Translations under genes and position numbers: made by a program
The notes under the pieces: generated by a model
Told to the model about the DNA's origin: nothing
Database searches by the model: none
What the model saw: the letters and a program-made list of their open reading frames with translations, nothing else
Source: Convolutriloba macropyga
Taxonomy: Eukaryota
Reading direction: 5' to 3'
DNA: 64,000 nucleotides
Assembly: GCF_964194025.1 (NCBI RefSeq)
Contig: NC_134473.1
Location: 55,304,001-55,368,000, forward strand
Shown here: piece after piece, positions 1 to 64,000 of the stretch
How positions within the stretch are numbered: position 1 is the first letter of the stretch
Layout of the letters: each line of letters opens with the position of its first letter

Positions 1-539
1 AAAAACGAACGTTATTTTTAATTTGCGTTCATGTTCAGGTTGACCTTAAAAGTGTTGCACAATCGAATCAAATGTTTCAAAACTGTTTACAATTTTTTCT
101 TGATTTTATCTATCTAATTCTGAGGAAAAAGTTAACTATTAAAAAACTAACTCATTTATGAGGTTTTATGTAGACACGTATTCACGATGTCTAGCATATA
201 GCTATATTGCTAAATCATCAAGTAAAGTGCAACTTAAAGTTATTCTATTTGTTGAATTTCTTTTCTAGTTGAATTTTTTTCCATTCAAATAAAAAACCCA
301 AACAGTAAAATAAGATATTCTCGGAATTTTGTTTATCGGTAAAACACAAAATTTCTAAACATTCTTCCTGCCACTTTGTTTTTAATTTTCCATTCAAGAT
401 TGTTGAAATTGGATTTTGGAATTTCTTATAACTTTCTAGTTTTCCAGTAACGTTTGAAAAATTTCATTTTTTTGATTCTCTACAACGTAGTTTTGAATTG
501 CAACATGACAACATGGCAACATGACCATTGTCGACTAGT

Positions 540-665
540 TTTTCAATGTCAACTCTGGCCACGGTACTCATCGCGCGTGTTCAGTAGTGGCTTTCTTTTT
601 GCTAATTGTATGTTTCGAGAATCATGAGTTTTTGTGACACAGAGCACTGATCTATCATCATTGAA
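540..665 (-). mobile_element. Penelope-like element GIY-YIG endonuclease 3' remnant (degenerate)
   Basis: Minus-strand translation across frameshifts gives IDQCSVSQKLMILE...KPLLNTRDEYRG.ELTLK, resembling the C-terminal tail of Penelope GIY-YIG domains; homologous to 9170-9410. Confidence 0.6.
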
Positions 666-689
666 CGTGTCACAGGCGCGTTATATACT

Positions 690-3600
690 AAAACATTCGC
701 TTAGATGCTAATCTTTTGTGGAGTTTTTCTTGATGCTCTGCCAACCGCAAAGTATGACATCTACATATCTTTCAAACAGTTTTCTTTGTCTAGTTTGGTT
801 ATCAGTTGGTGAGTTTTCACATTCCAAACAACATCCCCCATGTTTTTGTTGCTCCTTAATTGATTTTTGACATTTTATGTGAAAGAAATTCTCAAACTTT
901 TTGCACTCGACAGCCTTGCTATTCCAAAAATATTTTTTATGACAGACAGGATATTTTTTGTTTCTCTCAAGCTCATCTCATCTTCATTACTGATTTTTTC
1001 TTCAAAAATTTTCATCCAAATACAGGCCAAGATAACAGCCAGGGAAGCTGCCATTGCCAAATTGTCTTTTTGACAATTCCAGTTACTATTAGTTTTAAAA
1101 CATTCATTTGTGACTGCTAGTTTCAGTAGGCGCTAAAATGATAATCTTTCAAATTTGAGAGGGTTAAATTTGGAATAAAGACATCGAAGTATAAATTCGA
1201 TGGCTTCCAAGACCGGGACATTGGTGGTAAAACGCTCGTAAACTAGTGATACAATTTGCTCTTTTGCCTCAAGCTCTACATTTCTGAATTTTTTAGAGCT
1301 ACAAGGCTTGAAGTCTCTTATAAATTTTTTTTTGTACCATTTTTGGAATGCCTCCACCTCACAAAGCTTTTCAACGCAACCGACACTTTTTTGCATACTA
1401 CTCACTATCTTGTTAAGGTCTGCCAAAAAATGTGTTTGCAATAAATTTGTACTTCATTGGATGTTTTATTCCTTAGGATAGAATTTTTCTGACAAGATTT
1501 GGTAGCTCTATGCAGTCCAGGATCTTTACTGCGTCGTAATTTTTCAGCGGTCTATATTGATGATGCGACAATTTTTCAAGCTTAAGTTTCATTTTTCCTA
1601 AAGTGTTTTCTATCAAAGGGAAACTTTTTTTCGTACAAGAACAACAACCGAGGATAAAACTTTTTCTTTAAGGAAGCTTCTTAATTCTGACCTCTTATTC
1701 TCAGATTTCTGACAGTGGTCAATTGCGCTATGCTTAGCTTTTCTTAGCTCGTCTTTGAATAATCTACGTTGAAAAGTTTTAATTGCCTGCTAGGAGAAAA
1801 CGATCTTATTCGGAACACGAGTAATCAAAAAATCGGCAATTAAATCATTATCTACACATTTTTTCAAAAAGTATATGTTTCTGTGGCACATTGCAATGAA
1901 ATATCAATGATTCAGTCAAACGCGCGCGATATGCCAAAAAATTCGCTTAAAAGCTCATTTTTTGGTGAGTCCCTTTTTTGATGCTCTGCCATCCGCTTGG
2001 TTATATGTTTTCATGTTTGCCGCCCATTGGCGGAATCGTATCCTCTACATGTTTTTGTATACCACATGCGATATTAGATTCTGTTCAAGAATTGACTCTA
2101 GTGATAATAAACAGTTTTCTAGTTTCCGTGTTGTGTAGATCAAAGTAAGATGCGCTATCTTTTGCAACTTTTCCTTAAGTCTACTGCTTCCATTGCTTAT
2201 AATCTGTAAGAAAAGTGTAGGTCTGCCATTCTGCTTTATCTTATTGTTTGACTTGCATTCCTCCACTATTGTTTTGGTTGTCTTTCTAGTGTCTTCTAAA
2301 AATTTTCCAATGCTCTGATTAACATTGCCTGAAGACCAATTTTCCGGACATCGAGTTTTTCATTCCATTGTCTGTTGGCATCCTGCACCATTTACAGGAG
2401 GCTTTTTTTGTTCATCAACGTCGACTGTCATATTTGAGAAGGCTAGTTTATGTTTTTCATCCATTTTTTCCAGTGTGAATTCCAAAAAAGTATGCGAATT
2501 TTTTCTCATCTGAAGCCAATTATTGGTGTTCTCTTTTTTGTGCAAAATTTCAGTTTGACAGTTTCAGTTATCATTGCTTTTAAAATATTCATTTTTGACT
2601 GCTAGTTTGAGTAGGCGCTAAAATGATAATCTTTCAAACTTGAGAGGGTCAATTTTGGAATAAAGACATCGAAGAATAAATTCGATGGCTTCCGATACCG
2701 GGACATTGGTGGTAAAACGCTCGTAAACTAGTGATACAATTTGCTGTTTTGCCTCAAATTCTTTATTTCTGAATTTTTTGTAGCTACAAGGCTTGAAGTC
2801 TCTTATAAATTTTTGTTGTAACATTTTGAGAATGCCTCTACCTCTCAAAGCTTTTCAACGCAACCAAAACTTTTTTGCATACTACTCACTATCTTGTTAA
2901 GGTCTGCCAAAAAATGTGTTTGCAATAAATTTGTCCTTCATTGGATGTTTTTTTCCTACGAATAGAATTTTTCTGACAAAAATTGGTAGCTCTATGCAGT
3001 CCAGGGTTTTTATTGCGTCGTAATTTTTCAGCAGTCTATATTGATGATGCAACAATTTTTCAAGCTTGTGTTTCATTTTTCTTAAAGTGTTTCCTATCAA
3101 AGAGAAATTTTTTTCGTACAAGAACAACAACTGAGGCTAAAACTTTTTGTTTAAAGAAGCTTCTTAATTCTGACCTCTTATTCTCAGTTTTCTGACAGTG
3201 GTCAATCGCGCTATGTTTAGCTTTTCGTAGCTCGTCTTTGAGTAATCTACGTTGAAAAGTTTTAATTGCCTGTTCGGAGAAAACGATCTTATTCGGAACA
3301 CGAGTAATCAAAAAATCGGCAGTTAAATCATTATCTACACATTTTTTCAAAAAGTATATGTTTTTGTGGCACATTGCAATGAAATAATATCATTGATTCA
3401 ATCAAACGCGCGCGATATGCCAAAACATTCGCTTAAAAGCTCATCTATTGGTGAGTCCCTGTTTTGATGCTCTGCCATCCGCATGGTTATATGTTTTCAT
3501 GTTTGCCGCCCATTGGCGGAATCGTATCCTCTACATGTTTTTTTTGTATACCACATGCGATATTAGATTCTGTTCAAGAATGGACTTTAGTGACGATAAA

Positions 3601-5220
3601 CAGTTTTCTAGTTTCCGTGTTTGTGTAGATCAGTGTAAGATGCGCTATCTTTTGCAACTTTTCTTTAAGTCTACTGCTTCCATGGCTCAAAATTTGTAAG
3701 AAAAGTGTGGGTTTGTCCTTCTGCTTTAGCTTATTGTTTGACTTGCATTCCACTATTGTTTTGGCTGTCTTTCTAATGTCGTCTATAAATTTTCCAATGC
3801 TCTGATTAACATTGCCTGAAGACCAATTTTCCGGACATCGAGTTTTTCATTCCATTGTCTGTTGGCATCCTGCACCATTTACAGGAGGCTTTTTTTGTTC
3901 ATCAACGTCGACTGTCATTTTTGGGAAGGCTAGTTTATCTTTGTTATCCATTTTTTCCTGTGTGAATTCCAAAAAAGTATGCGAATTTCTTCTTATCTGA
4001 AATCAATTATTGGTGTTCTTTTTTTTGTGCAAATTTTCACTTTGACAGTTATAGTTACCATTGCTTTTAGCATAATCATTTGTGACTGCTAGTTTCAGTA
4101 CTCGTTTAAATGACAATTTTTCAATATTGGTTGGGGTATATTTGAAGTAAAAACATTGAAGAGCAACTTCGATAGCTTCCGAGACGGGGACATTGATAGT
4201 AAAACTTTCGTTATCAAGTGATATAAAATGCTCATTTGCCTCAAGCTCCATATTCTCAAATTTTTGTCTAGGTGCAGGGCTTGAAATTTTGATGTGAACT
4301 CCGGTCATTTTTTCAAAATTGGAGTAAAAAAATGAACAAATTCTGGTTAAAACGGAGCACATTGGTGTGTTTTCTTTTGCATTTTTGCCAACCCGTACAG
4401 TCGCGCTGGTTTTGTTCCGGTTGTTTGTAGTTTTTGACATTTTTTCCAAAAAAAATAATTTGTTTTTGCAATTCAAGTAAAATTCCGTTGATGTTAAATT
4501 TTTCTTTTTTGATGAAATCTTCCTATTTGATGTTTTTGGGCGGTTGTGTTTTTCGATCGTTTTATATTGATATCTTTTTCTGTAAGACACCAAATCTTCT
4601 ACACTTACCAAAACCTACGGATAAAAACTATTCTCTTCATGATACTTAACCGCCCTTGGCCAACTTCTATCTGCTGGTGTCTCTCTTAAATTTTATGCGT
4701 ACCAATTTGGGGATACCTCTACCTCACACAAATTTTAACCAAAAACAACATTTTCTTGCATACTACTGACTAACTTGTTAATGTCTGCCAAAAAAGTGTA
4801 TTCATTAAATTTGTTCTTTATTGTTTGTTTTGGTCTTTAAGATAGAAGTTTTCTGAAGAATAATGGTAGCTCTATTTCGTCTAGGATTTTGACTGCGTCG
4901 TCGCTTTCTTTGACGGTGCGACAATTTTTCAAGCTTTCGTTTCGTTTTTTTGTTTTCTATCAAAGAGCAATTTTTTTCAAGAAAAACAACAGGCTAAAAC
5001 GTTTTCCTTAGCGAAGCTCCTTTTTTCTGACCTATTATTCTCAGCTTTCTGACGCAGTTCAATCGCGCTATATTTAGTTTTCGTTAGCTTGACTTTGAGT
5101 AATCTACGTTGAAAGGATTTAACTGCCTGCTCAGAATCGACGTCATACGGAACACGAATAATCAGAAAGTCGGTAATGAAATCATTATCTCATTTTTCCT
5201 GAAACTATACTATTTAGCTG
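690..5220 (-). pseudogene. Tandem array (~1.5 kb period, about 3 diverged units) of a fragmented ORF of unknown function
   Basis: Paralogous minus-strand ORF pieces recur: 1133-1441, 2618-2848 and 4003-4611 share ...EAKEQIVSLVYERFTTNVPV.EAIEFILRCLY..., and 3060-3374 plus 2897-3130 recur at ~1500-1890. They are broken by stops and frameshifts; no recognisable family. Confidence 0.55.
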
Positions 5221-8200
5221 CCATTCTCATGTTTTGATGAGTTAAATTTTGTCCTCATAACGGGATAAATAAGTATTGCCCGGCGGGCATTAAGTGGTTG
5301 CGCAGCCCTCTTGAGGCCTTTCAAACATTTATAACCTAAAAAAGTTGTTCTGGATGCTTTTCTTGTCTCAACTCATAGTACTCTACAGTTTGTTGCATTT
5401 GTTGAGACTGCAACCAATCCAAAAGATTCCAGCTGCCAAAAACTGAAGGGTGGTGTAACCCACAGACGTCAAATATCTGAAACCTAATCTACTACTTCAT
5501 CTTACTGGTCTCTAAGAATGCGATTCAACAAAACCTGGGCCTTTTCAGGCGGCAATTTCATGGTGTGAAGAGCGTTTCCTGATCTTAATATTTTGACCCC
5601 GCGCACCGCCTTTCATGGTATTTGTCAGTCCTATTACTTATTGTTACCTTGATGTTCATTCCTTATGCTAAAGAGAGTCAAAAATTGATATAAAACTTTA
5701 ATTACTCGGAAGTTTTTGCAATAAGTTGCATCGCCAGGAGTTAAAAACTTGTTAAGTTAATTATTTACAAATATGCGTACATACTGCATTACCAAATTTT
5801 TGCAAAAATTCCGTAGGTTTTCACCTTAAATTTTGTTAATATGTTAAAAGAACTTGAAAACTGTTAATATGTGTCCTTCTCTTTATAAGTCTTGAATGAG
5901 AGATTTTGGTTTTCGTGATCGGTTTAACGCTGCTCAGCGTTGTTTAGCCGGTTACACCAGCTGATGTGCAGTACCGGAGGTTGTTACAGTCAAGATAAGC
6001 AAAGTACATGCATTTGTAAGCTCTGCAACTATCCGATCTTCGGGAAGTTTCACCTGCAAGACCATGCAACCTGGAAATGAACGAGAAAAAGTGCTACGTC
6101 TCTATCATAACTCTTATCGATTCATGCACGTTTTATGTTATAAATATCTGTATACATGCGTTTATTAATGTTTCATCGCTTAATTTTAATTTAAGATATC
6201 TTCTTTTAATGTTGTGTATATAAAGACGTAATTCAATAAGTATATGTTTTTGTGGCACATTGCAATGAAATAATATCATTGATTCAATCAAACGCGCGCG
6301 ATATGCCAAAACATTCGCTTAAAAGCTCATCTATTGGTGAGTCCCTGTTTTGATGCTCTGCCATCCGCATGGTTATATGTTTTCATGTTTGCCGCCCATT
6401 GGCGGAATCGTATCCTCTACATGTTTTTTTTTGTATACCACATGCGATATTAGATTCTGTTCAAGAATGGACTTTAGTGATGATAAACAGTTTTCTAGTT
6501 TCCGTGTTTGTGTAGATCAGTGTAAGATGCGCTATCTTTTGCAACTTTTCTTTAAGTCTACTGCTTCCATGGCTCAAAATTTGTAAGAAAAGTGTGGGTT
6601 TGTCCTTCTGCTTTAGCTTATTGTTTGACTTGCATTCCACTATTGTTTTGGCTGTCTTTCTAATGTCGTCTATAAATTTTCCAATGCTCTGATTAACATT
6701 GCCTGAAGACCAATTTTCCGGACATCGAGTTTTTCATTCCATTGTCTGTTGGCATCCTGCACCATTTACAGGAGGCTTTTTTTGTTCATCAACGTCGACT
6801 GTCATTTTTGGGAAGGCTAGTTTATCTTTGTTATCCATTTTTTCCTGTGTGAATTCCAAAAAAGTATGCGAATTTCTTCTTATCTGAAATCAATTATTGG
6901 TGTTCTTTTTTTTGTGCAAATTTTCACTTTGACAGTTATAGTTACCATTGCTTTTAGCATAATCATTTGTGACTGCTAGTTTCAGTACTCGTTTAAATGA
7001 CAATTTTTCAATATTGGTTGGGGTATATTTGAAGTAAAAACATTGAAGAGCAACTTCGATAGCTTCCGAGACGGGGACATTGATAGTAAAACTTTCGTTA
7101 TCAAGTGATATAAAATGCTCATTTGCCTCAAGCTCCATATTCTCAAATTTTTGTCTAGGTGCAGGGCTTGAAATTTTGATGTGAACTCCGGTCATTTTTT
7201 CAAAATTGGAGTAAAAAAATGAACAAATTCTGGTTAAAACGGAGCACATTGGTGTGTTTTCTTTTGCATTTTTGCCAACCCGTACAGTCGCGCTGGTTTT
7301 GTTCCGGTTGTTTGTAGTTTTTGACATTTTTTCCAAAAAAAATAATTTGTTTTTGCAGTTCAAGTAAAATTCCGTTGATGTTAAATTTTTCTTTTTTGAT
7401 GAAATCTTCCTATTTGATGTTTTTGGGCGGTTGTGTTTTTCGATCGTTTTATATTGATATCTTTTTCTGTAAGACACCAAATCTTCTACACTTACCAAAA
7501 CCTACGGATAAAAACTATTCTCTTCATGATACTTAACCGCCCTTGGCCAACTTCTATCTGCTGGTGTCTCTCTTAAATTTTATGCGTACCAATTTGGGGA
7601 TACCTCTACCTCACACAAATTTTAACCAAAAACAACATTTTCTTGCATACTACTGACTAACTTGTTAATGTCTGCCAAAAAAGTGTATTCATTAAATTTG
7701 TTCTTTATTGTTTGTTTTGGTCTTTAACATAGAAGTTTTCTGAAGAATAATGGTAGCTCTATTTCGTCTAGGATTTTGACTGCGTCGTCGCTTTCTTTGA
7801 CGGTGCGACATTTTTTCAAGCTTTCGTTTCGTTTTTTTTTGTTTTCTATCAAAGAGCAATTTTTTTCAAGAAAAACAACAGGCTAAAACGTTTTCCTTAG
7901 CGAAGCTCCTTATTTCTGACCTATTATTCTCAGCTTTCTGACGCAGTTCAATCGCGCTATATTTAGTTTTCGTTAGCTGGACTTTGAGTAATCTACGTTG
8001 AAAGGATTTAACTGCCTGCTCAGAATCGACGTCATACGGAACACGAATAATCAGAAAGTCGGTAATGAAATCATTATCTCATTTTTCCTGAAACTATACT
8101 ATTTAGCTGCCATTCTCATGTTTTGATGAGTTAAATTTTGTCCTCATAACGGGATAAATAAGTATTGCCCGGCGGGCATTAAGTGGTTGCGCAGCCCTCT

Positions 8201-9126
8201 TGAGGCCTTTCAAACATTTATAACCTAAAAAAGTTGTTCTGGATGCTTTTCTTGTCTCAACTCATAGTACTCTACAGTTTGTTGCATTTGTTGAGACTGC
8301 AACCAATCCAAAAGATTCCAGCTGCCAAAAACTGAAGGGTGGTGTAACCCACAGACGTCAAATATCTGAAACCTAATCTACTACTTCATCTTACTGGTCT
8401 CTAAGAATGCGATTCAACAAAACCTGGGCCTTTTCAGGCGGCAATTTCATGGTGTGAAGAGCGTTTCCTGATCTTAATATTTTGACCCCGCGCACCGCCT
8501 TTCATGGTATTTGTCAGTCCTATTACTTATTGTTACCTTGATGTTCATTCCTTATGCTAAAGAGAGTCAAAAATTGATATAAAACTTTAATTACTCGGAA
8601 GTTTTTGCAATAAGTTGCATCGCCAGGAGTTAAAAACTTGTTAAGTTAATTATTTACAAATATGCGTACATACTGCATTACCAAATTTTTGCAAAAATTC
8701 CGTAGGTTTTCACCTTAAATTTTGTTAATATGTTAAAAGAACTTGAAAACTGTTAATATGTGTCCTTCTCTTTATAAGTCTTGAATGAGAGATTTTGGTT
8801 TTCGTGATCGGTTTAACGCTGCTCAGCGTTGTTTAGCCGGTTACACCAGCTGATGTGCAGTACCGGAGGTTGTTACAGTCAAGATAAGCAAAGTACATGC
8901 ATTTGTAAGCTCTGCAACTATCCGATCTTCGGGAAGTTTCACCTGCAAGACCATGCAACCTGGAAATGAACGAGAAAAAGTGCTACGTCTCTATCATAAC
9001 TCTTATCGATTCATGCACGTTTTATGTTATAAATATCTGTATACATGCGTTTATTAATGTTTCATCGCTTAATTTTAATTTAAGATATCTTCTTTTAATG
9101 CTGTGTATATAAAGACGTAATTCAAT
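3352..9126. repeat. Near-identical direct tandem duplication, ~2887 bp unit (3352-6237 and 6238-9126)
   Basis: Identical ORFs offset by 2887 (3812/6699, 4003/6890); only scattered SNPs and homopolymer differences between copies. Confidence 0.95.
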
Positions 9127-9169
9127 TTTTCTCTCTCTCTTTTAGGCAGAACGTGCTTTCTGCACTTAA

Positions 9170-9410
9170 TATTACAATGTTAATTCCCTGGCTCTTGTAC
9201 TCGTCCCGCGTATTCAGTTGTGGCTTGCGTCCACTAATGTGTAGAGCTTCTATGGTCATAAGTTTTCTAGGTATTCTGGCATTGGTCTATTCTCTTATAT
9301 TTAAAGGCTGTTAGAGCCCCACAGCATTCCACAACATTGATGCTCCGAAAATCTCGTGGTCAAATGTCTACAAATTTGGCCGACATAGGGGGAATTGCAT
9401 CCACAACTGA
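9170..9410 (-). mobile_element. Penelope-like element GIY-YIG endonuclease remnant
   Basis: Minus strand reads CGCNSPYVGQICRHLTTRFSEHQ...VVECCGA...KLMTIEALHISGRKPQLNTRDEYKS: CxC..YVG motif, catalytic Arg/Glu and the Penelope-type tail; frameshifted. Confidence 0.75.
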
Positions 9411-9515
9411 ACTCCTTGAGATTTCAGGGAGTTCAGACCCCACATGAGATTTCAGATTGCCATCAAAACTAGATTTCAGGAACGGTAAGCATGTTCATTC
9501 TCTTTCTAGGCCGAA

Positions 9516-10625
9516 ATGGTTCTTTCCGAAATCACCAGCCATGTTGAGAACGAACCTCAAGATTCAGTAGATAGTGAAAATATTAAGAAAAGTGAGCTTC
9601 ACCCTGAGTCGACCATTAAAAGTAAATCGAAAAGTGAGAACGAAGATGAACCACTTCTTCATGAGAATCCTCAGAAATACGTGATGTTTCCAATTGAGTA
9701 CCCGGATATCTGGAGTATGTATAAAAAGGCAGTGGCCAGTTTTTGGACCGTTGAAGAGGTCGACCTTTCCAAGGACATGGACGATTGGGAAAAATTGAAG
9801 GCTGATGAGCAGCACTTCATCAAACATGTCTTGGCGTTCTTCGCCGCTAGTGACGGAATTGTAAATGAAAATTTGGTTGAGCGATTTGGCCAGGAGGTTC
9901 AAATTCCTGAAGCCAGGAGCTTCTACGGTTTTCAAATTGCTATTGAAAATATTCATTCTGAAATGTACTCACTATTAATAGATACATATATTCGGGATCC
10001 TACAGAGCGAGACTATTTATTCAATGCTCTTGAGAATATGCCAGCTGTTCGGAAGAAGGCGGATTGGGCTTTGAACTGGATTACCAGTGATAACGCAACC
10101 TATGGAGAACGGATAATTGCGTTTGCTTCAGTTGAAGGAATATTCTTCTCAGGATCATTTGCAGCTATCTTCTGGTTGAAGAAACGGGGAGTGATGCCTG
10201 GGTTGACCTTTTCAAATGAGCTCATTAGTCGTGACGAAGGCCTGCACACTGACTTTGCTTGTCTCATGTTTAAGCATCTGGTCAACAAACCTGCTGAAGA
10301 ACGCATTAAGCAGATAGTGACTGATGCTGTAAAAATAGAGCAAGAGTTTCTAACCGACGCCTTGCCTGTCGATTTGATCGGAATGAATAGCCGTCTGATG
10401 CGCGAGTATATTGAATTCGTTGCTGACCGTCTTCTCGTAGAGCTTGGCTGTGAAAAAATCTGGAATCGTGACAATCCATTTCCTTTTATGGACATGATTA
10501 ACATGGAAGGAAAGACAAATTTTTTTGAGAAAAGAGTAGGAGAGTACCAGAAAGCAGGTGTGATGAACTCGGTCGGCCAGTCGGCTAAGAAGCAATTTGT
10601 TTTCAGTGTCGATGAAGAGTTTTAA
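9516..10625 (+). CDS. RRM2: Ribonucleoside-diphosphate reductase small subunit (class Ia R2), intronless
   Basis: Motifs [30 protein letters not shown] (radical Tyr), [32 protein letters not shown]-terminal FSVDEEF; AATAAA at ~10710. Confidence 0.97.
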
Positions 10626-11399
10626 ACTTGTGATATAAGATGAGCTACGAAGCTTTTTCAGTAGCAATCAAATATTGTGATGTTTTATATTGTGTTTTGA
10701 CTTCCTTTGAATAAATTGATTTTAATGCGCTAAAATAATGAGCACGACTCGTTAATTTCCACATTGCTCATTGATCTGATTGTAACGTGTTAGTTTGTGT
10801 GTTACTTACCATTTTAATTTAATATTTTAACGATGTAATGTTCTAGATTAATTTTGGCAAATGGCAACGTCAGAATTGATGGTAAAATATCAAGTGCTTA
10901 TGAAATGCAGTGCCTAGGGCAATAGATCGAAAGTGAAAAAAATGGGACTATGCATCGAAAAAAATTATTGAAGTTGCACATTGTTCCACTCAGATTTTTG
11001 CATTCACTTATCGTGAAACATGTTGATCGTGATAACACCGGTGTTAGTAATAACAGCCGTGATGATGTTGGGTTCTGGCCCATGGCAAGCTAAGGCATGG
11101 CTCGCAAGACATGGCTAGAAGTGGAAAAGTTTTTTGGTCTGAATATTATGCGCTAAAGCCTGTTGAATATTTAGCTCGTGCCTGAACCAATAATAATAAC
11201 GTCAAGATCTTTTGAGCTAGGAATTTGGAGATCTGATGAATACCGTCCGTGCCAGCATTGTTTCCATAAGTCCCTGATATTGAAAAGACCATTCGATATT
11301 TACTTGACCTGCACATATCATTACTTCATCATCAAATGCGTTTCAACCATCTTCAAGAGCTCGCCCTGCCAAACAATTTTCTCCTCTCCTGTCATAATT

Positions 11400-12500
11400 A
11401 GGAGCAGAGCTAATATCTTGAAGCACATGAAAAGCTTGAAGAAATCAGAAAATCTCCCGAAAAAAATGACACAGGGATCAATTATCGCCCACATAGCTTC
11501 GAGAAAGCAGAATTACTCAACAATTGCTTCCATTCCATGTTTTTCCCAAGACTGCTTTCAGCGTAAACGAAATCAACTGCGAGAATCCGACTCTCACAAA
11601 CTTTGACATTTTCAAAACGCATCTCAGAAGCATCTTACAAGAACTCGACGTGACTAAGACACTAATGGTGGAACGGTCAACGCATCGCATACTATCATGA
11701 AGAGCATAAAAAGTATAAAAAAATCCACTGATTTGGAAAACTGCCGCCGTCCACCATCTACAAGAAAGGTGAGGTGCCAGGTTGAAAACTTCAGACCACT
11801 GTCGTTACTGAACATTGACAGCAAAGTCTTAGAAAAGTTACTCTATGAACCACTCTTCATGCACTTCGAACACTTCCTAACCGCGCTTCAATATGATTTT
11901 GTGAAAAGGAAATCAGTTAGCTCTAGCATGCTTTTCTTGAAATCAGTATACACCACGTTGTACCAAGATTCCAAAAGTGAAGCTGTAACATTTTTTTATT
12001 TTTTTTTCAATTCGTTTGACAAGGTGGCACACTTCGAGCTCTTAAGGAAGGTCACGAACATGGGAGTTGGTGGCTGTTCCGTGCGACTATCGCTGCCACA
12101 AGAAAAATTTCCTTAGAACTGATAACACCTGGTCGATTATGAACTGTTACAAGCGGTGTACTTCTTGGGTTCCTACAGGAGGGAAGTTCTAATTGATTTA
12201 AGAGGAACCGAGCAGTCGGCCTTCTTCACTCAACAATCGAGCAGTGACGTTTTTCACTCAACATTGACGTGGAGCGAAGACAACGATGTGATTCCATTAC
12301 TAGCGTTGGATCAAGAGCGAGTCCAGAAGAAAAGATCTTTCAACTCCCGAAGTTAGAACAGAAAAAGTGAGAATAGAATTTGGCTTCAGGCTGGACAGGA
12401 TCGTGTACCGTATTCATCCAATCATTCACTTTCTCAACCCAGTGGGACTCGAGAGTCGCTGAATTACTCAGACCAGGAGTTTTGTCGACGAGAAGTTCTC
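11400..12500 (+). mobile_element. Decayed non-LTR retrotransposon (LINE) reverse transcriptase fragment
   Basis: ORF 11697-12116 has ENFRPLSLLNIDSKVLEKL, QYDFVKRKS and FDKVAHFELLRKV (RT domains 1-3); disrupted; boundaries approximate. Confidence 0.8.
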
Positions 12501-13764
12501 AGAATCGAATGCCTGCAATTGCAATGTGACAGCAGAAACAACTGGGTGACGTTATAATTGACTGCAAGGGAAATCCCCCCAGCATATTGCTGTGAATTCC
12601 CATCTACAACATCCACATTACGGTCGAATTGTTTCATTGTTGGTTGGCAACGAGCTTTACAAGGGGAGTTCCCATGAACTCTGGTTCGCCATAAAGTATC
12701 AAGTTTAAAGCTTTTGTTCCACTTGCCACCAAGACGGTATGCGTAGTGGGAATACCAAAATGACGTGCAAAGAAAAACGCACCAGCACTACTAACGAGCA
12801 CATCCAACAAAATGCTGTGAAATCAAACTGGTAATACAGAGGTATAGGCCGCAAAATCTAAAACTGGAACAAACAAGCTCGAGATCAACGCTCGGCCTGG
12901 CAAGTTAGCACCCAGTGATTTTGGCTCATTCCGCAATTTTAAAATACTAATTTCCGTAACCCACTATGTGCTGCTGCTGCTTCTATCCATAATTGTAGAT
13001 CTCAAGGTAAAACGTTGTTCTTGCTTCGTTTTGTCAGTGGTGGCAGCCTTTTTTCGCAGACATTTTCTGCTCGTTTTCATACTTTTTTCTAGCTGTTTGT
13101 TAGATTTTTACTAGCTATCAAATTTTTACTAGCTATCAGACGGAGCCAGCATTTGTTCCACAGGCAACCCATAATCCCCGTTCTCCAAACTCTAAGCTTC
13201 ATACGCTCAATCTACTTCTGAGTAATCACCGAAAAACCGTAACAAAGAATTGTTAACCCCAAAAAGTCCACCTGAGATACACAATGCTGATTTTCCTTTA
13301 ATGAACAAGTAAATACGTGTTTCTTTTGTAATTAAGTTATGTACTTAACTCTACAATGCACCTATAAAATTTTTGAGTTCGATATAATTGATGTTGAGGT
13401 CCTTAATCAAACTAGACAAAGATCTGCTGCACGTCTGCAATAAATATACGAACAAAGAATACTCAGATAAATATACGGACAAAGTGATTAGCTAAACGAT
13501 AACAAAGAGCAAATGGAAAATATCACTGACAGCATCCAAAGTTGATCTTAACGAGCTGAAGAATTCAAAACTTTTGCCCAGTCCATGGGAATTGTAGAGA
13601 AGACAACGAGTAAAACTTGGTCTCAAAACACTAGAGCACGTGATGGTCTCGGCACAGTGCTTTCCTCATAATTTGAGGACTTGCGTGTGCTTGTAAAGAT
13701 GGCAGTTATGGAAGTATTAATTTTGCTGAAATGTATATACAAAAAGCAAAACAAATTCACCGTA

Positions 13765-14940
13765 AGTAGTATAACGTGAGCAAAGCTGGGGGGGGGGGGG
13801 GGGGGTAAAAAGACGTACCTATGTATAAAGATTACGTATAGTCCATATTCCCTCAAATCCCAAAGACGTACCTCACAGCATGATACCCAAGCTGTTCACA
13901 CGAGGGGATTAGCAAGATAATCCCTTGATATTAAATTAGTAAGGTCATTTACCCTTTCCCATTTTACACTTTAATAATGTAAATTTCCAAAAGTGTACCT
14001 CACAGCATGACACCCAAGCTGTTCACACGAGGGGATTAGCAAGATAATCCCTTGATATTAAATTAGTAAGGTCATTTACCCCCTACCATTTTACACTTTA
14101 ATAATGTAAATTTCCAAAAGTGTACCTCACAGCATGACACCCAAGCTGTTCACACGAGGGGATTAGCAAGATAATCCCTTGATATTAAATTAGTAAGGTC
14201 ATTTACCCTTTCCCATATTACACTTTAATAATGTAAATTTCCAAAAGTGTACCTCACAGCATGACACCCAAGCTGCTCACACGAGGGGATTAGCAAGATA
14301 ATCCCTTAATATTAAATTAGGTCATTTACCCTTTCCCATATTACACTTTAAAAATGTAAATTTCCAAAAGTGTACCTCACAGCATGACACCCAAGGTGTT
14401 CACACGAGGGGGATTAGCAAGATAATGCCTTAACAACAAATCAGTCAAGTCATTGACCCCTACCATATTACACTTTACTAATGTCAATTTCCAAAGACGT
14501 ACCTCACAGCTTGAGACCCAAGCTGTTCACACGAAAGGGATTAGCAGGATAATGTTTTAATATTAAATTAGGAAGGATGACTCATTTACAGTTACGTACG
14601 TTAGACGTGATTTTCAAAAATGAATCTCACAGCATGATACCCAAGCTGTTCACACGAAGGGGATTAGCAAGATAATCCTTCAATAATAATTTAGGATGAC
14701 TCATTTACAGTTACGTACGACTTTTCAAAAATGTACCTCACAGCATGACACCCAAGCTGTTCACACAAAGGGGATTAGCAAGATAATCCTTCAATAATAA
14801 TTTAGGATGACTCATTTAAAGTTACGTACGACTTTTCAAAAATGTACCTCACAGTATGATACCCAAGCTGTTCACACTAACGGGGTTAGCAAGATAGTGT
14901 CTTAACAACAAACTAATAAGGACATTTACCCACCCATTCC
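13765..14940 (+). repeat. Left terminal inverted repeat: terminus, G-run and 9 tandem ~110-127 bp units
   Basis: Units start at ~13868, 13995, 14122, 14249, 14372, 14499, 14622, 14733 and 14844, each with core GTACCTCACAGCATGAYACCCAAGCTGTTCACACGAGGGGATTAGCAAGATAAT. Confidence 0.93.
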
Positions 14941-15155
14941 CATATTAACAAAAAAGTACAATTTTTTATTTTTGGTTTTTACAGATTTTTTTTACAATTT
15001 TAATCAATTTTTTGTTTAAAATAGTGTTTCACTGTGTCGTTTTAAACTGAAAATCCAATTTTCCGATTTCAGAAAAAGTTGTATTATTGTTTTGAAAATG
15101 TCTATTTCTCATTTTTTTTTAACCAATCACATAATCTGTCAGATCTGATTTTGGA

Positions 15156-15803
15156 ATGTTGATGCTGAAAAACATTTACGATTCATTTTGTCTTTTTTCT
15201 TGGTTGAACATAAGTAGCCTAAAAAAAATGCAAAATACTCCAATTCTTCCTTTACTTCCTTCAACATCTTTTCTTTCTACTTTTCATTCAGATTTAGATT
15301 ACGCTCCTATCACGGAAGCATCAATATTTAAAACGGTAGTAACCGATAACAATTTGGAATTATCTTTTGAGGTGGATTGCACTAGAGTAACAATTAAAAC
15401 TCAGACAACTAGCTTGACACTTCCGAAGGATTTGTGGAGAACTTTAGGGGCAGCTAGACATCATAACCTCCACCTAGCCGAAGAAAAAGTCAACAATTCA
15501 TTGCTTTCTCTCCAAACTTATTTTCAAACCATTGAAAGAATTCGAAAAGAACAAGGGTTTCACCCGTTGAAAGACAGCAAAGGAATTATGTTCCCGTACT
15601 CTCGTGACATAAATCACTACGGTGTTTGGTGGGTAGAAGACATGTTCTCCAAGCATGCTGACTCATTTTCTAAAAACCAGAAGCCTTCAATCTGCCCGAT
15701 TTCAAAGACCTTATTCTTCCTCCGATCCAGGAAACTGACAATGAAGAGACTCAATCATCTCATCAAAATATTCCTTTCTCGAACTATAAGTGTTCTCCAA
15801 TAG
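15156..15803 (+). CDS. Polinton accessory protein, unknown function (start may be at 15228, MQNT...)
   Basis: 215-aa ORF inside the element, co-oriented with the gene block; no recognisable motif. Confidence 0.5.
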   Translation: MLMLKNIYDSFCLFSWLNISSLKKMQNTPILPLLPSTSFLSTFHSDLDYAPITEASIFKTVVTDNNLELSFEVDCTRVTIKTQTTSLTLPKDLWRTLGAARHHNLHLAEEKVNNSLLSLQTYFQTIERIRKEQGFHPLKDSKGIMFPYSRDINHYGVWWVEDMFSKHADSFSKNQKPSICPISKTLFFLRSRKLTMKRLNHLIKIFLSRTISVLQ

Positions 15804-15839
15804 AATAGTGAGATAACTCGCTTTTGTTCGATGCTAAAT

Positions 15840-16035
15840 TCACCCTCACGTGACTAAATATAGAAAACTCATCTTTGGCATCACGTGATGTTACTAAAAA
15901 TAGAAGTGACATAACTATTACGTCATGATGCACGCTCTATTTTCATTGGTTACGAATTATTTTATAACATCTCATTGGATACGAAGTTTATTTTTCGCTA
16001 CTGTTCTCGTTCTTACTTAAATTTCATTGGTTCAA
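15840..16035 (+). promoter_or_regulatory. Putative Pol II promoter of the Polinton + strand gene block
   Basis: Intergenic cluster of two TCACGTGA E-boxes, TTACGTCA (CRE-like) and three reverse CCAAT boxes (CATTGG at ~15945, 15973, 16025); a pyrimidine tract and TTTCACAG sit directly before the ATG at 16163. Confidence 0.45.
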
Positions 16036-16162
16036 GATATCAACCCCTTTCTTGAAGACAATTTATTCATTTGTTTCTTTGCGGTTTCAATATTCAGTTA
16101 CCCTTGTAGACCCAAATTTTCTGCTTTAAAAACTTTACATACTTCACATTCTCATTTCACAG

Positions 16163-16873
16163 ATGGATCAAAGCTCTGTCTCTCCTAACTCCAAAAAACC
16201 ATTCTCCTTTCCCCTCCGTAAACGAGATTACAAAGGAAAACCAGTTGTTCCCTCATCACAATTGGAATACCACAATGAGAGCATGTTTTCTCTATTTAAA
16301 GACAACAACGATAAAAAAGACAACACCGACTCAAAACCAAATGAGGAGCACGATGGAAGAAACAACTGTTGGTCCTTTCAAGAATACGGGAACCGGAAGT
16401 TTCAAATCAGCATCCCAGAGGAAACCGTCAACTCAAACTCTAACTGGACTCACTTGAAAGTATTTTGCGAAAATGTGGAAAGTGAATATGTTCTGCATCA
16501 ATTTCTGATGCTATCGGCCAGAGAATTGAAGCTTGTTATTGAAAAGATACCTGAGATGATAAAAGAAGCACTACTGTTCGAACCTACTGTAGGTACTGCG
16601 AAGCTGGTGATTGACGAAACTGTGTTCCAACCAACTGATGTTGAGGAAAAAGCAAAATTTGATGTGTTCTGGGAGGTGAGTGAGACTGCTCGACGGAAGG
16701 TGTGTGTAACTAGAATATTTTTCCAAGATGACCCGAATCGATGTTACTTCACAATCAAGCTGTTCACACGAGGGAGTGAAAAGGACATTTTCAGAAGGAA
16801 ATGCTTTCTTTCGGTCAGAATTGGTGAGATGGAGAAACTACACAGAATGAGTGATAAATTATTTCAGTGCTGA
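16163..16873 (+). CDS. Polinton protein with two tandem PC4-like (putative ssDNA-binding) domains
   Basis: Internal duplication W.......RK..I/V......W/Y...LK.F......Y/F......L...E...L resembles the PC4 fold; PC4-like genes are common in Polintons; assigned by eye. Confidence 0.55.
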   Translation: MDQSSVSPNSKKPFSFPLRKRDYKGKPVVPSSQLEYHNESMFSLFKDNNDKKDNTDSKPNEEHDGRNNCWSFQEYGNRKFQISIPEETVNSNSNWTHLKVFCENVESEYVLHQFLMLSARELKLVIEKIPEMIKEALLFEPTVGTAKLVIDETVFQPTDVEEKAKFDVFWEVSETARRKVCVTRIFFQDDPNRCYFTIKLFTRGSEKDIFRRKCFLSVRIGEMEKLHRMSDKLFQC

Positions 16874-16903
16874 ACAAAGTCAAAAATCAAAAAAGATCGC
16901 AAA

Positions 16904-17398
16904 GTGCATAACAGTAATTGTAAATTTTTAATATTGTATGTTGTGATGTTTGTATTTAATCACTTTTTAAAATTTAATGTTCCAGTACAGTTGCTTGATA
17001 TGAACATTGAGGAAATTGTAGCGTTAGAGAAAGAAATCAGTAAACTTTTTGTTGGAAATACAAAACGCAAAAATTATTTTTTGGCTGTCTGTCGAAGCTT
17101 GAACAAAAATGTAGATCTGGATAAAATCAACAGAGAAACTCCGTTTGGGGGACTAATAGGAGTTGGTGACTCAAAGTTAGAAAAACTTCTCAATTGGTCA
17201 AAAATTTTTCGATTACATGCTACATTTCATGATGCCGCAGGCTACCTGAAAACAAATCTAAATATTGGCCCTGGATATTGTTACGTTGTTCCATTTTTTA
17301 ATTCTATATTGAATTTTTGTTTCTTGGGACATATAACAGGTCTTGCATATTGTTGTTTTTTGAAAATGTCATCACGATTCCAATTAATCAAAGTGTGA
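16904..17398 (+). CDS. Polinton hypothetical protein (true start probably 16946 or 17000)
   Basis: ORF in the tightly packed gene block; no motif recognised. Confidence 0.5.
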   Translation: MHNSNCKFLILYVVMFVFNHFLKFNVPVQLLDMNIEEIVALEKEISKLFVGNTKRKNYFLAVCRSLNKNVDLDKINRETPFGGLIGVGDSKLEKLLNWSKIFRLHATFHDAAGYLKTNLNIGPGYCYVVPFFNSILNFCFLGHITGLAYCCFLKMSSRFQLIKV

Positions 17399-17440
17399 AT
17401 CATTATTTCCTAAAGACGAACAAAAATCAGTTGCTCTCTA

Positions 17441-17695
17441 ATGACAGATCATCTCAATCACGCATCTGACTTTATTTTTGATAATAACAATCAGGAAAGA
17501 CCTCCTTGGAAAATCTGTGGTCGCACTTGCTCTCGAACAGCTTTTTTGTCAATATTTCAGTGCTTAGTTGTATTAGTACTGCTTCTGTTTTCAATTATTA
17601 ATCTTATTTTTGCTAGAACTTGTGACGAACGAACAGTTTGGATTGCTATTCTTTCAAGTGCCGTTGGTTATATACTTCCTAATCCCCGAACATAA
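17441..17695 (+). CDS. Small two-helix membrane protein upstream of the ATPase
   Basis: WKICG...hydrophobic helix...INL...WIAILSSAVGYILPNP; two predicted TM segments; abuts the ATPase start. Confidence 0.75.
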   Translation: MTDHLNHASDFIFDNNNQERPPWKICGRTCSRTAFLSIFQCLVVLVLLLFSIINLIFARTCDERTVWIAILSSAVGYILPNPRT

Positions 17696-17696
17696 A

Positions 17697-18437
17697 ATGA
17701 ACAAAATCATTTCAACAAACGAACGAATTTTGATGTATCTTGTTGGTCCTTCCGGATCTGGAAAAACTGTTTTTATCAGTGATATGCTACGAATGAAAAC
17801 TTTTCTGCCATCATTTGATCGAATTTTATACTTTTATAAGCACTTTCAGCCAATTTACGACACAATGATGCAATCAATTGCAGACATAGAATTCATTCAG
17901 GGAGTTGACTTTGATTTAATCGATAACTTACCCGCTGACGGCACTAAATATTTACTTATATTCGATGATTCATTGGACATTCTTTCCAAGTCGGAAAAGT
18001 TCAACGGAATTGCGACAGCCGGTAGACATCGAAACCTAAATTGTGTATATATCAAGCATAATCTCTTCCACAAAAACAAAACTGGACGTGATGCCGAGCT
18101 GCAGACTACTCACATTGTTTTGTTCAAATCACCGAGAGATGTGCAGCAGATTGATATCTTGGGGAGACAGCTAGGCCTCGGAAGACAACTAAAACAGTGG
18201 TATGATGATGCAACACAAGAACCATATGGTCATCTTATGATTGATTTGAGACCATCTACACCTGATTTGTTGAGATACTGTTCAAATGTAACATCATTTC
18301 CCTCAGAATTCTTCGTACCGAACAGTCGTGCTCGTATTACTGATATTAATGATAAACGCACAGAACTATTATACTCTGAAGCTCTTTCGGAATCTCAGCA
18401 AGAATTTTCAACCAGCTTTCCTTCTAAATTGTCCTAA
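17697..18437 (+). CDS. A32/FtsK-like DNA packaging ATPase
   Basis: Walker A GPSGSGKT, Walker B LLIFDD, GRHRN motif, HIVLFKSPRD, PYGHLMIDL; ATG at 17697. Confidence 0.93.
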   Translation: MNKIISTNERILMYLVGPSGSGKTVFISDMLRMKTFLPSFDRILYFYKHFQPIYDTMMQSIADIEFIQGVDFDLIDNLPADGTKYLLIFDDSLDILSKSEKFNGIATAGRHRNLNCVYIKHNLFHKNKTGRDAELQTTHIVLFKSPRDVQQIDILGRQLGLGRQLKQWYDDATQEPYGHLMIDLRPSTPDLLRYCSNVTSFPSEFFVPNSRARITDINDKRTELLYSEALSESQQEFSTSFPSKLS

Positions 18438-18669
18438 AGAGTTCATCAGATTTCTCTGTGAGTGTATTGTAAACTTGATTGAAGGAAACCTCACAGGAGT
18501 AAGAAAAAATCAGTTTGTTCGCTTCCAAAAACAACTTAGAAAGCTCACGTCAAAATCAACAACCCTCAATTCCAGAAGACTTATATTGGGCTCGAAAGCT
18601 GGAATAACAATATTAGGTTACATATATCAACCTTGTATGAACAAATTTTCAACTTTCTTCAATGAGTGA
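18349..18669 (+). CDS. Small Polinton protein (LCECxxNxxxGN type)
   Basis: FIRFLCECIVNLIEGNL motif, which I recall from small Polinton ORFs; overlaps the ATPase 3' end. Confidence 0.7.
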   Translation: MINAQNYYTLKLFRNLSKNFQPAFLLNCPKEFIRFLCECIVNLIEGNLTGVRKNQFVRFQKQLRKLTSKSTTLNSRRLILGSKAGITILGYIYQPCMNKFSTFFNE

Positions 18670-19132
18670 GGTCAAAAAGTTTGTTCTTGTTCCAAAAGAA
18701 CTGTGGGAGTCCAGAAAAGGGAAATTACCGGAACCCTCCTGCGAGATCTATAAAAAGGAAGAAACTGTTTTTCCAGTTATCAAAAAAGCGAAAGAAGAAA
18801 TTAGTTCCGAAAAAACCGATCGTCCACCTAAAGAACTTAAGACAGATCTGGAATTTCACTATAAGAACAGTCCCGAGACATTGAAAACTTTGAAGGAAAT
18901 TTACGAAAACAAACGGTTGAAAGTTTCACTTTCCAATACAATTATTGTTGACAACGTTGACACTGGAGTTGATATAAAAACATTCCTTCATTCAATCAAA
19001 TTGAAAAACGCTCCAGTTGATCCAAACTATTTCCTAATTCTTAAAGTTCTAAATCTGAGACCATATCTGGTTAAAAACAACATTTTGAGGACACAGTATG
19101 GTTCAGACTGGTTCAATTACAGTTTCAGATAG
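18662..19132 (+). CDS. Polinton hypothetical protein preceding integrase
   Basis: 156-aa ORF overlapping both neighbours; begins with KKFVLVP. Confidence 0.7.
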   Translation: MSEVKKFVLVPKELWESRKGKLPEPSCEIYKKEETVFPVIKKAKEEISSEKTDRPPKELKTDLEFHYKNSPETLKTLKEIYENKRLKVSLSNTIIVDNVDTGVDIKTFLHSIKLKNAPVDPNYFLILKVLNLRPYLVKNNILRTQYGSDWFNYSFR

Positions 19133-20042
19133 AATCAAATTGCAGAAGTTGTATAAAGGGAAGGGACCACCAGCTTTCGGTTCTATCAACAACCTAACAA
19201 AATCAAGTGGAATAAGTCGCGAGAAAGTTACAGAATTTTTACAATCAAAAGACTCTTATACGAAGTACAAAGGGATCAGAAGAAAATTTCCCCGGCTAAA
19301 TGCGCATGCTCGCTATATTGATGAGATTTGGTGCTTGGATCTTGCACAAATGGATAAACTATCACAATGGAACCGAGGTATCAACTTTTTACTCGTTACT
19401 GTCGATGTTTTTTCTCGATTCTTGCGAGTAGAAGCATTACGAAGCAAAAGAGCAGAGGGTGTGAAAGCAGCTTTTATCAAAATGTGTTCGAAAAAGAACG
19501 AACTCAATTTCCCGAAAAAATTATGGCTAGATCAAGGAAAAGAGTTCTTTGGAGATATGGCCAATTTCTGCGAGGATGTGGGAGTCAAATATTATCACAC
19601 TTATAGTGAAACAAAAGTAGCTTTTGGCGAGAGAGCTATACGAACCCTGAAAAACTTAATTTACCGCTACCTGGAGGAAAAGGACACATTATCTTACATC
19701 AAAGACCTGCAAATGTTTGTTGACATCATCAACTCTAGAATAAATCGAAGTATTGGTTTGGCTCCCAAAAATGTAGTAAATGCTGACTTTTTGACTGTCA
19801 TGTACAAGCGGATGAAACTACGAAAAAACAAGAAGCCTAATTTTAAAGTAGGTGATAAAGTTCGGTTGGTATTAGTAGGGCACAATTTTCGAAAAGGATA
19901 TAAGCCTCACTATACACATGAAATTTTCCTAATTCGAAAAATAAACACTTTGGCTCCTTTCCTGACTTACTTTGTTGTTGATCAGAAAGGAGAAAACATT
20001 GATGGAATCTTTTACGAGCAAGAATTGTCAAAAGTTAAATAA
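19098..20042 (+). CDS. Retroviral-like (rve) Polinton integrase, no C-terminal chromodomain
   Basis: D (WCLDLAQM), D (LWLDQGKEF), E (GERAIRTLK); VDVFSRF; C-terminal FKVGDKVR...GIFYEQEL then stop. Confidence 0.95.
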   Translation: MVQTGSITVSDRIKLQKLYKGKGPPAFGSINNLTKSSGISREKVTEFLQSKDSYTKYKGIRRKFPRLNAHARYIDEIWCLDLAQMDKLSQWNRGINFLLVTVDVFSRFLRVEALRSKRAEGVKAAFIKMCSKKNELNFPKKLWLDQGKEFFGDMANFCEDVGVKYYHTYSETKVAFGERAIRTLKNLIYRYLEEKDTLSYIKDLQMFVDIINSRINRSIGLAPKNVVNADFLTVMYKRMKLRKNKKPNFKVGDKVRLVLVGHNFRKGYKPHYTHEIFLIRKINTLAPFLTYFVVDQKGENIDGIFYEQELSKVK

Positions 20043-20069
20043 TCATTTTTGAATTAGTCGCGCTAGAAA

Positions 20070-20408
20070 ATGGACGGTTACAATCTGCCTTATTTTAAAG
20101 GAGTTCCTCGTCAGAGAGGGCGTGGCTTTGGAGCCTTGGCAAGAACAGTCGCTAGAACAACTCTCCCAATTCTCAAGAAATACGTTTTACCTGCAGCAAA
20201 AAAAATTGGACGAGATGTAATCGAGTCAGCCATTCCCGAAATTGGAGGTGTTTTATCAGGACAAACTTCAATTAAAAAAGCAGTAAAGAAGACTGCGAAA
20301 TCAACAATACGAAAACAAGTTGGTGGTGGTATGAAAAAGAGGAAAAACACGAGACAAAGTATCGTTCGGCAAAAAATTCGGAAAGACTTTCTGAAGAACC
20401 TTGACTAA
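20070..20408 (+). CDS. Basic core / DNA-condensing protein (adenovirus pVII/pX-like)
   Basis: Lys/Arg-rich, with Gly motifs QRGRGFG and QVGGG resembling adenain cleavage sites; lies upstream of the capsid genes. Confidence 0.7.
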   Translation: MDGYNLPYFKGVPRQRGRGFGALARTVARTTLPILKKYVLPAAKKIGRDVIESAIPEIGGVLSGQTSIKKAVKKTAKSTIRKQVGGGMKKRKNTRQSIVRQKIRKDFLKNLD

Positions 20409-20449
20409 TCATTTTCCCAAACAAACGTCACAGAGTACAGTCAAACATC

Positions 20450-21247
20450 ATGAATTCGTTTTATCTTGAATTAGTGTCCAACGCTTCCTCTCAAGTTTAT
20501 CCTCAAAATACAATGGCTTCATTCACTAATTTTCTTCCCGACAAAATTGAACTGGATGGATCTTGGGAAGTAGCTTTAGTCGAAGTATCATATCCCGGTA
20601 TATGTTATAACGTTGAAGGAGGATTGATGACCTTTCACTATGATGAGAAATTTAAGCATGTCTTTGCCATTCCACCAGCAGTTTTTAACTCTATGGATGA
20701 ATTTGTAAAGAGTCTTACAGATATTCCCAAAAAAGCACGACATCCCAAAAACTTAGATCCTCAATTTTCCATCAACATCGACAAAAAAAGTCGAAGACTA
20801 ACTTTTTGCAATAGAGAATCTCAAAATGTATCATTCAGCAAAAGTTTGGCTGCTAACTTGGGCGTTGAAGCTGACAAACCTGTTATGCCTTATTCGAAAA
20901 GATCATACAACACCAAGTCCTGGGCAACGGCAGATCTCCCTTTTGATATTACTGGAACACATACAGTTTTACTCTACTTGGATATAGTTGAACCCAATTC
21001 AGTCGGTGATGTGAAATGTCCTCTTCTACGCTCCTTTCCATTCAAACACCGAGAGTTCCATAATGATGAGATTAAGAGATCGCAAGTTCTGAGTTATCGC
21101 AGTTTCGAACACTTGAGATTCCATAAAGTAATCAAATCGAACTTCCACAGTATCCATGTAGAATTAAGAAACGCTGCTGGACACCTTGTTCCCTTCTTCC
21201 CTATTGGTCAAGTTCAACTTACTTTATTATTCCAGAAAAAATCTTGA
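20450..21247 (+). CDS. Minor capsid protein (penton, single jelly-roll)
   Basis: N-terminal FYLELVSNAS...YPQNTMASF...L...WEVALVEVSYP and C-terminal YLDIVEP..VGD....LLR...I.VELRN..G..VPF, typical of Polinton mCP. Confidence 0.88.
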   Translation: MNSFYLELVSNASSQVYPQNTMASFTNFLPDKIELDGSWEVALVEVSYPGICYNVEGGLMTFHYDEKFKHVFAIPPAVFNSMDEFVKSLTDIPKKARHPKNLDPQFSINIDKKSRRLTFCNRESQNVSFSKSLAANLGVEADKPVMPYSKRSYNTKSWATADLPFDITGTHTVLLYLDIVEPNSVGDVKCPLLRSFPFKHREFHNDEIKRSQVLSYRSFEHLRFHKVIKSNFHSIHVELRNAAGHLVPFFPIGQVQLTLLFQKKS

Positions 21248-21287
21248 TCATTTCCTCAATTATCATTATAAAAAACGGTCGGCTAAA

Positions 21288-22526
21288 ATGAATTCCTTAT
21301 CTCACTCTATGCTCGACTTTTTTGGGAAAGTTCCAATTTTAGACCCAATTCTTTGGTCCAACGAGCAACAAATATTTCCAACAAATTCCTTAAACGAGTC
21401 AACAATCGAATTTCAATTGGAAACTGATCGTAATATTTTCACTGACTTGCGATCTACTCGATTATTCATCAGAGGAAGGGTTATTAAAGGCGATCGAACA
21501 CGTTTGGATAATGCCGAAGAAACATTATTGGTAAACAATGCTCTTCATTCACTTTTTTCTAATTGCGAAGTCTATCTAAACAATGAACAAGTTCACAGTG
21601 CCAATTCTCTTTATGCTCATCAAGCTTTTGTTTCTGCTGAGTTTTCAGGTACAAAAGGAACGAAGGAAAGCTTGTCTCAATGTCAAGGATATCGATACGA
21701 GATTGAGCCAAACGATTTTAATAAAAGACCGTTTACAGATGTTGTTTTTCAAAAAGATAAAGATGAGTTTACTTTTTACGGTCCGTTGGCAATAGGTCTA
21801 TTTGCTTGTGAAACTTTACTTCTCCCAAATGTCAACCTCAGACTGAAGTTGATCCGGTCTTCTCCAGCGTTCTATATGATCGATACTGGTGGGCTGAACT
21901 CTGAGGCCTTAATTTTGGAAGCTTGCCTTTTTACTAGACAGGTAGCAATCTCAGATAACTGGATGAGAAGTTTCAAAAGCAGACTGCTTCGAGAACCTGC
22001 CATATTTTACTATAATGAAGAACTTCCAAAGACGTTTATTATTCCCGCAGGACAGAACCAGTTTATACAAGAAAATATATTTTCAAACAAACCAATTCGA
22101 ATGATTGATATTGCTATGAATCTAAATAATGAGTTCAGTGGAACATACAACACGAATCCGTTCCATTTTCGTAAATTTGGTCTTCGGCAAGTTAAAATTG
22201 TGCGTGGGAATCAAACTATAGTCAACTTGAAAACAGAAAATCACGTGAGAGCTTATGCTGAAACAATGAAAGCACTCAAGTTTGATGATGACGGTCCTAA
22301 CATTCAATACAAGGATTTTGAAAACCATTTTCATTTATTTTTCGATCTTACTTCAACACAGGAGGCCAATGTCGAAATGCATTTTCCTGATGTAGTTGGA
22401 GCAGGAATTCGTTTAGAGCTCTACTTTGCTAACAATTTGACCAATACTGTAGAATTATTTGTTAGTGGTGAACGTATAAGTTCAATTGCAATTGATAAGG
22501 AGGGATCAGTCACCAAAAATGGATAA
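21288..22526 (+). CDS. Major capsid protein (double jelly-roll)
   Basis: LDFF..., TIEF, DL..TRL, VNNALHSLFSNCEVYLN, LLPNVNLRLKLIR, NPFHF, FFDLTS, IRLELYFA; ATG at 21288. Confidence 0.92.
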   Translation: MNSLSHSMLDFFGKVPILDPILWSNEQQIFPTNSLNESTIEFQLETDRNIFTDLRSTRLFIRGRVIKGDRTRLDNAEETLLVNNALHSLFSNCEVYLNNEQVHSANSLYAHQAFVSAEFSGTKGTKESLSQCQGYRYEIEPNDFNKRPFTDVVFQKDKDEFTFYGPLAIGLFACETLLLPNVNLRLKLIRSSPAFYMIDTGGLNSEALILEACLFTRQVAISDNWMRSFKSRLLREPAIFYYNEELPKTFIIPAGQNQFIQENIFSNKPIRMIDIAMNLNNEFSGTYNTNPFHFRKFGLRQVKIVRGNQTIVNLKTENHVRAYAETMKALKFDDDGPNIQYKDFENHFHLFFDLTSTQEANVEMHFPDVVGAGIRLELYFANNLTNTVELFVSGERISSIAIDKEGSVTKNG

Positions 22527-22914
22527 TCAACAACTCTTACATGTTGTCAACAGGTTCCCACACCTAAAGTTCAAATACCTCGGTTCCTTCCCTGCAGATC
22601 TTCGACCAAAAAATTTACCTACAAACACGTTTTGTATAATCAACATAGATCCATCTACTCAACCGGGCTCCCACTGGATTTTGCTTGCGAATAAGAACGG
22701 AAAGTTGTTCTACGGTGATTCGATGGGAGAAATGTTGCAAAATTATGGCATCAGGACAAAAGCAAACTTTGGTTCATTAGTACAGGAGAAACTCCAAGAT
22801 TCAGAATTGTGTGGTTTATATGCTATTTATTTTGCCCATGTGTTATTTTCCAAAGTCTCATCTAAATATTTAAATGATTTTCATATATTGAAGTTCTTTG
22901 CTGATGTTTTGTAA
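22519..22914 (+). CDS. Adenain/Ulp1-like cysteine maturation protease
   Basis: GSFPAD, INIDPSTQPGSHW (His), YGDSMG (Asp), LQ....CGLY (Gln/Cys); ATG at 22519 overlaps the MCP stop. Confidence 0.92.
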   Translation: MDNQQLLHVVNRFPHLKFKYLGSFPADLRPKNLPTNTFCIINIDPSTQPGSHWILLANKNGKLFYGDSMGEMLQNYGIRTKANFGSLVQEKLQDSELCGLYAIYFAHVLFSKVSSKYLNDFHILKFFADVL

Positions 22915-23140
22915 GTTTTGAAAACCAAAATCTTTAAATGTTTAAACAATAATTTGAAAAATGATGCAAATGGTTTTCAAAACTTTAAAAGTTTGTAAAG
23001 TTTGTATTTAATTGATTGTATGTGTATTTGTTTCTAATTCATTTATTTAAAAAAAACGGCTTTTGTTAAAAAGAGATATTGGTAGGTAAACTGTGAATTA
23101 AAAACAGAGGCGATATAAATATAAGACTAAAGAAAACGAG

Positions 23141-25201
23141 TTATAAATCTAAAGGAGTAGTGTGAATACCATCTTCACAGACTTTACGCTTGGGATAAAA
23201 ATATGACAGTCCCACTTTCTTTAGTTCATAGGTACAAACTTTCTTGTTGTCAACAACTCTGAAGCCACGATTTGTTGAATAAACTCGCTCCTCATCGAAC
23301 AGAACTTTTCTGTACTTGTTTAGGGGCTCCTCAATGTTTTTCTTGTTGAGTCCTTTACTTGATAGTTTAACTGTGTCTGTTTCCTCGTAACAGCAATACG
23401 TCTTTGAACACAGAGCAATCATCTCAGAGCATCTAAATTCTTCCTTAAAAAGTCCAGGAGTTCTCTTGTCAAAGGCAGCATGTTTTTTGCAACATTCTCG
23501 TGGGAAGAAATTGCTGCTGGAGTTTGCTGCAAAGTTATCATTGCAGTCGCTCTGTCTCATCCAGTACCACACTGATCGCATTTCCGGTCGAATTATTTCA
23601 TCAATTTTTTTCTCACTAAGGGCCATGTAGAGACTGTCGGTATCCATTTCAATGAGTTCGTACTTGTTCTTATCACAGAAAGGGGAGAAGAAGTTGTATT
23701 TAAGTTGTAACATGGTGAGTTTGGCGTACTGGAGGATGAAGAATCCTACAATTATTGGTTCCTTATGCTCGATGCGTGTCTTGCTCATTTCTACCTCATA
23801 TATCTGCTCTGGTAGCTCATTCATAGTCTTGAAAAATCTATTGTTAATAAATTTGTCCACCTGTGAGCCTTTCACGTACTTGGTGTTCGTATGTCGACTA
23901 CGGTCCATGATCTGATATCCATACGAACTGTTCCCAATCAGCTTCATTGTCTCCGCAACGACTGTTGACTCCTTATTCTGGTCTCCTTCGCGGCGGGCAT
24001 CGACAACATTCCGAACAAATGTCTCAAAGCAGCGCCGGGGAGTGTATTGGAGAAACCAAAAGACGTCTTTTAGGATCACACCTTTTTCTAGATAAAATAA
24101 CAAAAGTGGTGTAATAACTGGTCCTCGTTCAAGCTTGAAACTGGAAATGAGCATTTTTCTGGGTCTGGGTAGTAATTTGTTGCGTTCTGCAAACTCTTTC
24201 ATATGGTCCCCAATATCATCTCGTCCAACTTCACAATTCTTGAAAATTGGAGGAAAGTCTTCAAAGTACGGATACATTTCCTCTGGAACCTCAAGACTAC
24301 AATCGACGACACCAAACAGTTCTCCACGTTTAATTTTCTCAATGAGCGAGTTTTTGTTCATCGATGGTTGGAAGGGATAATTTGACTTGAGAAAGTCTTT
24401 AACACCTTTTGTGTTGTCTGTCCGACATTTCTTCCATTGACACTCCCAGATCTCTTCAACATTCAACCCCAATCCCTTCAGGTACTCTCTTCTATCATTG
24501 TCACGTTCTCTTCGCTTCAATCCGCTTTCTATGTCCTCGAAGAGAAGCGGTTTTTCCTCTTGACACGGACAAAAATGAAAGAAACATCCCATCGCTTCAA
24601 AAACCGTGTTGCAATGGTTACAAAACCCATCAACTAAATAAGGACCGAGCTTCTTTTGTTTCTTGTGTGTGAACTGGGTTTGTATTTTACAATTGGGGTG
24701 AACCTGTTGGAAGTAGTCCATGACCTGCTGTTCAAAGTAGCTTCTCCAGTTCCTGTTCGGATGAAATTTTTCGGTCTCTTCATTGTACTCCCACTTTGTA
24801 TAGGGTCCTGTTGGCATCTCTTTTGTCATGGAAAAAGGGTACAACTGACTGGCATCTATTCCGACGATGGACTTGCAAACGTTTTCTGACTCTCGAATTT
24901 TTGTTTCACCAACTTTTGCATACCTTGTAAAGATAATTGAGGGTCCCCCTGTTAGCCACTTTCGAATGTAATTATCATATTCTTTATCCTTCTCACAAAA
25001 CGGAAAAAAAGCTGCATCTGTTGACGAATGAAGGAACCTGTTTGCCAAGTTGGGAAGAGTGTAGCCCAACTTCAACATGTCTACTTGTCTTGAGTGGTAA
25101 AAACTGATCATTTTCTTCATAGCCTCAAGTGTAGGTTCGACATCTTTGTTATTGTACCACATGAGGAAGTCACGAAACGTCTGCATACCTTTTTTTCCCA
25201 T
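23141..25201 (-). CDS. Protein-primed DNA polymerase B, C-terminal part (ExoIII, palm/fingers/thumb, inserted VSR-like nuclease)
   Basis: YNNKDV, GGPSIIF, GIDASQLYPFSM, KLIGNSSYG, MDTDSLY, TPGLFKEE; insert YLVDGF...FEAMGCFFHFCPC...IWECQW. Continues the upstream ORF via a -1 shift at ~25190-25196. Confidence 0.95.
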   Translation of the reverse strand: MGKKGMQTFRDFLMWYNNKDVEPTLEAMKKMISFYHSRQVDMLKLGYTLPNLANRFLHSSTDAAFFPFCEKDKEYDNYIRKWLTGGPSIIFTRYAKVGETKIRESENVCKSIVGIDASQLYPFSMTKEMPTGPYTKWEYNEETEKFHPNRNWRSYFEQQVMDYFQQVHPNCKIQTQFTHKKQKKLGPYLVDGFCNHCNTVFEAMGCFFHFCPCQEEKPLLFEDIESGLKRRERDNDRREYLKGLGLNVEEIWECQWKKCRTDNTKGVKDFLKSNYPFQPSMNKNSLIEKIKRGELFGVVDCSLEVPEEMYPYFEDFPPIFKNCEVGRDDIGDHMKEFAERNKLLPRPRKMLISSFKLERGPVITPLLLFYLEKGVILKDVFWFLQYTPRRCFETFVRNVVDARREGDQNKESTVVAETMKLIGNSSYGYQIMDRSRHTNTKYVKGSQVDKFINNRFFKTMNELPEQIYEVEMSKTRIEHKEPIIVGFFILQYAKLTMLQLKYNFFSPFCDKNKYELIEMDTDSLYMALSEKKIDEIIRPEMRSVWYWMRQSDCNDNFAANSSSNFFPRECCKKHAAFDKRTPGLFKEEFRCSEMIALCSKTYCCYEETDTVKLSSKGLNKKNIEEPLNKYRKVLFDEERVYSTNRGFRVVDNKKVCTYELKKVGLSYFYPKRKVCEDGIHTTPLDL

Positions 25202-27465
25202 ATATTTTGGAGCTCCAAGTAATTTTCTTCGGCATTTTGTGGAACTTTCTTGAGTCTCAACTTCTTCAAAATTTCATCCTGCTCCATTCCACCGTTTTTC
25301 AATTCCACAAACTTATCGTAATCGACTGAAAGAACGTTGTGATTCTTCAACTTGCTCCAAAAGCTGTCAATTGGTGGCAGTAGGGATACATTCAACTTCT
25401 CAATACTGTCGAACCATTCATAGGGGAAGAAACCTTTCTCTTCACTCGCTCCATAGGCTTTTAGGAAATTATCCAAAGTTGTCGCTCCTCCCAGGAAGTT
25501 TAAAATGTCCAGAAACTGTAGACCAAGAAAATTCATGCCAATATATTTATTCCCCATTCGAATCACTTTAGGAATAACGTTTTTTTCTAATAAGAGGTGA
25601 TGCAGAAGATACTCTTTTATTAGGTTTAAATCATACCGAGAGCTGTTGAATCCGAAAACAGGTATGGTACTGTAATAATTTTCAAAATCTTGTCTCAATT
25701 TTGACATCACCCTGAGCTCGCTTCTCAGTCTCCTAATTTCAAGATCTTCGTCTTCCTCCACCTCGGGTTCAGCTTCGTTCTCAAATAAGTCTTCCGCTCC
25801 GGTGGGTACCTGCTTGTCTTTCACTGGAACCAGTTGTCGAAGAGCCCAATATTTTTCTTCCAATACCAGTACGAAATCATTGAGTTTCTCCCTCATTAGA
25901 AGCGTGCTCTTTTCCGCTATATTACTCAAGCTGGATACAAAATCACGGATTAGTTGAAGCGGATCTTCGTTGCAAATAAAAATTGGTTGGGAGAGCAGAT
26001 TCGAGGATATTGACACACTAATGGGGACATGTTTTCCAATCCATGAAGTCAAATCTGTGTTTTTGAGTGTACTGTCGGGGACTGTTATTGACTCAAAATC
26101 GAATACGATAAGATGAGAAAACAATCTCAGCTCTTGCGGAACATTAATATTTACATCTTCCAAGCGCTCGAAAATAGTTTCTGATAGCTGATAGGCACCT
26201 GAGGGATAGTGGTGTTTTGTTTTCTCTGAGCAATTCCTCATGTGGACTTCCAAATTATTTGATCTGTCGAAAAAGTGATCGCATACGTAGCACCGGAACT
26301 TTTTGAGGAATTTGTTGATGTCTGCTGTCCAACAGATATGGTTTTCATATCTCAGTAATGAAGTTGTCTTTGAACGTTTCATCGAGGAGCGACGAGTAAG
26401 TTCAGCAAACATATCCGATTGTTCGTCAAAAAATATGGAGTAAACTTGAATATTTCTGTCAACTAGAGCCTCAAGAACAGGAATATCGTCCTCATGTATT
26501 CCTGGAAAGGTTTCGCCATCTCTCCTTGTCGCTGAGAGGAATGTCTGCATTAACTCCATTGTATTTTGCTGTAGATCATTGCTGCCATGTAATTCGTAGG
26601 CCAATGCACGGAACATACACAAATTGTCTTGGTAAGGTTTGTTTTCGCAGTCAGATACAAAACATTTAACTATTGGATTCTTGACTAAGGCTGATGGAAT
26701 AGGTTGTTTAATGCATCCTAGCGGAACACCACTGAGCAGAAATACGAAGAAAGTGACATTTGTAACGCAATAAAACTTCCATTTTGTGTCTGGACGTTGA
26801 TTGATTAGATTTGGTAAAATTTCATCTTGTCTCAGCATTGATTTGATAAAATTGAGATCTGAGTCGTCAGAGAGAACCATGGGATTTAAAAATATGGGGT
26901 TGTTATCTGCTGCGTAGTAGTAACGAAACTCTTCAGGATTTTGCACACTCTGCAGCACGAATCCAAATGAAATATTGATTTTAGCTGAACTGGGTAACTC
27001 GTTGTAAACACAATCCAATTTTTCAATCAAGGTTTCATGATTGATCTCCATTATTTTGAAGTTGTGAACTTTCTTTCTGGACAATTCAAGAACCGAGTCT
27101 CGCAGAAAGTGATGAACCGTTTGAAGTTCACTATGAAGAGCGGGAGATTCTCCATAGATAGATAAGTCAACTTCATCGTAGGTGCTAGGTGTTGAACGCT
27201 GGTGACTGTTTCGTTTGTGATGTAGAATTTGATAATAAGTAGAGAAGGATAAGGGACAGCTGCTACAAGAAAATTTTTTCTTGATAATCAGAGACGGTGC
27301 ATGTACAGAAGCAATGTGTTTCTGCAATTTTGCTTCGTCCGGAAATGATTGTGAGCATTGTGAACATCTTTTTGCGTGAAGCTTCTGATGTCTGCTCATA
27401 TTGGATTTCATAATAAGCTTCTTGCAGGAAGAACACTGTTCCTTTGGGTTAGAATTTCTGGGCAT
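25117..27465 (-). CDS. Protein-primed DNA polymerase B, N-terminal part (C2H2 zinc fingers, terminal-protein region, OTU-like domain, ExoI/II)
   Basis: Likely ATG at 27465 (MPRNSNPK) after a TTTTCAG acceptor; three N-terminal C2H2 fingers; QDNLCMFRALA...ENHI; VFDFES (ExoI), FNSSRYDLNLI (ExoII), KGFFPYEW. Confidence 0.92.
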   Translation of the reverse strand: MPRNSNPKEQCSSCKKLIMKSNMSRHQKLHAKRCSQCSQSFPDEAKLQKHIASVHAPSLIIKKKFSCSSCPLSFSTYYQILHHKRNSHQRSTPSTYDEVDLSIYGESPALHSELQTVHHFLRDSVLELSRKKVHNFKIMEINHETLIEKLDCVYNELPSSAKINISFGFVLQSVQNPEEFRYYYAADNNPIFLNPMVLSDDSDLNFIKSMLRQDEILPNLINQRPDTKWKFYCVTNVTFFVFLLSGVPLGCIKQPIPSALVKNPIVKCFVSDCENKPYQDNLCMFRALAYELHGSNDLQQNTMELMQTFLSATRRDGETFPGIHEDDIPVLEALVDRNIQVYSIFFDEQSDMFAELTRRSSMKRSKTTSLLRYENHICWTADINKFLKKFRCYVCDHFFDRSNNLEVHMRNCSEKTKHHYPSGAYQLSETIFERLEDVNINVPQELRLFSHLIVFDFESITVPDSTLKNTDLTSWIGKHVPISVSISSNLLSQPIFICNEDPLQLIRDFVSSLSNIAEKSTLLMREKLNDFVLVLEEKYWALRQLVPVKDKQVPTGAEDLFENEAEPEVEEDEDLEIRRLRSELRVMSKLRQDFENYYSTIPVFGFNSSRYDLNLIKEYLLHHLLLEKNVIPKVIRMGNKYIGMNFLGLQFLDILNFLGGATTLDNFLKAYGASEEKGFFPYEWFDSIEKLNVSLLPPIDSFWSKLKNHNVLSVDYDKFVELKNGGMEQDEILKKLRLKKVPQNAEENYLELQNIWEKKVCRRFVTSSCGTITKMSNLHLRL

Positions 27466-27647
27466 TTTCGCTGAAAATAAAAAATGAAATGTTAGATTGG
27501 AAGTGAGAAAGGAGTAAAAAAAATTGTTAAAATGAAAGTTGCGGTGGAATAAAAATTTGTCAGAAGTTGGAATGATTATTGTACTCCACAGCACTCAATT
27601 CTGTAAATCAGAAAAACAAAACGGAAATGAAAAGTCCTTTATCAAAT

Positions 27648-27895
27648 ATGACGTAATTGCGACGACAAAATGACGTAACTATAACGACATAATGATGAAA
27701 TTGTGACGACGAAAGGACGTAATTATAAAGACATAAAGACGTAATTGTGACGACATAATGACGTAATTGTGACGACATAATGGCGTAATTGTGACGACAA
27801 AATGACGTAATTATGACGATAGAATTACGTAATTTTGACGACAAAATGACGTCATTTTGACGACACTATGACGTAATTGTGACGTGTTATGATGT
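27648..27895. repeat. About 11 x 22-bp tandem repeat ATGACGTAATTGTGACGACAWA (CRE/ATF-like sites) upstream of pPolB
   Basis: Directly visible periodic repeat containing TGACGT(A/C)A and TGACG half-sites. Confidence 0.9.
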
Positions 27896-28029
27896 TATTG
27901 TGATGTTATGATTAATTTTGACTATAAAATAGTGACTAATTGCCTAATCATGTGAGAATTTTATGATTTTCAATGGTTTTTTTTATTTCAATAATTGGGT
28001 ATATATTCCTTCCTCAAAAACATGTTTTA

Positions 28030-28650
28030 ATAAAAGTAAACTTACCAGTTTCTTTTTTGGATTTTAAGCTGAAGTGAAGTGTTGTATTATCTACTATAGG
28101 GGGAAGTTCTGGCTGGCTAAAATGGTCCAGTTTAATTACAGGAGCAAAGGAAAATTTCTATTAATTAAATTTATTTGCTTACCCGCTTCAACACTGCAAG
28201 TGATCAACTTGAAACTGGCAACAAGGAGAAAGAAACAAAGACTATCTGAAAAAAAAGATAAATTAAACTATAATTTTGATCAACTGATTTTTAGAAGTTG
28301 TTTGAAATAATGAATGGGAGTAGTGGCTTGGGAATAGGAGTAGTGTCCTAATAAAAGCAAACTTACCAGTTTTATTTTGGACTTGGAAGCGATGTGATGT
28401 GATGCAATATATACTATTTGGGGATATTTTGGCTGGCTAAAATGGTCCAGTTTAAATACAGGAACAAAGGAAAATTTCTATTAGTTGAAATTGTTTGCTT
28501 ACCTGCTTCAACACTGCAAGTGTTCAACTTGAAACTCTTCTTGCTGCAAGGAGAAAGAAACAAAGACTATCTGAAAAAAATGATAAATTAAACGAGAATT
28601 TTGACCAACTGATTTTTAGAAGTTGATTGAAATAATGAATAGGAGTAGAG
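28030..28650. repeat. Diverged ~320 bp direct duplication inside the Polinton, with minus-strand splice signals
   Basis: ~28030-28330 versus ~28351-28648; ACTTACC, GCTTACC, CTAAAATG and CTGAAAAAA are kept in both copies. Confidence 0.85.
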
Positions 28651-28684
28651 ACTAATATATGAGCCAGCCAATCTAATTTGTTTT

Positions 28685-29597
28685 TGAGGGATTATCTTGC
28701 TAATCCTTTTCGTGTGAACAGCTTTGGTATCATGCTGTGCGGTACATTTTTGAAAATCACGTCTAACGTACGTAACTGTAAATGAGTCATCCTACCTAAT
28801 TTAATATTAAAACATTATCCTGCTAATCCCTTTCGTGTGAACAGCTTGGGTATCAAGCTGTGAGGTACGTATTTGGAAATTGACATTAGTAAAGTGTAAT
28901 ATGGTAGGGGGTCAATGACCTGACTGATTTGCTGTTAAGTCACTATCTTGCTAATCCCCTTCGTGTGAACCGCGTGGGTATCATGCTGTGAGGTACGTTT
29001 TTGGAAATTTACATTATTAAAGTGTAAAATGGTAAGGGGTCAATGACCTTACTGATTTGTTGTTAAGACACTGTCTTGCTAATCCCTTTAGTGTGAACAG
29101 CTTGGGTGTCATGCTGTGAGGTACACTTTTGAAAATTTACATTAGTAAACTGTAATATGGTAGGGGGTCAATGTCCTGACTGATTTGCTGTTAAGGCACT
29201 ATCTTGCTAATCCCCTTCGTGTGAACAGCGTGGGTATCATGCTGTGAGGTACGTTTTTTGGAAATCTAGTAACCGTACGTAAGTGTAAATGAGTCACCCT
29301 ATCTAATTTAATATCAAAACATTACCTAACTAATCCCCTTTGAGAGAACAGCTTGGGTGTCATGCTGTGAGGTACGTCTTTGAAAATTTACATTATTAAA
29401 GTGCAATATGGGAATGAGTAAATGACCTAATTTAATATTAAGGGATTAACTTGCTAATGCCCCTCGTGTGAACAGCTTGGGTATCAAGCTGTGAGGTACT
29501 TTCTTGGAATTTGAGCGAAAATGGGCTATACCTAATCTTAATACATAGGTACTTCCTTTTACCCCCCCCCCCCCTGTCTTGCTTAACTATTACTACT
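28685..29597 (-). repeat. Right terminal inverted repeat: 7 tandem ~125 bp units, C-run and terminus
   Basis: Reverse complement of the left core (...GTGTGAACAGCTTGGGTRTCATGCTGTGAGGTAC) at ~28733, 28857, 28984, 29113, 29241, 29363 and 29488. Confidence 0.93.
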
Positions 29598-30846
29598 ACC
29601 GTATTTGAGGATATGACTACGAACGCAGCCCCACGGAGTCATAGCCACTGTGAAAACGAATGAAAAATGGGCAAACAATCTTGATGCATTTCATTTGCTT
29701 CAGCCGAATATTTGCTTTGCCTGAAGGGTAGCGAACACCAGGAGTGTTACGATTCTTCTTTTTGTAAAATTATACTGGATGGTGAGTCCCATGCTCACTA
29801 TCAAACATGGAAATGAACTTAATCAAACGCAAGGAATGCATCCAATGCTGCTACAAAACGACTGCAACAAGAAAAATCTCCACCTAAATAAAACTAACGC
29901 TCCTCTGCTGTCTTTAAGCCCACCCAGGGCTAAATTGCGTCAACGGTCACTGGAGGCGATCTCACAGACAATACGCCTAATGATTAATTTGATTTTGAAA
30001 TCACTACTGTAGAAACTATTTGAGTCAAACCTCTCGAAGTTCGTGCAAACGCAATTAGACTTAGTACGAGCAACGAGTCTGACCGAATAGTTAGCTGCGG
30101 CCTGCATTCGGCTGAAAATCCAAATTCTCACCCTATTCAAATTTGTGCAAACGTGATTTCTTTAACAAAAATATGACAAATAAGAACCTCAAATATGCCC
30201 AACATTGTAACCGGGGAAGATTTGATTGAGCAATTTGTAAAAATGTTTGACTAATGTTTTAGTGATGTGGACATTTTGGTCCCACAATAATTTTGGTAAC
30301 CTTGATTGTTGTCATCAACATTCTATTTGATTAAAAATTTCACCACCAAAGGAAGGCAATGACCCACAATGCACTTCTGGAAGCCCGCTTACTCCAAAAG
30401 CTGGAAAAACGATTTTCCAATGATTTTACGAACCAGCACTCGTTATGAGGCAATTAAAACTCTGTCAGAGAAAGGAGAAAGAGTTCATTATTATGGGTGA
30501 TCTGAAGCATAGCATATCATGGATCCGACAATATTGAAAATATAGGCTTCAAAATTTGTGTTAAGAATCTCATCAGGTCACCCCTCATTTTTCAGACAAG
30601 GATTAGTACAGCAAAATTCCCCCGAAATAGAATTTGTCAATTGAATCTCTTATTTAAACAATGATGCCAAGCGATTGTGACACGCTATGGACCTGTACGT
30701 CTTCTGTGTTGTATCTCGAAGGTTTTCGAAAAAGTGTTCGACCCACTTTATAATTATTGTCAACCCAAACTAAATAAAAATCAGTTTGGGTTAAGAAAAA
30801 GTTAATCTTTGACCACTCAGATTCTGTCATCTCTAGATTCTTTATT

Positions 30847-31349
30847 AATAGCCGCACAGCGATAGCTGGGGCTATTATTGGCCTTCTCTTGGTTTTTTTT
30901 TTATTTCGTCGTCATGATTTTTGTTACGACCATATGACGTCACAGCCACTTTTTGTTCATTCGTTCATGCAATTTCAACTGAATTGCATGTGTGACGTCA
31001 TTTTTCGCTCTTAGTGGAGCGAGTTTTTTTGTTCATGCGCGTGATTAAATTTTTGGTCACACTTGACTTACCTCACTCTCAAAAATGACTTCCTGACTTT
31101 GAAATTGACTTTTATTTACTTTAATTCAAAGAGATAAGGTCAAATGGGTATGTGTCACTCTAAATGAAGGTTATTTGAGATCAGCTAATAGAGGCAGCAA
31201 TAACTTATACAGATTTTTAATCAAAATATAACAGATCAGCCTTCAAAGAAAAGACGGGTTTTTTTTGGTCTGTCTTTTTTACTGTTTTTTTTATACTGCC
31301 GATCTACGAATCTATTGCGGCTATTTTCTGGCAATCTGCCAGCTATGTT
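30847..31349 (+). mobile_element. Helentron/DINE-1-like non-autonomous element (HINE), copy A
   Basis: SubTIR AATAGCCGCA / TGCGGCTATT, adjacent 5' partial IR, 3' hairpin CTGGCA-ATC-TGCCAG, ends in TATGTT, no TSD. Confidence 0.75.
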
Positions 31350-31359
31350 AAAAACATTT

Positions 31360-32450
31360 GATGACGTGACAATAAACGAAATTGCAGTTCTCAATGTTGA
31401 CTTTGCCCAAGCTTTCGACAAAGTTAAACATTACTTATACAAATGATTGACACTTTCGAAACGGGAGGACACTTACAGCTCTTGTATTCAAATTAGAGAA
31501 CAGAAACCAATTAGTAAAAGTAGGCAACACCTGCTGTTCTTTTAGACGTGAGTGCTGTGCAACATTGTTTCCTTTTCGGTACACTTTTTTTCCTATTTTA
31601 CATTATCGACTTGCCAGACGCAGACGCAAAACCAAACCGTGAAACCCATAGATTTTCTAATGACTGTAATTTGTTGCTTTAGATCAGGCATCACTAAGTA
31701 AAGTTGCAGAAACATCGAAAATTGGTGTATTCAAAACGGAATAGAATCAAACACAATTATTTGTAGGTTATTGAACGTTAGGAGCAACCCATCCTCTACA
31801 ATTACTGTTCAACAAATCGAATTGCAAGAATGATCTTGACCGTGTAGCTTCAGTTCTCACTTGGAATAACATTTGTCGTCAATTATGAGGAGCAACCAGC
31901 CCACTGTTCCAGACCAAGCTTAATATATCAGCTCGTAGCTCACTTGCAAACAAACTAAAACTCGTATTTCCTGCGTTATTCCAATATTGACGTTTTCCTG
32001 ACCAGCGTAGTTGACAAACCAAAGTGTGTCGATGATGGAAAAGGCATGTCATGGCTACTAAATGGATTATGGGGTCTTTAGTGTTCATTATAAAGAACAC
32101 TTTATCAATCTGAAGCCTCTTTGCTATATTATATCGAAATGCCTTACTTCTCTTCGTCATCTGTCTCGCAACAAATGTGACCTCCCCAAAAACCTAGAAA
32201 TAATCGAGGACAAAAGGGCAAGACAACACAGCGGAGACGATTTGAGAATTATGAGCAACCGTCCGGTTTAAGCTGACTCATTTTTCTTCTACCGAACTAA
32301 ATAATTATTCATCGTCATCAAATGAAATTCCGAAAACATAGGCGGTCAACTCAACAAACGCTCTATCACAAAAGCTTATTGGCCCTTAACCACACTAGCC
32401 TAAGAAGTAAATGCTCATGGTGTTTATTGTAGATGTGACAATTGTAACAG
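31360..32450 (+). mobile_element. Decayed LINE reverse transcriptase and 3' fragment
   Basis: IAVLNVDFAQAFDKVKH (RT domain 3) at ~31380-31430, followed by degenerate downstream RT-like sequence; boundaries approximate. Confidence 0.6.
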
Positions 32451-32681
32451 CCTGAAAAAAATTATAGCTGAAGATGGACTGCTACTAGGGGTTCGTGGAA
32501 ACCCCGGGAACCCTGCCCACAAATCCCCTACTACGTCTATGATGATAGACGCGATTTTCGATCTACTGTCCCATTTCTTCGTTTCGATCTATTGTTAGGG
32601 CACCATATAATGTCTCGACTAAGAGTGCATCCATAAACAGAAACGGCTCGCTTGAAAAATGTATAGTTTTTGATTTTGATT

Positions 32682-34782
32682 AATACCTGCGAAGCGTTAG
32701 CGGCTATTATTGGGGACATCGTGGTTTTTTACAATTCAAAGAATTTGAATTTTATTGGGGTACTGTGTCTTTCTAAAGATGTTTTTACACATTTTTCAAT
32801 GACTTTGATCTTTCAAAACGGGATAAACAGGTAAAGCTCAGCCGGTATTAAGTTTCATTATAGACCCAAAGTGGGCTTTAGTACTCTTTCACGTGCTAAG
32901 AGTTATGCAGCTGCTGGGATGGCCTTAATTTAAGGTTAAAAGGTCATTTTAAGTAGTTTTTCAGCTCAAAATGGCATTTTTTGTCTTTGAGGTTTTTTAG
33001 CCTCAGGGGCCAGGGAATCTTCTTTAAGGTTTGATAATAGGTTTCTGCATATTTTCTAGTAACAATGGAATGGTTTTCAACATTTTGATGTCTCGAATTT
33101 TAGCATTTTTTTTCAAGTTTCCCTAATTTTTTTTTTCAATTTTTGATTTTTCTGGCCTCAAGGGTCAGAAAACCTATTCCATGCTCTGAAAAAAAGTTAC
33201 TGGATGGTTGTTAGTGTCTTTGGAATTGTTGCCAACAATTTAACATTTCGAATTTTGGAATTTTTTTCATAAAATTTGCATTTTTCAAGTTTTTTGGAAA
33301 CATTTGTCTTTTCGTTTTTTTCTCGTCTCAGTAGCCAGGTCAGCTCTTTCAGGGTTTGAGTGTATGTTATTACATAGTTGCTTGGGGTAATCGAATGGTT
33401 TTCAACATTTTAATAGAACGAAGTTCTTTTTGATACCTAATTTATCGATATTTATCAGCCTATGATTTTTTAGGGCTTGGAATTGGGTTACTGGATATTC
33501 TCTAGAGACACAGAAGTGGTTCTAAAGATATTAATATCACAATTTTCAGCAGCTTTTCCTTGAAATTTGCAATTTATTTCTTCGAATTTTTGTCATTTTC
33601 TGAGTTAATCGATGTTCAAGGGCGAATGATTTTTTTCAGGTCTTGCAGGTATAATACTGGGCCGATTTGAGACACAAAATTTGGTATTGAACAAAGGTAT
33701 GTTTAAATGGATCACATTTTGCCTTAGGGGTAAAAGCTTCAATAGTTTTAGCAATGAGTATTTTTTGTTGAGTTTGTTTGATTGTTTGTTTCTCAACTTT
33801 TCGAGATAATTTTGTGTTTTGGCTGGGATTGTTCAATTGTTCTGCTTGTCACGTAAAGTACTTCTTAGTTTTTTATTCAATTCTTTGAATTGTGTTTCAG
33901 GACTTGTTCTCCTGTTTTTTTGAGATCTGTTCACACATTTTCATGATATTTGAAGTCAAATTGGAGTTGAGTTGTGATTTTGGTCACGCCGAAAAAGGAA
34001 GTGGGGCGAAAAAGCGAATGGTTTTGCGGCGTGACATTTTTTCACTCGAAAATTAATGTTAAGTAAAAATATAGTAAGAGAAAAATTTGCTTTCTCGCTA
34101 GTGGTTTTTTGTTCACTGCGGCATTTCGACATTGATTTTGGCTCTTTTTTTATTGATTTCTAAATGGTATTTTAGTTTTATTCATAGTCCGTTTTAGGTT
34201 TTGTTTTTCGTTTAGTCAATAAAATTTTTTTGAATTGTACGTCATGACTTGTCCTATGTTTTTTTTAAATCGTCGTCTCTATCGATGATTCTTACGACCT
34301 GACTTCGTGGAATTGACTTTTTCAATGACTTCAGCGACTTCCACTGCTTTGTAATTAAAATTTGTGTTCGTGACGTCATTTTTGCTTTTAGGCCAATTGC
34401 GTGACTTACCTCACTCATCAATATGACTTTTGAACTTACTTCATGAACTTTATGAACATGAACTTTATGATTTTTATGAACATTTACTTGTTGAAGATCT
34501 ATAGTGTGCATCTAATTAGTGCCAAACTTATATGCCCTAATTCTTGAGCATTAGTCTTGAGTTTTTGATTTCAAATATCAATTTTGAAAAAGCTGTTTTA
34601 GGGCTTTTTTCCCTATAGAGCGTATGTGTCATAAAATTTACAGCCCAAATCTAACCCAAAAAGTCTAGTGGTCTATTAGAGGACTGGTGGTCGAATTGTC
34701 TGTCTTATTTCTTTAGATGTCAATTCATGGAAGGCCACAAACGTCTATCGCGGCCATTTTCCGGCAATATGCCGGCTATGTT
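32682..34782 (+). mobile_element. HINE/DINE-1-like element, copy B (diverged)
   Basis: Degenerate 5' subTIR/IR, body shared with copies D and G, 3' CGCGGCCATTTT-CCGGCAATATGCCGG-CTATGTT. Confidence 0.65.
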
Positions 34783-35815
34783 TTACTTTTATTTACTTGC
34801 GTACCGTCTGTGTTTAATTTCACCTTGTTTCTGAATGCCAAATGTTTTGAATTGCCAAATGTCGTTAGGCAAATAATTACTATTAAGTTCTGATGCGTAT
34901 GATAATCCATCGCTATCAGTTTTCAGTTGATCGAAAGTGATCTGCTTTTTTGGACACAATCTTGGATTGCAGATTTTCTTTTTCGTGTACCTGGTTTTTT
35001 TTTCTCAAGTTAGATTTTGATGTGTCTGAAACGATGAAATGTTGGTGCGAAATCGTATTGCAATCTTCCCTCCATTCAGGCTTTGTTGTTGTCTCTGGCG
35101 TGCTATAATGATAGTCTGCTAACATTTTCTCAACTTGACAGCCTTTAATTTAATTTCAGCCTTTTTTGCTATGATGTCATTTGGGTTAATGATATTGCCG
35201 GTTTGAAGAGACAAAAATAATTGGAAGAAAAACTAACTTTCTTTTGGAAATTCTTATTCTGGGTTTGGCTTTTTTCTGTTTTATTAGAGATGACTGGTGT
35301 TTAATTGCTCTCGAACAAAGTTTGAAGACGTTTTTTTATTAATATGTTTGTAATATTGCTTGACCGTTTTTGCAGTTTTGATCTAAAACATACTTTTGCT
35401 CTCGGGGAATTTTTTACACTTAACTCTTGATTTGTGGCTTTTGTTGGTATTATAAAGGCAATTGTTGTTGCAATAGCAAAGCAGGTATAGATTAGCGTTG
35501 AAACTCTCAATACTATCGGGGAGGTCGAGGAATCGATCAGCTTCGCTCTGTTGGATGTATTTGCAGGCGCGGTAATTTTATGCTGGCACCCTTGTGGATT
35601 AAATTACCTCTCCTGTTGTTCGAGAGTAGGTATTCCAACTTAGTCGGTTTGTGTTTGAGCTTTTGTTCTAGAACATTTTTTTTTGACTTTTTGAGTGATC
35701 TAAGTTGCTCTTGTTCTGAAATAAGTTTGTTGGTTACAGCGATTTTGAGCGTATGAAAAACAGCGATTTTGAGCGTATGACTAACTTCGGATGAATTGCG
35801 CTCGACCGACCGACG

Positions 35816-36048
35816 GGGCAATTTAATTTAGAGAGGGTGTATCTAAGAAATGCTTTATAGGTGCAAAAAATTCCCAACTAGGGTTAGAACCCGGACTTCG
35901 AGGTTGTCAGCCTGACACCTTACCACTGCGCTAGAATGCCTTTGATTTCAAATTGCTCTGAATCATTTTAAGGAACAAACTTTATTCAGAACGAGAGCAA
36001 CTTAGATCACTCGAAAACGAGGAACTAAAAATCTAAATTAAATTGCCC
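35816..36048. mobile_element. 233-bp MITE-like element with perfect 17-bp TIRs, carrying a tRNA-like sequence
   Basis: GGGCAATTTAATTTAGA (35816-35832) / TCTAAATTAAATTGCCC (36032-36048). Confidence 0.7.
35871..35940 (-). pseudogene. tRNA-derived sequence (A/B boxes, CT-GAC-AA loop)
   Basis: GGCATTCTAGCGCAGTGGTAAGGTGTCAGGCTGACAACCTCGAAGTCCGGGTTCTAACCC; acceptor stem does not pair. Confidence 0.55.
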
Positions 36049-36294
36049 GGGCCTGTCGTTTGTCGGATTATATTTGATTCGCTTACGCCAATAAGTTCTG
36101 TCTCATTATACTGACTGTAATACGAGAGAAGCATATAAAATTATCAGGGACCTCAATGTTTTATACAGCGCTATTTTTTAGAGAAAATTTGATGGCGCGG
36201 GACGTCTAATTTTTATAACACATTTGTAATGGACACTGTAGATAATAAAAAATTGCGGTTTTGAAATAATTTTCAGTTTCTGTAATTTTTCAGA

Positions 36295-39200
36295 ATGACT
36301 GATTGTGATATTGAAGTGATAGACATTGAGAAGGATAATGAAGAAGACATCCAAATCATTGAAACCAAAAACAAGAGTCAGAAGTCCTCTGAAGCTGACG
36401 ATGACAAAGCAAAAGAAATAAACAATGAGAACCAGGGAATTGTACCTACCGTGAATACAATTGCTGACGATTCCGATAGTGACAATGATTGTGTAAATAA
36501 TGTTTTTTTTATATTGTTGGACCTACATAAAAGGAATGTTGAAGTAGGCTACAGTTTAACCCCAATATTAGTCCATTTTAAGGATTTCTAGCTGTGGTTT
36601 GTGTGAGTGCAAGCTTGAAATCCCATGTTGAAATTAATGAAAGTATGGGTTTTCAATCATTTCAAGGTTTCATGGTATTTCAAGCTTGCTCCTACCTAAT
36701 TTTGTAGTCACACTTACTACATGAGTAAAGTTATTAAATCTTTTTATTTAAATATTTTTGACGATAAAGCGATTTCTCTAATTTGCAAAAAGTAGAATGA
36801 ACTATTATGTGATAAAAGTCTTGAGGTACGGTGTTGACGTGTTGTTTTCGAAATAGTTTTTGAGTGATATCAATTTTGAACTGTGAAAAATAATTGATAA
36901 TTTTGTTGCGTCGATGCTCAATTTTTAAGTGTTTAGTTATTCTTCCTATTGCATGGATTTTTGTTTTAGCTGTATATTAAAATTATTGTAATTTTAGACT
37001 CTTGCCTCTTTGGCGAAGACGGCCAAGGCTGAGAAGTTGAAGCAGGAGGCGTCGAAGTTGGGTGCGAAACCTCTTACGGACCTGTTCAGTGACAATGCAA
37101 ATGACTCTCAACAGCCATATGATGCGGTGAGTCACTGATGTTCTAAGCTAAATGAAAAATGTTTACGGAACATAGCCTGCCATTTTTCATGTAGCACCGG
37201 AACAGTAACCTAATTCAAAATGTGTTTTGAGTACCTAAAGGTAACAATCAAAATTACTTGAGAAATCTTAACAGATCTCTACGGAATTTTATGCCTATCT
37301 CTGTTTGGTTGCTGAAAAAACATTGAGTATATGAAACGCAATAATCCTAGTGGTTTTTCGGCACTTGAAAAATTAGATTTTTAAACAAGAGAACAAAAAA
37401 AAATTCTTCGGATTAATCAATAGTCCCAGGTAAAACGTTCTATTCAAGAAAAACGACAGGTCTCCGCGAATTGTGGAATGGTTCATCGCTCTGCCCTTGA
37501 CGTTAATATCAAAGCATGCAATCACTCACTTGAATAGATTTTACCCAATCAAGGTTTTAGAGTAAAAATCTTTTCTCAAATTATGGAAAAAATAGATGAC
37601 ATTAACTTTGCTCTATCAATATTCGGATTTTGCCTATTTGCCTTGATATAGTCGATCAGATTTGTACCTTGTACATCACTGCGAACCGCTACATTACGAC
37701 GCAGAAGTATGCCCCAAAATTTCTGCCTTAGTAAAATTGGCTCGAAAATTAGATACATACAATGAACGAAATGTGGAGACATCCTTTGTATCTTACTTTT
37801 CGCAAAAGGGGTTCCGCCAATTTTGCGAAATAAAAGAACATTCGGAACGAAAAGTAGGTTACAAGTCTTGAAGCACGTTTCCGCTCAATTTAGGTATCTA
37901 TTATTCGCGCGCATTTTGAGCATGCAATAAGCACTTTAATAAGCATTTTACTATACCTCGGCGTCGTAATGCTATTTTTTCCCTAAAGGAAAGCTCCTTA
38001 AATGACTGAAGATGATGAGTTGATTTAGTATGGCGTATTGTTTTAATATGAATTCAAAATGTTCATTCAAAATTGTTCACTATGTAGTTTATTTATTTTA
38101 CAAAATGTTCTTTTGTGGAGCCTTAATACAGGTAGCATAGATTATTTAATTTCCAGATCCTCATAGTATAATTTTTTATCAAAGAAACAGTTCGATACTC
38201 TTTTGTACGCATAGAGATGGGTACATAGAGATGGGGAGTATAGTGTCTTATGGCTGCAAGAACCATAAACAAGAATTTAATTATGAACAATTGGTTGAAT
38301 GTTACAGGAGAAGTAGTATTTGATTTGTGTCCGAACAAAGCAGTCCCAGACAAAACAGTTCCAAATTGCAAAATATTCCCAGACAAAACAATTTCAGACA
38401 AAATAGTCCAGAATAAATATCAGAAGAATTGTAAATATAATCTTCAAACAATCTATGAGTTAAGCTTCTGAATGCATTGTTTTTCGTTGATATGAATTAG
38501 GATTAAACCAAAAACTCGTTTCAAAATACATTTTGGCAAGAACTATATTGTAATCAGCTTAATATTTGTTCAATGAAATACAAGCATATGAATAAACTAA
38601 AGAGTTTCTTGGTTAATTGTTGCAAATATGCTTAACTTTATCTTTCGGACTATTTTGTCTGGCACTGTTTTGTCTAGGAATATTTGCTACTCGGGACTGT
38701 TTTGCCCGGGACTGTTTTGTCTGTTCACCATTTGATTAATTGATTTCAAAGATCATAGTTCTCATTTTTGACCCAATTCCTTATTATCTATACAGCGTTT
38801 GATCAGCATAATCAATATGGCATTAAAAAGAATGAGTTGAGTTGTTAAAATTTGCAATTTATGTTTACTGTATTGGTTTGTTATCTGCAAAAAGTATTAC
38901 TTCTGAAGGTTGGCTTAATTAGAGATCTTATATTTGCGTGAGGAACCAAACAGAGTTTGATAAGGACCATCGGTATTCGACTAATACATTTCTGCCAGCA
39001 TGAGGAAAAAACAGTTTTCAATTACCTGTTCTTAACTCAGGCACGATCGAGGACACTCCAAACGCTACCTTGTTAAATCATACATCTCGAGCTGCCTAAG
39101 TAGTGATTATTACTTAAGGTATCAAATACTTTTTGAAAATTAGGAAAATTGTTACTAGCCTTTTTTTATGGAACATGTTTTCTTTACTTGTTTAACTAGG

Positions 39201-42200
39201 GCATATATTTTTTGTTTCTGCATTTAAATGGTTTGCTGTGAACAAGGTTAAATTATGTATGAAGTCTAATTTAGATTGGTTTTTCGTAGAAAATGGTTGC
39301 TCCATTCAATTGCAACTGGTTTTGGTCAATTATAGTTTCGTTTTTGATCCACTTTTATGAAGTCGTAAAACACTTTTTGTAACTCACCTTATATCAATAA
39401 TTGCTCTTGGCTAACGAATTTTTAATAGTTATATCAAATTTGCACTTTAAAGCATGTAGTGGTCTGTAATAAGCTTTAATAGTTTAATTTGAAGCTCTTT
39501 GATATTATTCATTACAGTGCTGAGGTATACCCAAATCGTCACGGGCAGATATCCCCGATGTGTGTATCTCGTGTTCGTTTTTACTATGTTAATACATTGA
39601 AAGTGGTACAATATTGCGGAAAATAGCTATTTTAGCAGAAACCGGCAAAATGGAAGGGAATATCGTATCCCATGTTCGCAAAAGTGTCCTAATTTTAGCC
39701 GCGAAATACAAGTACAAACTCAATAACCTATTTTTCGCGCGAGTTGTATCACACATCCGCTCAATTTACGTATCGATTTTTCGCACGCATTGTAGCTCGA
39801 TTTCGCATATAATCCGCATTTAAGCCTTAATTAAAAACTACTTATTTAATTAAGCCTTACTTATTACTACTAGTAGTACTTTATTACTACTTTATTACTA
39901 CTTATAGTACTTTGTTACTACTTATTACTACTTGTTAGTACTATTTATTACTACTTATTAAAATTGGCCATTCCCACATTGATATACAAAGCCTTTGATG
40001 TGCGAGAGATTTTTCGGAAAAAAATCAGTTTTTGTGGTTGCATGTATTTAAAGTACTTTAAAGCTTTGAAAGCTTCAATTAAATCTTTATTAAAGTGCTT
40101 ATTGCATGCTCAAAATGCGCGCGAATAATAGAGACCTAAATTGAGCGGAAACGTACTGCAAGATTTGTTACCTACTTTTCGCACCGAATGTTCTTTTATT
40201 TCGCAAAATTGGCGGAACCCCTTTTGCGAAAAGTAAGATACAAAGGATGTCATCTAATTTCGTTCATTATATGTAACTAATTTTCGAGCCAATTTTACTA
40301 AGGCGGAAATTTTGGGGTATACCTCTGCATCGTAATGTTGTCTCCCTCTCGTAAAAGCATTCTTCAATTTACCCTTCTGCAAATTGTTTGAGCCGTGCCT
40401 GTCGTTCGAGAGCATTTCAGTATTACGAGTCGGTCATTTTTGTTAGTGTTCTTCAGAGGTATTTTCAGTGTTTTTAATTTTTAATGGAAATGATTGCTTT
40501 AAAGTTAGAGCAGACAGTTAATATATAGCCAAATTTTTGATTTGTACTAAACCGTTGTTTGGCTTTTGTCTACTGGGCTTTTTTGCAATAGCTGCGGTGG
40601 GGTTGATCGAAAGTTTGTAGAGAGAGTTGTGAGGTAGATTGATAGTTTCCTAAAAAGTAGTTCGTGCCATTTTTTTAAGATTCCCATTGAAATAAGCTGA
40701 AAATTCACATTTTCTATTTTTTTTCAGCGCTAAAATTCCATTTCTTGCTGGAATTAAACGCGTTTTCTTTCATGGCTAGATCGGAAATGCTGAGACGTAA
40801 ATGGTTACTGGGGCTGTTTTTTTATCTAACAGGAAATGGAAGAGAGGAAACGGAAAGCAATAGAGTTGCGCAGACAGGCAGAAGAGAAGCGAGCTGAAGA
40901 ACGAAAACAGCGGGAAGAGGAGAAAAGGAAGAAGGAAGAGGAAAAACTGCAGAAACAACAGGAGACAGAGAGGGCTAAAGCAGAGAAAGATGAAGCGAAG
41001 CGGTTGGCACTGGAGAAGAAGGCAGAGGAGAAACGGATTAAGGAGGAAGAAAAGGCGAAGAAGGATGATGACAAACTACTGCAGGTTGGCAAATTTTATG
41101 GGGTCTTCTAGTTTCAACGCTTTCGCCCTTATTAGGATGGAAACTTGTGCGTGCTACCGCAACGCAAACGTGTTATATTAACAAGTTGGGATTTCTAAGT
41201 GCCCGGGGACTGAGTAGATGCAAATAATGGAAATAGTTTACGGTTTTTCAATGGTTCGTGTATTCAGTTGCTGTAAGGTAAATATGCAATTTGAATATTT
41301 TGAATGTGTTGAGTCCTAGTGTATTCCTGGTATACCAGGAATATGTGATTTCTGGTGATCATATTAGTTGTTAAGTCTTTGTATGAATTCGTTTTAATCT
41401 TACTATAATCTTTTATGATATCTTAGTGTATGTGCATCAGATATAGTAAATTTTATATAATAAACAAGGCGGCTCGAGCGAGTCTGCGGAGAATGGAAAG
41501 TTCAAACATATATATCAAGTTTGCAAAAAAAAACTCGGCAAAAAATTGATGACACTTTTCTTCGATGTCAAAAACGGCTGAAATCTTAAGAGCCCTCAAT
41601 TTGATATTTCTTACCAACCATATTCATCTTGACTATATTCATCGTCATGTTGTCGCTAATTATTTTGCGCGTAAAATTGATGTTCAACAGGCATATTCGA
41701 TGCCAAAAAACTGCTGAATTAAAGCACCGAGTAAAAACTCTTTTTAACAGAGAAACTCATTGCGTTATCAAAAATCTACTTGAAGCAAATGAATTTTTGG
41801 AGCAATTTTGAGTACTTTTTTCGTTAATGTAAAAAATATCTATCAGCTGAATTCTTCCGAACTGTCAATTTGAGACATTTGTGCCAATAATCGTTCGTAC
41901 TGACAATCACACTATCTGTCAAAAGTAATCATTCGCAAAATTTAAAGTGCGGATACAAAAACTATCTCGGTAAAAGATCGAAAAATATTAGCTCAAAGAA
42001 GGGAGAACCTTGATGCCAACAAATAACTTAATGAAAGTGATCTCCAACATTGGCTTAAGAACTCACATAACCTAAAAATAACCCCAAAATTTCCAATTTT
42101 TCTTCAAAACATGTTTTCTTATTTAAAGCATCCGTTACTTTTACTACTCAAGTCAAGAGCTGCTGGGATTTTTTTTTAAAAAGTTGTCCAAAATATAGTG

Positions 42201-45200
42201 ACCATATTAGAGTGTTTTTTCCAGTCTTTTATTTTCACTCTTAATTTCCGCAAAGCGATTGCTGGAGCTGTTATTGCTTTTTCTTTGTTTTTTTTCGCCG
42301 TCAAGATTTTCGTTACAATCATTTGAAGTCGCGATCACTTTCAAATCTGCTTTTTGTTCATTCATGCTATTTCGTGCGGAACGTCAGACTGAAGAGCTTC
42401 CTGAACGTCATTTTTCCCTCACAGTGGAGTGATATTTTGTTTAATAGCCGCCCTCATCTTCTCAGCCGGCTATTATAGTGCTCCTATTTTTTTTTACTTC
42501 GTCGAATAAAAAAATGTTTCGCTTTACCTCATTTTGCCGCCTTTTCAACATTTTGCGTGAAATCTTTTTGACTTCTCTAGGCAAGTTTCTCTCTTCTCTC
42601 ATTCTGCTAAAAGTGATTTTGAACATCAGTTGCTCAGCAAAGCAATTCACAATGAACAGAGTTAGTACAAAAATGGATGTCAGAAATAAAAACGGGATAA
42701 ACCCATAAAGCCCAATTTTAGATGCCCGCTATTTGAACGTCGTTCCTATAATTCTTATTTACAATCTCTAATGCTTATTGTTATTGATAGTAGTCCATGT
42801 AGCCTCTCTCTGAGAAACAGAAGTATGTTCAACTACGAAATGCCATCAAAATAAATCGGACTTAAAAAAATGTTTTTGTACAAAATTTTTTTTTCAATAT
42901 CTGTTAATTCAATCCCAATCCTGCCTATTGGAATCAACGGCGGCTATTTTCCCGAAATCTGCCGGGTATGTTTTTGGTTGTACGGGACCAAGTTTTTGGT
43001 TATATGTGACTTTCTTCACACAGACTTTCTTCACTTATCACTTTTCTTTACCTAAATGCAAGGAGATAAGATCCAATGAATGAATTTCACTCTAACTGAA
43101 GGTTACTTGAGAGCAGCTAATCGAAGCAGCAATAGATTATGCATATTCTTAATCAAAATATGACATCTCAGCTGTTAATAAAATTGGAAAGTTTTCTGTC
43201 TGTTTTCAGTCTGAGATTTTCTGATATTTTTACCGCAATATCACACAATCTCCACTATATTTGTAGTTTAGCATAATAAAAAATTTTTACTCTTGATGTT
43301 CTTTTTACATCAAAAACTTTACCACTAAGTTGTGTACAAAATTTTACCAAGTGAGTACGGCTATACTGAAAAAATAAATAATTCCAAAATTTCAAAAGTA
43401 TTGCGTTTTCTATTTAAAATTTTGTTTAAAAATGGTCAGTTTTCATAGTGAATGAAAAAAGTCAGTTTTCACCATTTTTCTAACCACTATTTTGTCGTAT
43501 CATACTGGTTGTTTTTGTATGTTTCGAAGTGTGCCACCTTCGGGATCAACTGGGGAGATAAAACGTTCAGTTTAATTAAAAACAGCGAATATGGGATCTA
43601 AGAATATAACATGCTTTTGATATCTTTAAGAGGTTGTCTTTCTTGTTAATAGCCGCCCTCATCTTCTCAGCCTGCTATTATAGCGCTCCTATTTTTTTAC
43701 AATTCAAAGAATTGGAATTGTATTGGGGCGCTGTGTTTTTTTTAAGATGTGTTCTCACTTTTTTCAATGACTTTGATCTTTCAAAACGGGATAAACATGT
43801 AAAGCCCAGCGGGGTTTCATTAGAGGCCCAACGTGAGTTTCAGTAGTTCTTCAAATGTTAAGAGTGCTGCAGCTGCTGAGATGGCATTAATTAAAGGTTA
43901 AAAGGTCATTTGTAGGAGGTTTTTGGCTCAAAATGTTTCTTTTTTTCATGTTTTTTGTGATTTTTTTTTATTTGTTTTGTTTTAGTCTTACGTTTAATTT
44001 TTTGAGAAATAATTAAGGCCTTTTGCGAGACAAAACAACTTGTTATTACCATTTTATGGGCTATATGTTTTGGTACTACATATACAAACATGCAAATTGA
44101 TACAAATTTTTGCAATTTTTTTCAAGTTTTTCGAAAATGTTTATCATTTTTTGAGTTTTTCCAGCTTCAGGGGCCAGGAAATTTCCTTTGTGGTATGACA
44201 ATAGAGCACTGCATGGTTTGTAGTAACAATTGATTGGTTTTCAACTTTTTAATGTCTCGAAATTTCAAGGTTTCCTAAAGTTTTTGTCAATTTTTGATGT
44301 TTGTCCATTCTCAAGTGCCGGAAAACCTATTCCACACTCTGATAAAAACTTACTTCGTGGTTGCTGGCTTCAATGGATTTGTTATCAACCAATCAGCTTT
44401 TGAATTATTGAAATTTTTTGATAAAATTTGCAATTTTCAAGTTTTTTCAAAACATTTGTCTTAAGTTTTTCTTGCCTTAGTAGCCAGCTAACCTCATCTA
44501 GGGTTTGATAATATGTTATTAGATAGCTGCTAGGGGCCAATTGAACCGTTTTCAACATTTTAATAGAACGATTTTCTATTTTTTGAAATTTGAGATTTTT
44601 TCTAAAAATTCTTGCCTATCGATCTTTGAGCCAATGAGTTTTTTAATGCTTGGAATTGGGTTAATTGTTAGCCTTTAGAGACGAGAAGTGATTCTGAAGA
44701 TACTAATATCACGTTTTTCACCAAATTTTGCAATTAGTTTCTTTTTTTATATTGCGTTCATTTTTGTGTTAATCGATCTTCAGGGGCCAATGAATTTTTT
44801 CAGGTCATGCAGATATAGTACTGGACCGATTTTAAAAACAAAAAATGGTCTTAAACATATTTTTGAAACATGTATTTTTACATTTTTAAGGGGATGAAGT
44901 TTTGCCTATGTGAAAAAGCTTCAAGAGTTTTAGTAATGAGTAAATTTTCGTTTTGTTTGTTTGATTGTTTTAGTTTCTCAATTTTTGAGATGATTTTGGT
45001 TTGTAGATGACTGGCTTTGTTCAATTGATCTGCTGATCAGGTAGAGTACTTCTAAATTTTTCATTCAATTCTTCGAATTGTGTTTCAGAACTTGTCCGGC
45101 TATGTTTTTTACTTCGTCGAACTTTTTTTCGCTTTACCATTTTGCCGCTTTTTCAGCACTTTGCGTGAAATCTTTTTGACTTCTCTAGGCTAGTTTCTCT

Positions 45201-48200
45201 CTTCTCTCATTCTGCTAAAAGTGAATTTGAACATCAGTTGCTCAGCAAAGCAATTTGAAATGAACAGAGTCAGAATAAAAAATTGAAGTCAGAAATAGAA
45301 ACGGGATAAACCCATAAAACCCAATTTTAGGTGCCCGCTATTTGAACGTCGTTCCTATAAGACTTACTTACCATCTCTTATGCTTATTGGTATTGATAGT
45401 AGCCCCTGTAGCCTCTCTCTAAGAAACAGAAGTATATTCAACTACGAAATGCCATCAAAATAAATCGGACATAAAAAATGTTTTTGTACAAAAATCTTTT
45501 TTTTTTTCGATATCTTTATTCTTTCAATCCCAATCATGCTTATTAGAATCAGCGGCGGCTATTTTCCGGCAATCTGCCGGGTATGTTCTGTTTTATAATA
45601 GAATCGCGTATGTGTTCAACTCATCTGACGTTTTGTACTTTTACGACACTTTTTAACTGGAAGACAGCGACAGAGTTCCAGGTTTTGCGTTAGTTTACAA
45701 AGAATTTCGAGGGAAAAAATGATTTAGCTCCTAATATATTTTTATTATTTGAATTGCTAAATCTAAAATAGCGAAGTTTCCCCAACTTTCTATTAAATCA
45801 AACTACTTGTGGTTGAAATTTACCTTGAGAGGCTGTTCTAAGTCAAAAATGTTAGGAAAGTTAATTTAATGTTAAGTTGAAAAAGATATTGTTCGCGTTC
45901 AATCAATCAATTTTTCTTTGTATTCAAATCTCAGGATTCGATTCTAATTTTAAGTTTGTATCTGTAGAGTTGAATGGAATTGAGGTTTTTAAGAACTTTA
46001 TCAGAAACTTGAAAAAAAAGGTTTTCTTACCTTTCTACAAAATAAATTGTTGTCATTGATGAATATTATACTATTAGCGTTTACTGGAACTTTAAATCAA
46101 CTGGAGACAATTAGGAGGTTTAAAATTTAATATAACTAATTATCTGTGAAATTAAATAAATTAAAGAAAAATTAAGACATACTTAAAGAAAGAAAAACTT
46201 CGTTTGCTTGTTCTAAAGAAATTCTTTTCCGATCATCCAAGTATACCGTAATTGGTATATTTTGTCAAATTTAGTTCTGATCCAATCTGAAATTGGCTGT
46301 CAATATTTATGTTGATCAACATAATTATTTCGTTTTCGTTCCATTTTTTACAGCTTTTGTCGAGTCATACAGGTGAAAATAAGCTATATCAGAAATCTAT
46401 TAAAGGTGTTTACAACGACAAGTGAGTTGAAAAAATAACTACTACGAAGAAAGAAGGAATCTATAAAAAGTAAAAAAAAGAAATTGTAGTTCATTTCATT
46501 TTCTGTTTTGAATTATTCGGTTTCAGATTTTTTTCATTAAACAATTATATTTTATCCAATACAAATATTAAGAAGCTAAAACAGTCCACCATCAATCAAC
46601 CCCCCAATACACTAGAATTTTTCCAAGTTTCCTTTTCCTTTTCAACTTTGTCTTTCGTTTTGTTCCCCTTATTCGCCCTCCAATAAAATTGGTAATTTTA
46701 GAATAACAATCAAAATGAGCCTCTAAGGGGTACAAAATAATGTTTCTCTTTTTCTCTAGCGTAAACAAAAAAGTATAAAAGTTGACTCGAAAGTTGACTT
46801 GAAGTAAAAGGTGAAAAGCCTCGAATATATAATCCCCCCCCCAAAAAAAATGGAACAATGAGCTAAGATGCGAAGCTCCGATGAAAAATAACAGGTAACC
46901 GAAATTGATCAAATCGACTCCTCTGCTTTTTTCGGCCTCTATCTCGGTACGAAATCGATTTTCTTGCTGTTTTATCGATGGTTTATGAGCTTCTTTTCCT
47001 CATACAAGTGTTAACATTTGCTGTTGAATGATTTATTAGACCACTGAATCGAGCGACTGTGGCTTTTCTTTGAATTTTAATTTAAGATCTGTTTCTCCGT
47101 TTTATAGCTTGACTCAGCAATCATTTATTACTGAATTCAGCCACCAAATCAACGTTTCAAAGCTGAATGATGACGTTTAATGTATGTTCAAAACATTACA
47201 TGTTCAAATCACGTTAAGGATCAAGTTTATTTACAAGTCTGCCGTAGTAACATTATTACAATTATAACTAGTGCAGAAATGTTTGATCCACCTGTTGTAG
47301 TGACGAAGCTTACTTCATGGAATGCAAAATTATATTTGATGCTGTGATTTTAGAAACAGAAACACTTGGATTTCCAGAAGATAGAAAAAGATGCTGCTCG
47401 TAAAAATCTAGAGGAAAAATTAGCCGAAGAGCGGAAAAAGCGCGAAGAGCAGAAGGAGGAGGAACGAAAGAAGAAAGAGGTGGAAAAACAGCAAAAAGAG
47501 CAGGAACGACTTCAAAAAGAGCAAGAGCGAATGCAGAAAGAACGCGAAAAACAACAAAAGGAGAAAGAAAAGCAGGCTAAAGAGCAAGAGCGCCTACAAA
47601 AACTGAAAGACATTGAAAAGCAGCGTGTTGAAAAAGAGGAAGCCAAAAAAATGGCAGAAGACGAGAAAAAGAAAGCTGAAGAGAAAGAGAATTTGAAGCG
47701 CCAAAAGCAGAAACAGTTTTTCGGAAGTTTCTTCAAAACTCCTTCTGGAAGTAGCTTGGTTTCCACCGCATCTAGACGGAGTTCTCAGGGCGAAGGGTTG
47801 GGTGCAGCTCCGGGTGCTCCAGGGGAGGGTTCTAATAATGATGCGGATATTCTAGAGGTCCTGCCCAATGGCCAGGTCAAGCCAATCACTGATGAGGTGA
47901 GTGATGATTAATCAGGTGATGTAAAATAGAGAATGGTGCGAAATGAGGCTAATTAGTTGGATAATTGAGAAATCCAGAATTCTTTGGTTGAGTTTTTTAA
48001 CTGTTGACCAAATGTCCTTGCGGACGATGAGATCCCATTCCAAAATTGCTCCTAGTAAAGTCTACTACATCGATATTCACAGCACCATGTTATAGAATTT
48101 GGACTGCTTTTAAGAATTTAAAATTAAGATATGTCTGATGTGTTCAATGGAATGTTAACTCTTCATTAAATTTTGGGGTCAAAAAATAAACACCCACGGT

Positions 48201-51200
48201 AAAAACCACCTAATTTTTGATAGGAACCCCTCCCCCCGAAACAAACCACCGTTTTAAATTCGAATTTTGGTCGTGATTATTTGTTCGGTTGTGATAGTTT
48301 CATATTGAGTACCGCGGGCTGGTAAGGCATGACCATTGCCCGCCAGACATGGCCAAATGCGCATCTCTTTAATAGTCAATGTGGTTTATTTCCTACCTAA
48401 AATTAAAGGGGGGATTTCCATGTGGTTTTTTCCGCATCCAAAATTTTCAAACCAAAAATGATGCGTGGTTCGGTGAACATGTTAACGAAAACAGGAATAA
48501 TCTGTGAAGAAATGCCTGCAGATATAGTGTGGACGTTAACAGTAAAAATAAAATCATTGAGAAAGTTTCGAAAATTTAAAAGCTTCAATCTAGAAAGATT
48601 ATTGATTAGACCATTTTCGTCTTTTTACAAGCAGTTATTTTGACCGATTGTTTTGTTTAACCGAATTTGTAGTTGATTTCAATCGCGGTAGTCGTTTGAA
48701 GAGTTCATTGCTACAACTTCTGTTGTCCCTATTGAAAAACGAAGGCTTTCAATGGTTTATCCAATTCATGCTTGCTGTCGATACAAATGTTTGCATTACT
48801 TAATGTTTGCATAAAATTAATATTTTTTATCAATGATTAATAGCCGCCTCAGCTTCTCAGCCGGCTATCATAGCGCTCCTATTTTTTTTTTACAATTCAA
48901 AGAATTTGAATTGCATTGGGGCGCTGTCTTTTTACGACTCGAAAAATTCATTTTTTTTAAATCAATTTTCTGGGATTGATTTTTAAAGCGGGAAATGGAA
49001 CGCGTGAAAAAATTTGGAGTGATTATGGTGCTGAAAAGAAGTGAAGAGCGGAGCGAAAAGAGAGTGGTTTTTGTTCATACCGCTGTTTTTGAGAGATCGA
49101 GAAATTGATGTGAAAAAATTTTCTCTAAGCGAGCGAAATTTTTTGTTCACATGTGGCTTTTAAAAGCAGTTTTTTTTGGTTTTTGATAGTTTTTGATGGT
49201 TATGAGGTTTGATTATAATATTGTATCAGTTTTAGGCTTGTTTGATAGGAATTGAAGGTTTCAAGTAGTTAAATTGAGTTTAATGCTAATTTGGAGGTTT
49301 TAGATCAGTTTTGCTGATTTTTAGACAAAATTTAATGATTTTTTGCCTGTTTTTTGTTTTACCGCTTTAAGTTGGATTTGAATAGAAGCTTGTTACTTAA
49401 GGAATGTTTAGATACCAATTGAATTGAATTTTGTTGATTAATTGCTCTCAAAGAAAGTTTGCAGCAATTATATTAGTCCTGTCGGTCTTTTTTATTCGAT
49501 TTTTCGCTTGACCGATTTTTGACTTTTCGTCCTCAAAAACGGGATAAACAGGTAGCCCCCAGCGGGCATTAAGTGCTCTTAGAGCCTTTCAGCTGTTTCA
49601 GCTCAAACCGTTTTGGAGACTTATATTTATGGTGTGAAGGGTGGAAGAGAGGTTGATGACACCACCACTGTTGACCCCCCCCCCCAACTATTGCCCGCCA
49701 CCGCGCTTTTACCCCCTCCCACTCCACTGTTGCTCACCCCCTCCCTCTCCATCAGCCCCCGTTGCACCCCCCTCCCCACCGTGGCTACTTTCGAACAACC
49801 GATCTCTAAAAACACGTAATTTTATAATAATTTTCACAAGTTTTTTCAAGCTTTTTGAAATTTTTGTCATTCTTTGAGTTCTTGCAGCGCTAGTTGTGAA
49901 GGAACCTCCTCTAGTCTTTTATAATAGGTTACTTCGTAGTTTCTTGTGGTAGTGGAATGGTTTCAAAATTTTAACATCACGAATTTTAGCATATTTTGGA
50001 CAAAACGTGCAAGTTTTTGGACATTGTTTGTTATCCAAGATTTTACGGACCCAGGGGCCAGAAAACTTCCTTAAGGGTTTAATAATAAGTCACTTAAAAA
50101 TTTTTGTTGGCCATGGAATAAATGCAATTTTTTAAAATCACAAATTTTTGCAATTTTCAGCCGAGGAACCTCCTCTAGGGTTTAACAATAGGTTACTCTA
50201 TAATTTCTAAATGTAATGGAATGTTTCTCAAGATTTCAACAGCAGGAGTTTTGGCATTTTTTTACAAAGCTTGACATTTATTGTCATTATTCAGGTTTTT
50301 CAGCTTAACAGAAAATCTCCGATAGGGTTTGATAATAAGTTACTGAAAAATGTTTTTTGGCCACGGATTAGTTTTCAACTTCTATAATCACAAAATTTAG
50401 CAGTTTTTATGTAACTTGCAATTTATGTTATGTTTTTTGTCATGTTTTCGTCTTTTTCCAGTCTCAAGAGCCAGATAACGTCTTCTAGTGTTTGATTATA
50501 GGTTACTGCATAGCTTCTAGATATAATGGTATGTTTTCAGGATTTTAATATCAGCAATTTTTGTAAAATAGTTGCAATTTTCAAGTTTTTTAATCTTTTT
50601 GAATTAATCATTTTTTCTGGCACCAGGGTCCTAGGGACCTACTCCAAGGTTTGATGATAAGCTGTCGGAAAGTTTCTGTTGCAGATTTAATGGAATGGTT
50701 ATCAATGTTTTAATGACTCCAGCTTTAGCACCTTTTTTTAGGGTTAGTGGATAATCTTTTGAGGCAATGAAATGGTTTTTAATATCTTGAGTTTTAGCAG
50801 GATTTTGTTGAATTTTGCGATTGTTTTCAAAATATTTGAATCTTTTTGTCCTTTTCTTAGTTTAACGATCATTCCTGGCCAACGAAGCTTTTCAAGTCTT
50901 GCAAATGGGTTACTTGACATAAATCCAGAGAGGTAAAATAGTTTTGAACATTTTCACTGCGAAATCCGGTAGTTTTTTTTTAAATTTTGCATTATTTTGC
51001 AAATTTTTAAAATATCAGCTTTTACTTGATTATTTTTAACTGACAAGGCTAGAAAGGTAAAAGTTGAAGAGTCGAATCAACCTAAAGCTAGCCTCACTAA
51101 ACCGTGGCTAGCTACTGACGAAGCCAACCGCTCGCCGGTTGTTTGAGAACAATTCGCCCGACATTAGTCGTTTATGTTATAAAACATTTTCTCAAGGAAA

Positions 51201-54200
51201 AGTGAATGAAAAATTGAAAATTTCAAACATTTTTCTGATTTGTTTGCAGTTTTTCTACGTTTTTTTAATCTTAGACATCTCTCTTAGCCTATTATGACTT
51301 GCCCATTGTTTTGCGAGTTTTTGAGTGCTCCAATTGCAAATGAGATTTATTCGGTTTTATGTTTCCTTGTACTATTTAAAAAACTCATTAAGTTTGTCTA
51401 GTTTTTGTTCAATTTGCTTTCTAATGCCGTTTCTATTCTTATTTAATTTTTTAATGGAATTTGTGGAGATTTAGGGTTATAATTAGTATTTCTAGTTATT
51501 AAGTCATGAGAATCGGCAATTTTATCTACGATTCGTTTCCGTAATTCTCCCGGCTATGTTTTCTTTTAAGATCTGTTCACACATTTTCATGATTTTTGAA
51601 GTCACATTAAGTGTAGTGATTTTGGTCATGTCGAAACAGGAAATGCATTGAAAAAGCGAGTGCTTTTTTGCTGTGAAATTTTTTTGCTCTACTTCTAAAG
51701 TAGAATGAGAAAACGGTGTTTGAACAAAAACTCGCTTTCTCGCTAGTGGTTTTTGTTCAAATGCGGCAATTTCACTTGAAATCAAGTTGGAGAAGTAATT
51801 TTGGTCACGCCGAAACAGGAATTGGAGCAAAAAAAGCGAGTGATTTTGTGGCGTGAAATCGTTTCGCTCTAATTTTAAAGTAGAGTGAGAAAACGGCGTT
51901 TGAGCAAGATTTCGCTTTCTCGCTAGTGGTTTTTTTGTTCACATGCGGCATTTTCACTTCGATTTTGACTGTTTTTTCGATTTTTTGCATCTAGTTTTTT
52001 TCTAACTGGTTTTCCCAATCTATTCATAGTTCATTCTGGGCCTAGTTTTTTGTTTCAACCGAATTTTCATTTCTTGGTCGTGGTTTTTTTTTGTTCACAT
52101 GTGGCATTTTGACATTAATTTTCCTTTTTTTTTAAATTTGTTTCTGATTTTTTAGAAATGGTTTCACCTATTCACTCATCGTCCATTTTAGGTTTAGTCA
52201 ATGAAAATTCTTTGAATTGTACGTCAGGACTTGTCCTGCTATGGTTTTTTACTTCGTCGAATAAAAATTTTTCGCTTTACCTCATTTTGCCGCCTTTTCG
52301 ACATCTTGCGTGAAATCTTTTTGACCTCTCTAGGATATTTGCACTCTTCTCTCATTCTGCTAAAATTGTTTTTAGACAGCAGCTGCTCGGCAAAGCAATT
52401 CAAATTGAACACAGTCAGTATAAAAAAAACGAAATCAGAAATAGAAACTGGATAAAGACCAGTTTTAGATGCTCGTTACTCGATCTGTGTTCTCAGTTAC
52501 CATCTCTAATGCTTATTGGTATTGATACTAGCTCCTGTATTGTCTCACTATGACAGAGGAGTATGTTCCACTGCAAAATGACATCAAAATATTTCGCACT
52601 TCAAAATTGTTTGTACAAAAATCATTTTTTCCACAAGTTGTTTTCTCTTCTTTCAATCCCAATCTTGGTTATGGGAATCAACGGCGGCTATTTTCCGGCA
52701 ATCTGCAGGGTATGTTTGCCTTATTCTTTAATTGGTTTTTGTTGCTTTAGGAAGTTATAACTCTGGACCATGATGTAAGTCTTGCCGACTGATAGTGCAA
52801 TTGACTGTTGGTTCTTCTGTTTAATCGAATATTCAGTTCCAATGAAAACCTTGAAACTGCCAACTGACGGCCGTTTATAATTTAATGCGTAAATTCATGT
52901 TTTTCAGAATAAGCCTTCCCGGAAGTACATTGGACCCTTCGTGGCCTTTGAGCCGCTACCTGGAATGAAGATGATGCCTCATAGACGAAGACCTCAGCTC
53001 AATATTGAAGAATTTGACGCTGCATTTGCTAAACAGGTATAAATTATCAGTTTTATTAACGGATTTTTGGTTTTAATGATTGTCATCGTGGGTTTAATTA
53101 CCCAAAGAGGGTCGTTTTCTATTCCATCATTTTGAGGCCAATGATATTTGAGTAAATCAATTTTAAATGACCCTCAAACAACGTTTCTAGCAATTTTTGG
53201 CTCATTTTGGTCTTTTTTATGAAATTAACTGCCTTAATTGTTTGCTTCGGAAGAAACGGTATAAAATGGTAAAGCCCCAGGGCAGTCAGACTGGTTAAAA
53301 CTTCGCAAGTCTCTAAAGTTATTCGTCTAGCACTTTTTACTTCCAATTAGAACTGCAGTTGTGCCGGAACAGTATCTTGAAAAGTTTCTTACCTAGGTAA
53401 ACGTAATGAATGCCCTCTAACGAACTTTTACATTTTTTCAAGCAACACACCTCGAGAGTTTTGTTCAGGCCGTCATATCGCTCTGTTACTGCTCTTTGCT
53501 GCTTTTATAGGCGTCATATGAACTAATGGCAAGTGTTTTTATACGAGTTGACTAATTTTTATATTTGCGTAGCTTTAATTTGAGCGTAGATATATTGCTT
53601 TATTCGCGGTGTTTACGACTCGGAAAGGAGTATTGGTATTCTACAGGTTTTTTAGGATTCGAAGAGGTGTATCATGATCCTACAGGTTTTTAGCTGACGC
53701 AAGTTTGTTCGTGATTTGAACTTTTGACTTTTGTTTTCAAAATTTGACTTCTGTTTTAGAACGTTGACTTCTGCTTTCGAACATTAGAATTTAACAGTAG
53801 CTTAGTTGTAATCTATAGTAATTTGAACTGCTGTCAATATTCAACAATAGCTTAGGTTCTAATACAAGTAGTAGCTTGCCACCAACGCCCTCCCCCAACT
53901 AACCACCAACTAATCCCGTTCTCACCCCCACCCCGCCTACCCTCCTCACCAACCCCCTACCGCTCACCTCACAAAAAATTACCCCTTACCTGCCGCGCCT
54001 ACGCAGACTCCTAAACTAAAAGCAGTTTCCCCTTTTTTAAAGGCATGTCTACAGTTTCATTGGGCTATTAATCTCGTCTTTTCTTTGGGGTTTCTTTTTT
54101 AGGAAAGGTTAGGTTAGTTATTATATTGCACGACTCTTCGAGTTGTTTCCGTTATTCTACTGGCAATTTTTTTATAGCTGACGCAAGTTTGTTTATGGCT

Positions 54201-57200
54201 TGTACTTTTGACTTAGGACATTGACTCCTTTTTCAGACCGTTGAATTGTGTTTTCGAACAAGGGACTTTAACAGTGGCTTTGTTACTAATATGTGGAGAT
54301 TAGGTACTGCTGGTAGTGCTCAAGGTTGAAAGGTCCTTTTGAGAAATATTCTTCCAATAATAGTACCTCCTCGCTATCCCAGTTACAGAACCCGCTAACT
54401 CTTTACACACCCACCTATCCGCCCTCCCTACCTATCCCTCCCCACCTAATTACCCCCTACCTACCCCTCCCCAACCTGCATACCCCCACTTACCTACCCC
54501 TCGCCCCATCACTAAGCGAGCATTAAAGGGAGAGTAGTCAACCCACTCTAGGTACCCCTCAATCGTCATCAATTTAAGGGGGCGAGGCAAAGTACCGCTT
54601 ACTATTTCAAGGCGTTCACATCCTTACTGCCTGAAGGTAATCAATCACCGTGAGGCACCATCTCTTTGTAAAATCAGTATAAAGGCCCTACCTCCTTTAG
54701 GGTTAGTGTAAGAGCCAATCCTCTTATGAGGTAACTGGTGTAGGATAGAATCCTCTGGTTTTCCCCAGGCCATCATCTATTTTAAGGATTGTCGGTGGCA
54801 CCCAGAACACCGACAATCCTCTTAGCACAGAACATTAGGTACCATAGTAAATCTTCCTACGTACCCCTCACCCAACTATTTACCCCCTACTTACCTACCC
54901 CTCCCTCACCTGCATATCCCCGCACCTACATACCACTCGCCCCACCAAAACCTACCTACCCTCCACCGTACCCCCGTACATAAACTACCTCACCGAGCTA
55001 CTCCCCCTCGTACTCCTCCACCTACCTACCCCCGCCCCCAGCTAACTACCCTCCCCTATATCCCTAACCCACTCACCAGGCTGCCCTCCTCCTTCACTTT
55101 AGTTTTCTTAAGTTGACTTGTTTTTGAACATTGGACTTTATCAGTAGCTTTGCTGTATTGTATAGTAATTAGCTGCTGGTAATATTCAAGGTGAAATTGC
55201 TATTTTAAGAATTTGAAAATTTTCGAGCACGTAAAAGTCGCTAATACCTATCCCACGCCCCCTGACCCCCGTGCGAACTACCTACCCCCACCAACCCCTA
55301 CACCTTGCCTTACCTCCTCACACCTACCCCAGCCCCCCAGTTATCTTAACATTAGCAACCCCCAGCAATCTAATCCTTTCTCATACCAACCCCGCGTCCT
55401 CCAACTAGCCACCCCCCCCCCCCCGGAGAATAACTTTTTTCTTAATACATTTTGCGCTTTGTTTTTCTATTTTTTGATGGTTTTAAAATCGGTAAGATCT
55501 TTTCTTGTAAATATTCTTGCACCATTCTTCGTGTTGTTTCCGGTATTCTAACGGCTATGTTTTCGTTTCTTTTTCGTTTACATTTGTTCACACTGCAATG
55601 CAAAAGTCAACTTTTCTGAATTGCCTTTTCCTCTCACTACCGGAGTTTGCGCGCGTGGCGTCATTTTTCTCTCTCTCTAGCAAAAAATTAAGTCTGGGAT
55701 GATCAAAATCTGATCACGCAAATGATATAAGTTTTGTCATTTTCGTTATCAGATTTTGATCATGCCAGACTTAAAAAAATCACTTTACGCTCAAAAAACC
55801 AAGTTTAATTTGAATTAGTTTAAGGTCAAAGAAACCCCTCCCTACGTACCCCTCACCCACCTATGCACCCCACAATCGTCATCAATTTGACGGGACAAGA
55901 GAAAATTCGACCTTACTATTTCAAGGCATTCACATCCTTACTGCCTGAAGGTAATCATTCACCGAGAGGCACCTCTTTATGGGTAGTTTGCGACTTTCTG
56001 GCAATCAGCATTTTGTGTTTGTTTTGAAATTGTTTCCATAAGATTTACTAGATATTTGAATAACTGAAACAAAGAACAAACTGAATACTTGATTCCTGAA
56101 TTAAAATCGGAAACAGATGACAAAAATCTTGGCTGAATAACAAGTTCCTAACGATTTTTTAACTTTTGCTGGAGTGAAAATTAAATAAAGGTTGACATTT
56201 TCAGAGCGCATCAAAATTTCGACTTAATCGGTGCGCAAAATATAAGTTTATTTTCTTTTATTTTTGATCAAATTATGCTATGTTTCATCCAATCACTTCA
56301 CTTTCAATATGCTTTTTCCCTAAATTTAGCTTGCTTGGAATGAGCTTGAAATGTTTGCGGTTTCGGAATGGTTTTTGCAAGTGTTGTGACCTGCATAATA
56401 AATTAATCAAACATTCTTCACCTGGGCCCAACGTCGCCGTTTTGTTGCACCGATGTCACTCGAATTTGTCCTTCTTATGAGATGAATGCAGGTTTATAAC
56501 GGTTTTTTTAACGCGGTCCATTTTGCGTCGTATGTTTAGCTAAATTGGCATTCAGATCGGATATTTCTGCCATTATTATTTTTATTGCTACGGCTGATGA
56601 CGATTCCCAGATGAACACAATCTTGACAGTCTGGTTCTCGCGTTTTACGCCAGCCTGGTTATTTATTCTCATACAATTGACTAGTCGAAATTATTTGTCA
56701 CTCGGCCATTTAAAAGGATTTTTTTTGTTGAAGTTAAAACTATTCTGAGTGATGAACTATCTTAACTCTCGTAATGAACTTGTAAATCGTCATTCAGTTG
56801 ATAGTAGAGTTGCTAACTTCTTGTATGATAGTTCAAATAACTTAGAAATTTTGCCAATTTTGAGATCTAGCAAAACTTAACACAAAGGAATAAAATTGAT
56901 TAAGAATCAAGCTATAGCCAAATCGAGAGGCAGCTGCTCTTTGTAACAGTTTCAAATAGTTTTCAATATAGCGCTTGTGTTTTATTCAAACCATTTTATT
57001 GAACTCAAAAAAATTTATGATAGGAGCTATAAATAATGTTTACTCATCACTGATTGATGGATTAAAGTCAGTATTTATATTGTAAGTATTAACTAACTGA
57101 GCTAAATACTTGAGTGCATAAGTCAATGATGATACCTGCGAGCCGTTAGGTCTTATGTCATTCTACCATTTATAATAATATAAGAGATCCAACAAAATAA

Positions 57201-60184
57201 CACATGGAGAGAGTTGACACTAAACAGGTAAAAATACAAAAAATTTTGCACCATATAAGTGCCGATAGTCACGATAGTGCAATGGGGTTGAGTTTCTTGA
57301 GTCTTTGGATAACTTAGAGTCAACCCTAGCCATGTCCTGAAACCTTCGTTCTCTCCGGGTTTTAGTCGTCATTGCTCGGGCATTTGATTGAAGTCAACTG
57401 CTTTATAATGTTTTTCTGAAGATCAATTTTCTGTTTTAAAATATGAATGTATGAATTAGTTTTTAATAGCCGCCCTCATCTTCTCAGCCGGCTATTATAG
57501 CGCTCCTATTTTTTTTACAATTCAAAGAATTTGAATTGTATTGGGGCGCTGTCTTCTTTTTTTTTAAGATCTGTTCACACATTTTCATGATTTTTGAAGT
57601 CAAATTGGAGTGGTGATTTTGGTCACGCCGAAACAGGAAATGGAGCGAAAAAGCGAGTGGTTTTGCGGCGTTAAATTTTTTCGCTCTAAACTTAAAGTAG
57701 AGTGAGAAAAGGGTGTTTGAACAAAAATTCGCTTTCTCGCTTGTGGTTTTTTGTTCACATGCGGCAATTTCACTTTGATTTTTACTCTTTTTTCGATTTT
57801 TTGGATCGGATTTTTTTCTAAATGGTTTTTCCAATCCATTCATAGTCCGTTTTAGGTCTAGTTTTTTTAGTCAATGAAAATTCTTTGAATTGTACGTCAG
57901 GACTTGTCCTGCTATGTTTTTTTACTTCGTCGAATAAAAAAATGTTTCGCTTTACCTCATTTTGCCGCCTTTTCAACATTTTGCGTGAAATCTTTTTGAC
58001 TTCTCTAGGCTAGTTTCTCTCTTCTCTCATTCTGCTAAAAGTTATTTTGAACATCAGTTGCTCAGCAAAGCAATTCAAAATGAACAGTCAGTATAAAAAA
58101 TTGACATCAGAAATAGAAACGGGATAAACCCATAAAGCCCAATTTTAGATGCCCGCTATTTAAACGTCGGTCCTATAAGTATTAGTTACCTCTCTCTAAT
58201 GCTGATTGTTATTGATAGTAGCCCCGGTAGCCTCTCTCTAAGAAACAGAAGTATGTTCAACTACGAAATGCCATCAAAATAAATCGGACTTAAAAAAATG
58301 TTCTTGTACGAAAATCTTTTTTTTTCAATATCTTCTGTTATTTCAATCCCAGTCATGCTTATTGGAATCAACGGCGGCTATTTTCCGGCAATCTGCCGGG
58401 TATGTTTAAAATTTTTTTTCAATTGTTGATAGAAAAATTCTTGGAATTTTCTCTCTAGAAATGGTCCTAATCAAAAAATATGCCAAGCAGATCTGTGTAA
58501 ATGGTTAGTTAGATCCACTGTCCGGAATTCTTTTAATTGCTCTTGAACAAAGTTTGAAGCATTTATTGTAAACATGTTGGTTTTTTATGCAAAATTTCTG
58601 CTTGACAGTTTTCTTCGAGAACGTTTTTTTGATTTAACTAATGTGATTTCTTTCACGCTTGACGTTTTGATTTTCTGCTTGACTTAATTTGTGCTTATTG
58701 AGCAATTAAGTGTGCGTTGCAAACATAAAAGCAATTGTAAGTTGAAAAGCATAAGGGCCTGATAGCCGTGTGGTAAGTGATTCAGTCTAGGTCGGGGGTT
58801 CGAATCCGTCCCTAGACAAATCCGTCACATAAAGAATTTTGCCCGACGTTATTCGGTTTGTTTGTGTAATTGGTTCTGCTTTGTTCCCTTTTCATAAGTA
58901 TCAATCAATTTTTTCGTAGAGATTCAACTTTTTTCTGCAATTTTTTATCATAAGGTATCTTTTGAATCTATTTGAAATCTTGAAATTATGGGTAGTACCT
59001 GAATTTTTCTGGGCTTTGAAAAATGATGCTTCTAATATAAAAGCATCAAAGAAATTATTCAAAATATTATTTGAGACGTGAAGGCATAAAATTTAATTTA
59101 TCTGTTTTGGTGCAAAAATGTACTTAAAATAAACATTCGGGCCTGGATTCATGTGGCCAATTTTCCATTTGTTTTGAGAAGCATATCAAAGTCGTTTTTT
59201 CATTAGTTTCTATTCTATTTAGCCCAGACTGTAACCTTGATACTACACGAGATTTTATTCTCTCACAATAAGTCGCGCTTTCATACTCGTCTCATAATCT
59301 ACAGTTACATACTGTTTTCTACTTTGCTTGAAATTAAAATTTAGTCCATGTGCATATTTAGGAACATGAGGTATCGATGGCAACCATCTTTGACAAAAGC
59401 CGAAAGCGAATAACGAGACGCAACATACATCGATTGATCAGAGACTATTCGGAAGATGAGAAAAATGGTGCACCTATGGTACCCTGCCTGCCTGTGGCAA
59501 CTGACAACTTGAAAACTGCTGGTCTGAGAATCAGAATGCTGAAAGATGCGAGCTTCGTCGGTTATCTCAGGCAATACTTACGTCTTCTAAATTTGTGAAG
59601 TTTTTAATCGCCTGCTTTTTGAAACAGTTGATTTGTTTTTCTGCTACATATATTTATGATTCTGTGAGGTGTAGCCAGAGAAGTGGTAATAATGGCGATA
59701 GTCAGGTCAATGATTTAATCAAGAATTTGAATTGTAATTAAGGGCTCATTAACCTGTCTTTGTCTTAAACAAGTCATGATTTTATAATTCTGTGTCTCTA
59801 GGGAACTGATGACTAATGAGGAAATTTCGTCTGCATCAGTCAAAGATTCAACTGATGAAAAGAAGGAATTTGAAGCAGTACCTGACACACCGGATAAGTC
59901 TTCAGAAATAAAAGATGATCTGAAGAAAAAAATTGATGCCGAGATTTCTGAAGGGGTTGAACCGGATGATGACAACGAAGTGAAAGTGATCGAAGCTGCT
60001 AAGGAAGGTGGCAATGAAGTTACAATAATTGACGATTCAGTTGTTATGATTGAAGACAGCAAAGATGGAGCTAAAGAGAAGGAAGATGAGAAAAAACAAG
60101 CAGAGGAAGTTTATGAATTGCAGAAGCTGTTTTTTAAGGATATCAAGGAGCTCGATTTGTTTCTACTGCAACCAACTAACTCAG
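36295..60184 (+). CDS. CHAF1A: Spliced host gene, probable chromatin assembly factor 1 subunit A (p150); 3' part not identified in the window. Exons: 36295-36492, 36998-37126, 40833-41084, 47354(or 47378)-47896, 52908-53036, 59362-59570(or 59594), 59802-60184
   Basis: Phase-compatible AG/GT boundaries; N-terminal SIM-like IEVIDI; long K/E/R coiled coil; PIP-like QKQFFGSFFK followed by FVAFEPLPGMKMMPHRRR...EEFDAAFAKQ, matching the p150 segment after the KER region. The diagnostic C-terminal domain was not seen intact. Confidence 0.65.
37692..37971 (+). mobile_element. MITE (280 bp), TIR CATTACGACGC..., 3-bp TSD CTA
   Basis: CATTACGACGCAGAAGTAT / ATACCTCGGCGTCGTAATG; CTA at 37689-37691 and 37972-37974; CACTA- or Harbinger-like TSD length. 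Confidence 0.75.
38328..38729. mobile_element. MITE-like element with repetitive subterminal inverted repeats
   Basis: Left CAGACAAAACAG-type repeats mirrored by right CTGTTTTGTCTG repeats. Confidence 0.6.
39510..40337 (-). mobile_element. Longer (~830 bp) member of the same MITE family as 37692-37971, inverted, with internal TACTTAT-type microsatellite
   Basis: 40087-40337 is the reverse complement of 37692-37943; left end CATTACAGTGCTGAGGTATAC; simple repeat at ~39840-39960. Confidence 0.7.
42443..42972 (+). mobile_element. HINE/DINE-1-like element, copy C (internally deleted)
   Basis: AATAGCCGCC...GCCGGCTATT at the 5' end; GGCGGCTATT plus hairpin plus TATGTT at the 3' end. Confidence 0.8.
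43648..45587 (+). mobile_element. HINE/DINE-1-like element, copy D
   Basis: Same termini as copies C and G, with a longer internal region. Confidence 0.8.
48839..52716 (+). mobile_element. HINE/DINE-1-like element, copy E (long or composite)
   Basis: 5' AATAGCCGCC...CCGGCTAT; C-rich tract at ~49670-49780; ~150-bp degenerate internal repeats; 3' GGCGGCTATTTTCCGGCAATCTGCAGGGTATGTT. Confidence 0.65.
53880..55425. repeat. Clusters of C-rich (CCTACC/CCCTC) low-complexity repeats
   Basis: Tracts at ~53880-54000, 54400-54510, 54860-55080 and 55245-55425. Confidence 0.8.
55688..55774. repeat. 87-bp near-perfect palindrome bounded by TTAA
   Basis: TTAAGTCTGGGATGATCAAAATCTGAT...ATCAGATTTTGATCATGCCAGACTTAA; ~40-bp stem with few mismatches. 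Confidence 0.85.
57465..58406 (+). mobile_element. HINE/DINE-1-like element, copy G (cleanest copy, ~940 bp)
   Basis: Perfect subTIR AATAGCCGCC (57465) / GGCGGCTATT (58373), 5' partial IR, hairpin CCGGCA-ATC-TGCCGG (58385-58399), T-run flanks, no TSD. Confidence 0.85.
58754..58820 (+). pseudogene. Truncated tRNA-like / SINE-head sequence
   Basis: A box TAGCCGTGTGG and B box GGTTCGAATCC, with a shortened anticodon arm. Confidence 0.45.
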
Positions 60185-60449
60185 GTATTATTAAGAAACA
60201 TATATGAGCGTAAGGCTATCCATTTAGTTTGAAAGCGAGTTTTTTCACGTGTCGAAGTCCTTTTGCAAACTAATCTCACAAAGAAAGTTTGATCTTTCAA
60301 TAGCCAAGTCTCAGATTACGAATGTTAGCCTCCGCCGGATATAGTCACATCATTGGCAACACGAATTGGTTACACGCTGAAAACCTAGACCATAATAATC
60401 AGAATACCAGGTCATGATTCTTTTGTCGAAACGCCGTTTTTTTTTATAT

Positions 60450-62714
60450 ATAGCTGCGAAGCTGTAAGCTGAGCGTAGCTATATTGCGGTGCTCTTGGTT
60501 TTTTTACGACTCGAAGAGGAGTATTAGTTTTCTTAAGGTTTTTTTTACCGGAAGTACTATTCGTTCAGACGATGTTTTGACCTAAAAGCGAAAGCGAGTA
60601 AAATTGCAGTGTGAACTAATTTTTTCTGAGCGAGAGAAGTTTTTTGATCATGCGCTGCGTTTAGAGAATGACTTTTTGACATTGAAAAGTAGTTTTTGAC
60701 TGAATGGCACATATAGATAACCGTTTTTAGCCGTTTTTTTCGTCTAAGTGGCCTAGTTTTTTTGCTTAAAATTTGGTTTTTTGTAGAAATAATTTTTAAT
60801 CGATGCTATGTTGAAATGTAAACCCGGGAAATTGTTAGCACAGTATTTTGCATAGCCTGAAATTGCGTTTCAAATGCGAAATTGGCACATATTTCTTGAT
60901 TTTTAGTTAATTTTTTGGCTTTTTTTCTATTAATTTCTTCATTTTTGGATCTTTTAGCTGTTTTTTGTCAAAAATCAGTTAATAGGGCAACTTCCCTTTG
61001 ATAATTCATATACTCAATGCCTCTTTCTACCTCGATGTAATTTTGTTTCATAAAATTGTACATTTGCTAATCCGATTTTCGTAGTTTTTTGCAATTTTTT
61101 TCAGTTTTTTGTTTGTATTTTGCTTTTAATTACTAGAAATAGTATTTTGGGGAAGATGAGGGACTTTAATTTCGTTTCAATAAAAATTGAGTCATTTTTT
61201 GGTGTTAAGTTTTTGAAAAAACAGATAAATTTTTTTTCATAAATGCAGTCTTAAATACTTTTTGACCACTTTTTTGCAAAATGTTTCATTCTTTCGTATG
61301 TCTGAATTCCGCTTTTTCTTGTTTTATTCTGTTCAGCAAGCTGGATTTTTCTCTCGAATGACTCGTTGTCTTTTCTATGTCTCGAATGCTGATCAATGAA
61401 ATATACTCGTTTTTCTTGATTTTTTTAAATTTGATTTTTAACTTTCAAAAATCAAGAATTGGTCTTTTTGTTACGGTGTTCGTAACATTGTGTCCATATT
61501 ATTCACATTCTCGTTTGTATCATTCTAGTTTTGTCCTGGCACCTACTTTTGTTTTCGTTATATTGATTTTTTCAGTTGTTAAAAAATTGAATGAATTCAG
61601 CTTTTTCTTAGATCTTGGTTTCTTCGGTTTGCAATTGATTCAATTCAAAATAAGGCAGTACTGGGAGTTTGCTAGAAAGTCTTTTCCAACATTTCAACTT
61701 ATTACTATTCATTGCAATTTTATTCCGGGCTGGGTATTGTCTTTAGACGATTGTTTGCCTTTGAATATTATTATGTTGCTTTTGTTTTTCTATGATTAAT
61801 TTAATTTTTGAATTAGTAGGAAATCTTGTTGTCTAGCATATATACAACAAGGAAGAATCATGTATTATTTTTGTCTTAATTGCTGTGATTAGAAATCTAA
61901 TTGTAGTGGTTCTCTGATTCTTAAGTTTGAGCACTCTTTTTTGAATAATTTTGACTTTCCTGTCTTTTTTGAAGTTTTTATCTGCCGTTTACTTTCGCAT
62001 CTTTTTGAGATTAGAATCATTAATTTTCTGAGGGCAATTGATGGCCCTGTCAGCTTTGTCAGGCTATCAGTTTTTTGACCATCCTAATTATTTCAGACTT
62101 TTTTAACGTTACCAAACGTTTTCAATAATAAAATTTTGCTGCATTTTCTTTCTCTTGGTGACAGTGGTTTAAATTTCACCGATTTTTAGATCAGACCCGC
62201 GGAGGTAATGAGTTAATGGTTTAATACAAAAGGTAATGGCTTCAGCTTTTTGTGAAGTTTTGGTGCTTCGAGTCGCTTCCGGAATTCTTCCGGCTATGTT
62301 TTTGTTTCGTCGTCTGACGCTTCATTTTCGTTTTACATTTGTTCTAGAACATTCTGTCTCGTCACTGCTTAAATGGCTTTTTCGCGCTTGGTTTCACGCT
62401 TTCTGCGTGACCTAAATTGGGGTTATTCAGAAACAGAATCTGTTCCTAAAACAAAGTTGATTGTAAGAAAACAGATTGTATGGTCCGACAGCCGAGTGGT
62501 TAAGGCGACTGGCTGTTAATCCGGAGATCGCCGGTTCGAGACGCGACAGGGAAAATTTTTTTGCACCCAAAAACAACCTCCTTTGAAATAAACTTGTAAG
62601 TTTTATAGGCGGCGGCGATAACTATTATCAACTCACTTCTGTATCTTTTTCCATTTGTATTTTACGGCACGCAAGTCTATTTCGCAGCTATTCCGGCAAT
62701 CTGCCGGCTATGTT
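60450..62714 (+). mobile_element. HINE/DINE-1-like element of a second subfamily, copy H
   Basis: SubTIR ATAGCTGCGAA (60450) / TTCGCAGCTAT (62681), 3' hairpin CCGGCA-ATC-TGCCGG, CTATGTT end. Confidence 0.75.
62482..62552 (+). pseudogene. tRNA-Asn(GTT)-like sequence inside HINE copy H
   Basis: CAGCCGAGTGGTTAAGGCG...CT-GTT-AA...GGTTCGAGAC followed shortly by a T-run; acceptor and T stems imperfect. Confidence 0.55.
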
Positions 62715-64000
62715 ACTTGTTTTTGCTTGTTTCAGTGTTAATCTTTTTTGACGCCACTGACTTGCAAAGATATCTGATTTTTAGGAATTTGTTTAGTTTT
62801 TCCTCTTTTTGTTGTCTGTCATTGATTGACACAAGGTTTTTGCATTGTGTACTCATTCTAAGGATGTTTAGAGCCTTTATTTTCATAAAGTGTTGTTATT
62901 TTAAGTGGTTCTTAAAAATACTTAATTTTGGAAAAAATTTTGTTTTTAAGATTTTGGTTTTCTTGCACATATTGGATAATGTGCTTTGTTGGATGTCTTA
63001 ATCAGAATCAATGGCGGCTGTTTTCCAGCAATCTGCCTGGTATGTTGCCAGCAAGCTCTACATAAAAAATTAAGTTAACAACATCAACAAAAACCAATAG
63101 GTTAGTGTACAAGAGAAGACGATTAGTTTTACAGGCCATCTACTAGACATGGAAGAGTCAACCACAACCCTCACAGGCGCGGTAATCTTCATTTTTAGCT
63201 TCCGTAGACTCCTGTGACTTGTATAGTTTTCAGTGTCGCTATTGGAAGCTGGACGGAAAACTTATATATGCAAAACTGTCTGAAAAATATCTCGAGCTTT
63301 CGAAGAACTATAGCTCAGCACGATCTAGCTCCGGAAAGCACCGACTGAATCTAGTAATTTTTTCCTACGAATTTTTAGCATGGAGGACTATAGCTTAGAC
63401 TTAAGGTTTGTTATTATCAGCATGGCCTGATTTATAGACTTTATAGTACTCAGTATTGTGCCAGATTTAATTTTCCCATCGAAAATTTAAAAAATCGGAA
63501 ATAATTTATTTGGTTTCTTAGCAGCGGTCAATTGTGAATTTTGTGACAGAACCCGAATACGTAAAATTGAAAATGTATTTTTTGCTTATTTGTACTTCTT
63601 TGAAATGTCCATTGGGATTTGTCCAATAAACGCCGATTGAACTTGAATTTAATAATAAGTTATTTTCAAGAACATAAACAATGTACTTGCAATAACATCA
63701 AAGGCTTCCAGAAGCCTGTATAAAGACGCCTCGACTGAGCAGATTTAAAGTTTTGAATCACTTCTGTTACATTAATCGAAAATTGATTAACCTATTCACC
63801 AAAGGAGCAAAAAAGATCTTCGGTACCGCATATGTAATTGTCCCGAAAATTATGTAAGAACGATTTGGCGGTATCAAAATTTGGTCTGAAGAAATTGTTT
63901 ATTATGCCTCTCTCTACATTTACAATCTTATTATTGTTTCAACTGCATTTGTCCTTAACCAAAATGTCAGAAAAAAAATTAATGTTGGTATTCGAAAATT

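Follow-up and report, generated by a model that had tools for sequence, protein, structure and literature searches.

The window, a 64,000-nucleotide stretch of contig NC_134473.1 in the Convolutriloba macropyga assembly GCF_964194025.1, carries a Polinton element of 15,833 bp at positions 13765-29597. Its AGTAGT ends fit the (AGT)2//(ACT)2 end motif of Polinton/Maverick TIRs, and both these termini and the perfect 6-bp TSD had been recognized in a first-pass annotation. The insertion site and the non-coding parts of the element comprise the following features.

13759..13764, no strand: left TSD, ACCGTA, present as a single copy in the empty allele
29598..29603, no strand: right TSD, ACCGTA, a perfect duplicate of the left TSD
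13765..14945, plus strand: left TIR, made up largely of arrayed 111-127-bp units
13765..13830, plus strand: left terminus, with AGTAGT, the variable tags A (nt 7-14) and B (nt 19-23) separated by constant AGCA, a G-run and inner variable sites
28656..29597, minus strand: right TIR, the terminal tags of which fit the pPolB of the same copy
27643..27884, no strand: TGACGT-rich tandem array of 11 copies of a 22-bp unit, upstream of pPolB

The genes of the element are as follows.

15156..15803, plus strand: ORF 15156, orphan, probable start Met26 at 15231, frameshifted near 15670, N/S 0.19-0.24
16163..16873, plus strand: ORF 16163, tandem PUR/PC4-fold protein, model pLDDT 83, frameshifted near 16860
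16946..17398, plus strand: all-helical conserved protein with H91-x3-H95-D96 and GPGY, 61 relatives
17441..17695, plus strand: small conserved hydrophobic protein, membrane-type by hydropathy, directly preceding the ATPase, 33-53% identity in metagenome loci
17697..18437, plus strand: A32/FtsK-type packaging ATPase, Pfam Pox_A32 PF04665 at E 1e-8, Walker A/B
18349..18669, plus strand: conserved gene at the Maverick pm position, named from synteny only
18662..19132, plus strand: conserved gene at the Maverick pz position, named from synteny only
19098..20042, plus strand: retroviral-type rve integrase, PF00665 at E 6e-9, D-D-E motifs
20070..20408, plus strand: basic core-like protein, 25% K+R, at or adjoining the Maverick pw position by synteny
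20450..21247, plus strand: penton (minor capsid) candidate, 27-37% identity to syntenic genes
21288..22526, plus strand: MCP candidate, 33-40% identity to syntenic genes, N/S 0.06
22519..22914, plus strand: adenain-type maturation protease, H52/D67/Q93/C98, weak Peptidase_C5 match at E 0.033
23141..27465, minus strand: pPolB, with zinc fingers, TP region, vOTU C283/H376, CCHC finger, exonuclease and palm, frameshifted near 25190

The first-pass annotation had credited the element with a full virion module, an integrase and pPolB. The ATPase, integrase, protease, basic core-like protein and pPolB were borne out, the last being split into ORFs of 782 and 686 amino acids, and the MCP and penton stand as candidates with no library match. 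The protease H, D, Q and C residues are invariant in 4/4 aligned sequences, and relatives match PF00770 at E 0.002. In pPolB, for which the domain order was taken from 10.1101/2024.03.18.585575, the exonuclease and palm motifs are present and the match to PF03175 is weak (E 0.015). Neither capsid candidate gave a meaningful Pfam or NCBIfam match, the MCP profile had no PDB match, and viral contigs scanned with the MCP or with alignment A1 yielded no match. The MCP candidate had 101 scored matches in G000, and the size, synteny and 27-41% identity to syntenic genes of the two candidates would be in keeping with double and single jelly-roll capsid proteins. Their assignment follows from homologues in syntenic elements and from the capsid motifs that they presumably carry.

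Four ORFs (15156, 16904, 18349 and 18662) had been listed as being of unknown function. Three of them are conserved Polinton module genes, and ORF 15156 is still unexplained: a natural sister copy used as query recovered only unnamed Atlas clusters with weak recognition, and no match was found among 37 metagenome loci. Its length in the family is 191-192 amino acids. The ORF placed at 16904 has its first ATG at 16946, with close relatives beginning 18 codons further on. Among relatives of this protein H95 is invariant and D96 nearly invariant, and by its motif alone it may be PLA2-like; a search for a PLA2 fold gave a best Z of 4.2, to unrelated chains, with no Foldseek or profile match. Structure prediction, proposed for the orphan ORFs, gave no fold match for ORF 16946 and a Pur-alpha/PC4-like fold for ORF 16163, which, like ORF 17441, was absent from the earlier list. 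The model of ORF 16163 matched Pur-alpha with a Foldseek E of 1.6e-4 (Z 13.7, rmsd 3.1, 134 aligned) and contains a repeated four-strand-plus-helix unit; the Atlas lead was PF02229 at 0.78, and 15 relatives gave nothing useful from Pfam. The modeled fold suggests that the product, 236 amino acids in the window copy versus 249 in the family, is likely a ssDNA-binding protein.

Three frameshifts in the assembly sequence, where only one lesion had been apparent, are private to the window copy: near 15670 in ORF 15156 and near 16860 in ORF 16163 (38/38 aligned copies differ at each) and near 25190 in pPolB (37/37 aligned copies differ). A programmed frameshift in pPolB was rejected because the break is private to this copy. 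Given the three frameshifts, one of them within pPolB, and a left end mismatched to the polymerase of the same copy (below), the earlier description of the element as nearly intact was overstated.

The empty and filled sites occur side by side in contigs from 3/4 runs, so that the proposed check for empty sites found an empty allele and the insertion is unfixed. Private substitutions in the window copy number 16 across 11,425 nt, the third lowest count among 28 copies. Its two TIRs are only 85% alike across the first 140 nt. This mismatch was rejected as a sign of age, since the right end is 99.3% similar to ends found in two other copies, the two ends agree in most copies and there is little private change. 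Shared variants in the family are under purifying selection (N/S 0.18 for shared variants, 0.13 between subfamilies and 0.70 for private variants), and 30/34 copies in which both ends were located are flanked by a perfect TSD of their own. Together with the unfixed site and few private substitutions, these results uphold the original proposal of a recent insertion from a possibly active lineage. The window insertion is thus a young, unfixed and now defective Polinton and, taken alone, an ordinary one.

The copies form a high-copy recombining Polinton population. Linkage among them decays from an r2 of 0.34 at <50 bp to one of 0.09 at 0.5-1 kb, and the share of four-gamete pairs climbs from 22% to 64%. 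This fast decay, along with chimeras that have clean TSDs, constitutes population evidence for replication and recombination as free genomes.

Variable bases within the first ~60 terminal nt were found to co-vary with small segments of pPolB in a set of 71 copies. In the window copy these segments are located as follows.

26200..26277, minus strand: CCHC zinc finger with its linker, residues 397-422; residue 407, at helix position +6, co-varies with nt 14 of the terminus
26668..26709, minus strand: pPolB residues 253-266, where the vOTU domain starts; co-vary with nt 19-23 of the terminus
27436..27456, minus strand: pPolB residues 4-10, the N-terminal arm; co-vary with TIR sites internal to the G-run

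Nucleotide 14 pairs with residue 407 in 70/71 copies, G going with Arg; nt 23 pairs with residue 262 in 70/71, nt 20 with residue 264 in 68/71 and an inner TIR site with residue 6 in 63/66, the residue classes having been defined after the data were seen and including a few private variants. Independent pairs on the polymerase-core tree numbered 17:0, 19:0, 14:0 and 11:0, respectively, counts that are only approximate because trees of recombining copies are unreliable. The AMI of the pairs was 1.0, 0.86 and 0.92 against a null maximum of 0.52, and 0.79, 0.83 and 0.92 against 0.73 in the other subfamily, with 40 polymerase-core SNPs per subfamily serving as the null. In held-out copies the pairs held in 6/7, 5/7, 5/6 and 4/4 cases, a small and imperfect test in which the pPolB N-terminus was present in 7/60 new stretches, two of them arms of one element. 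Tag A as a block follows the finger less well in subfamily 2 (Mantel r 0.22), and nt 7-11 have only partial pPolB partners. Finger variation is not enriched in amino-acid changes (10 amino-acid versus 12 silent states); such enrichment is found only in residues 253-266 (17 versus 8 silent) and residues 4-10 (5 versus 2).

The finger, of C2H2 type and located at pPolB 392-412, gave a PF00096 match at 390-410, with the CCHC ligands and the base-specifying positions -1, +3 and +6 present. Arg at -1 and Asn at +3 hardly vary, and neither do G16 and A15; Arg at +6 pairs with G14. In the zinc-finger code Asn contacts A. The geometry of the finger and the terminal bases fits this contact, the Arg-G contact and the antiparallel triplet model. 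The model and the Arg-G contact are described in the available part of PMC4330361, which also warns that one-to-one zinc-finger codes depend on context. All of the protein segments run consistently antiparallel along the terminal DNA.

Ancestry and linkage could in principle produce such coupling without any functional reading, if the polymerase N-terminus and the right end had come down together, as one block, from a small number of divergent founders. The distance from the three segments to the right end is only 2-3.4 kb, the copies are kin, and tag B weakly tracks the ATPase, integrase, MCP and polC (p 0.01-0.03, first 22 copies). An inherited block is nevertheless at odds with the independence of nt 14 from residues 262 (30/71) and 6 (33/67), both of which lie between nt 14 and residue 407; all four cross-control pairings were at chance (30/71, 30/71, 33/67 and 32/70). 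Moreover, tags 4 nt apart reassort in step with pPolB segments ~140 codons apart, the inner TIR is nearly uncoupled and the spacer DNA from gene to end correlates only weakly with the tags (r no higher than 0.18, versus 0.74 and 0.60), and the same base-residue pairs occur in both subfamilies, between which 46% of third positions in the polymerase core differ. We consider linkage a very improbable explanation.

The integrase and the ATPase were rejected as tag partners, their association with the tags being weak or absent. Copying of the tags from the DNA coding for the partner peptides was also rejected, there being no convincing sign of it: the longest words shared with the peptide regions measured 5-9 nt, versus 5-7 nt for a control stretch. 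Shared words were slightly longer near residues 253-266.

A functional coupling might serve a step other than origin recognition, such as packaging, excision, integrase hand-over or autoregulation of the pPolB promoter. Co-variation is blind to which step is selected, and the available part of a preprint (10.64898/2026.10.13.758929) suggests that a shared specificity or an adapter lets pPolB and DDE integrases work on the same ends. We judge another step improbable, if less so than linkage: the integrase and the ATPase ignore tag A and track tag B only weakly, copies with mismatched left ends integrated with good TSDs, and the antiparallel arrangement, running from exonuclease to N-terminus, is in keeping with a polymerase parked on the terminus.

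Where the two ends of a copy differ, the end on the polymerase side fits the pPolB of that copy (6/6 cases). The window copy is a chimera, with right-end tags that fit its own pPolB and left-end tags that do not. The same terminal tags as in the Polinton copies are borne by an abundant palindromic family that has no polymerase; 4 ORFs of this family gave nothing useful from Pfam. The two families are a candidate helper-satellite pair.

Taken together, the sequence comparisons indicate a young, defective insertion of a recombining family in which end tags co-vary with three polymerase segments and are probably bound by them as a lock-and-key origin code. pPolB would sit on the genome end, where nt 14-16 would be recognized by its CCHC finger, nt 19-23 by the beginning of the vOTU domain and more internal sites by the N-terminal arm. 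Free linear genomes would recombine, and firing would occur only from the end that fits the polymerase, which would then rewrite the opposite end via a TIR panhandle. Adenovirus ends are repaired through such a panhandle. The window copy may have integrated as a fresh recombinant, before its other end was rewritten; integration of an unrepaired recombinant is possible because the integrase would need only the invariant AGTAGT. Rare keys would evade defective copies and the satellite family, which may be why the tags diversify, an arms race being a hypothetical motive.

The family might have died out recently and survive only as fossil copies, in which case the coupling and the selection would record nothing but past activity. 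We regard this as rather unlikely, although at least one gene is off family length in 39/40 best copies (all 13 genes are at family length in only one), private variants are near neutral, and the nearest sister of the window copy is 99.0% alike, an identical sister not having been found. Against extinction, the insertion site is unfixed, private change is ~0.13% in several copies, and the pPolB frame is uninterrupted for at least 1,400 codons in 10/40. The fossil account bears on whether the family is active today and does not conflict with the lock-and-key reading.

A more far-reaching proposal, to which we give an even chance, is that Polintons have a modular polymerase-origin code: at least three swappable pPolB segments would each recognize a separate short end tag, new matched combinations would arise by recombination and panhandle repair, and the code would diversify in an arms race with the abundant palindromic satellite, which would hold copies of nearly every key. 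If so, the whole code and the chase would be recorded in one host genome. What is new here is the tag-polymerase coupling across the family; as far as the literature found goes, the mechanism of Polinton replication start and self-recognition has so far been inferred from gene content. Because natural variation points to single residues and bases, origin recognition is testable with short peptides and oligonucleotides. The co-variation scan is applicable to any genome with many Polinton copies.

In the available part of Barreat and Katzourakis 2021 (PMC8097293), animal Mavericks/Polintons have (AGT)2//(ACT)2 ends, intact elements of 12.7-24.6 kb and mostly degraded copies. The element resembles them in end motif, 6-bp TSD, size, degradation of most copies, core genes, two small genes between ATPase and integrase, and purifying selection on the core; it differs in having pPolB as its only minus-strand gene and the basic gene ahead of the penton. 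That part of the paper describes conservation declining inward from the end motif and no polymerase-linked variable terminal tags. The same gene classes occur in adintoviruses (Starrett et al. 2021, PMC8502044, available part), the supplementary maps of which carry the labels PLA2X, MAEL, MOSUB and SSDBP, so that PLA2-like and ssDNA-binding/PC4-like accessory genes have already been labeled; we infer that MOSUB denotes the PC4 orthologue MoSub1. Compared by labels only, ORF 16946 differs from PLA2X in having no evident basic pX-like tail or PLA2 fold match, and ORF 16163, set beside SSDBP/MOSUB, has a two-repeat Pur-alpha-like fold. The available text of Krupovic et al. (10.1101/2024.03.18.585575) gives Polinton pPolB a TP-vOTU-EXO-PALM architecture with a protease role for the vOTU; the vOTU Cys/His, exonuclease and palm motifs occur in the same order in the window pPolB. 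The word "zinc" is absent from its main text, and no origin-reading role for the co-varying segments was seen in the available part.

A full-text literature search, with most subscription papers and some supplements outside its coverage, found no paper on acoel Polintons or on polymerase-terminus co-variation. In adenovirus the origin is recognized by pTP-polymerase and the ITRs are repaired; in plasmid Rep-iteron incompatibility the replication protein is specific for its own origin; and in helper-satellite phage pairs a parasite borrows the helper machinery. By analogy, the Polinton family would combine own-origin specificity, panhandle end repair and a machinery-borrowing parasite. Unlike in those systems, a single virus population, recorded in one host genome, holds several segregating and reassorting alleles.

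The borders of the Polinton element in the window were placed as follows.

13765-29597: Polinton element of 15,833 bp, with AGTAGT at both ends and ACCGTA flanking each side.

These ends and the 6-bp target site duplication (TSD) agree with the first-pass annotation. The terminal inverted repeats (TIRs) are ~1 kb each and are arrayed in 111-128-bp units. The element has twelve ORFs (named here by start position) on the plus strand and a split pPolB gene (23141-27465) on the minus strand. Of the virion module, integrase and pPolB claimed at first pass, the ATPase and integrase gave clear Pfam matches, and the protease and polymerase contain their catalytic motifs. The MCP and penton gave no meaningful match in the profile libraries and PDB sequences searched; they were assigned as candidates through syntenic metagenome elements, in which the same gene module occurs at 27-63% identity. 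Apart from the folds of these candidate capsid proteins, all testable features that define a Polinton were found.

Upstream of pPolB, a TGACGT-rich unit of 22 bp is repeated as an array (27643-27884), and related CACGTG/TACGTC words precede ORF 16163 (15850-15930); both are possible CRE-like host-factor promoter elements. A splice acceptor-like pyrimidine tract plus AG stands directly before the ATG of both ORF 16163 (16140-16163) and pPolB (27466-27500), and may reflect 5' UTR introns or trans-splicing. Outside the element, an intronless ribonucleotide reductase small-chain frame was found 3 kb to the left (9510-10625; Pfam E 3.5e-117), together with a reverse transcriptase fragment (11658-12116).

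Both flanks are single-copy in G000, the genome in which family copies were counted. Contigs from three of the four sequencing runs checked (X1-X3, one study) join the left to the right flank via a single ACCGTA; the fourth (X5) had no junction coverage. Since X1-X3 each also contain a contig that continues from left flank to element sequence with no mismatch, the insertion is not fixed. The empty haplotype differs from the filled one by about 7-8% in the flanks (13209-13764 and 29598-30100), with many small indels. Over 11,425 nt, 16 substitutions are private to the window copy, the third lowest count among 28 copies, and this low number and the coexisting alleles bear out the recent insertion proposed at first pass. 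The description "nearly intact" goes too far for the window copy: in place of one apparent lesion, its reading frames as assembled are broken by private frameshifts at three points (near 15670, 16860 and 25190), adjoining identical-base runs of 5, 3 and 7. By itself, the window copy is a young, defective, ordinary Polinton member.

The search for other copies and empty sites advised at first pass returned, besides the empty allele, 101 scored matches to an MCP query in G000. The best 40 of these were sampled over both halves, and 58 further copies on the polymerase side only. The 40 copies form two subfamilies (27 and 13). A copy's own perfect TSD was present in 30 of the 34 copies with both ends located; the pPolB frame was uninterrupted in 10/40, and all 13 genes were at family length in 1/40. 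Aggregate N/S was 0.18 for shared variants and 0.13 between subfamilies, indicating purifying selection, and 0.70 for private variants, which is near neutral. Linkage (r2) decays from 0.34 to 0.09 within 1 kb (700 sites), and the third-position difference between subfamilies is 46% in the polymerase core versus 10% in MCP. The pattern is that of a recombining virus population, sampled through integration. The most diverse coding region is the N-terminal half of pPolB (25201-27465; third-position difference 0.15 versus 0.02-0.06).

Numbered inward, each terminus consists of AGTAGT, an 8-nt tag A (nt 7-14), a constant AGCA, a 5-nt tag B (nt 19-23) and a G-run. This pattern occurs 448 times in G000 versus once for the reversed control. 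Copies of one subfamily differ by 32% over nt 7-23, compared with 2-6% over the third codon positions in most genes, and numerous pairings of tag A and tag B alleles are found. The two ends of the window copy are just 85% alike; most sister copies have matching ends.

The tags co-vary with segments of pPolB. The data set was drawn from 99 polymerase-side stretches (87 with the whole gene, 71 with gene and right end). With kinship partialled out, the correlations within the two subfamilies were r = 0.60 and 0.50 for tag B with pPolB codons 241-320, and r = 0.74 and 0.22 for tag A with codons 401-480; DNA between the gene and the end had r ≤0.18 with the tags. In both subfamilies, a given tag B allele is accompanied by a single form of residues 253-266. 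At nt 14, G goes with an Arg-type helix at position +6 of the CCHC finger (residue 407), A or C with Val, and T with Asn. Sites behind the G-run pair with residues 4-10, and nt 8-9 pair in part with exonuclease residues 451 and 471. Four cross-controls agreed in 30/71, 30/71, 33/67 and 32/70 cases.

Terminal sites and pPolB residues: agreement, with residue classes picked after the data had been seen; independent pairs; and correct calls in a small held-out test with pairs preset (7 of 60 new stretches usable).
nt 14 and residue 407: 70/71; 17:0; 6/7
nt 23 and residue 262: 70/71; 19:0; 5/7
nt 20 and residue 264: 68/71; 14:0; 5/6
inner site and residue 6: 63/66; 11:0; 4/4

The near-constant finger residues Arg(-1) and Asn(+3) would oppose the constant G16 and A15, with the variable +6 opposing nt 14; Asn-A pairing is part of the zinc-finger code. 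This geometry fits the antiparallel triplet model and Arg-G rule of zinc fingers (PMC4330361, available text). More inward bases pair with more N-terminal residues, the order that one polypeptide parked at the genome end would give. From the co-variation, it is probable that the pPolB segments bind the tags. Residue 35 also tracks some TIR sites, and the N-terminal zinc fingers of pPolB may read further ones. The high diversity of the N-terminal half extends beyond the three coupled segments.

Physical linkage by itself is not enough to account for the coupling: nt 14 is independent of residues 262 and 6, although both lie between it and residue 407, and tags four bases apart reassort together with protein segments ~140 codons apart. 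Matching must therefore have been restored after crossovers, which implies selection. Polymerase and both ends were available for 32 copies, and in 7 of them the tags of the two ends were unlike. One is a single-base deletion; in the other six, window copy included, the polymerase-side end fits its own pPolB (6/6). Adenovirus ITRs are repaired through a panhandle, and the simplest account here would be that only the end fitting its pPolB initiates and then rewrites the opposite end in this way. The window copy would have integrated as a fresh recombinant, ahead of left-end rewriting; alternatively, gene conversion following insertion may have changed its left end.

A further 60 termini, from beyond the MCP matches, were followed inward: 15 enter the window Polinton's genes, 42 a single other, related family, and the remaining 3 neither. 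Twelve elements of this candidate satellite family were sampled from both ends, several being long palindromes. In four of them, with ≤1.6 kb unsampled, no frame was longer than 332 codons, and searches for a capsid protein, an integrase or a whole polymerase gave no match. Satellites share tag alleles with autonomous copies (B in 42/42, A in 34/42), and a search of G000 with a satellite ORF gave 152 matches, which often form inverted pairs. The satellites most likely borrow the polymerase of autonomous helpers. Such borrowing would favor rare tag alleles, and the chances of a helper-satellite arms race over them are about even. Stretches L178-L235 (e.g. L182/L183, L192/L193, L217/L218) contain abundant 11-33-kb elements with Polinton termini in which no polymerase or capsid was found; they carry that conserved ORF and short fragments of the polymerase or of ORF 16946, and one also has a DEDD/MAEL-like ORF. 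The 10-kb element of L231/L232 is built from two polymerase-side halves in head-to-head orientation, each of its ends being followed by a pPolB N terminus.

The literature searched, including the available text of PMC8097293, PMC8502044, 10.1101/2024.03.18.585575, 10.64898/2026.10.13.758929, 10.1101/2025.02.07.637071 and PMC4330361, gave no report of polymerase-terminus coupling.

Among the ORFs listed at first pass as of unknown function, 15156 matched only unnamed clusters, at weak recognition; 16946 (then given as 16904), 18349 and 18662 recur in distant metagenome elements, where their order, with 17441, is kept. ORF 16946 has a His-Asp motif; fold searches with its models gave no match. 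A named relative of this ORF is from an acoel worm, by which the host of the window element is probably an acoel too. In the related metagenome Polintons L082, L083 and L100, a DEDD exonuclease-like gene absent from the window's family separates the 16946 and 17441 homologues, the penton precedes the basic gene (the reverse of the window's family), and several have further PC4-like ORFs. The predicted fold of ORF 16163, two four-strand-plus-helix repeats, matches Pur-alpha (pLDDT 83; Z 13.7, rmsd 3.1, 134 aligned), and by this model it is likely the single-stranded DNA-binding protein that strand-displacement replication would need. Adintovirus maps already label MOSUB and SSDBP genes (PMC8502044, available text), and vertebrate Mavericks have pm and pz at the positions of ORFs 18349 and 18662, a likeness of position only.

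Follow-up and report, generated by a model that had tools for sequence, protein, structure and literature searches.

The element at positions 13765-29597 of the window (the whole stretch of 64,000 nucleotides that was analysed) is a young Maverick/Polinton copy whose left and right ends each match other copies of its family, and the element is therefore a recombinant. Its unlike ends are a real feature, one of about ten such cases in the genome. The copy is probably the product of recombination among family members that were replicating together, integrated with its ends still uncorrected.

The Maverick copy and its unlike ends

The Maverick spans 15,833 bp, its left tip starting at 13765 and its right tip ending at 29597. 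AGTAGT is found at both tips, giving the (AGT)2//(ACT)2 ends by which a Maverick/Polinton terminus is recognized, and the 6-bp TSD that characterizes these elements is present as ACCGTA on both flanks, a perfect duplication as the sequence-only reading had stated. The first ~60 bp of an end consist of three variable blocks, which we call M1 (bases 7-14), M2 (bases 19-23) and M3 (after the G-run). They are separated by two joints within the first ~40 bp, a conserved 4-bp spacer between M1 and M2 and the G-run between M2 and M3. The features of the copy are the following.

13759..13764 (+): left 6-bp TSD ACCGTA, identical to 29598-29603
13765..13787 (+): left tip (integrase side), with (AGT)2, M1 of type A (13771-13778), the conserved 4-bp joint and M2 of type p (13783-13787)
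13788..13805 (+): left G-run of 18 G, the joint between M2 and M3, whose length varies freely across the family
13806..13872 (+): left post-G block M3, type x
13868..14950 (+): subterminal array at the left end, made up of 9 units (111-127 bp each), of which units 1-5 match copies of the A-p-x type
14954..17450 (+): body block tracking copies C4:60534235/C1:37436979, with ORFs 15156, 16163 and 16946 of uncharacterised product
17697..18437 (+): A32-like packaging ATPase (Pfam PF04665, E 1e-8, above cut-off)
19098..20042 (+): RVE integrase (Pfam PF00665, E 6e-9, above cut-off)
21288..22526 (+): probable double-jelly-roll major capsid protein (Atlas score 0.98; PF21738 on 24-30% of cluster members)
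22519..22914 (+): probable cysteine protease, an adenain-like candidate (PF02902 at E 0.003, a weak score under the curated cut-off)
23141..27465 (-): protein-primed family B polymerase with N-terminal zinc fingers, in two ORFs (25117-27465 and 23141-25201)
24954..28644 (no strand assigned): body block nearly identical to copy C3623:57328, from which it differs by 0-5 bases in each 500 bp, where the family median is 8-64
28693..29499 (-): right subterminal array, 7 units, of which the six scored match the C3623 polymerase-side array
29495..29597 (-): right tip (polymerase side), with M1 of type B, M2 of type q, G13 and M3 of type y
29598..29603 (+): right 6-bp TSD ACCGTA, a perfect match to the left TSD

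The polymerase ORFs have an Atlas score of 0.96 to PF03175 clusters, which marks the product as a protein-primed polymerase; they gave no direct Pfam or PDB sequence match, and a PDB search with the C-terminal ORF was empty. They encode 782 and 686 aa, compared with a single ORF of 1442 aa in six other locus halves, and the split is either a lesion or an assembly error. ORF 15156 (215 aa) and ORF 16163 (236 aa) also depart from the modal lengths of the family, 193 and 249 aa, respectively. With the polymerase gene split, not all ORFs of this copy are intact, and the earlier claim of intact ORFs is an unsafe premise. The capsid candidate is without a Pfam match, and its double-jelly-roll family label should be taken as a lead. 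ORFs 20070 and 20450, for which Pfam likewise returned no match, lie at positions that fit minor capsid or PM/PW/PZ genes.

Several other features were observed in and around the element. A 22-bp tandem array rich in TGACGT, a possible promoter, lies upstream of the polymerase gene at window positions 27643-27884, and its repeats presumably represent ATF/CREB-like sites. Between the right array and the polymerase gene, at about 28050-28650, there is a direct duplication of roughly 300 bp. The tip at 13765-13872 looks like a degenerate array unit, and some arrays of the family (loci L220, L221 and L229) contain internal pseudo-tips, composed of a unit end, a G-run and a post-G block. Outside the element, 3 kb to its left, an intronless ORF for the small subunit of ribonucleotide reductase occupies 9516-10625 (+); among solved structures, its nearest is mammalian R2.

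Animal Mavericks have TIRs starting with (AGT)2 or (AG)3, a 6-bp TSD and a length of 12.7-24.6 kb, and both perfect and imperfect TIRs have been recorded for them (Barreat and Katzourakis 2021, PMC8097293). With those elements, as described in the parts of that paper used here, our copy shares the (AGT)2//(ACT)2 ends, the 6-bp TSD, the size, and the genes for pPolB, integrase, ATPase and capsid, along with a candidate for the protease. Mismatched ends as recombinants, the reassortment of tip blocks and an inward gradient of identity fall outside the analysis presented in those parts.

The two tips differ by 8 mismatches in the first 23 bp and by 11 in the next 67 bp (19/90, 79% identity), with G-runs of 18 on the left and 13 on the right and arrays of 9 and 7 units. 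Direct comparison of the tips thus reproduced all the counts given by the sequence-only reading (8 of 23, G18 versus G13, about 11 of 67, 9 versus 7 units, and approximately 80% identity). The first difference is at base 8, which leaves an outer homology of just 7 bp. Only part of this asymmetry is exceptional: the left-right distance of 19 is the largest of the 77 family copies that we scored (gapped comparison), but the other two differences are ordinary, since G-run length differs between left and right in 71/77 copies (by 5 or more in 23) and the number of array units in 64/77.

Decay after insertion was rejected as the source of the tip mismatches. The copy carries 22 private substitutions in 13,686 positions (0.16%), the second lowest value of 42 near-full rows, so the 21% divergence of the tips is not decay, and the differing bases are haplotypes shared with other copies. 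The earlier view that the element is young and has not decayed since insertion is therefore borne out through its private changes, but not through the argument from intact ORFs.

We also considered whether an assembly chimera or a haplotype switch joined ends from different molecules. The left junction is found in run-derived contigs (13578-13790/2) of runs X2, X3 and X4, and the right junction in a contig (29572-29721) with 0 differences of runs X3, X4 and X5. No contig in four runs, with all 7 loose ends examined, joined the right flank to a left-type tip, and no empty-site allele was seen among the joints listed for the left-junction runs. Run X2 has the left junction and no cover at 29602-29769; its missing right flank was not counted as evidence. 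The runs come from one study (three samples), and one of them may be the source of the assembly. An artefact would be in keeping with a multi-copy family, with junction contigs at about half depth in X3/X4 and with the lack of a long read or contig across the element, so that the two ends are phased by the assembly, the TSD and the junction contigs. Against it, the same TSD stands on both flanks, run-derived contigs connect each tip to its own flank without differences, the right flank has no alternative tip, and mixed ends also occur at nine other loci. We regard an artefact as very improbable.

Matched and mixed ends across the family

A terminus search by exact patterns and BLAST returned 281 positions, consisting of 72 simple pairs, 14 complex clusters and 87 singles. 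Sequence was retrieved for 81 pairs besides the 13765-29597 copy and for 23 unpaired ends, 22 drawn from the 87 singles and one belonging to a cluster; when the latter were followed for 20 kb, a partner appeared in 5/23 and none in 18. The TSD was perfect in 69/87 end pairs and within one mismatch in 80/87. After seven pairs with at least two TSD mismatches and three lacking the post-G block were dropped, 77 copies were scored over 90 bp. The census is partial, covering exact patterns only and 22/87 of the unpaired ends.

The median left-right distance within a copy is 2, versus 15 between ends of different copies (90 bp, ungapped, n=77). Ends within one copy are thus far more alike than ends of different copies, as would be expected of a panhandle-corrected linear genome of the adenovirus/PRD1 type. 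All three blocks are matched in 61/77 copies (~80%), where ~4% would be expected for two random ends, and 10/77 (~13%, about one in eight) have ends mixed by swaps of multi-base blocks; six further discordant copies, with single-base or untyped differences, were set aside. The ten mixed copies represent ten different end pairs, with no pair repeated in the partial census, and none has therefore been seen to multiply as such. One of them, C6:52930070, has a low-complexity G6 TSD, and another, C2:27001876, a TSD with one mismatch. In a post hoc comparison (7 vs 34, Mann-Whitney p 0.014), the mixed copies proved younger than the matched ones rather than older.

The search also revealed loci of unusual structure. 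An 820-bp mini-copy (L181, G000:C15:39762965-39763784) has both termini, a perfect TSD and mixed ends. At L212/L213 (G000:C10:28902933-28919800), six right-hand termini are arranged in tandem, about 1.5-1.6 kb apart. At L210/L211 (G000:C10:11377277-11393119), two other termini, with their ends facing outward, enclose an inserted copy whose flanks consist of terminus and array fragments. A near-perfect palindrome of ~430 bp (94-98% self-complementary), located between two outward-facing terminus motifs, is nested in three copies (L197 92-518, L204/L205 and L254/L255); its M2 type is also present at one end of two mixed copies.

The sequence-only reading had offered functionally distinct left and right ends, replicated without panhandle correction, as one explanation for the asymmetry, together with a check, namely whether collected termini form separate left and right clades. 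We ran this check on 104 ends of 52 oriented copies. In their tree, 46 changes are required for the side label and 35 for shuffles, and the integrase-side ends are rejected as one clade (p-AU 3e-88). The types of M1, M2 and M3 are as frequent at the integrase side as at the polymerase side. Left and right end classes were consequently discarded, as 61/77 matched copies also oppose them. Beyond the observation in a single copy, nothing favours distinct ends or, as a related possibility, end decay after insertion, which would have to reconcile 0.16% private change with 21% at the tips and with differing bases that are shared haplotypes; we find this pair of explanations scarcely credible.

Tip blocks and the mosaic make-up of the copy

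At least 31 block combinations occur among the 61 matched copies. M2-M3 and M1-M3 are unassociated (permutation p 0.27 and 0.57), and M1-M2 retains some association. The fraction of four-gamete failures, a measure that is inflated by multi-allelic, possibly old blocks and whose site pairs are non-independent, is 0.00-0.11 inside the blocks and rises to 0.66 at the M1|M2 joint and to 0.84 at the G-run. For comparison, 297 internal boundaries have a mean of 0.13, with 4 reaching 0.66 and 1 reaching 0.84, and neighbouring parts deeper in the repeat give 0.01-0.2. Reassortment at the two joints thus far exceeds that at internal sites. Recombination extends to the family as a whole, four-gamete failures being 0.09 for sites 1-10 bp apart and increasing to 0.67 for those more than 5 kb apart.

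In matched copies, an array unit has a near-identical counterpart at the opposite end in 40/52, 34/49, 31/48, 26/46, 19/43 and 12/37 cases for units 1 to 6, respectively, and comparisons between copies give 0-3 per set. Left-right identity therefore fades inward, a pattern that the gain and loss of units could also produce. In mixed copies, M1 is matched in 5/10, compared with about 2.3-2.6 expected (p 0.06-0.09), and one of the copies, C13:6952632, shows the reverse of the outer-matched, inner-mixed pattern. Such a polarity starting at the tip is weak, no more than suggestive, and it is predicted by host gene conversion as well. A megablast measure of the length of the homogenised tract from the tip was not used, because variable G-runs break the alignment (38/61 zeros).

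The left 90-bp core of our copy differs by 1-3 bases from the ends of C6:28775008 and C8:37197871, which carry the left type at both ends; its left units 1-5 also match such copies, and the tree places the left end with the two ends of C6:28775008 (99/89). The right tip is one base from the tips of C3623:57328 and C10:9439405 and groups with the ends of these copies (87/90, not starred). Both ends of C3623:57328 are of the right-tip type, and the six scored right units match its polymerase-side array in order, with 0-2 differences each. At 14954-16953, informative sites favour C4:60534235/C1:37436979 against C3623 by 34:1. A model with a single crossover and two parents was rejected, as the informative sites require at least three sources. 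The suggestion of the sequence-only reading that the element is a recombinant of two subfamilies formed before integration is thus supported with regard to its recombinant nature and timing, but two subfamilies are too simple a description because of the at least 31 tip combinations in the 61 matched copies and the multi-block mosaic of the body.

Origin of the mixed ends and comparison with known systems

The following course of events would produce the observed copies. Family members would recombine off the chromosome during replication. In protein-primed replication, one end would normally be copied onto the other from the tip inward, by a panhandle-type repair, and correction tracts that stopped at the short conserved joints would generate new tip combinations. 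If the integrase requires only the invariant outer bases, mixed ends would be accepted, and integration would freeze molecules at any stage of correction; the 13765-29597 copy would be one left uncorrected at all three blocks. Formation before insertion is supported by the outer homology, since only 7 bp are available to a host conversion tract, and by the youth of the mixed copies.

A more specific version of this origin deserves tentative consideration, although we would not yet wager on it. The replication origin of the Maverick may act as a shuffler of three cassettes, in which end-correction begun at the tip, or template switching of the short start product of protein priming, stops preferentially at the 4-bp spacer or the G-run and so deals old cassette alleles into dozens of origin combinations, with the integrase freezing uncorrected and half-corrected molecules.

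Host ectopic gene conversion after insertion could instead have overwritten an end of the element, the left tip with units 1-5 being the likeliest tract. The left-type segment is indeed short (the tip and about five units) and adjoins a body that tracks other copies, M1 stays matched in 5/10 mixed copies as conversion would have it, and the family is mosaic at a fine scale. Nevertheless, such a tract would have needed to end no more than 7 bp from the edge of the element. The copy also ranks with the youngest, and old copies show no excess of mixed ends; we judge host conversion to be quite unlikely.

Maize Mu offers a precedent for mixed ends that cycle with matched ones. Mu heteromorphs have TIRs from different clades and intact TSDs, and the age of an element cannot be read from the similarity of its TIRs (Hunter et al. 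2023, PMC10401008). According to the portions of that study consulted, Mu moves by cut-and-paste, its heteromorphs multiply as such, and symmetry is regained only occasionally, whereas in our family each mixed pair is unique, 61/77 copies are matched and a protein-primed polymerase is encoded. The same portions set out a mechanism for a chromosomal formation of heteromorphs. Applied to our copy, it would mean that a crossover or joint excision of nested or neighbouring copies formed a mixed element, which then moved with its ends unchanged. The complex clusters do contain nested and extra termini, and a perfect TSD would be expected in this case too. However, the partial census gave no second copy with the same end pair, no internal terminus was found within the element, 10/10 mixed pairs are unique, whereas Mu heteromorphs are described there as typically multi-copy, and the majority of matched copies would be left unexplained. 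We therefore hold a chromosomal origin to be unlikely and prefer recombination during replication, before integration.

Our literature search, which covered little subscription or older virology and no supplements, found no paper on mixed-end Mavericks or on a block-wise shuffling of their tips. To our knowledge, the replication of Mavericks has never been watched directly. Adenoviruses with non-identical termini, reportedly studied by Lippe and Graham in 1989, are said to be viable and quickly converted. For adenovirus and PRD1, the panhandle model is invoked to explain how the homology of the inverted terminal repeats is restored, and direct evidence for panhandles is described as still lacking (PMC11886824). 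The likeness to our family lies in linear protein-primed genomes whose ends are kept identical. The difference is that those are lytic viruses studied through engineered hybrids, whereas a Maverick, known here from integrated copies, would preserve natural intermediates by integration.

These results indicate that the ~80% of matched copies, the ~13% of mixed ones and the free reassortment of tips constitute population-level evidence for an active homogenisation of ends and for frequent recombination. In practice, Maverick insertions cannot be dated by TIR divergence, and young copies escape strict TIR filters; past the outer 7 bp, unlike sequence is evidently acceptable to the integrase. The repair model becomes testable by counts of polarity and of tract ends and, if the Maverick origin is indeed a three-cassette shuffler, this genome would preserve, in countable form, the fossil traces of panhandle-type repair in a Maverick.

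Follow-up and report, generated by a model that had tools for sequence, protein, structure and literature searches.

A 19-nucleotide identity between a PC4-like gene and the terminal arrays of a Polinton may be a passive relic of a copied gene patch

The window analyzed here, a stretch of 64,000 nucleotides, contains a Polinton/Maverick element of 15,833 bp (13765 to 29597). The element is delimited by a 6-bp target-site duplication, with the same hexamer ACCGTA on both flanks (13759 to 13764 on the left and 29598 to 29603 on the right), and by inverted termini that start with AGTAGTA and a poly-G run. This start leads into a unique stretch of about 100 bp, beyond which lie the subterminal tandem arrays. 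The non-repeated part of the left terminus (13765 to 13867, plus strand) aligns with its counterpart at the right end (29510 to 29597, minus strand) and with relatives of the element, and about 80 bp of it are kept even in a distant subfamily. The left array (13868 to 14960, plus strand) comprises nine units of 111-127 bp, each with a conserved block of about 55 bp that holds the core sequence considered below, and the right array (28693 to 29509, minus strand) comprises seven units in inverted orientation. Arrays included, about 0.9-1.2 kb of the two ends can be aligned in inverted orientation, forming long terminal inverted repeats.

On the plus strand, a PC4/PUR/Whirly-like gene (16163 to 16873; "MOSUB"-like in the terms used for adintoviruses), predicted to encode a single-strand nucleic-acid-binding protein, is followed by genes for an A32/FtsK-like packaging ATPase (17610 to 18437; Pfam Pox_A32, E = 1.3e-8) and an rve-family integrase (19098 to 20042; Pfam rve, E = 6e-9, above the curated cut-off). 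The minus strand carries the gene for a protein-primed type-B DNA polymerase with N-terminal C2H2 zinc fingers (23141 to 27594). The polymerase pieces of the window's copy gave no direct match in Pfam, PDB, or PHROGs, and the polymerase was assigned through relatives 53-81% identical to the C-terminal piece, which carry PF03175. The polymerase gene in this copy is split over two reading frames, with at least one break, and the PC4-like gene shows one frame change relative to intact relatives. Protein-primed polymerases do not usually have C2H2 fingers; in a longer relative, P0234, fingers and polymerase-like sequence are contained within one protein. Directly upstream of the polymerase gene lies an internal tandem array of 11 copies of a 22-bp unit with CRE-like TGACGTAA motifs (27643 to 27884, plus strand). 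The exact octamer occurs in five of the approximately 11 copies, versus about 1.6 occurrences expected in the whole window, and the array may serve as a promoter or enhancer. Candidate open reading frames for a jelly-roll capsid protein and an adenain-like protease had no profile match, and no Rfam RNA family was found in the 64-kb window. The preliminary description had taken the element for a Polinton, and this assignment is borne out by the 6-bp duplications, the long inverted repeats, the rve integrase, the protein-primed type-B polymerase, and the A32/FtsK-like ATPase. It is an ordinary Polinton/adintovirus-like member with rapidly evolving subterminal arrays.

The flanking host DNA shows several features of its own. 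An intronless gene for the small chain of ribonucleotide reductase (9516 to 10625, plus strand; Pfam E = 3e-117) lies 3 kb from the element, and its product is 72-77% identical to RRM2 of invertebrate animals. In keeping with this, the host is probably an invertebrate. Two open reading frames of identical length (202 amino acids; 4003 to 4611 and 6890 to 7498, minus strand) are found 2.9 kb apart and have no Pfam match, suggesting a tandem duplication in the host flank. On the other side of the element, positions 54380 to 54510 form a C-rich, low-complexity stretch of CCTA/CCCC-type repeats, with a GC skew of -0.33 in the 2-kb bin.

The label "PC4-like" had been given to the gene at 16163 to 16873 in the preliminary description, and it holds at the level of fold and not at that of sequence-profile membership. 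Searches of Pfam, PDB sequences, and PHROGs with the protein returned no sequence-level match, neither single sequences nor 23 family members belonged to the Pfam profiles PC4, PurA, or Whirly even at E <= 10, and a profile of the family against PDB sequences found nothing significant. A profile search of 1.8 billion representatives did recover 51 relatives, some of them only 20-35% identical. AlphaFold2 run on close relatives only gave a useless model (pLDDT 34), and the deeper alignment (A3) was required for a model with a pLDDT of 70 and a pTM of 0.67. In this model the N-terminal 65 or so residues are predicted to be disordered, and residues 67-247, mostly at a pLDDT of 80-95, form two tandem beta-beta-beta-beta-alpha repeats. 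The top Foldseek match in the PDB was to repeats I-II of Pur-alpha (probability 1.00, E = 1e-4, target TM about 0.6), with MRP1/2, Whirly proteins, and PC4 homologues ranking below it; the search of viral models returned, among others, "MOSUB" of the lancelet and insect adintoviruses and a protein of Drosophila-associated adintovirus 2. Sequence identity to the structural matches is 7-15%. The topology of the PC4-like domain family has been reviewed as a beta-beta-beta-beta-alpha unit that is paired, either in one chain or in a dimer (PMC7549692), and the label is supported at the fold level because the modelled topology and the Foldseek matches agree with this family. The Polinton protein thus shares two tandem beta-beta-beta-beta-alpha repeats with the superfamily of PC4/Sub1, Pur-alpha, Whirly, trypanosome MRP1/2, and adintovirus MOSUB, and differs from it in the absence of a Pfam or PDB sequence match and in an N-terminal segment predicted to be disordered. 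The PC4 orthologue of Magnaporthe oryzae is named MoSub1 (PMC4350104), and we infer that the adintovirus name "MOSUB" is connected to it. Judging from the model, the protein probably binds single-stranded DNA.

The motif K-L-F-T-R lies on a confidently modelled beta strand and ranks with the best-preserved motifs across the family, the most distant members included. The preservation of K-L-F-T-R-G at 20-35% identity indicates that this stretch of the gene is old and is held by protein constraint. One distant member, P0046 (33% identity), is found in identical form on three short contigs (L020, L021, and L022) from three separate metagenomes, one of them TARA, and the PC4-like family therefore extends beyond the host.

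It is this motif that the gene has in common with the terminal arrays. The 19-mer CAAGCTGTTCACACGAGGG (16756 to 16774, plus strand) covers the third base of an Ile codon and the codons K-L-F-T-R-G, and maps to the third strand of the second repeat in the modelled protein. Outside the gene, exact copies are found at 13888, 14015, and 14142 in the left array (plus strand) and at 29461 in the right array (minus strand). The preliminary description had reported an exact 19-bp identity with several terminal units and close variants in the rest, and both statements are confirmed: 4 of the 16 units are exact and the other 12 differ at one to four positions (one mismatch in three units, two in four, three in three, and four in two). 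The readings it gave across the core, IKLFTRGS in the gene and MIPKLFTRGD followed by a stop in the array unit, are both correct. It had also noted a further match upstream, which is present as an 8/9 match between TACTTCACA (16745 to 16753, plus strand) and the start of the array unit, TACCTCACA, across an 8-nt gap; this similarity is equalled by about 6% of random interior segments (p of about 0.06) and is not significant alone. Downstream of the 19-mer no similarity between gene and unit was found, and with nothing there and only the 8/9 match upstream a longer copied patch was rejected.

The identity is not uniform along its length. Conservation in 90% or more of the units from four elements extends over the initial 14 nt of the 19-mer and no further, the five bases at its 3' end belong to the variable part of the array unit, and the exact 19-nt identity is limited to one amplified unit subtype, found in the window and in one relative (L005). 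In this subtype a 7-bp inverted repeat, GGGATTA ... TAATCCC, lies just 3' of the core (13906 to 13926 in the window, with equivalents in the other 127-bp units); it is broken in the remaining subtypes. Two other roles for the shared sequence were considered and discarded. The unit is not a peptide gene for MIPKLFTRGD, as single-base insertions and deletions right after the core mean that no frame is kept between units, and the 19-mer is not a recombination junction, as it is an inner array unit, and not the 19-mer, that meets the ATPase gene in the tandem triplication of L005.

Relatives of the element were compared through 14 DNA copies of the PC4-like gene, and all of these relatives come from one long-read ENA assembly, ERZ25071359, with approximately 50-70x coverage. 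The close copies (L004, three copies in L005, L006, and L009) have genes 95-97% identical to that of the window, the same array family, and an exact gene 19-mer; L009 is uninformative for the arrays, being truncated within one. Intermediate copies (two in L007, and L008) are about 90% identical, have the same array family, and show zero or one change in the 19-mer. Distant copies (L001, L002, and two in L003) are about 80% identical in the gene, with one or two changes in the 19-mer, and have arrays of another type. Some copies are rearranged internally: a 3.36-kb segment running from the inner array units to the middle of the ATPase gene is present three times in tandem in L005 (5995 to 17096), about 4 kb are duplicated internally in L004, at about 17118, and in L009 a run of (ATGT)n extends for 6.2 kb after the PC4-like gene (9916 to 16136).

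The distant elements keep the terminal 100 bp or so (AGTAGTA, the poly-G run, and GTACCTATGTAT), and their arrays (2146 to 3030 in L001, 7830 to 9020 in L002, and 7430 to 9040 in L003) consist of unrelated AT-rich units of 153-155 bp in which the core is absent. Since the window's array type is absent from these sisters, the window-type arrays are lineage-specific and later than the gene sequence. Homology between the window's array type and the 154-bp type could not be demonstrated. Derivation of the unit from the unique subterminal segment of the distant subfamily was also rejected, as local and global alignments did not exceed shuffled sequences and a MAFFT alignment of the two was suggestive merely because it was forced; the origin of the remaining unit sequence could thus not be traced by alignments to the distant subfamily. 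A unit-like match at 54363 proved to be the product of a loose pattern and is no true unit.

Within the window-type arrays, the number of units varies from 4 to 17 between copies, and the conserved block of about 55 bp is at least 90% kept across 44 units from four elements. The gene 19-mer covers only positions 21-39 of this block, its last five matched bases are the least conserved of the block, and the conserved flanks of the block have no match in the gene. We infer that the arrays probably act as a protein-binding platform or as enhancers for the inward-pointing genes, independently of the gene copy. Subterminal tandem repeats in inverted ends are familiar from the terminal repeat arrays of poxviruses and from the transposase-binding repeats of En/Spm-type elements. 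The Polinton ends resemble these in having arrays of units of about 110-130 bp just inside a unique terminal stretch, in the variation of unit number, and in their fast turnover between sublineages. They differ in that the Polinton array has a short identity to an internal coding segment, which to our knowledge is not a described property of the poxvirus or En/Spm-type arrays, and the function of the array here is putative.

The preliminary description had proposed comparing related Polintons for co-variation of the repeat core with the coding segment and for synonymous-site constraint, and the comparison revealed neither. In four of the six array-bearing loci (L004, L006, L007, and L008), none of the units is identical to the gene of that locus, the best units showing one or two mismatches. 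Exact units amount to 4/16 in the window and 4/17 in L005, all of the one amplified subtype. The arrays of L007 and L008 show no counterpart of the changes in their genes, and the drift of the arrays is absent from the gene. Variable third codon positions number 3 of 7 inside the 19-mer versus 117 of 223 elsewhere across the 14 gene copies, 1 of 7 versus 64 of 223 across the ten array-bearing copies, and 0 of 7 versus 33 of 223 across the seven close copies; these counts come from a single assembly, and their power is modest overall and low within the close subfamily. Some 14-15% of all 19-nt windows in the PC4-like gene are at least as invariant as the 19-mer, so constraint at this site does not exceed the gene average. 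Judged by comparison with the sister copies, selection to keep the match appears unsupported.

How far the match exceeds chance was assessed in two ways. When the element interior was randomized 300 times with an order-2 Markov model, exact matches to the arrays reached a maximum of 11-16 nt. Analytically, the probability per element of a match is 4.7e-4 for 19 nt, 1.8e-3 for 18 nt, 6.7e-3 for 17 nt, 2.5e-2 for 16 nt, and 0.29 for 14 nt, where the value of about 5e-4 for the 19-mer takes in all unit variants. The preliminary description had called a chance match of this length very unlikely. The figure for the 19-mer agrees with that statement, but coincidence is less remote than that description supposed, the conserved portion of the match being only 14-16 nt long. 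When IMG/VR was scanned with a 16-mer for other sources of the core, 10 single matches resulted, equal to the chance expectation, and neither the 30-nt unit pattern nor the protein family was found in JGI metagenomes or IMG/VR.

We tentatively favor the explanation that the 19-nt identity is a passive relic of a patch of the gene that was copied into the founding repeat unit, with no working circuit. The K-L-F-T-R-G coding segment would have been in place, under protein constraint, before the arrays existed. A new subterminal repeat unit would then have arisen in one sub-lineage of this Polinton family, and the founding unit would have taken up about 19 bp (at most about 34 bp) from the PC4-like gene, 2-3 kb away on the same molecule, perhaps when repair or replication involved short-range template switching or the synthesis of filler DNA. 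Amplification of the unit into both inverted terminal arrays would have followed, after which arrays and gene would have drifted independently. This account is favored because the 19-nt match exceeds chance for one element, because the gene sequence came first and the arrays are later and lineage-specific, and because the block of about 55 bp far exceeds the shared part, with the 3' end of the 19-mer falling in its most variable positions. It is preferred to a circuit because neither maintenance of the match nor extra nucleotide-level constraint is seen. Transfer in the opposite direction, by conversion of the gene from the array, is ruled out: each base of the 19-mer in the window's gene is shared by one or more copies of the distant subfamily, whose arrays are of the other type, and the gene state is therefore ancestral. 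Of the three options raised by the preliminary description, amplification of the arrays from a fragment of the gene is thus the sole one that fits the comparative data, with an ancient gene and lineage-specific arrays. Filler DNA and templated patches at repair junctions are known products of short-range template switching. The Polinton match is like them in being a patch of 19 to about 34 bp with a source a few kb away, on the same molecule and in the same orientation, but it has no demonstrable junction, microhomology, or donor-recipient pair, and the event, if real, predates the amplification of the arrays.

The close rival to a relic is pure coincidence, in which a lineage-specific unit happens to share 14-16 bases with a run of codons and unit variation extended the run to 19 in the one amplified subtype; we regard this as a real possibility and hold it with less conviction. 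The first 14 nt, which alone are kept across units, are a length at which a match is expected by chance, and even a 16-mer has a probability of 0.025 per element. The exact 19-mers are confined to the subtype amplified in the window and L005, the outermost units of L004 and L008 deviate at the third base of the 19-mer, and the flanks are not significantly similar. The match was also picked from a scan of many windows, which brings a 1-in-2000 event within reach. Chance becomes plausible if the ancestral match was of 16-17 nt (P = 0.007-0.025), and this, like the weak flanking similarity, counts against the relic. Coincidence is in turn opposed by the 19-mer probability, which already includes all unit variants, by the upstream 8/9 match, which is weak but points in the same direction, and by the shared strand and orientation and the proximity on one molecule, which fit local copying.

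A functional identity, in which one factor or array-derived small RNAs would read both the arrays and the gene copy so that unit number tunes expression of the PC4-like gene, is unlikely in any form. The comparative data do not support a live self-referential circuit of the kind envisaged in the preliminary description, since the sisters L001-L003 keep the gene segment without window-type arrays and most array-bearing copies have no identical unit. If the shared sequence were a protein-binding site, one factor would occupy the array core and the gene copy and bring about titration, looping, or autoregulation; the candidates would be the PC4-like protein, the zinc-finger part of the polymerase, the integrase, or a host factor, and together they make up a reading that we consider improbable. 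The core does lie inside a highly conserved block, as expected of a functional site, the element encodes predicted nucleic-acid binders (the PC4/PUR-like fold and the C2H2 fingers), and the gene 19-mer is intact in 7/7 close copies. These seven copies, however, are only 3-4% diverged, so that about one variable third position would be expected by chance, and it is the variable 3' part of the block, rather than its conserved flanks, that has a match in the gene. With co-variation absent, third positions free to vary, and the gene segment retained by sisters of another array type, a shared binding site is left without support from the comparative tests, whose power is modest. The closest known logic to such a circuit is that of iteron-controlled plasmid replicons, in which the rep gene is autoregulated through a further copy of the origin repeats; that copy lies in the promoter of the binder's gene and co-evolves with the iterons. 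The Polinton is similar in that a motif repeated in a key cis region has one further copy at a gene of the same element, but this copy sits far inside the coding region, with no co-variation with the array and no extra constraint, and the binder is hypothetical.

Least credible of all is a small-RNA guide, in which transcripts of the inverted arrays would yield small RNAs against the PC4-like mRNA, for host piRNA/siRNA silencing or for self-limitation of the element: the right array has the reverse complement of the core on the plus strand, making antisense RNA conceivable, the host is apparently an animal, and small-RNA pathways use perfect identities in a range that includes 19 nt, but host silencing would target the whole element and need no special 19-mer, and the comparative tests, at modest power, lend the idea no support, as co-variation is absent and 4/6 array-bearing loci have no unit that perfectly matches their own gene.

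In conclusion, the comparison provides a clean case in which sister Polinton lineages differ through fast replacement of their subterminal arrays, the terminal 100 bp or so remaining fixed. It also assigns a widespread, unannotated Polinton gene family, at the level of fold, as PC4/PUR-like ("MOSUB"-like), with an invariant K-L-F-T-R strand motif. The 19-nt identity is also a worked example of why a striking short match within a repeat-rich element has to be put through comparative controls before being interpreted as a circuit. Should the functional alternative nevertheless be true, the arrays and the gene copy would form a circuit that senses copy number, a type not described from Polintons or adintoviruses; if live, it would have no described precedent as a regulatory circuit within a Polinton and would offer a handle on the control of replication genes in these elements.
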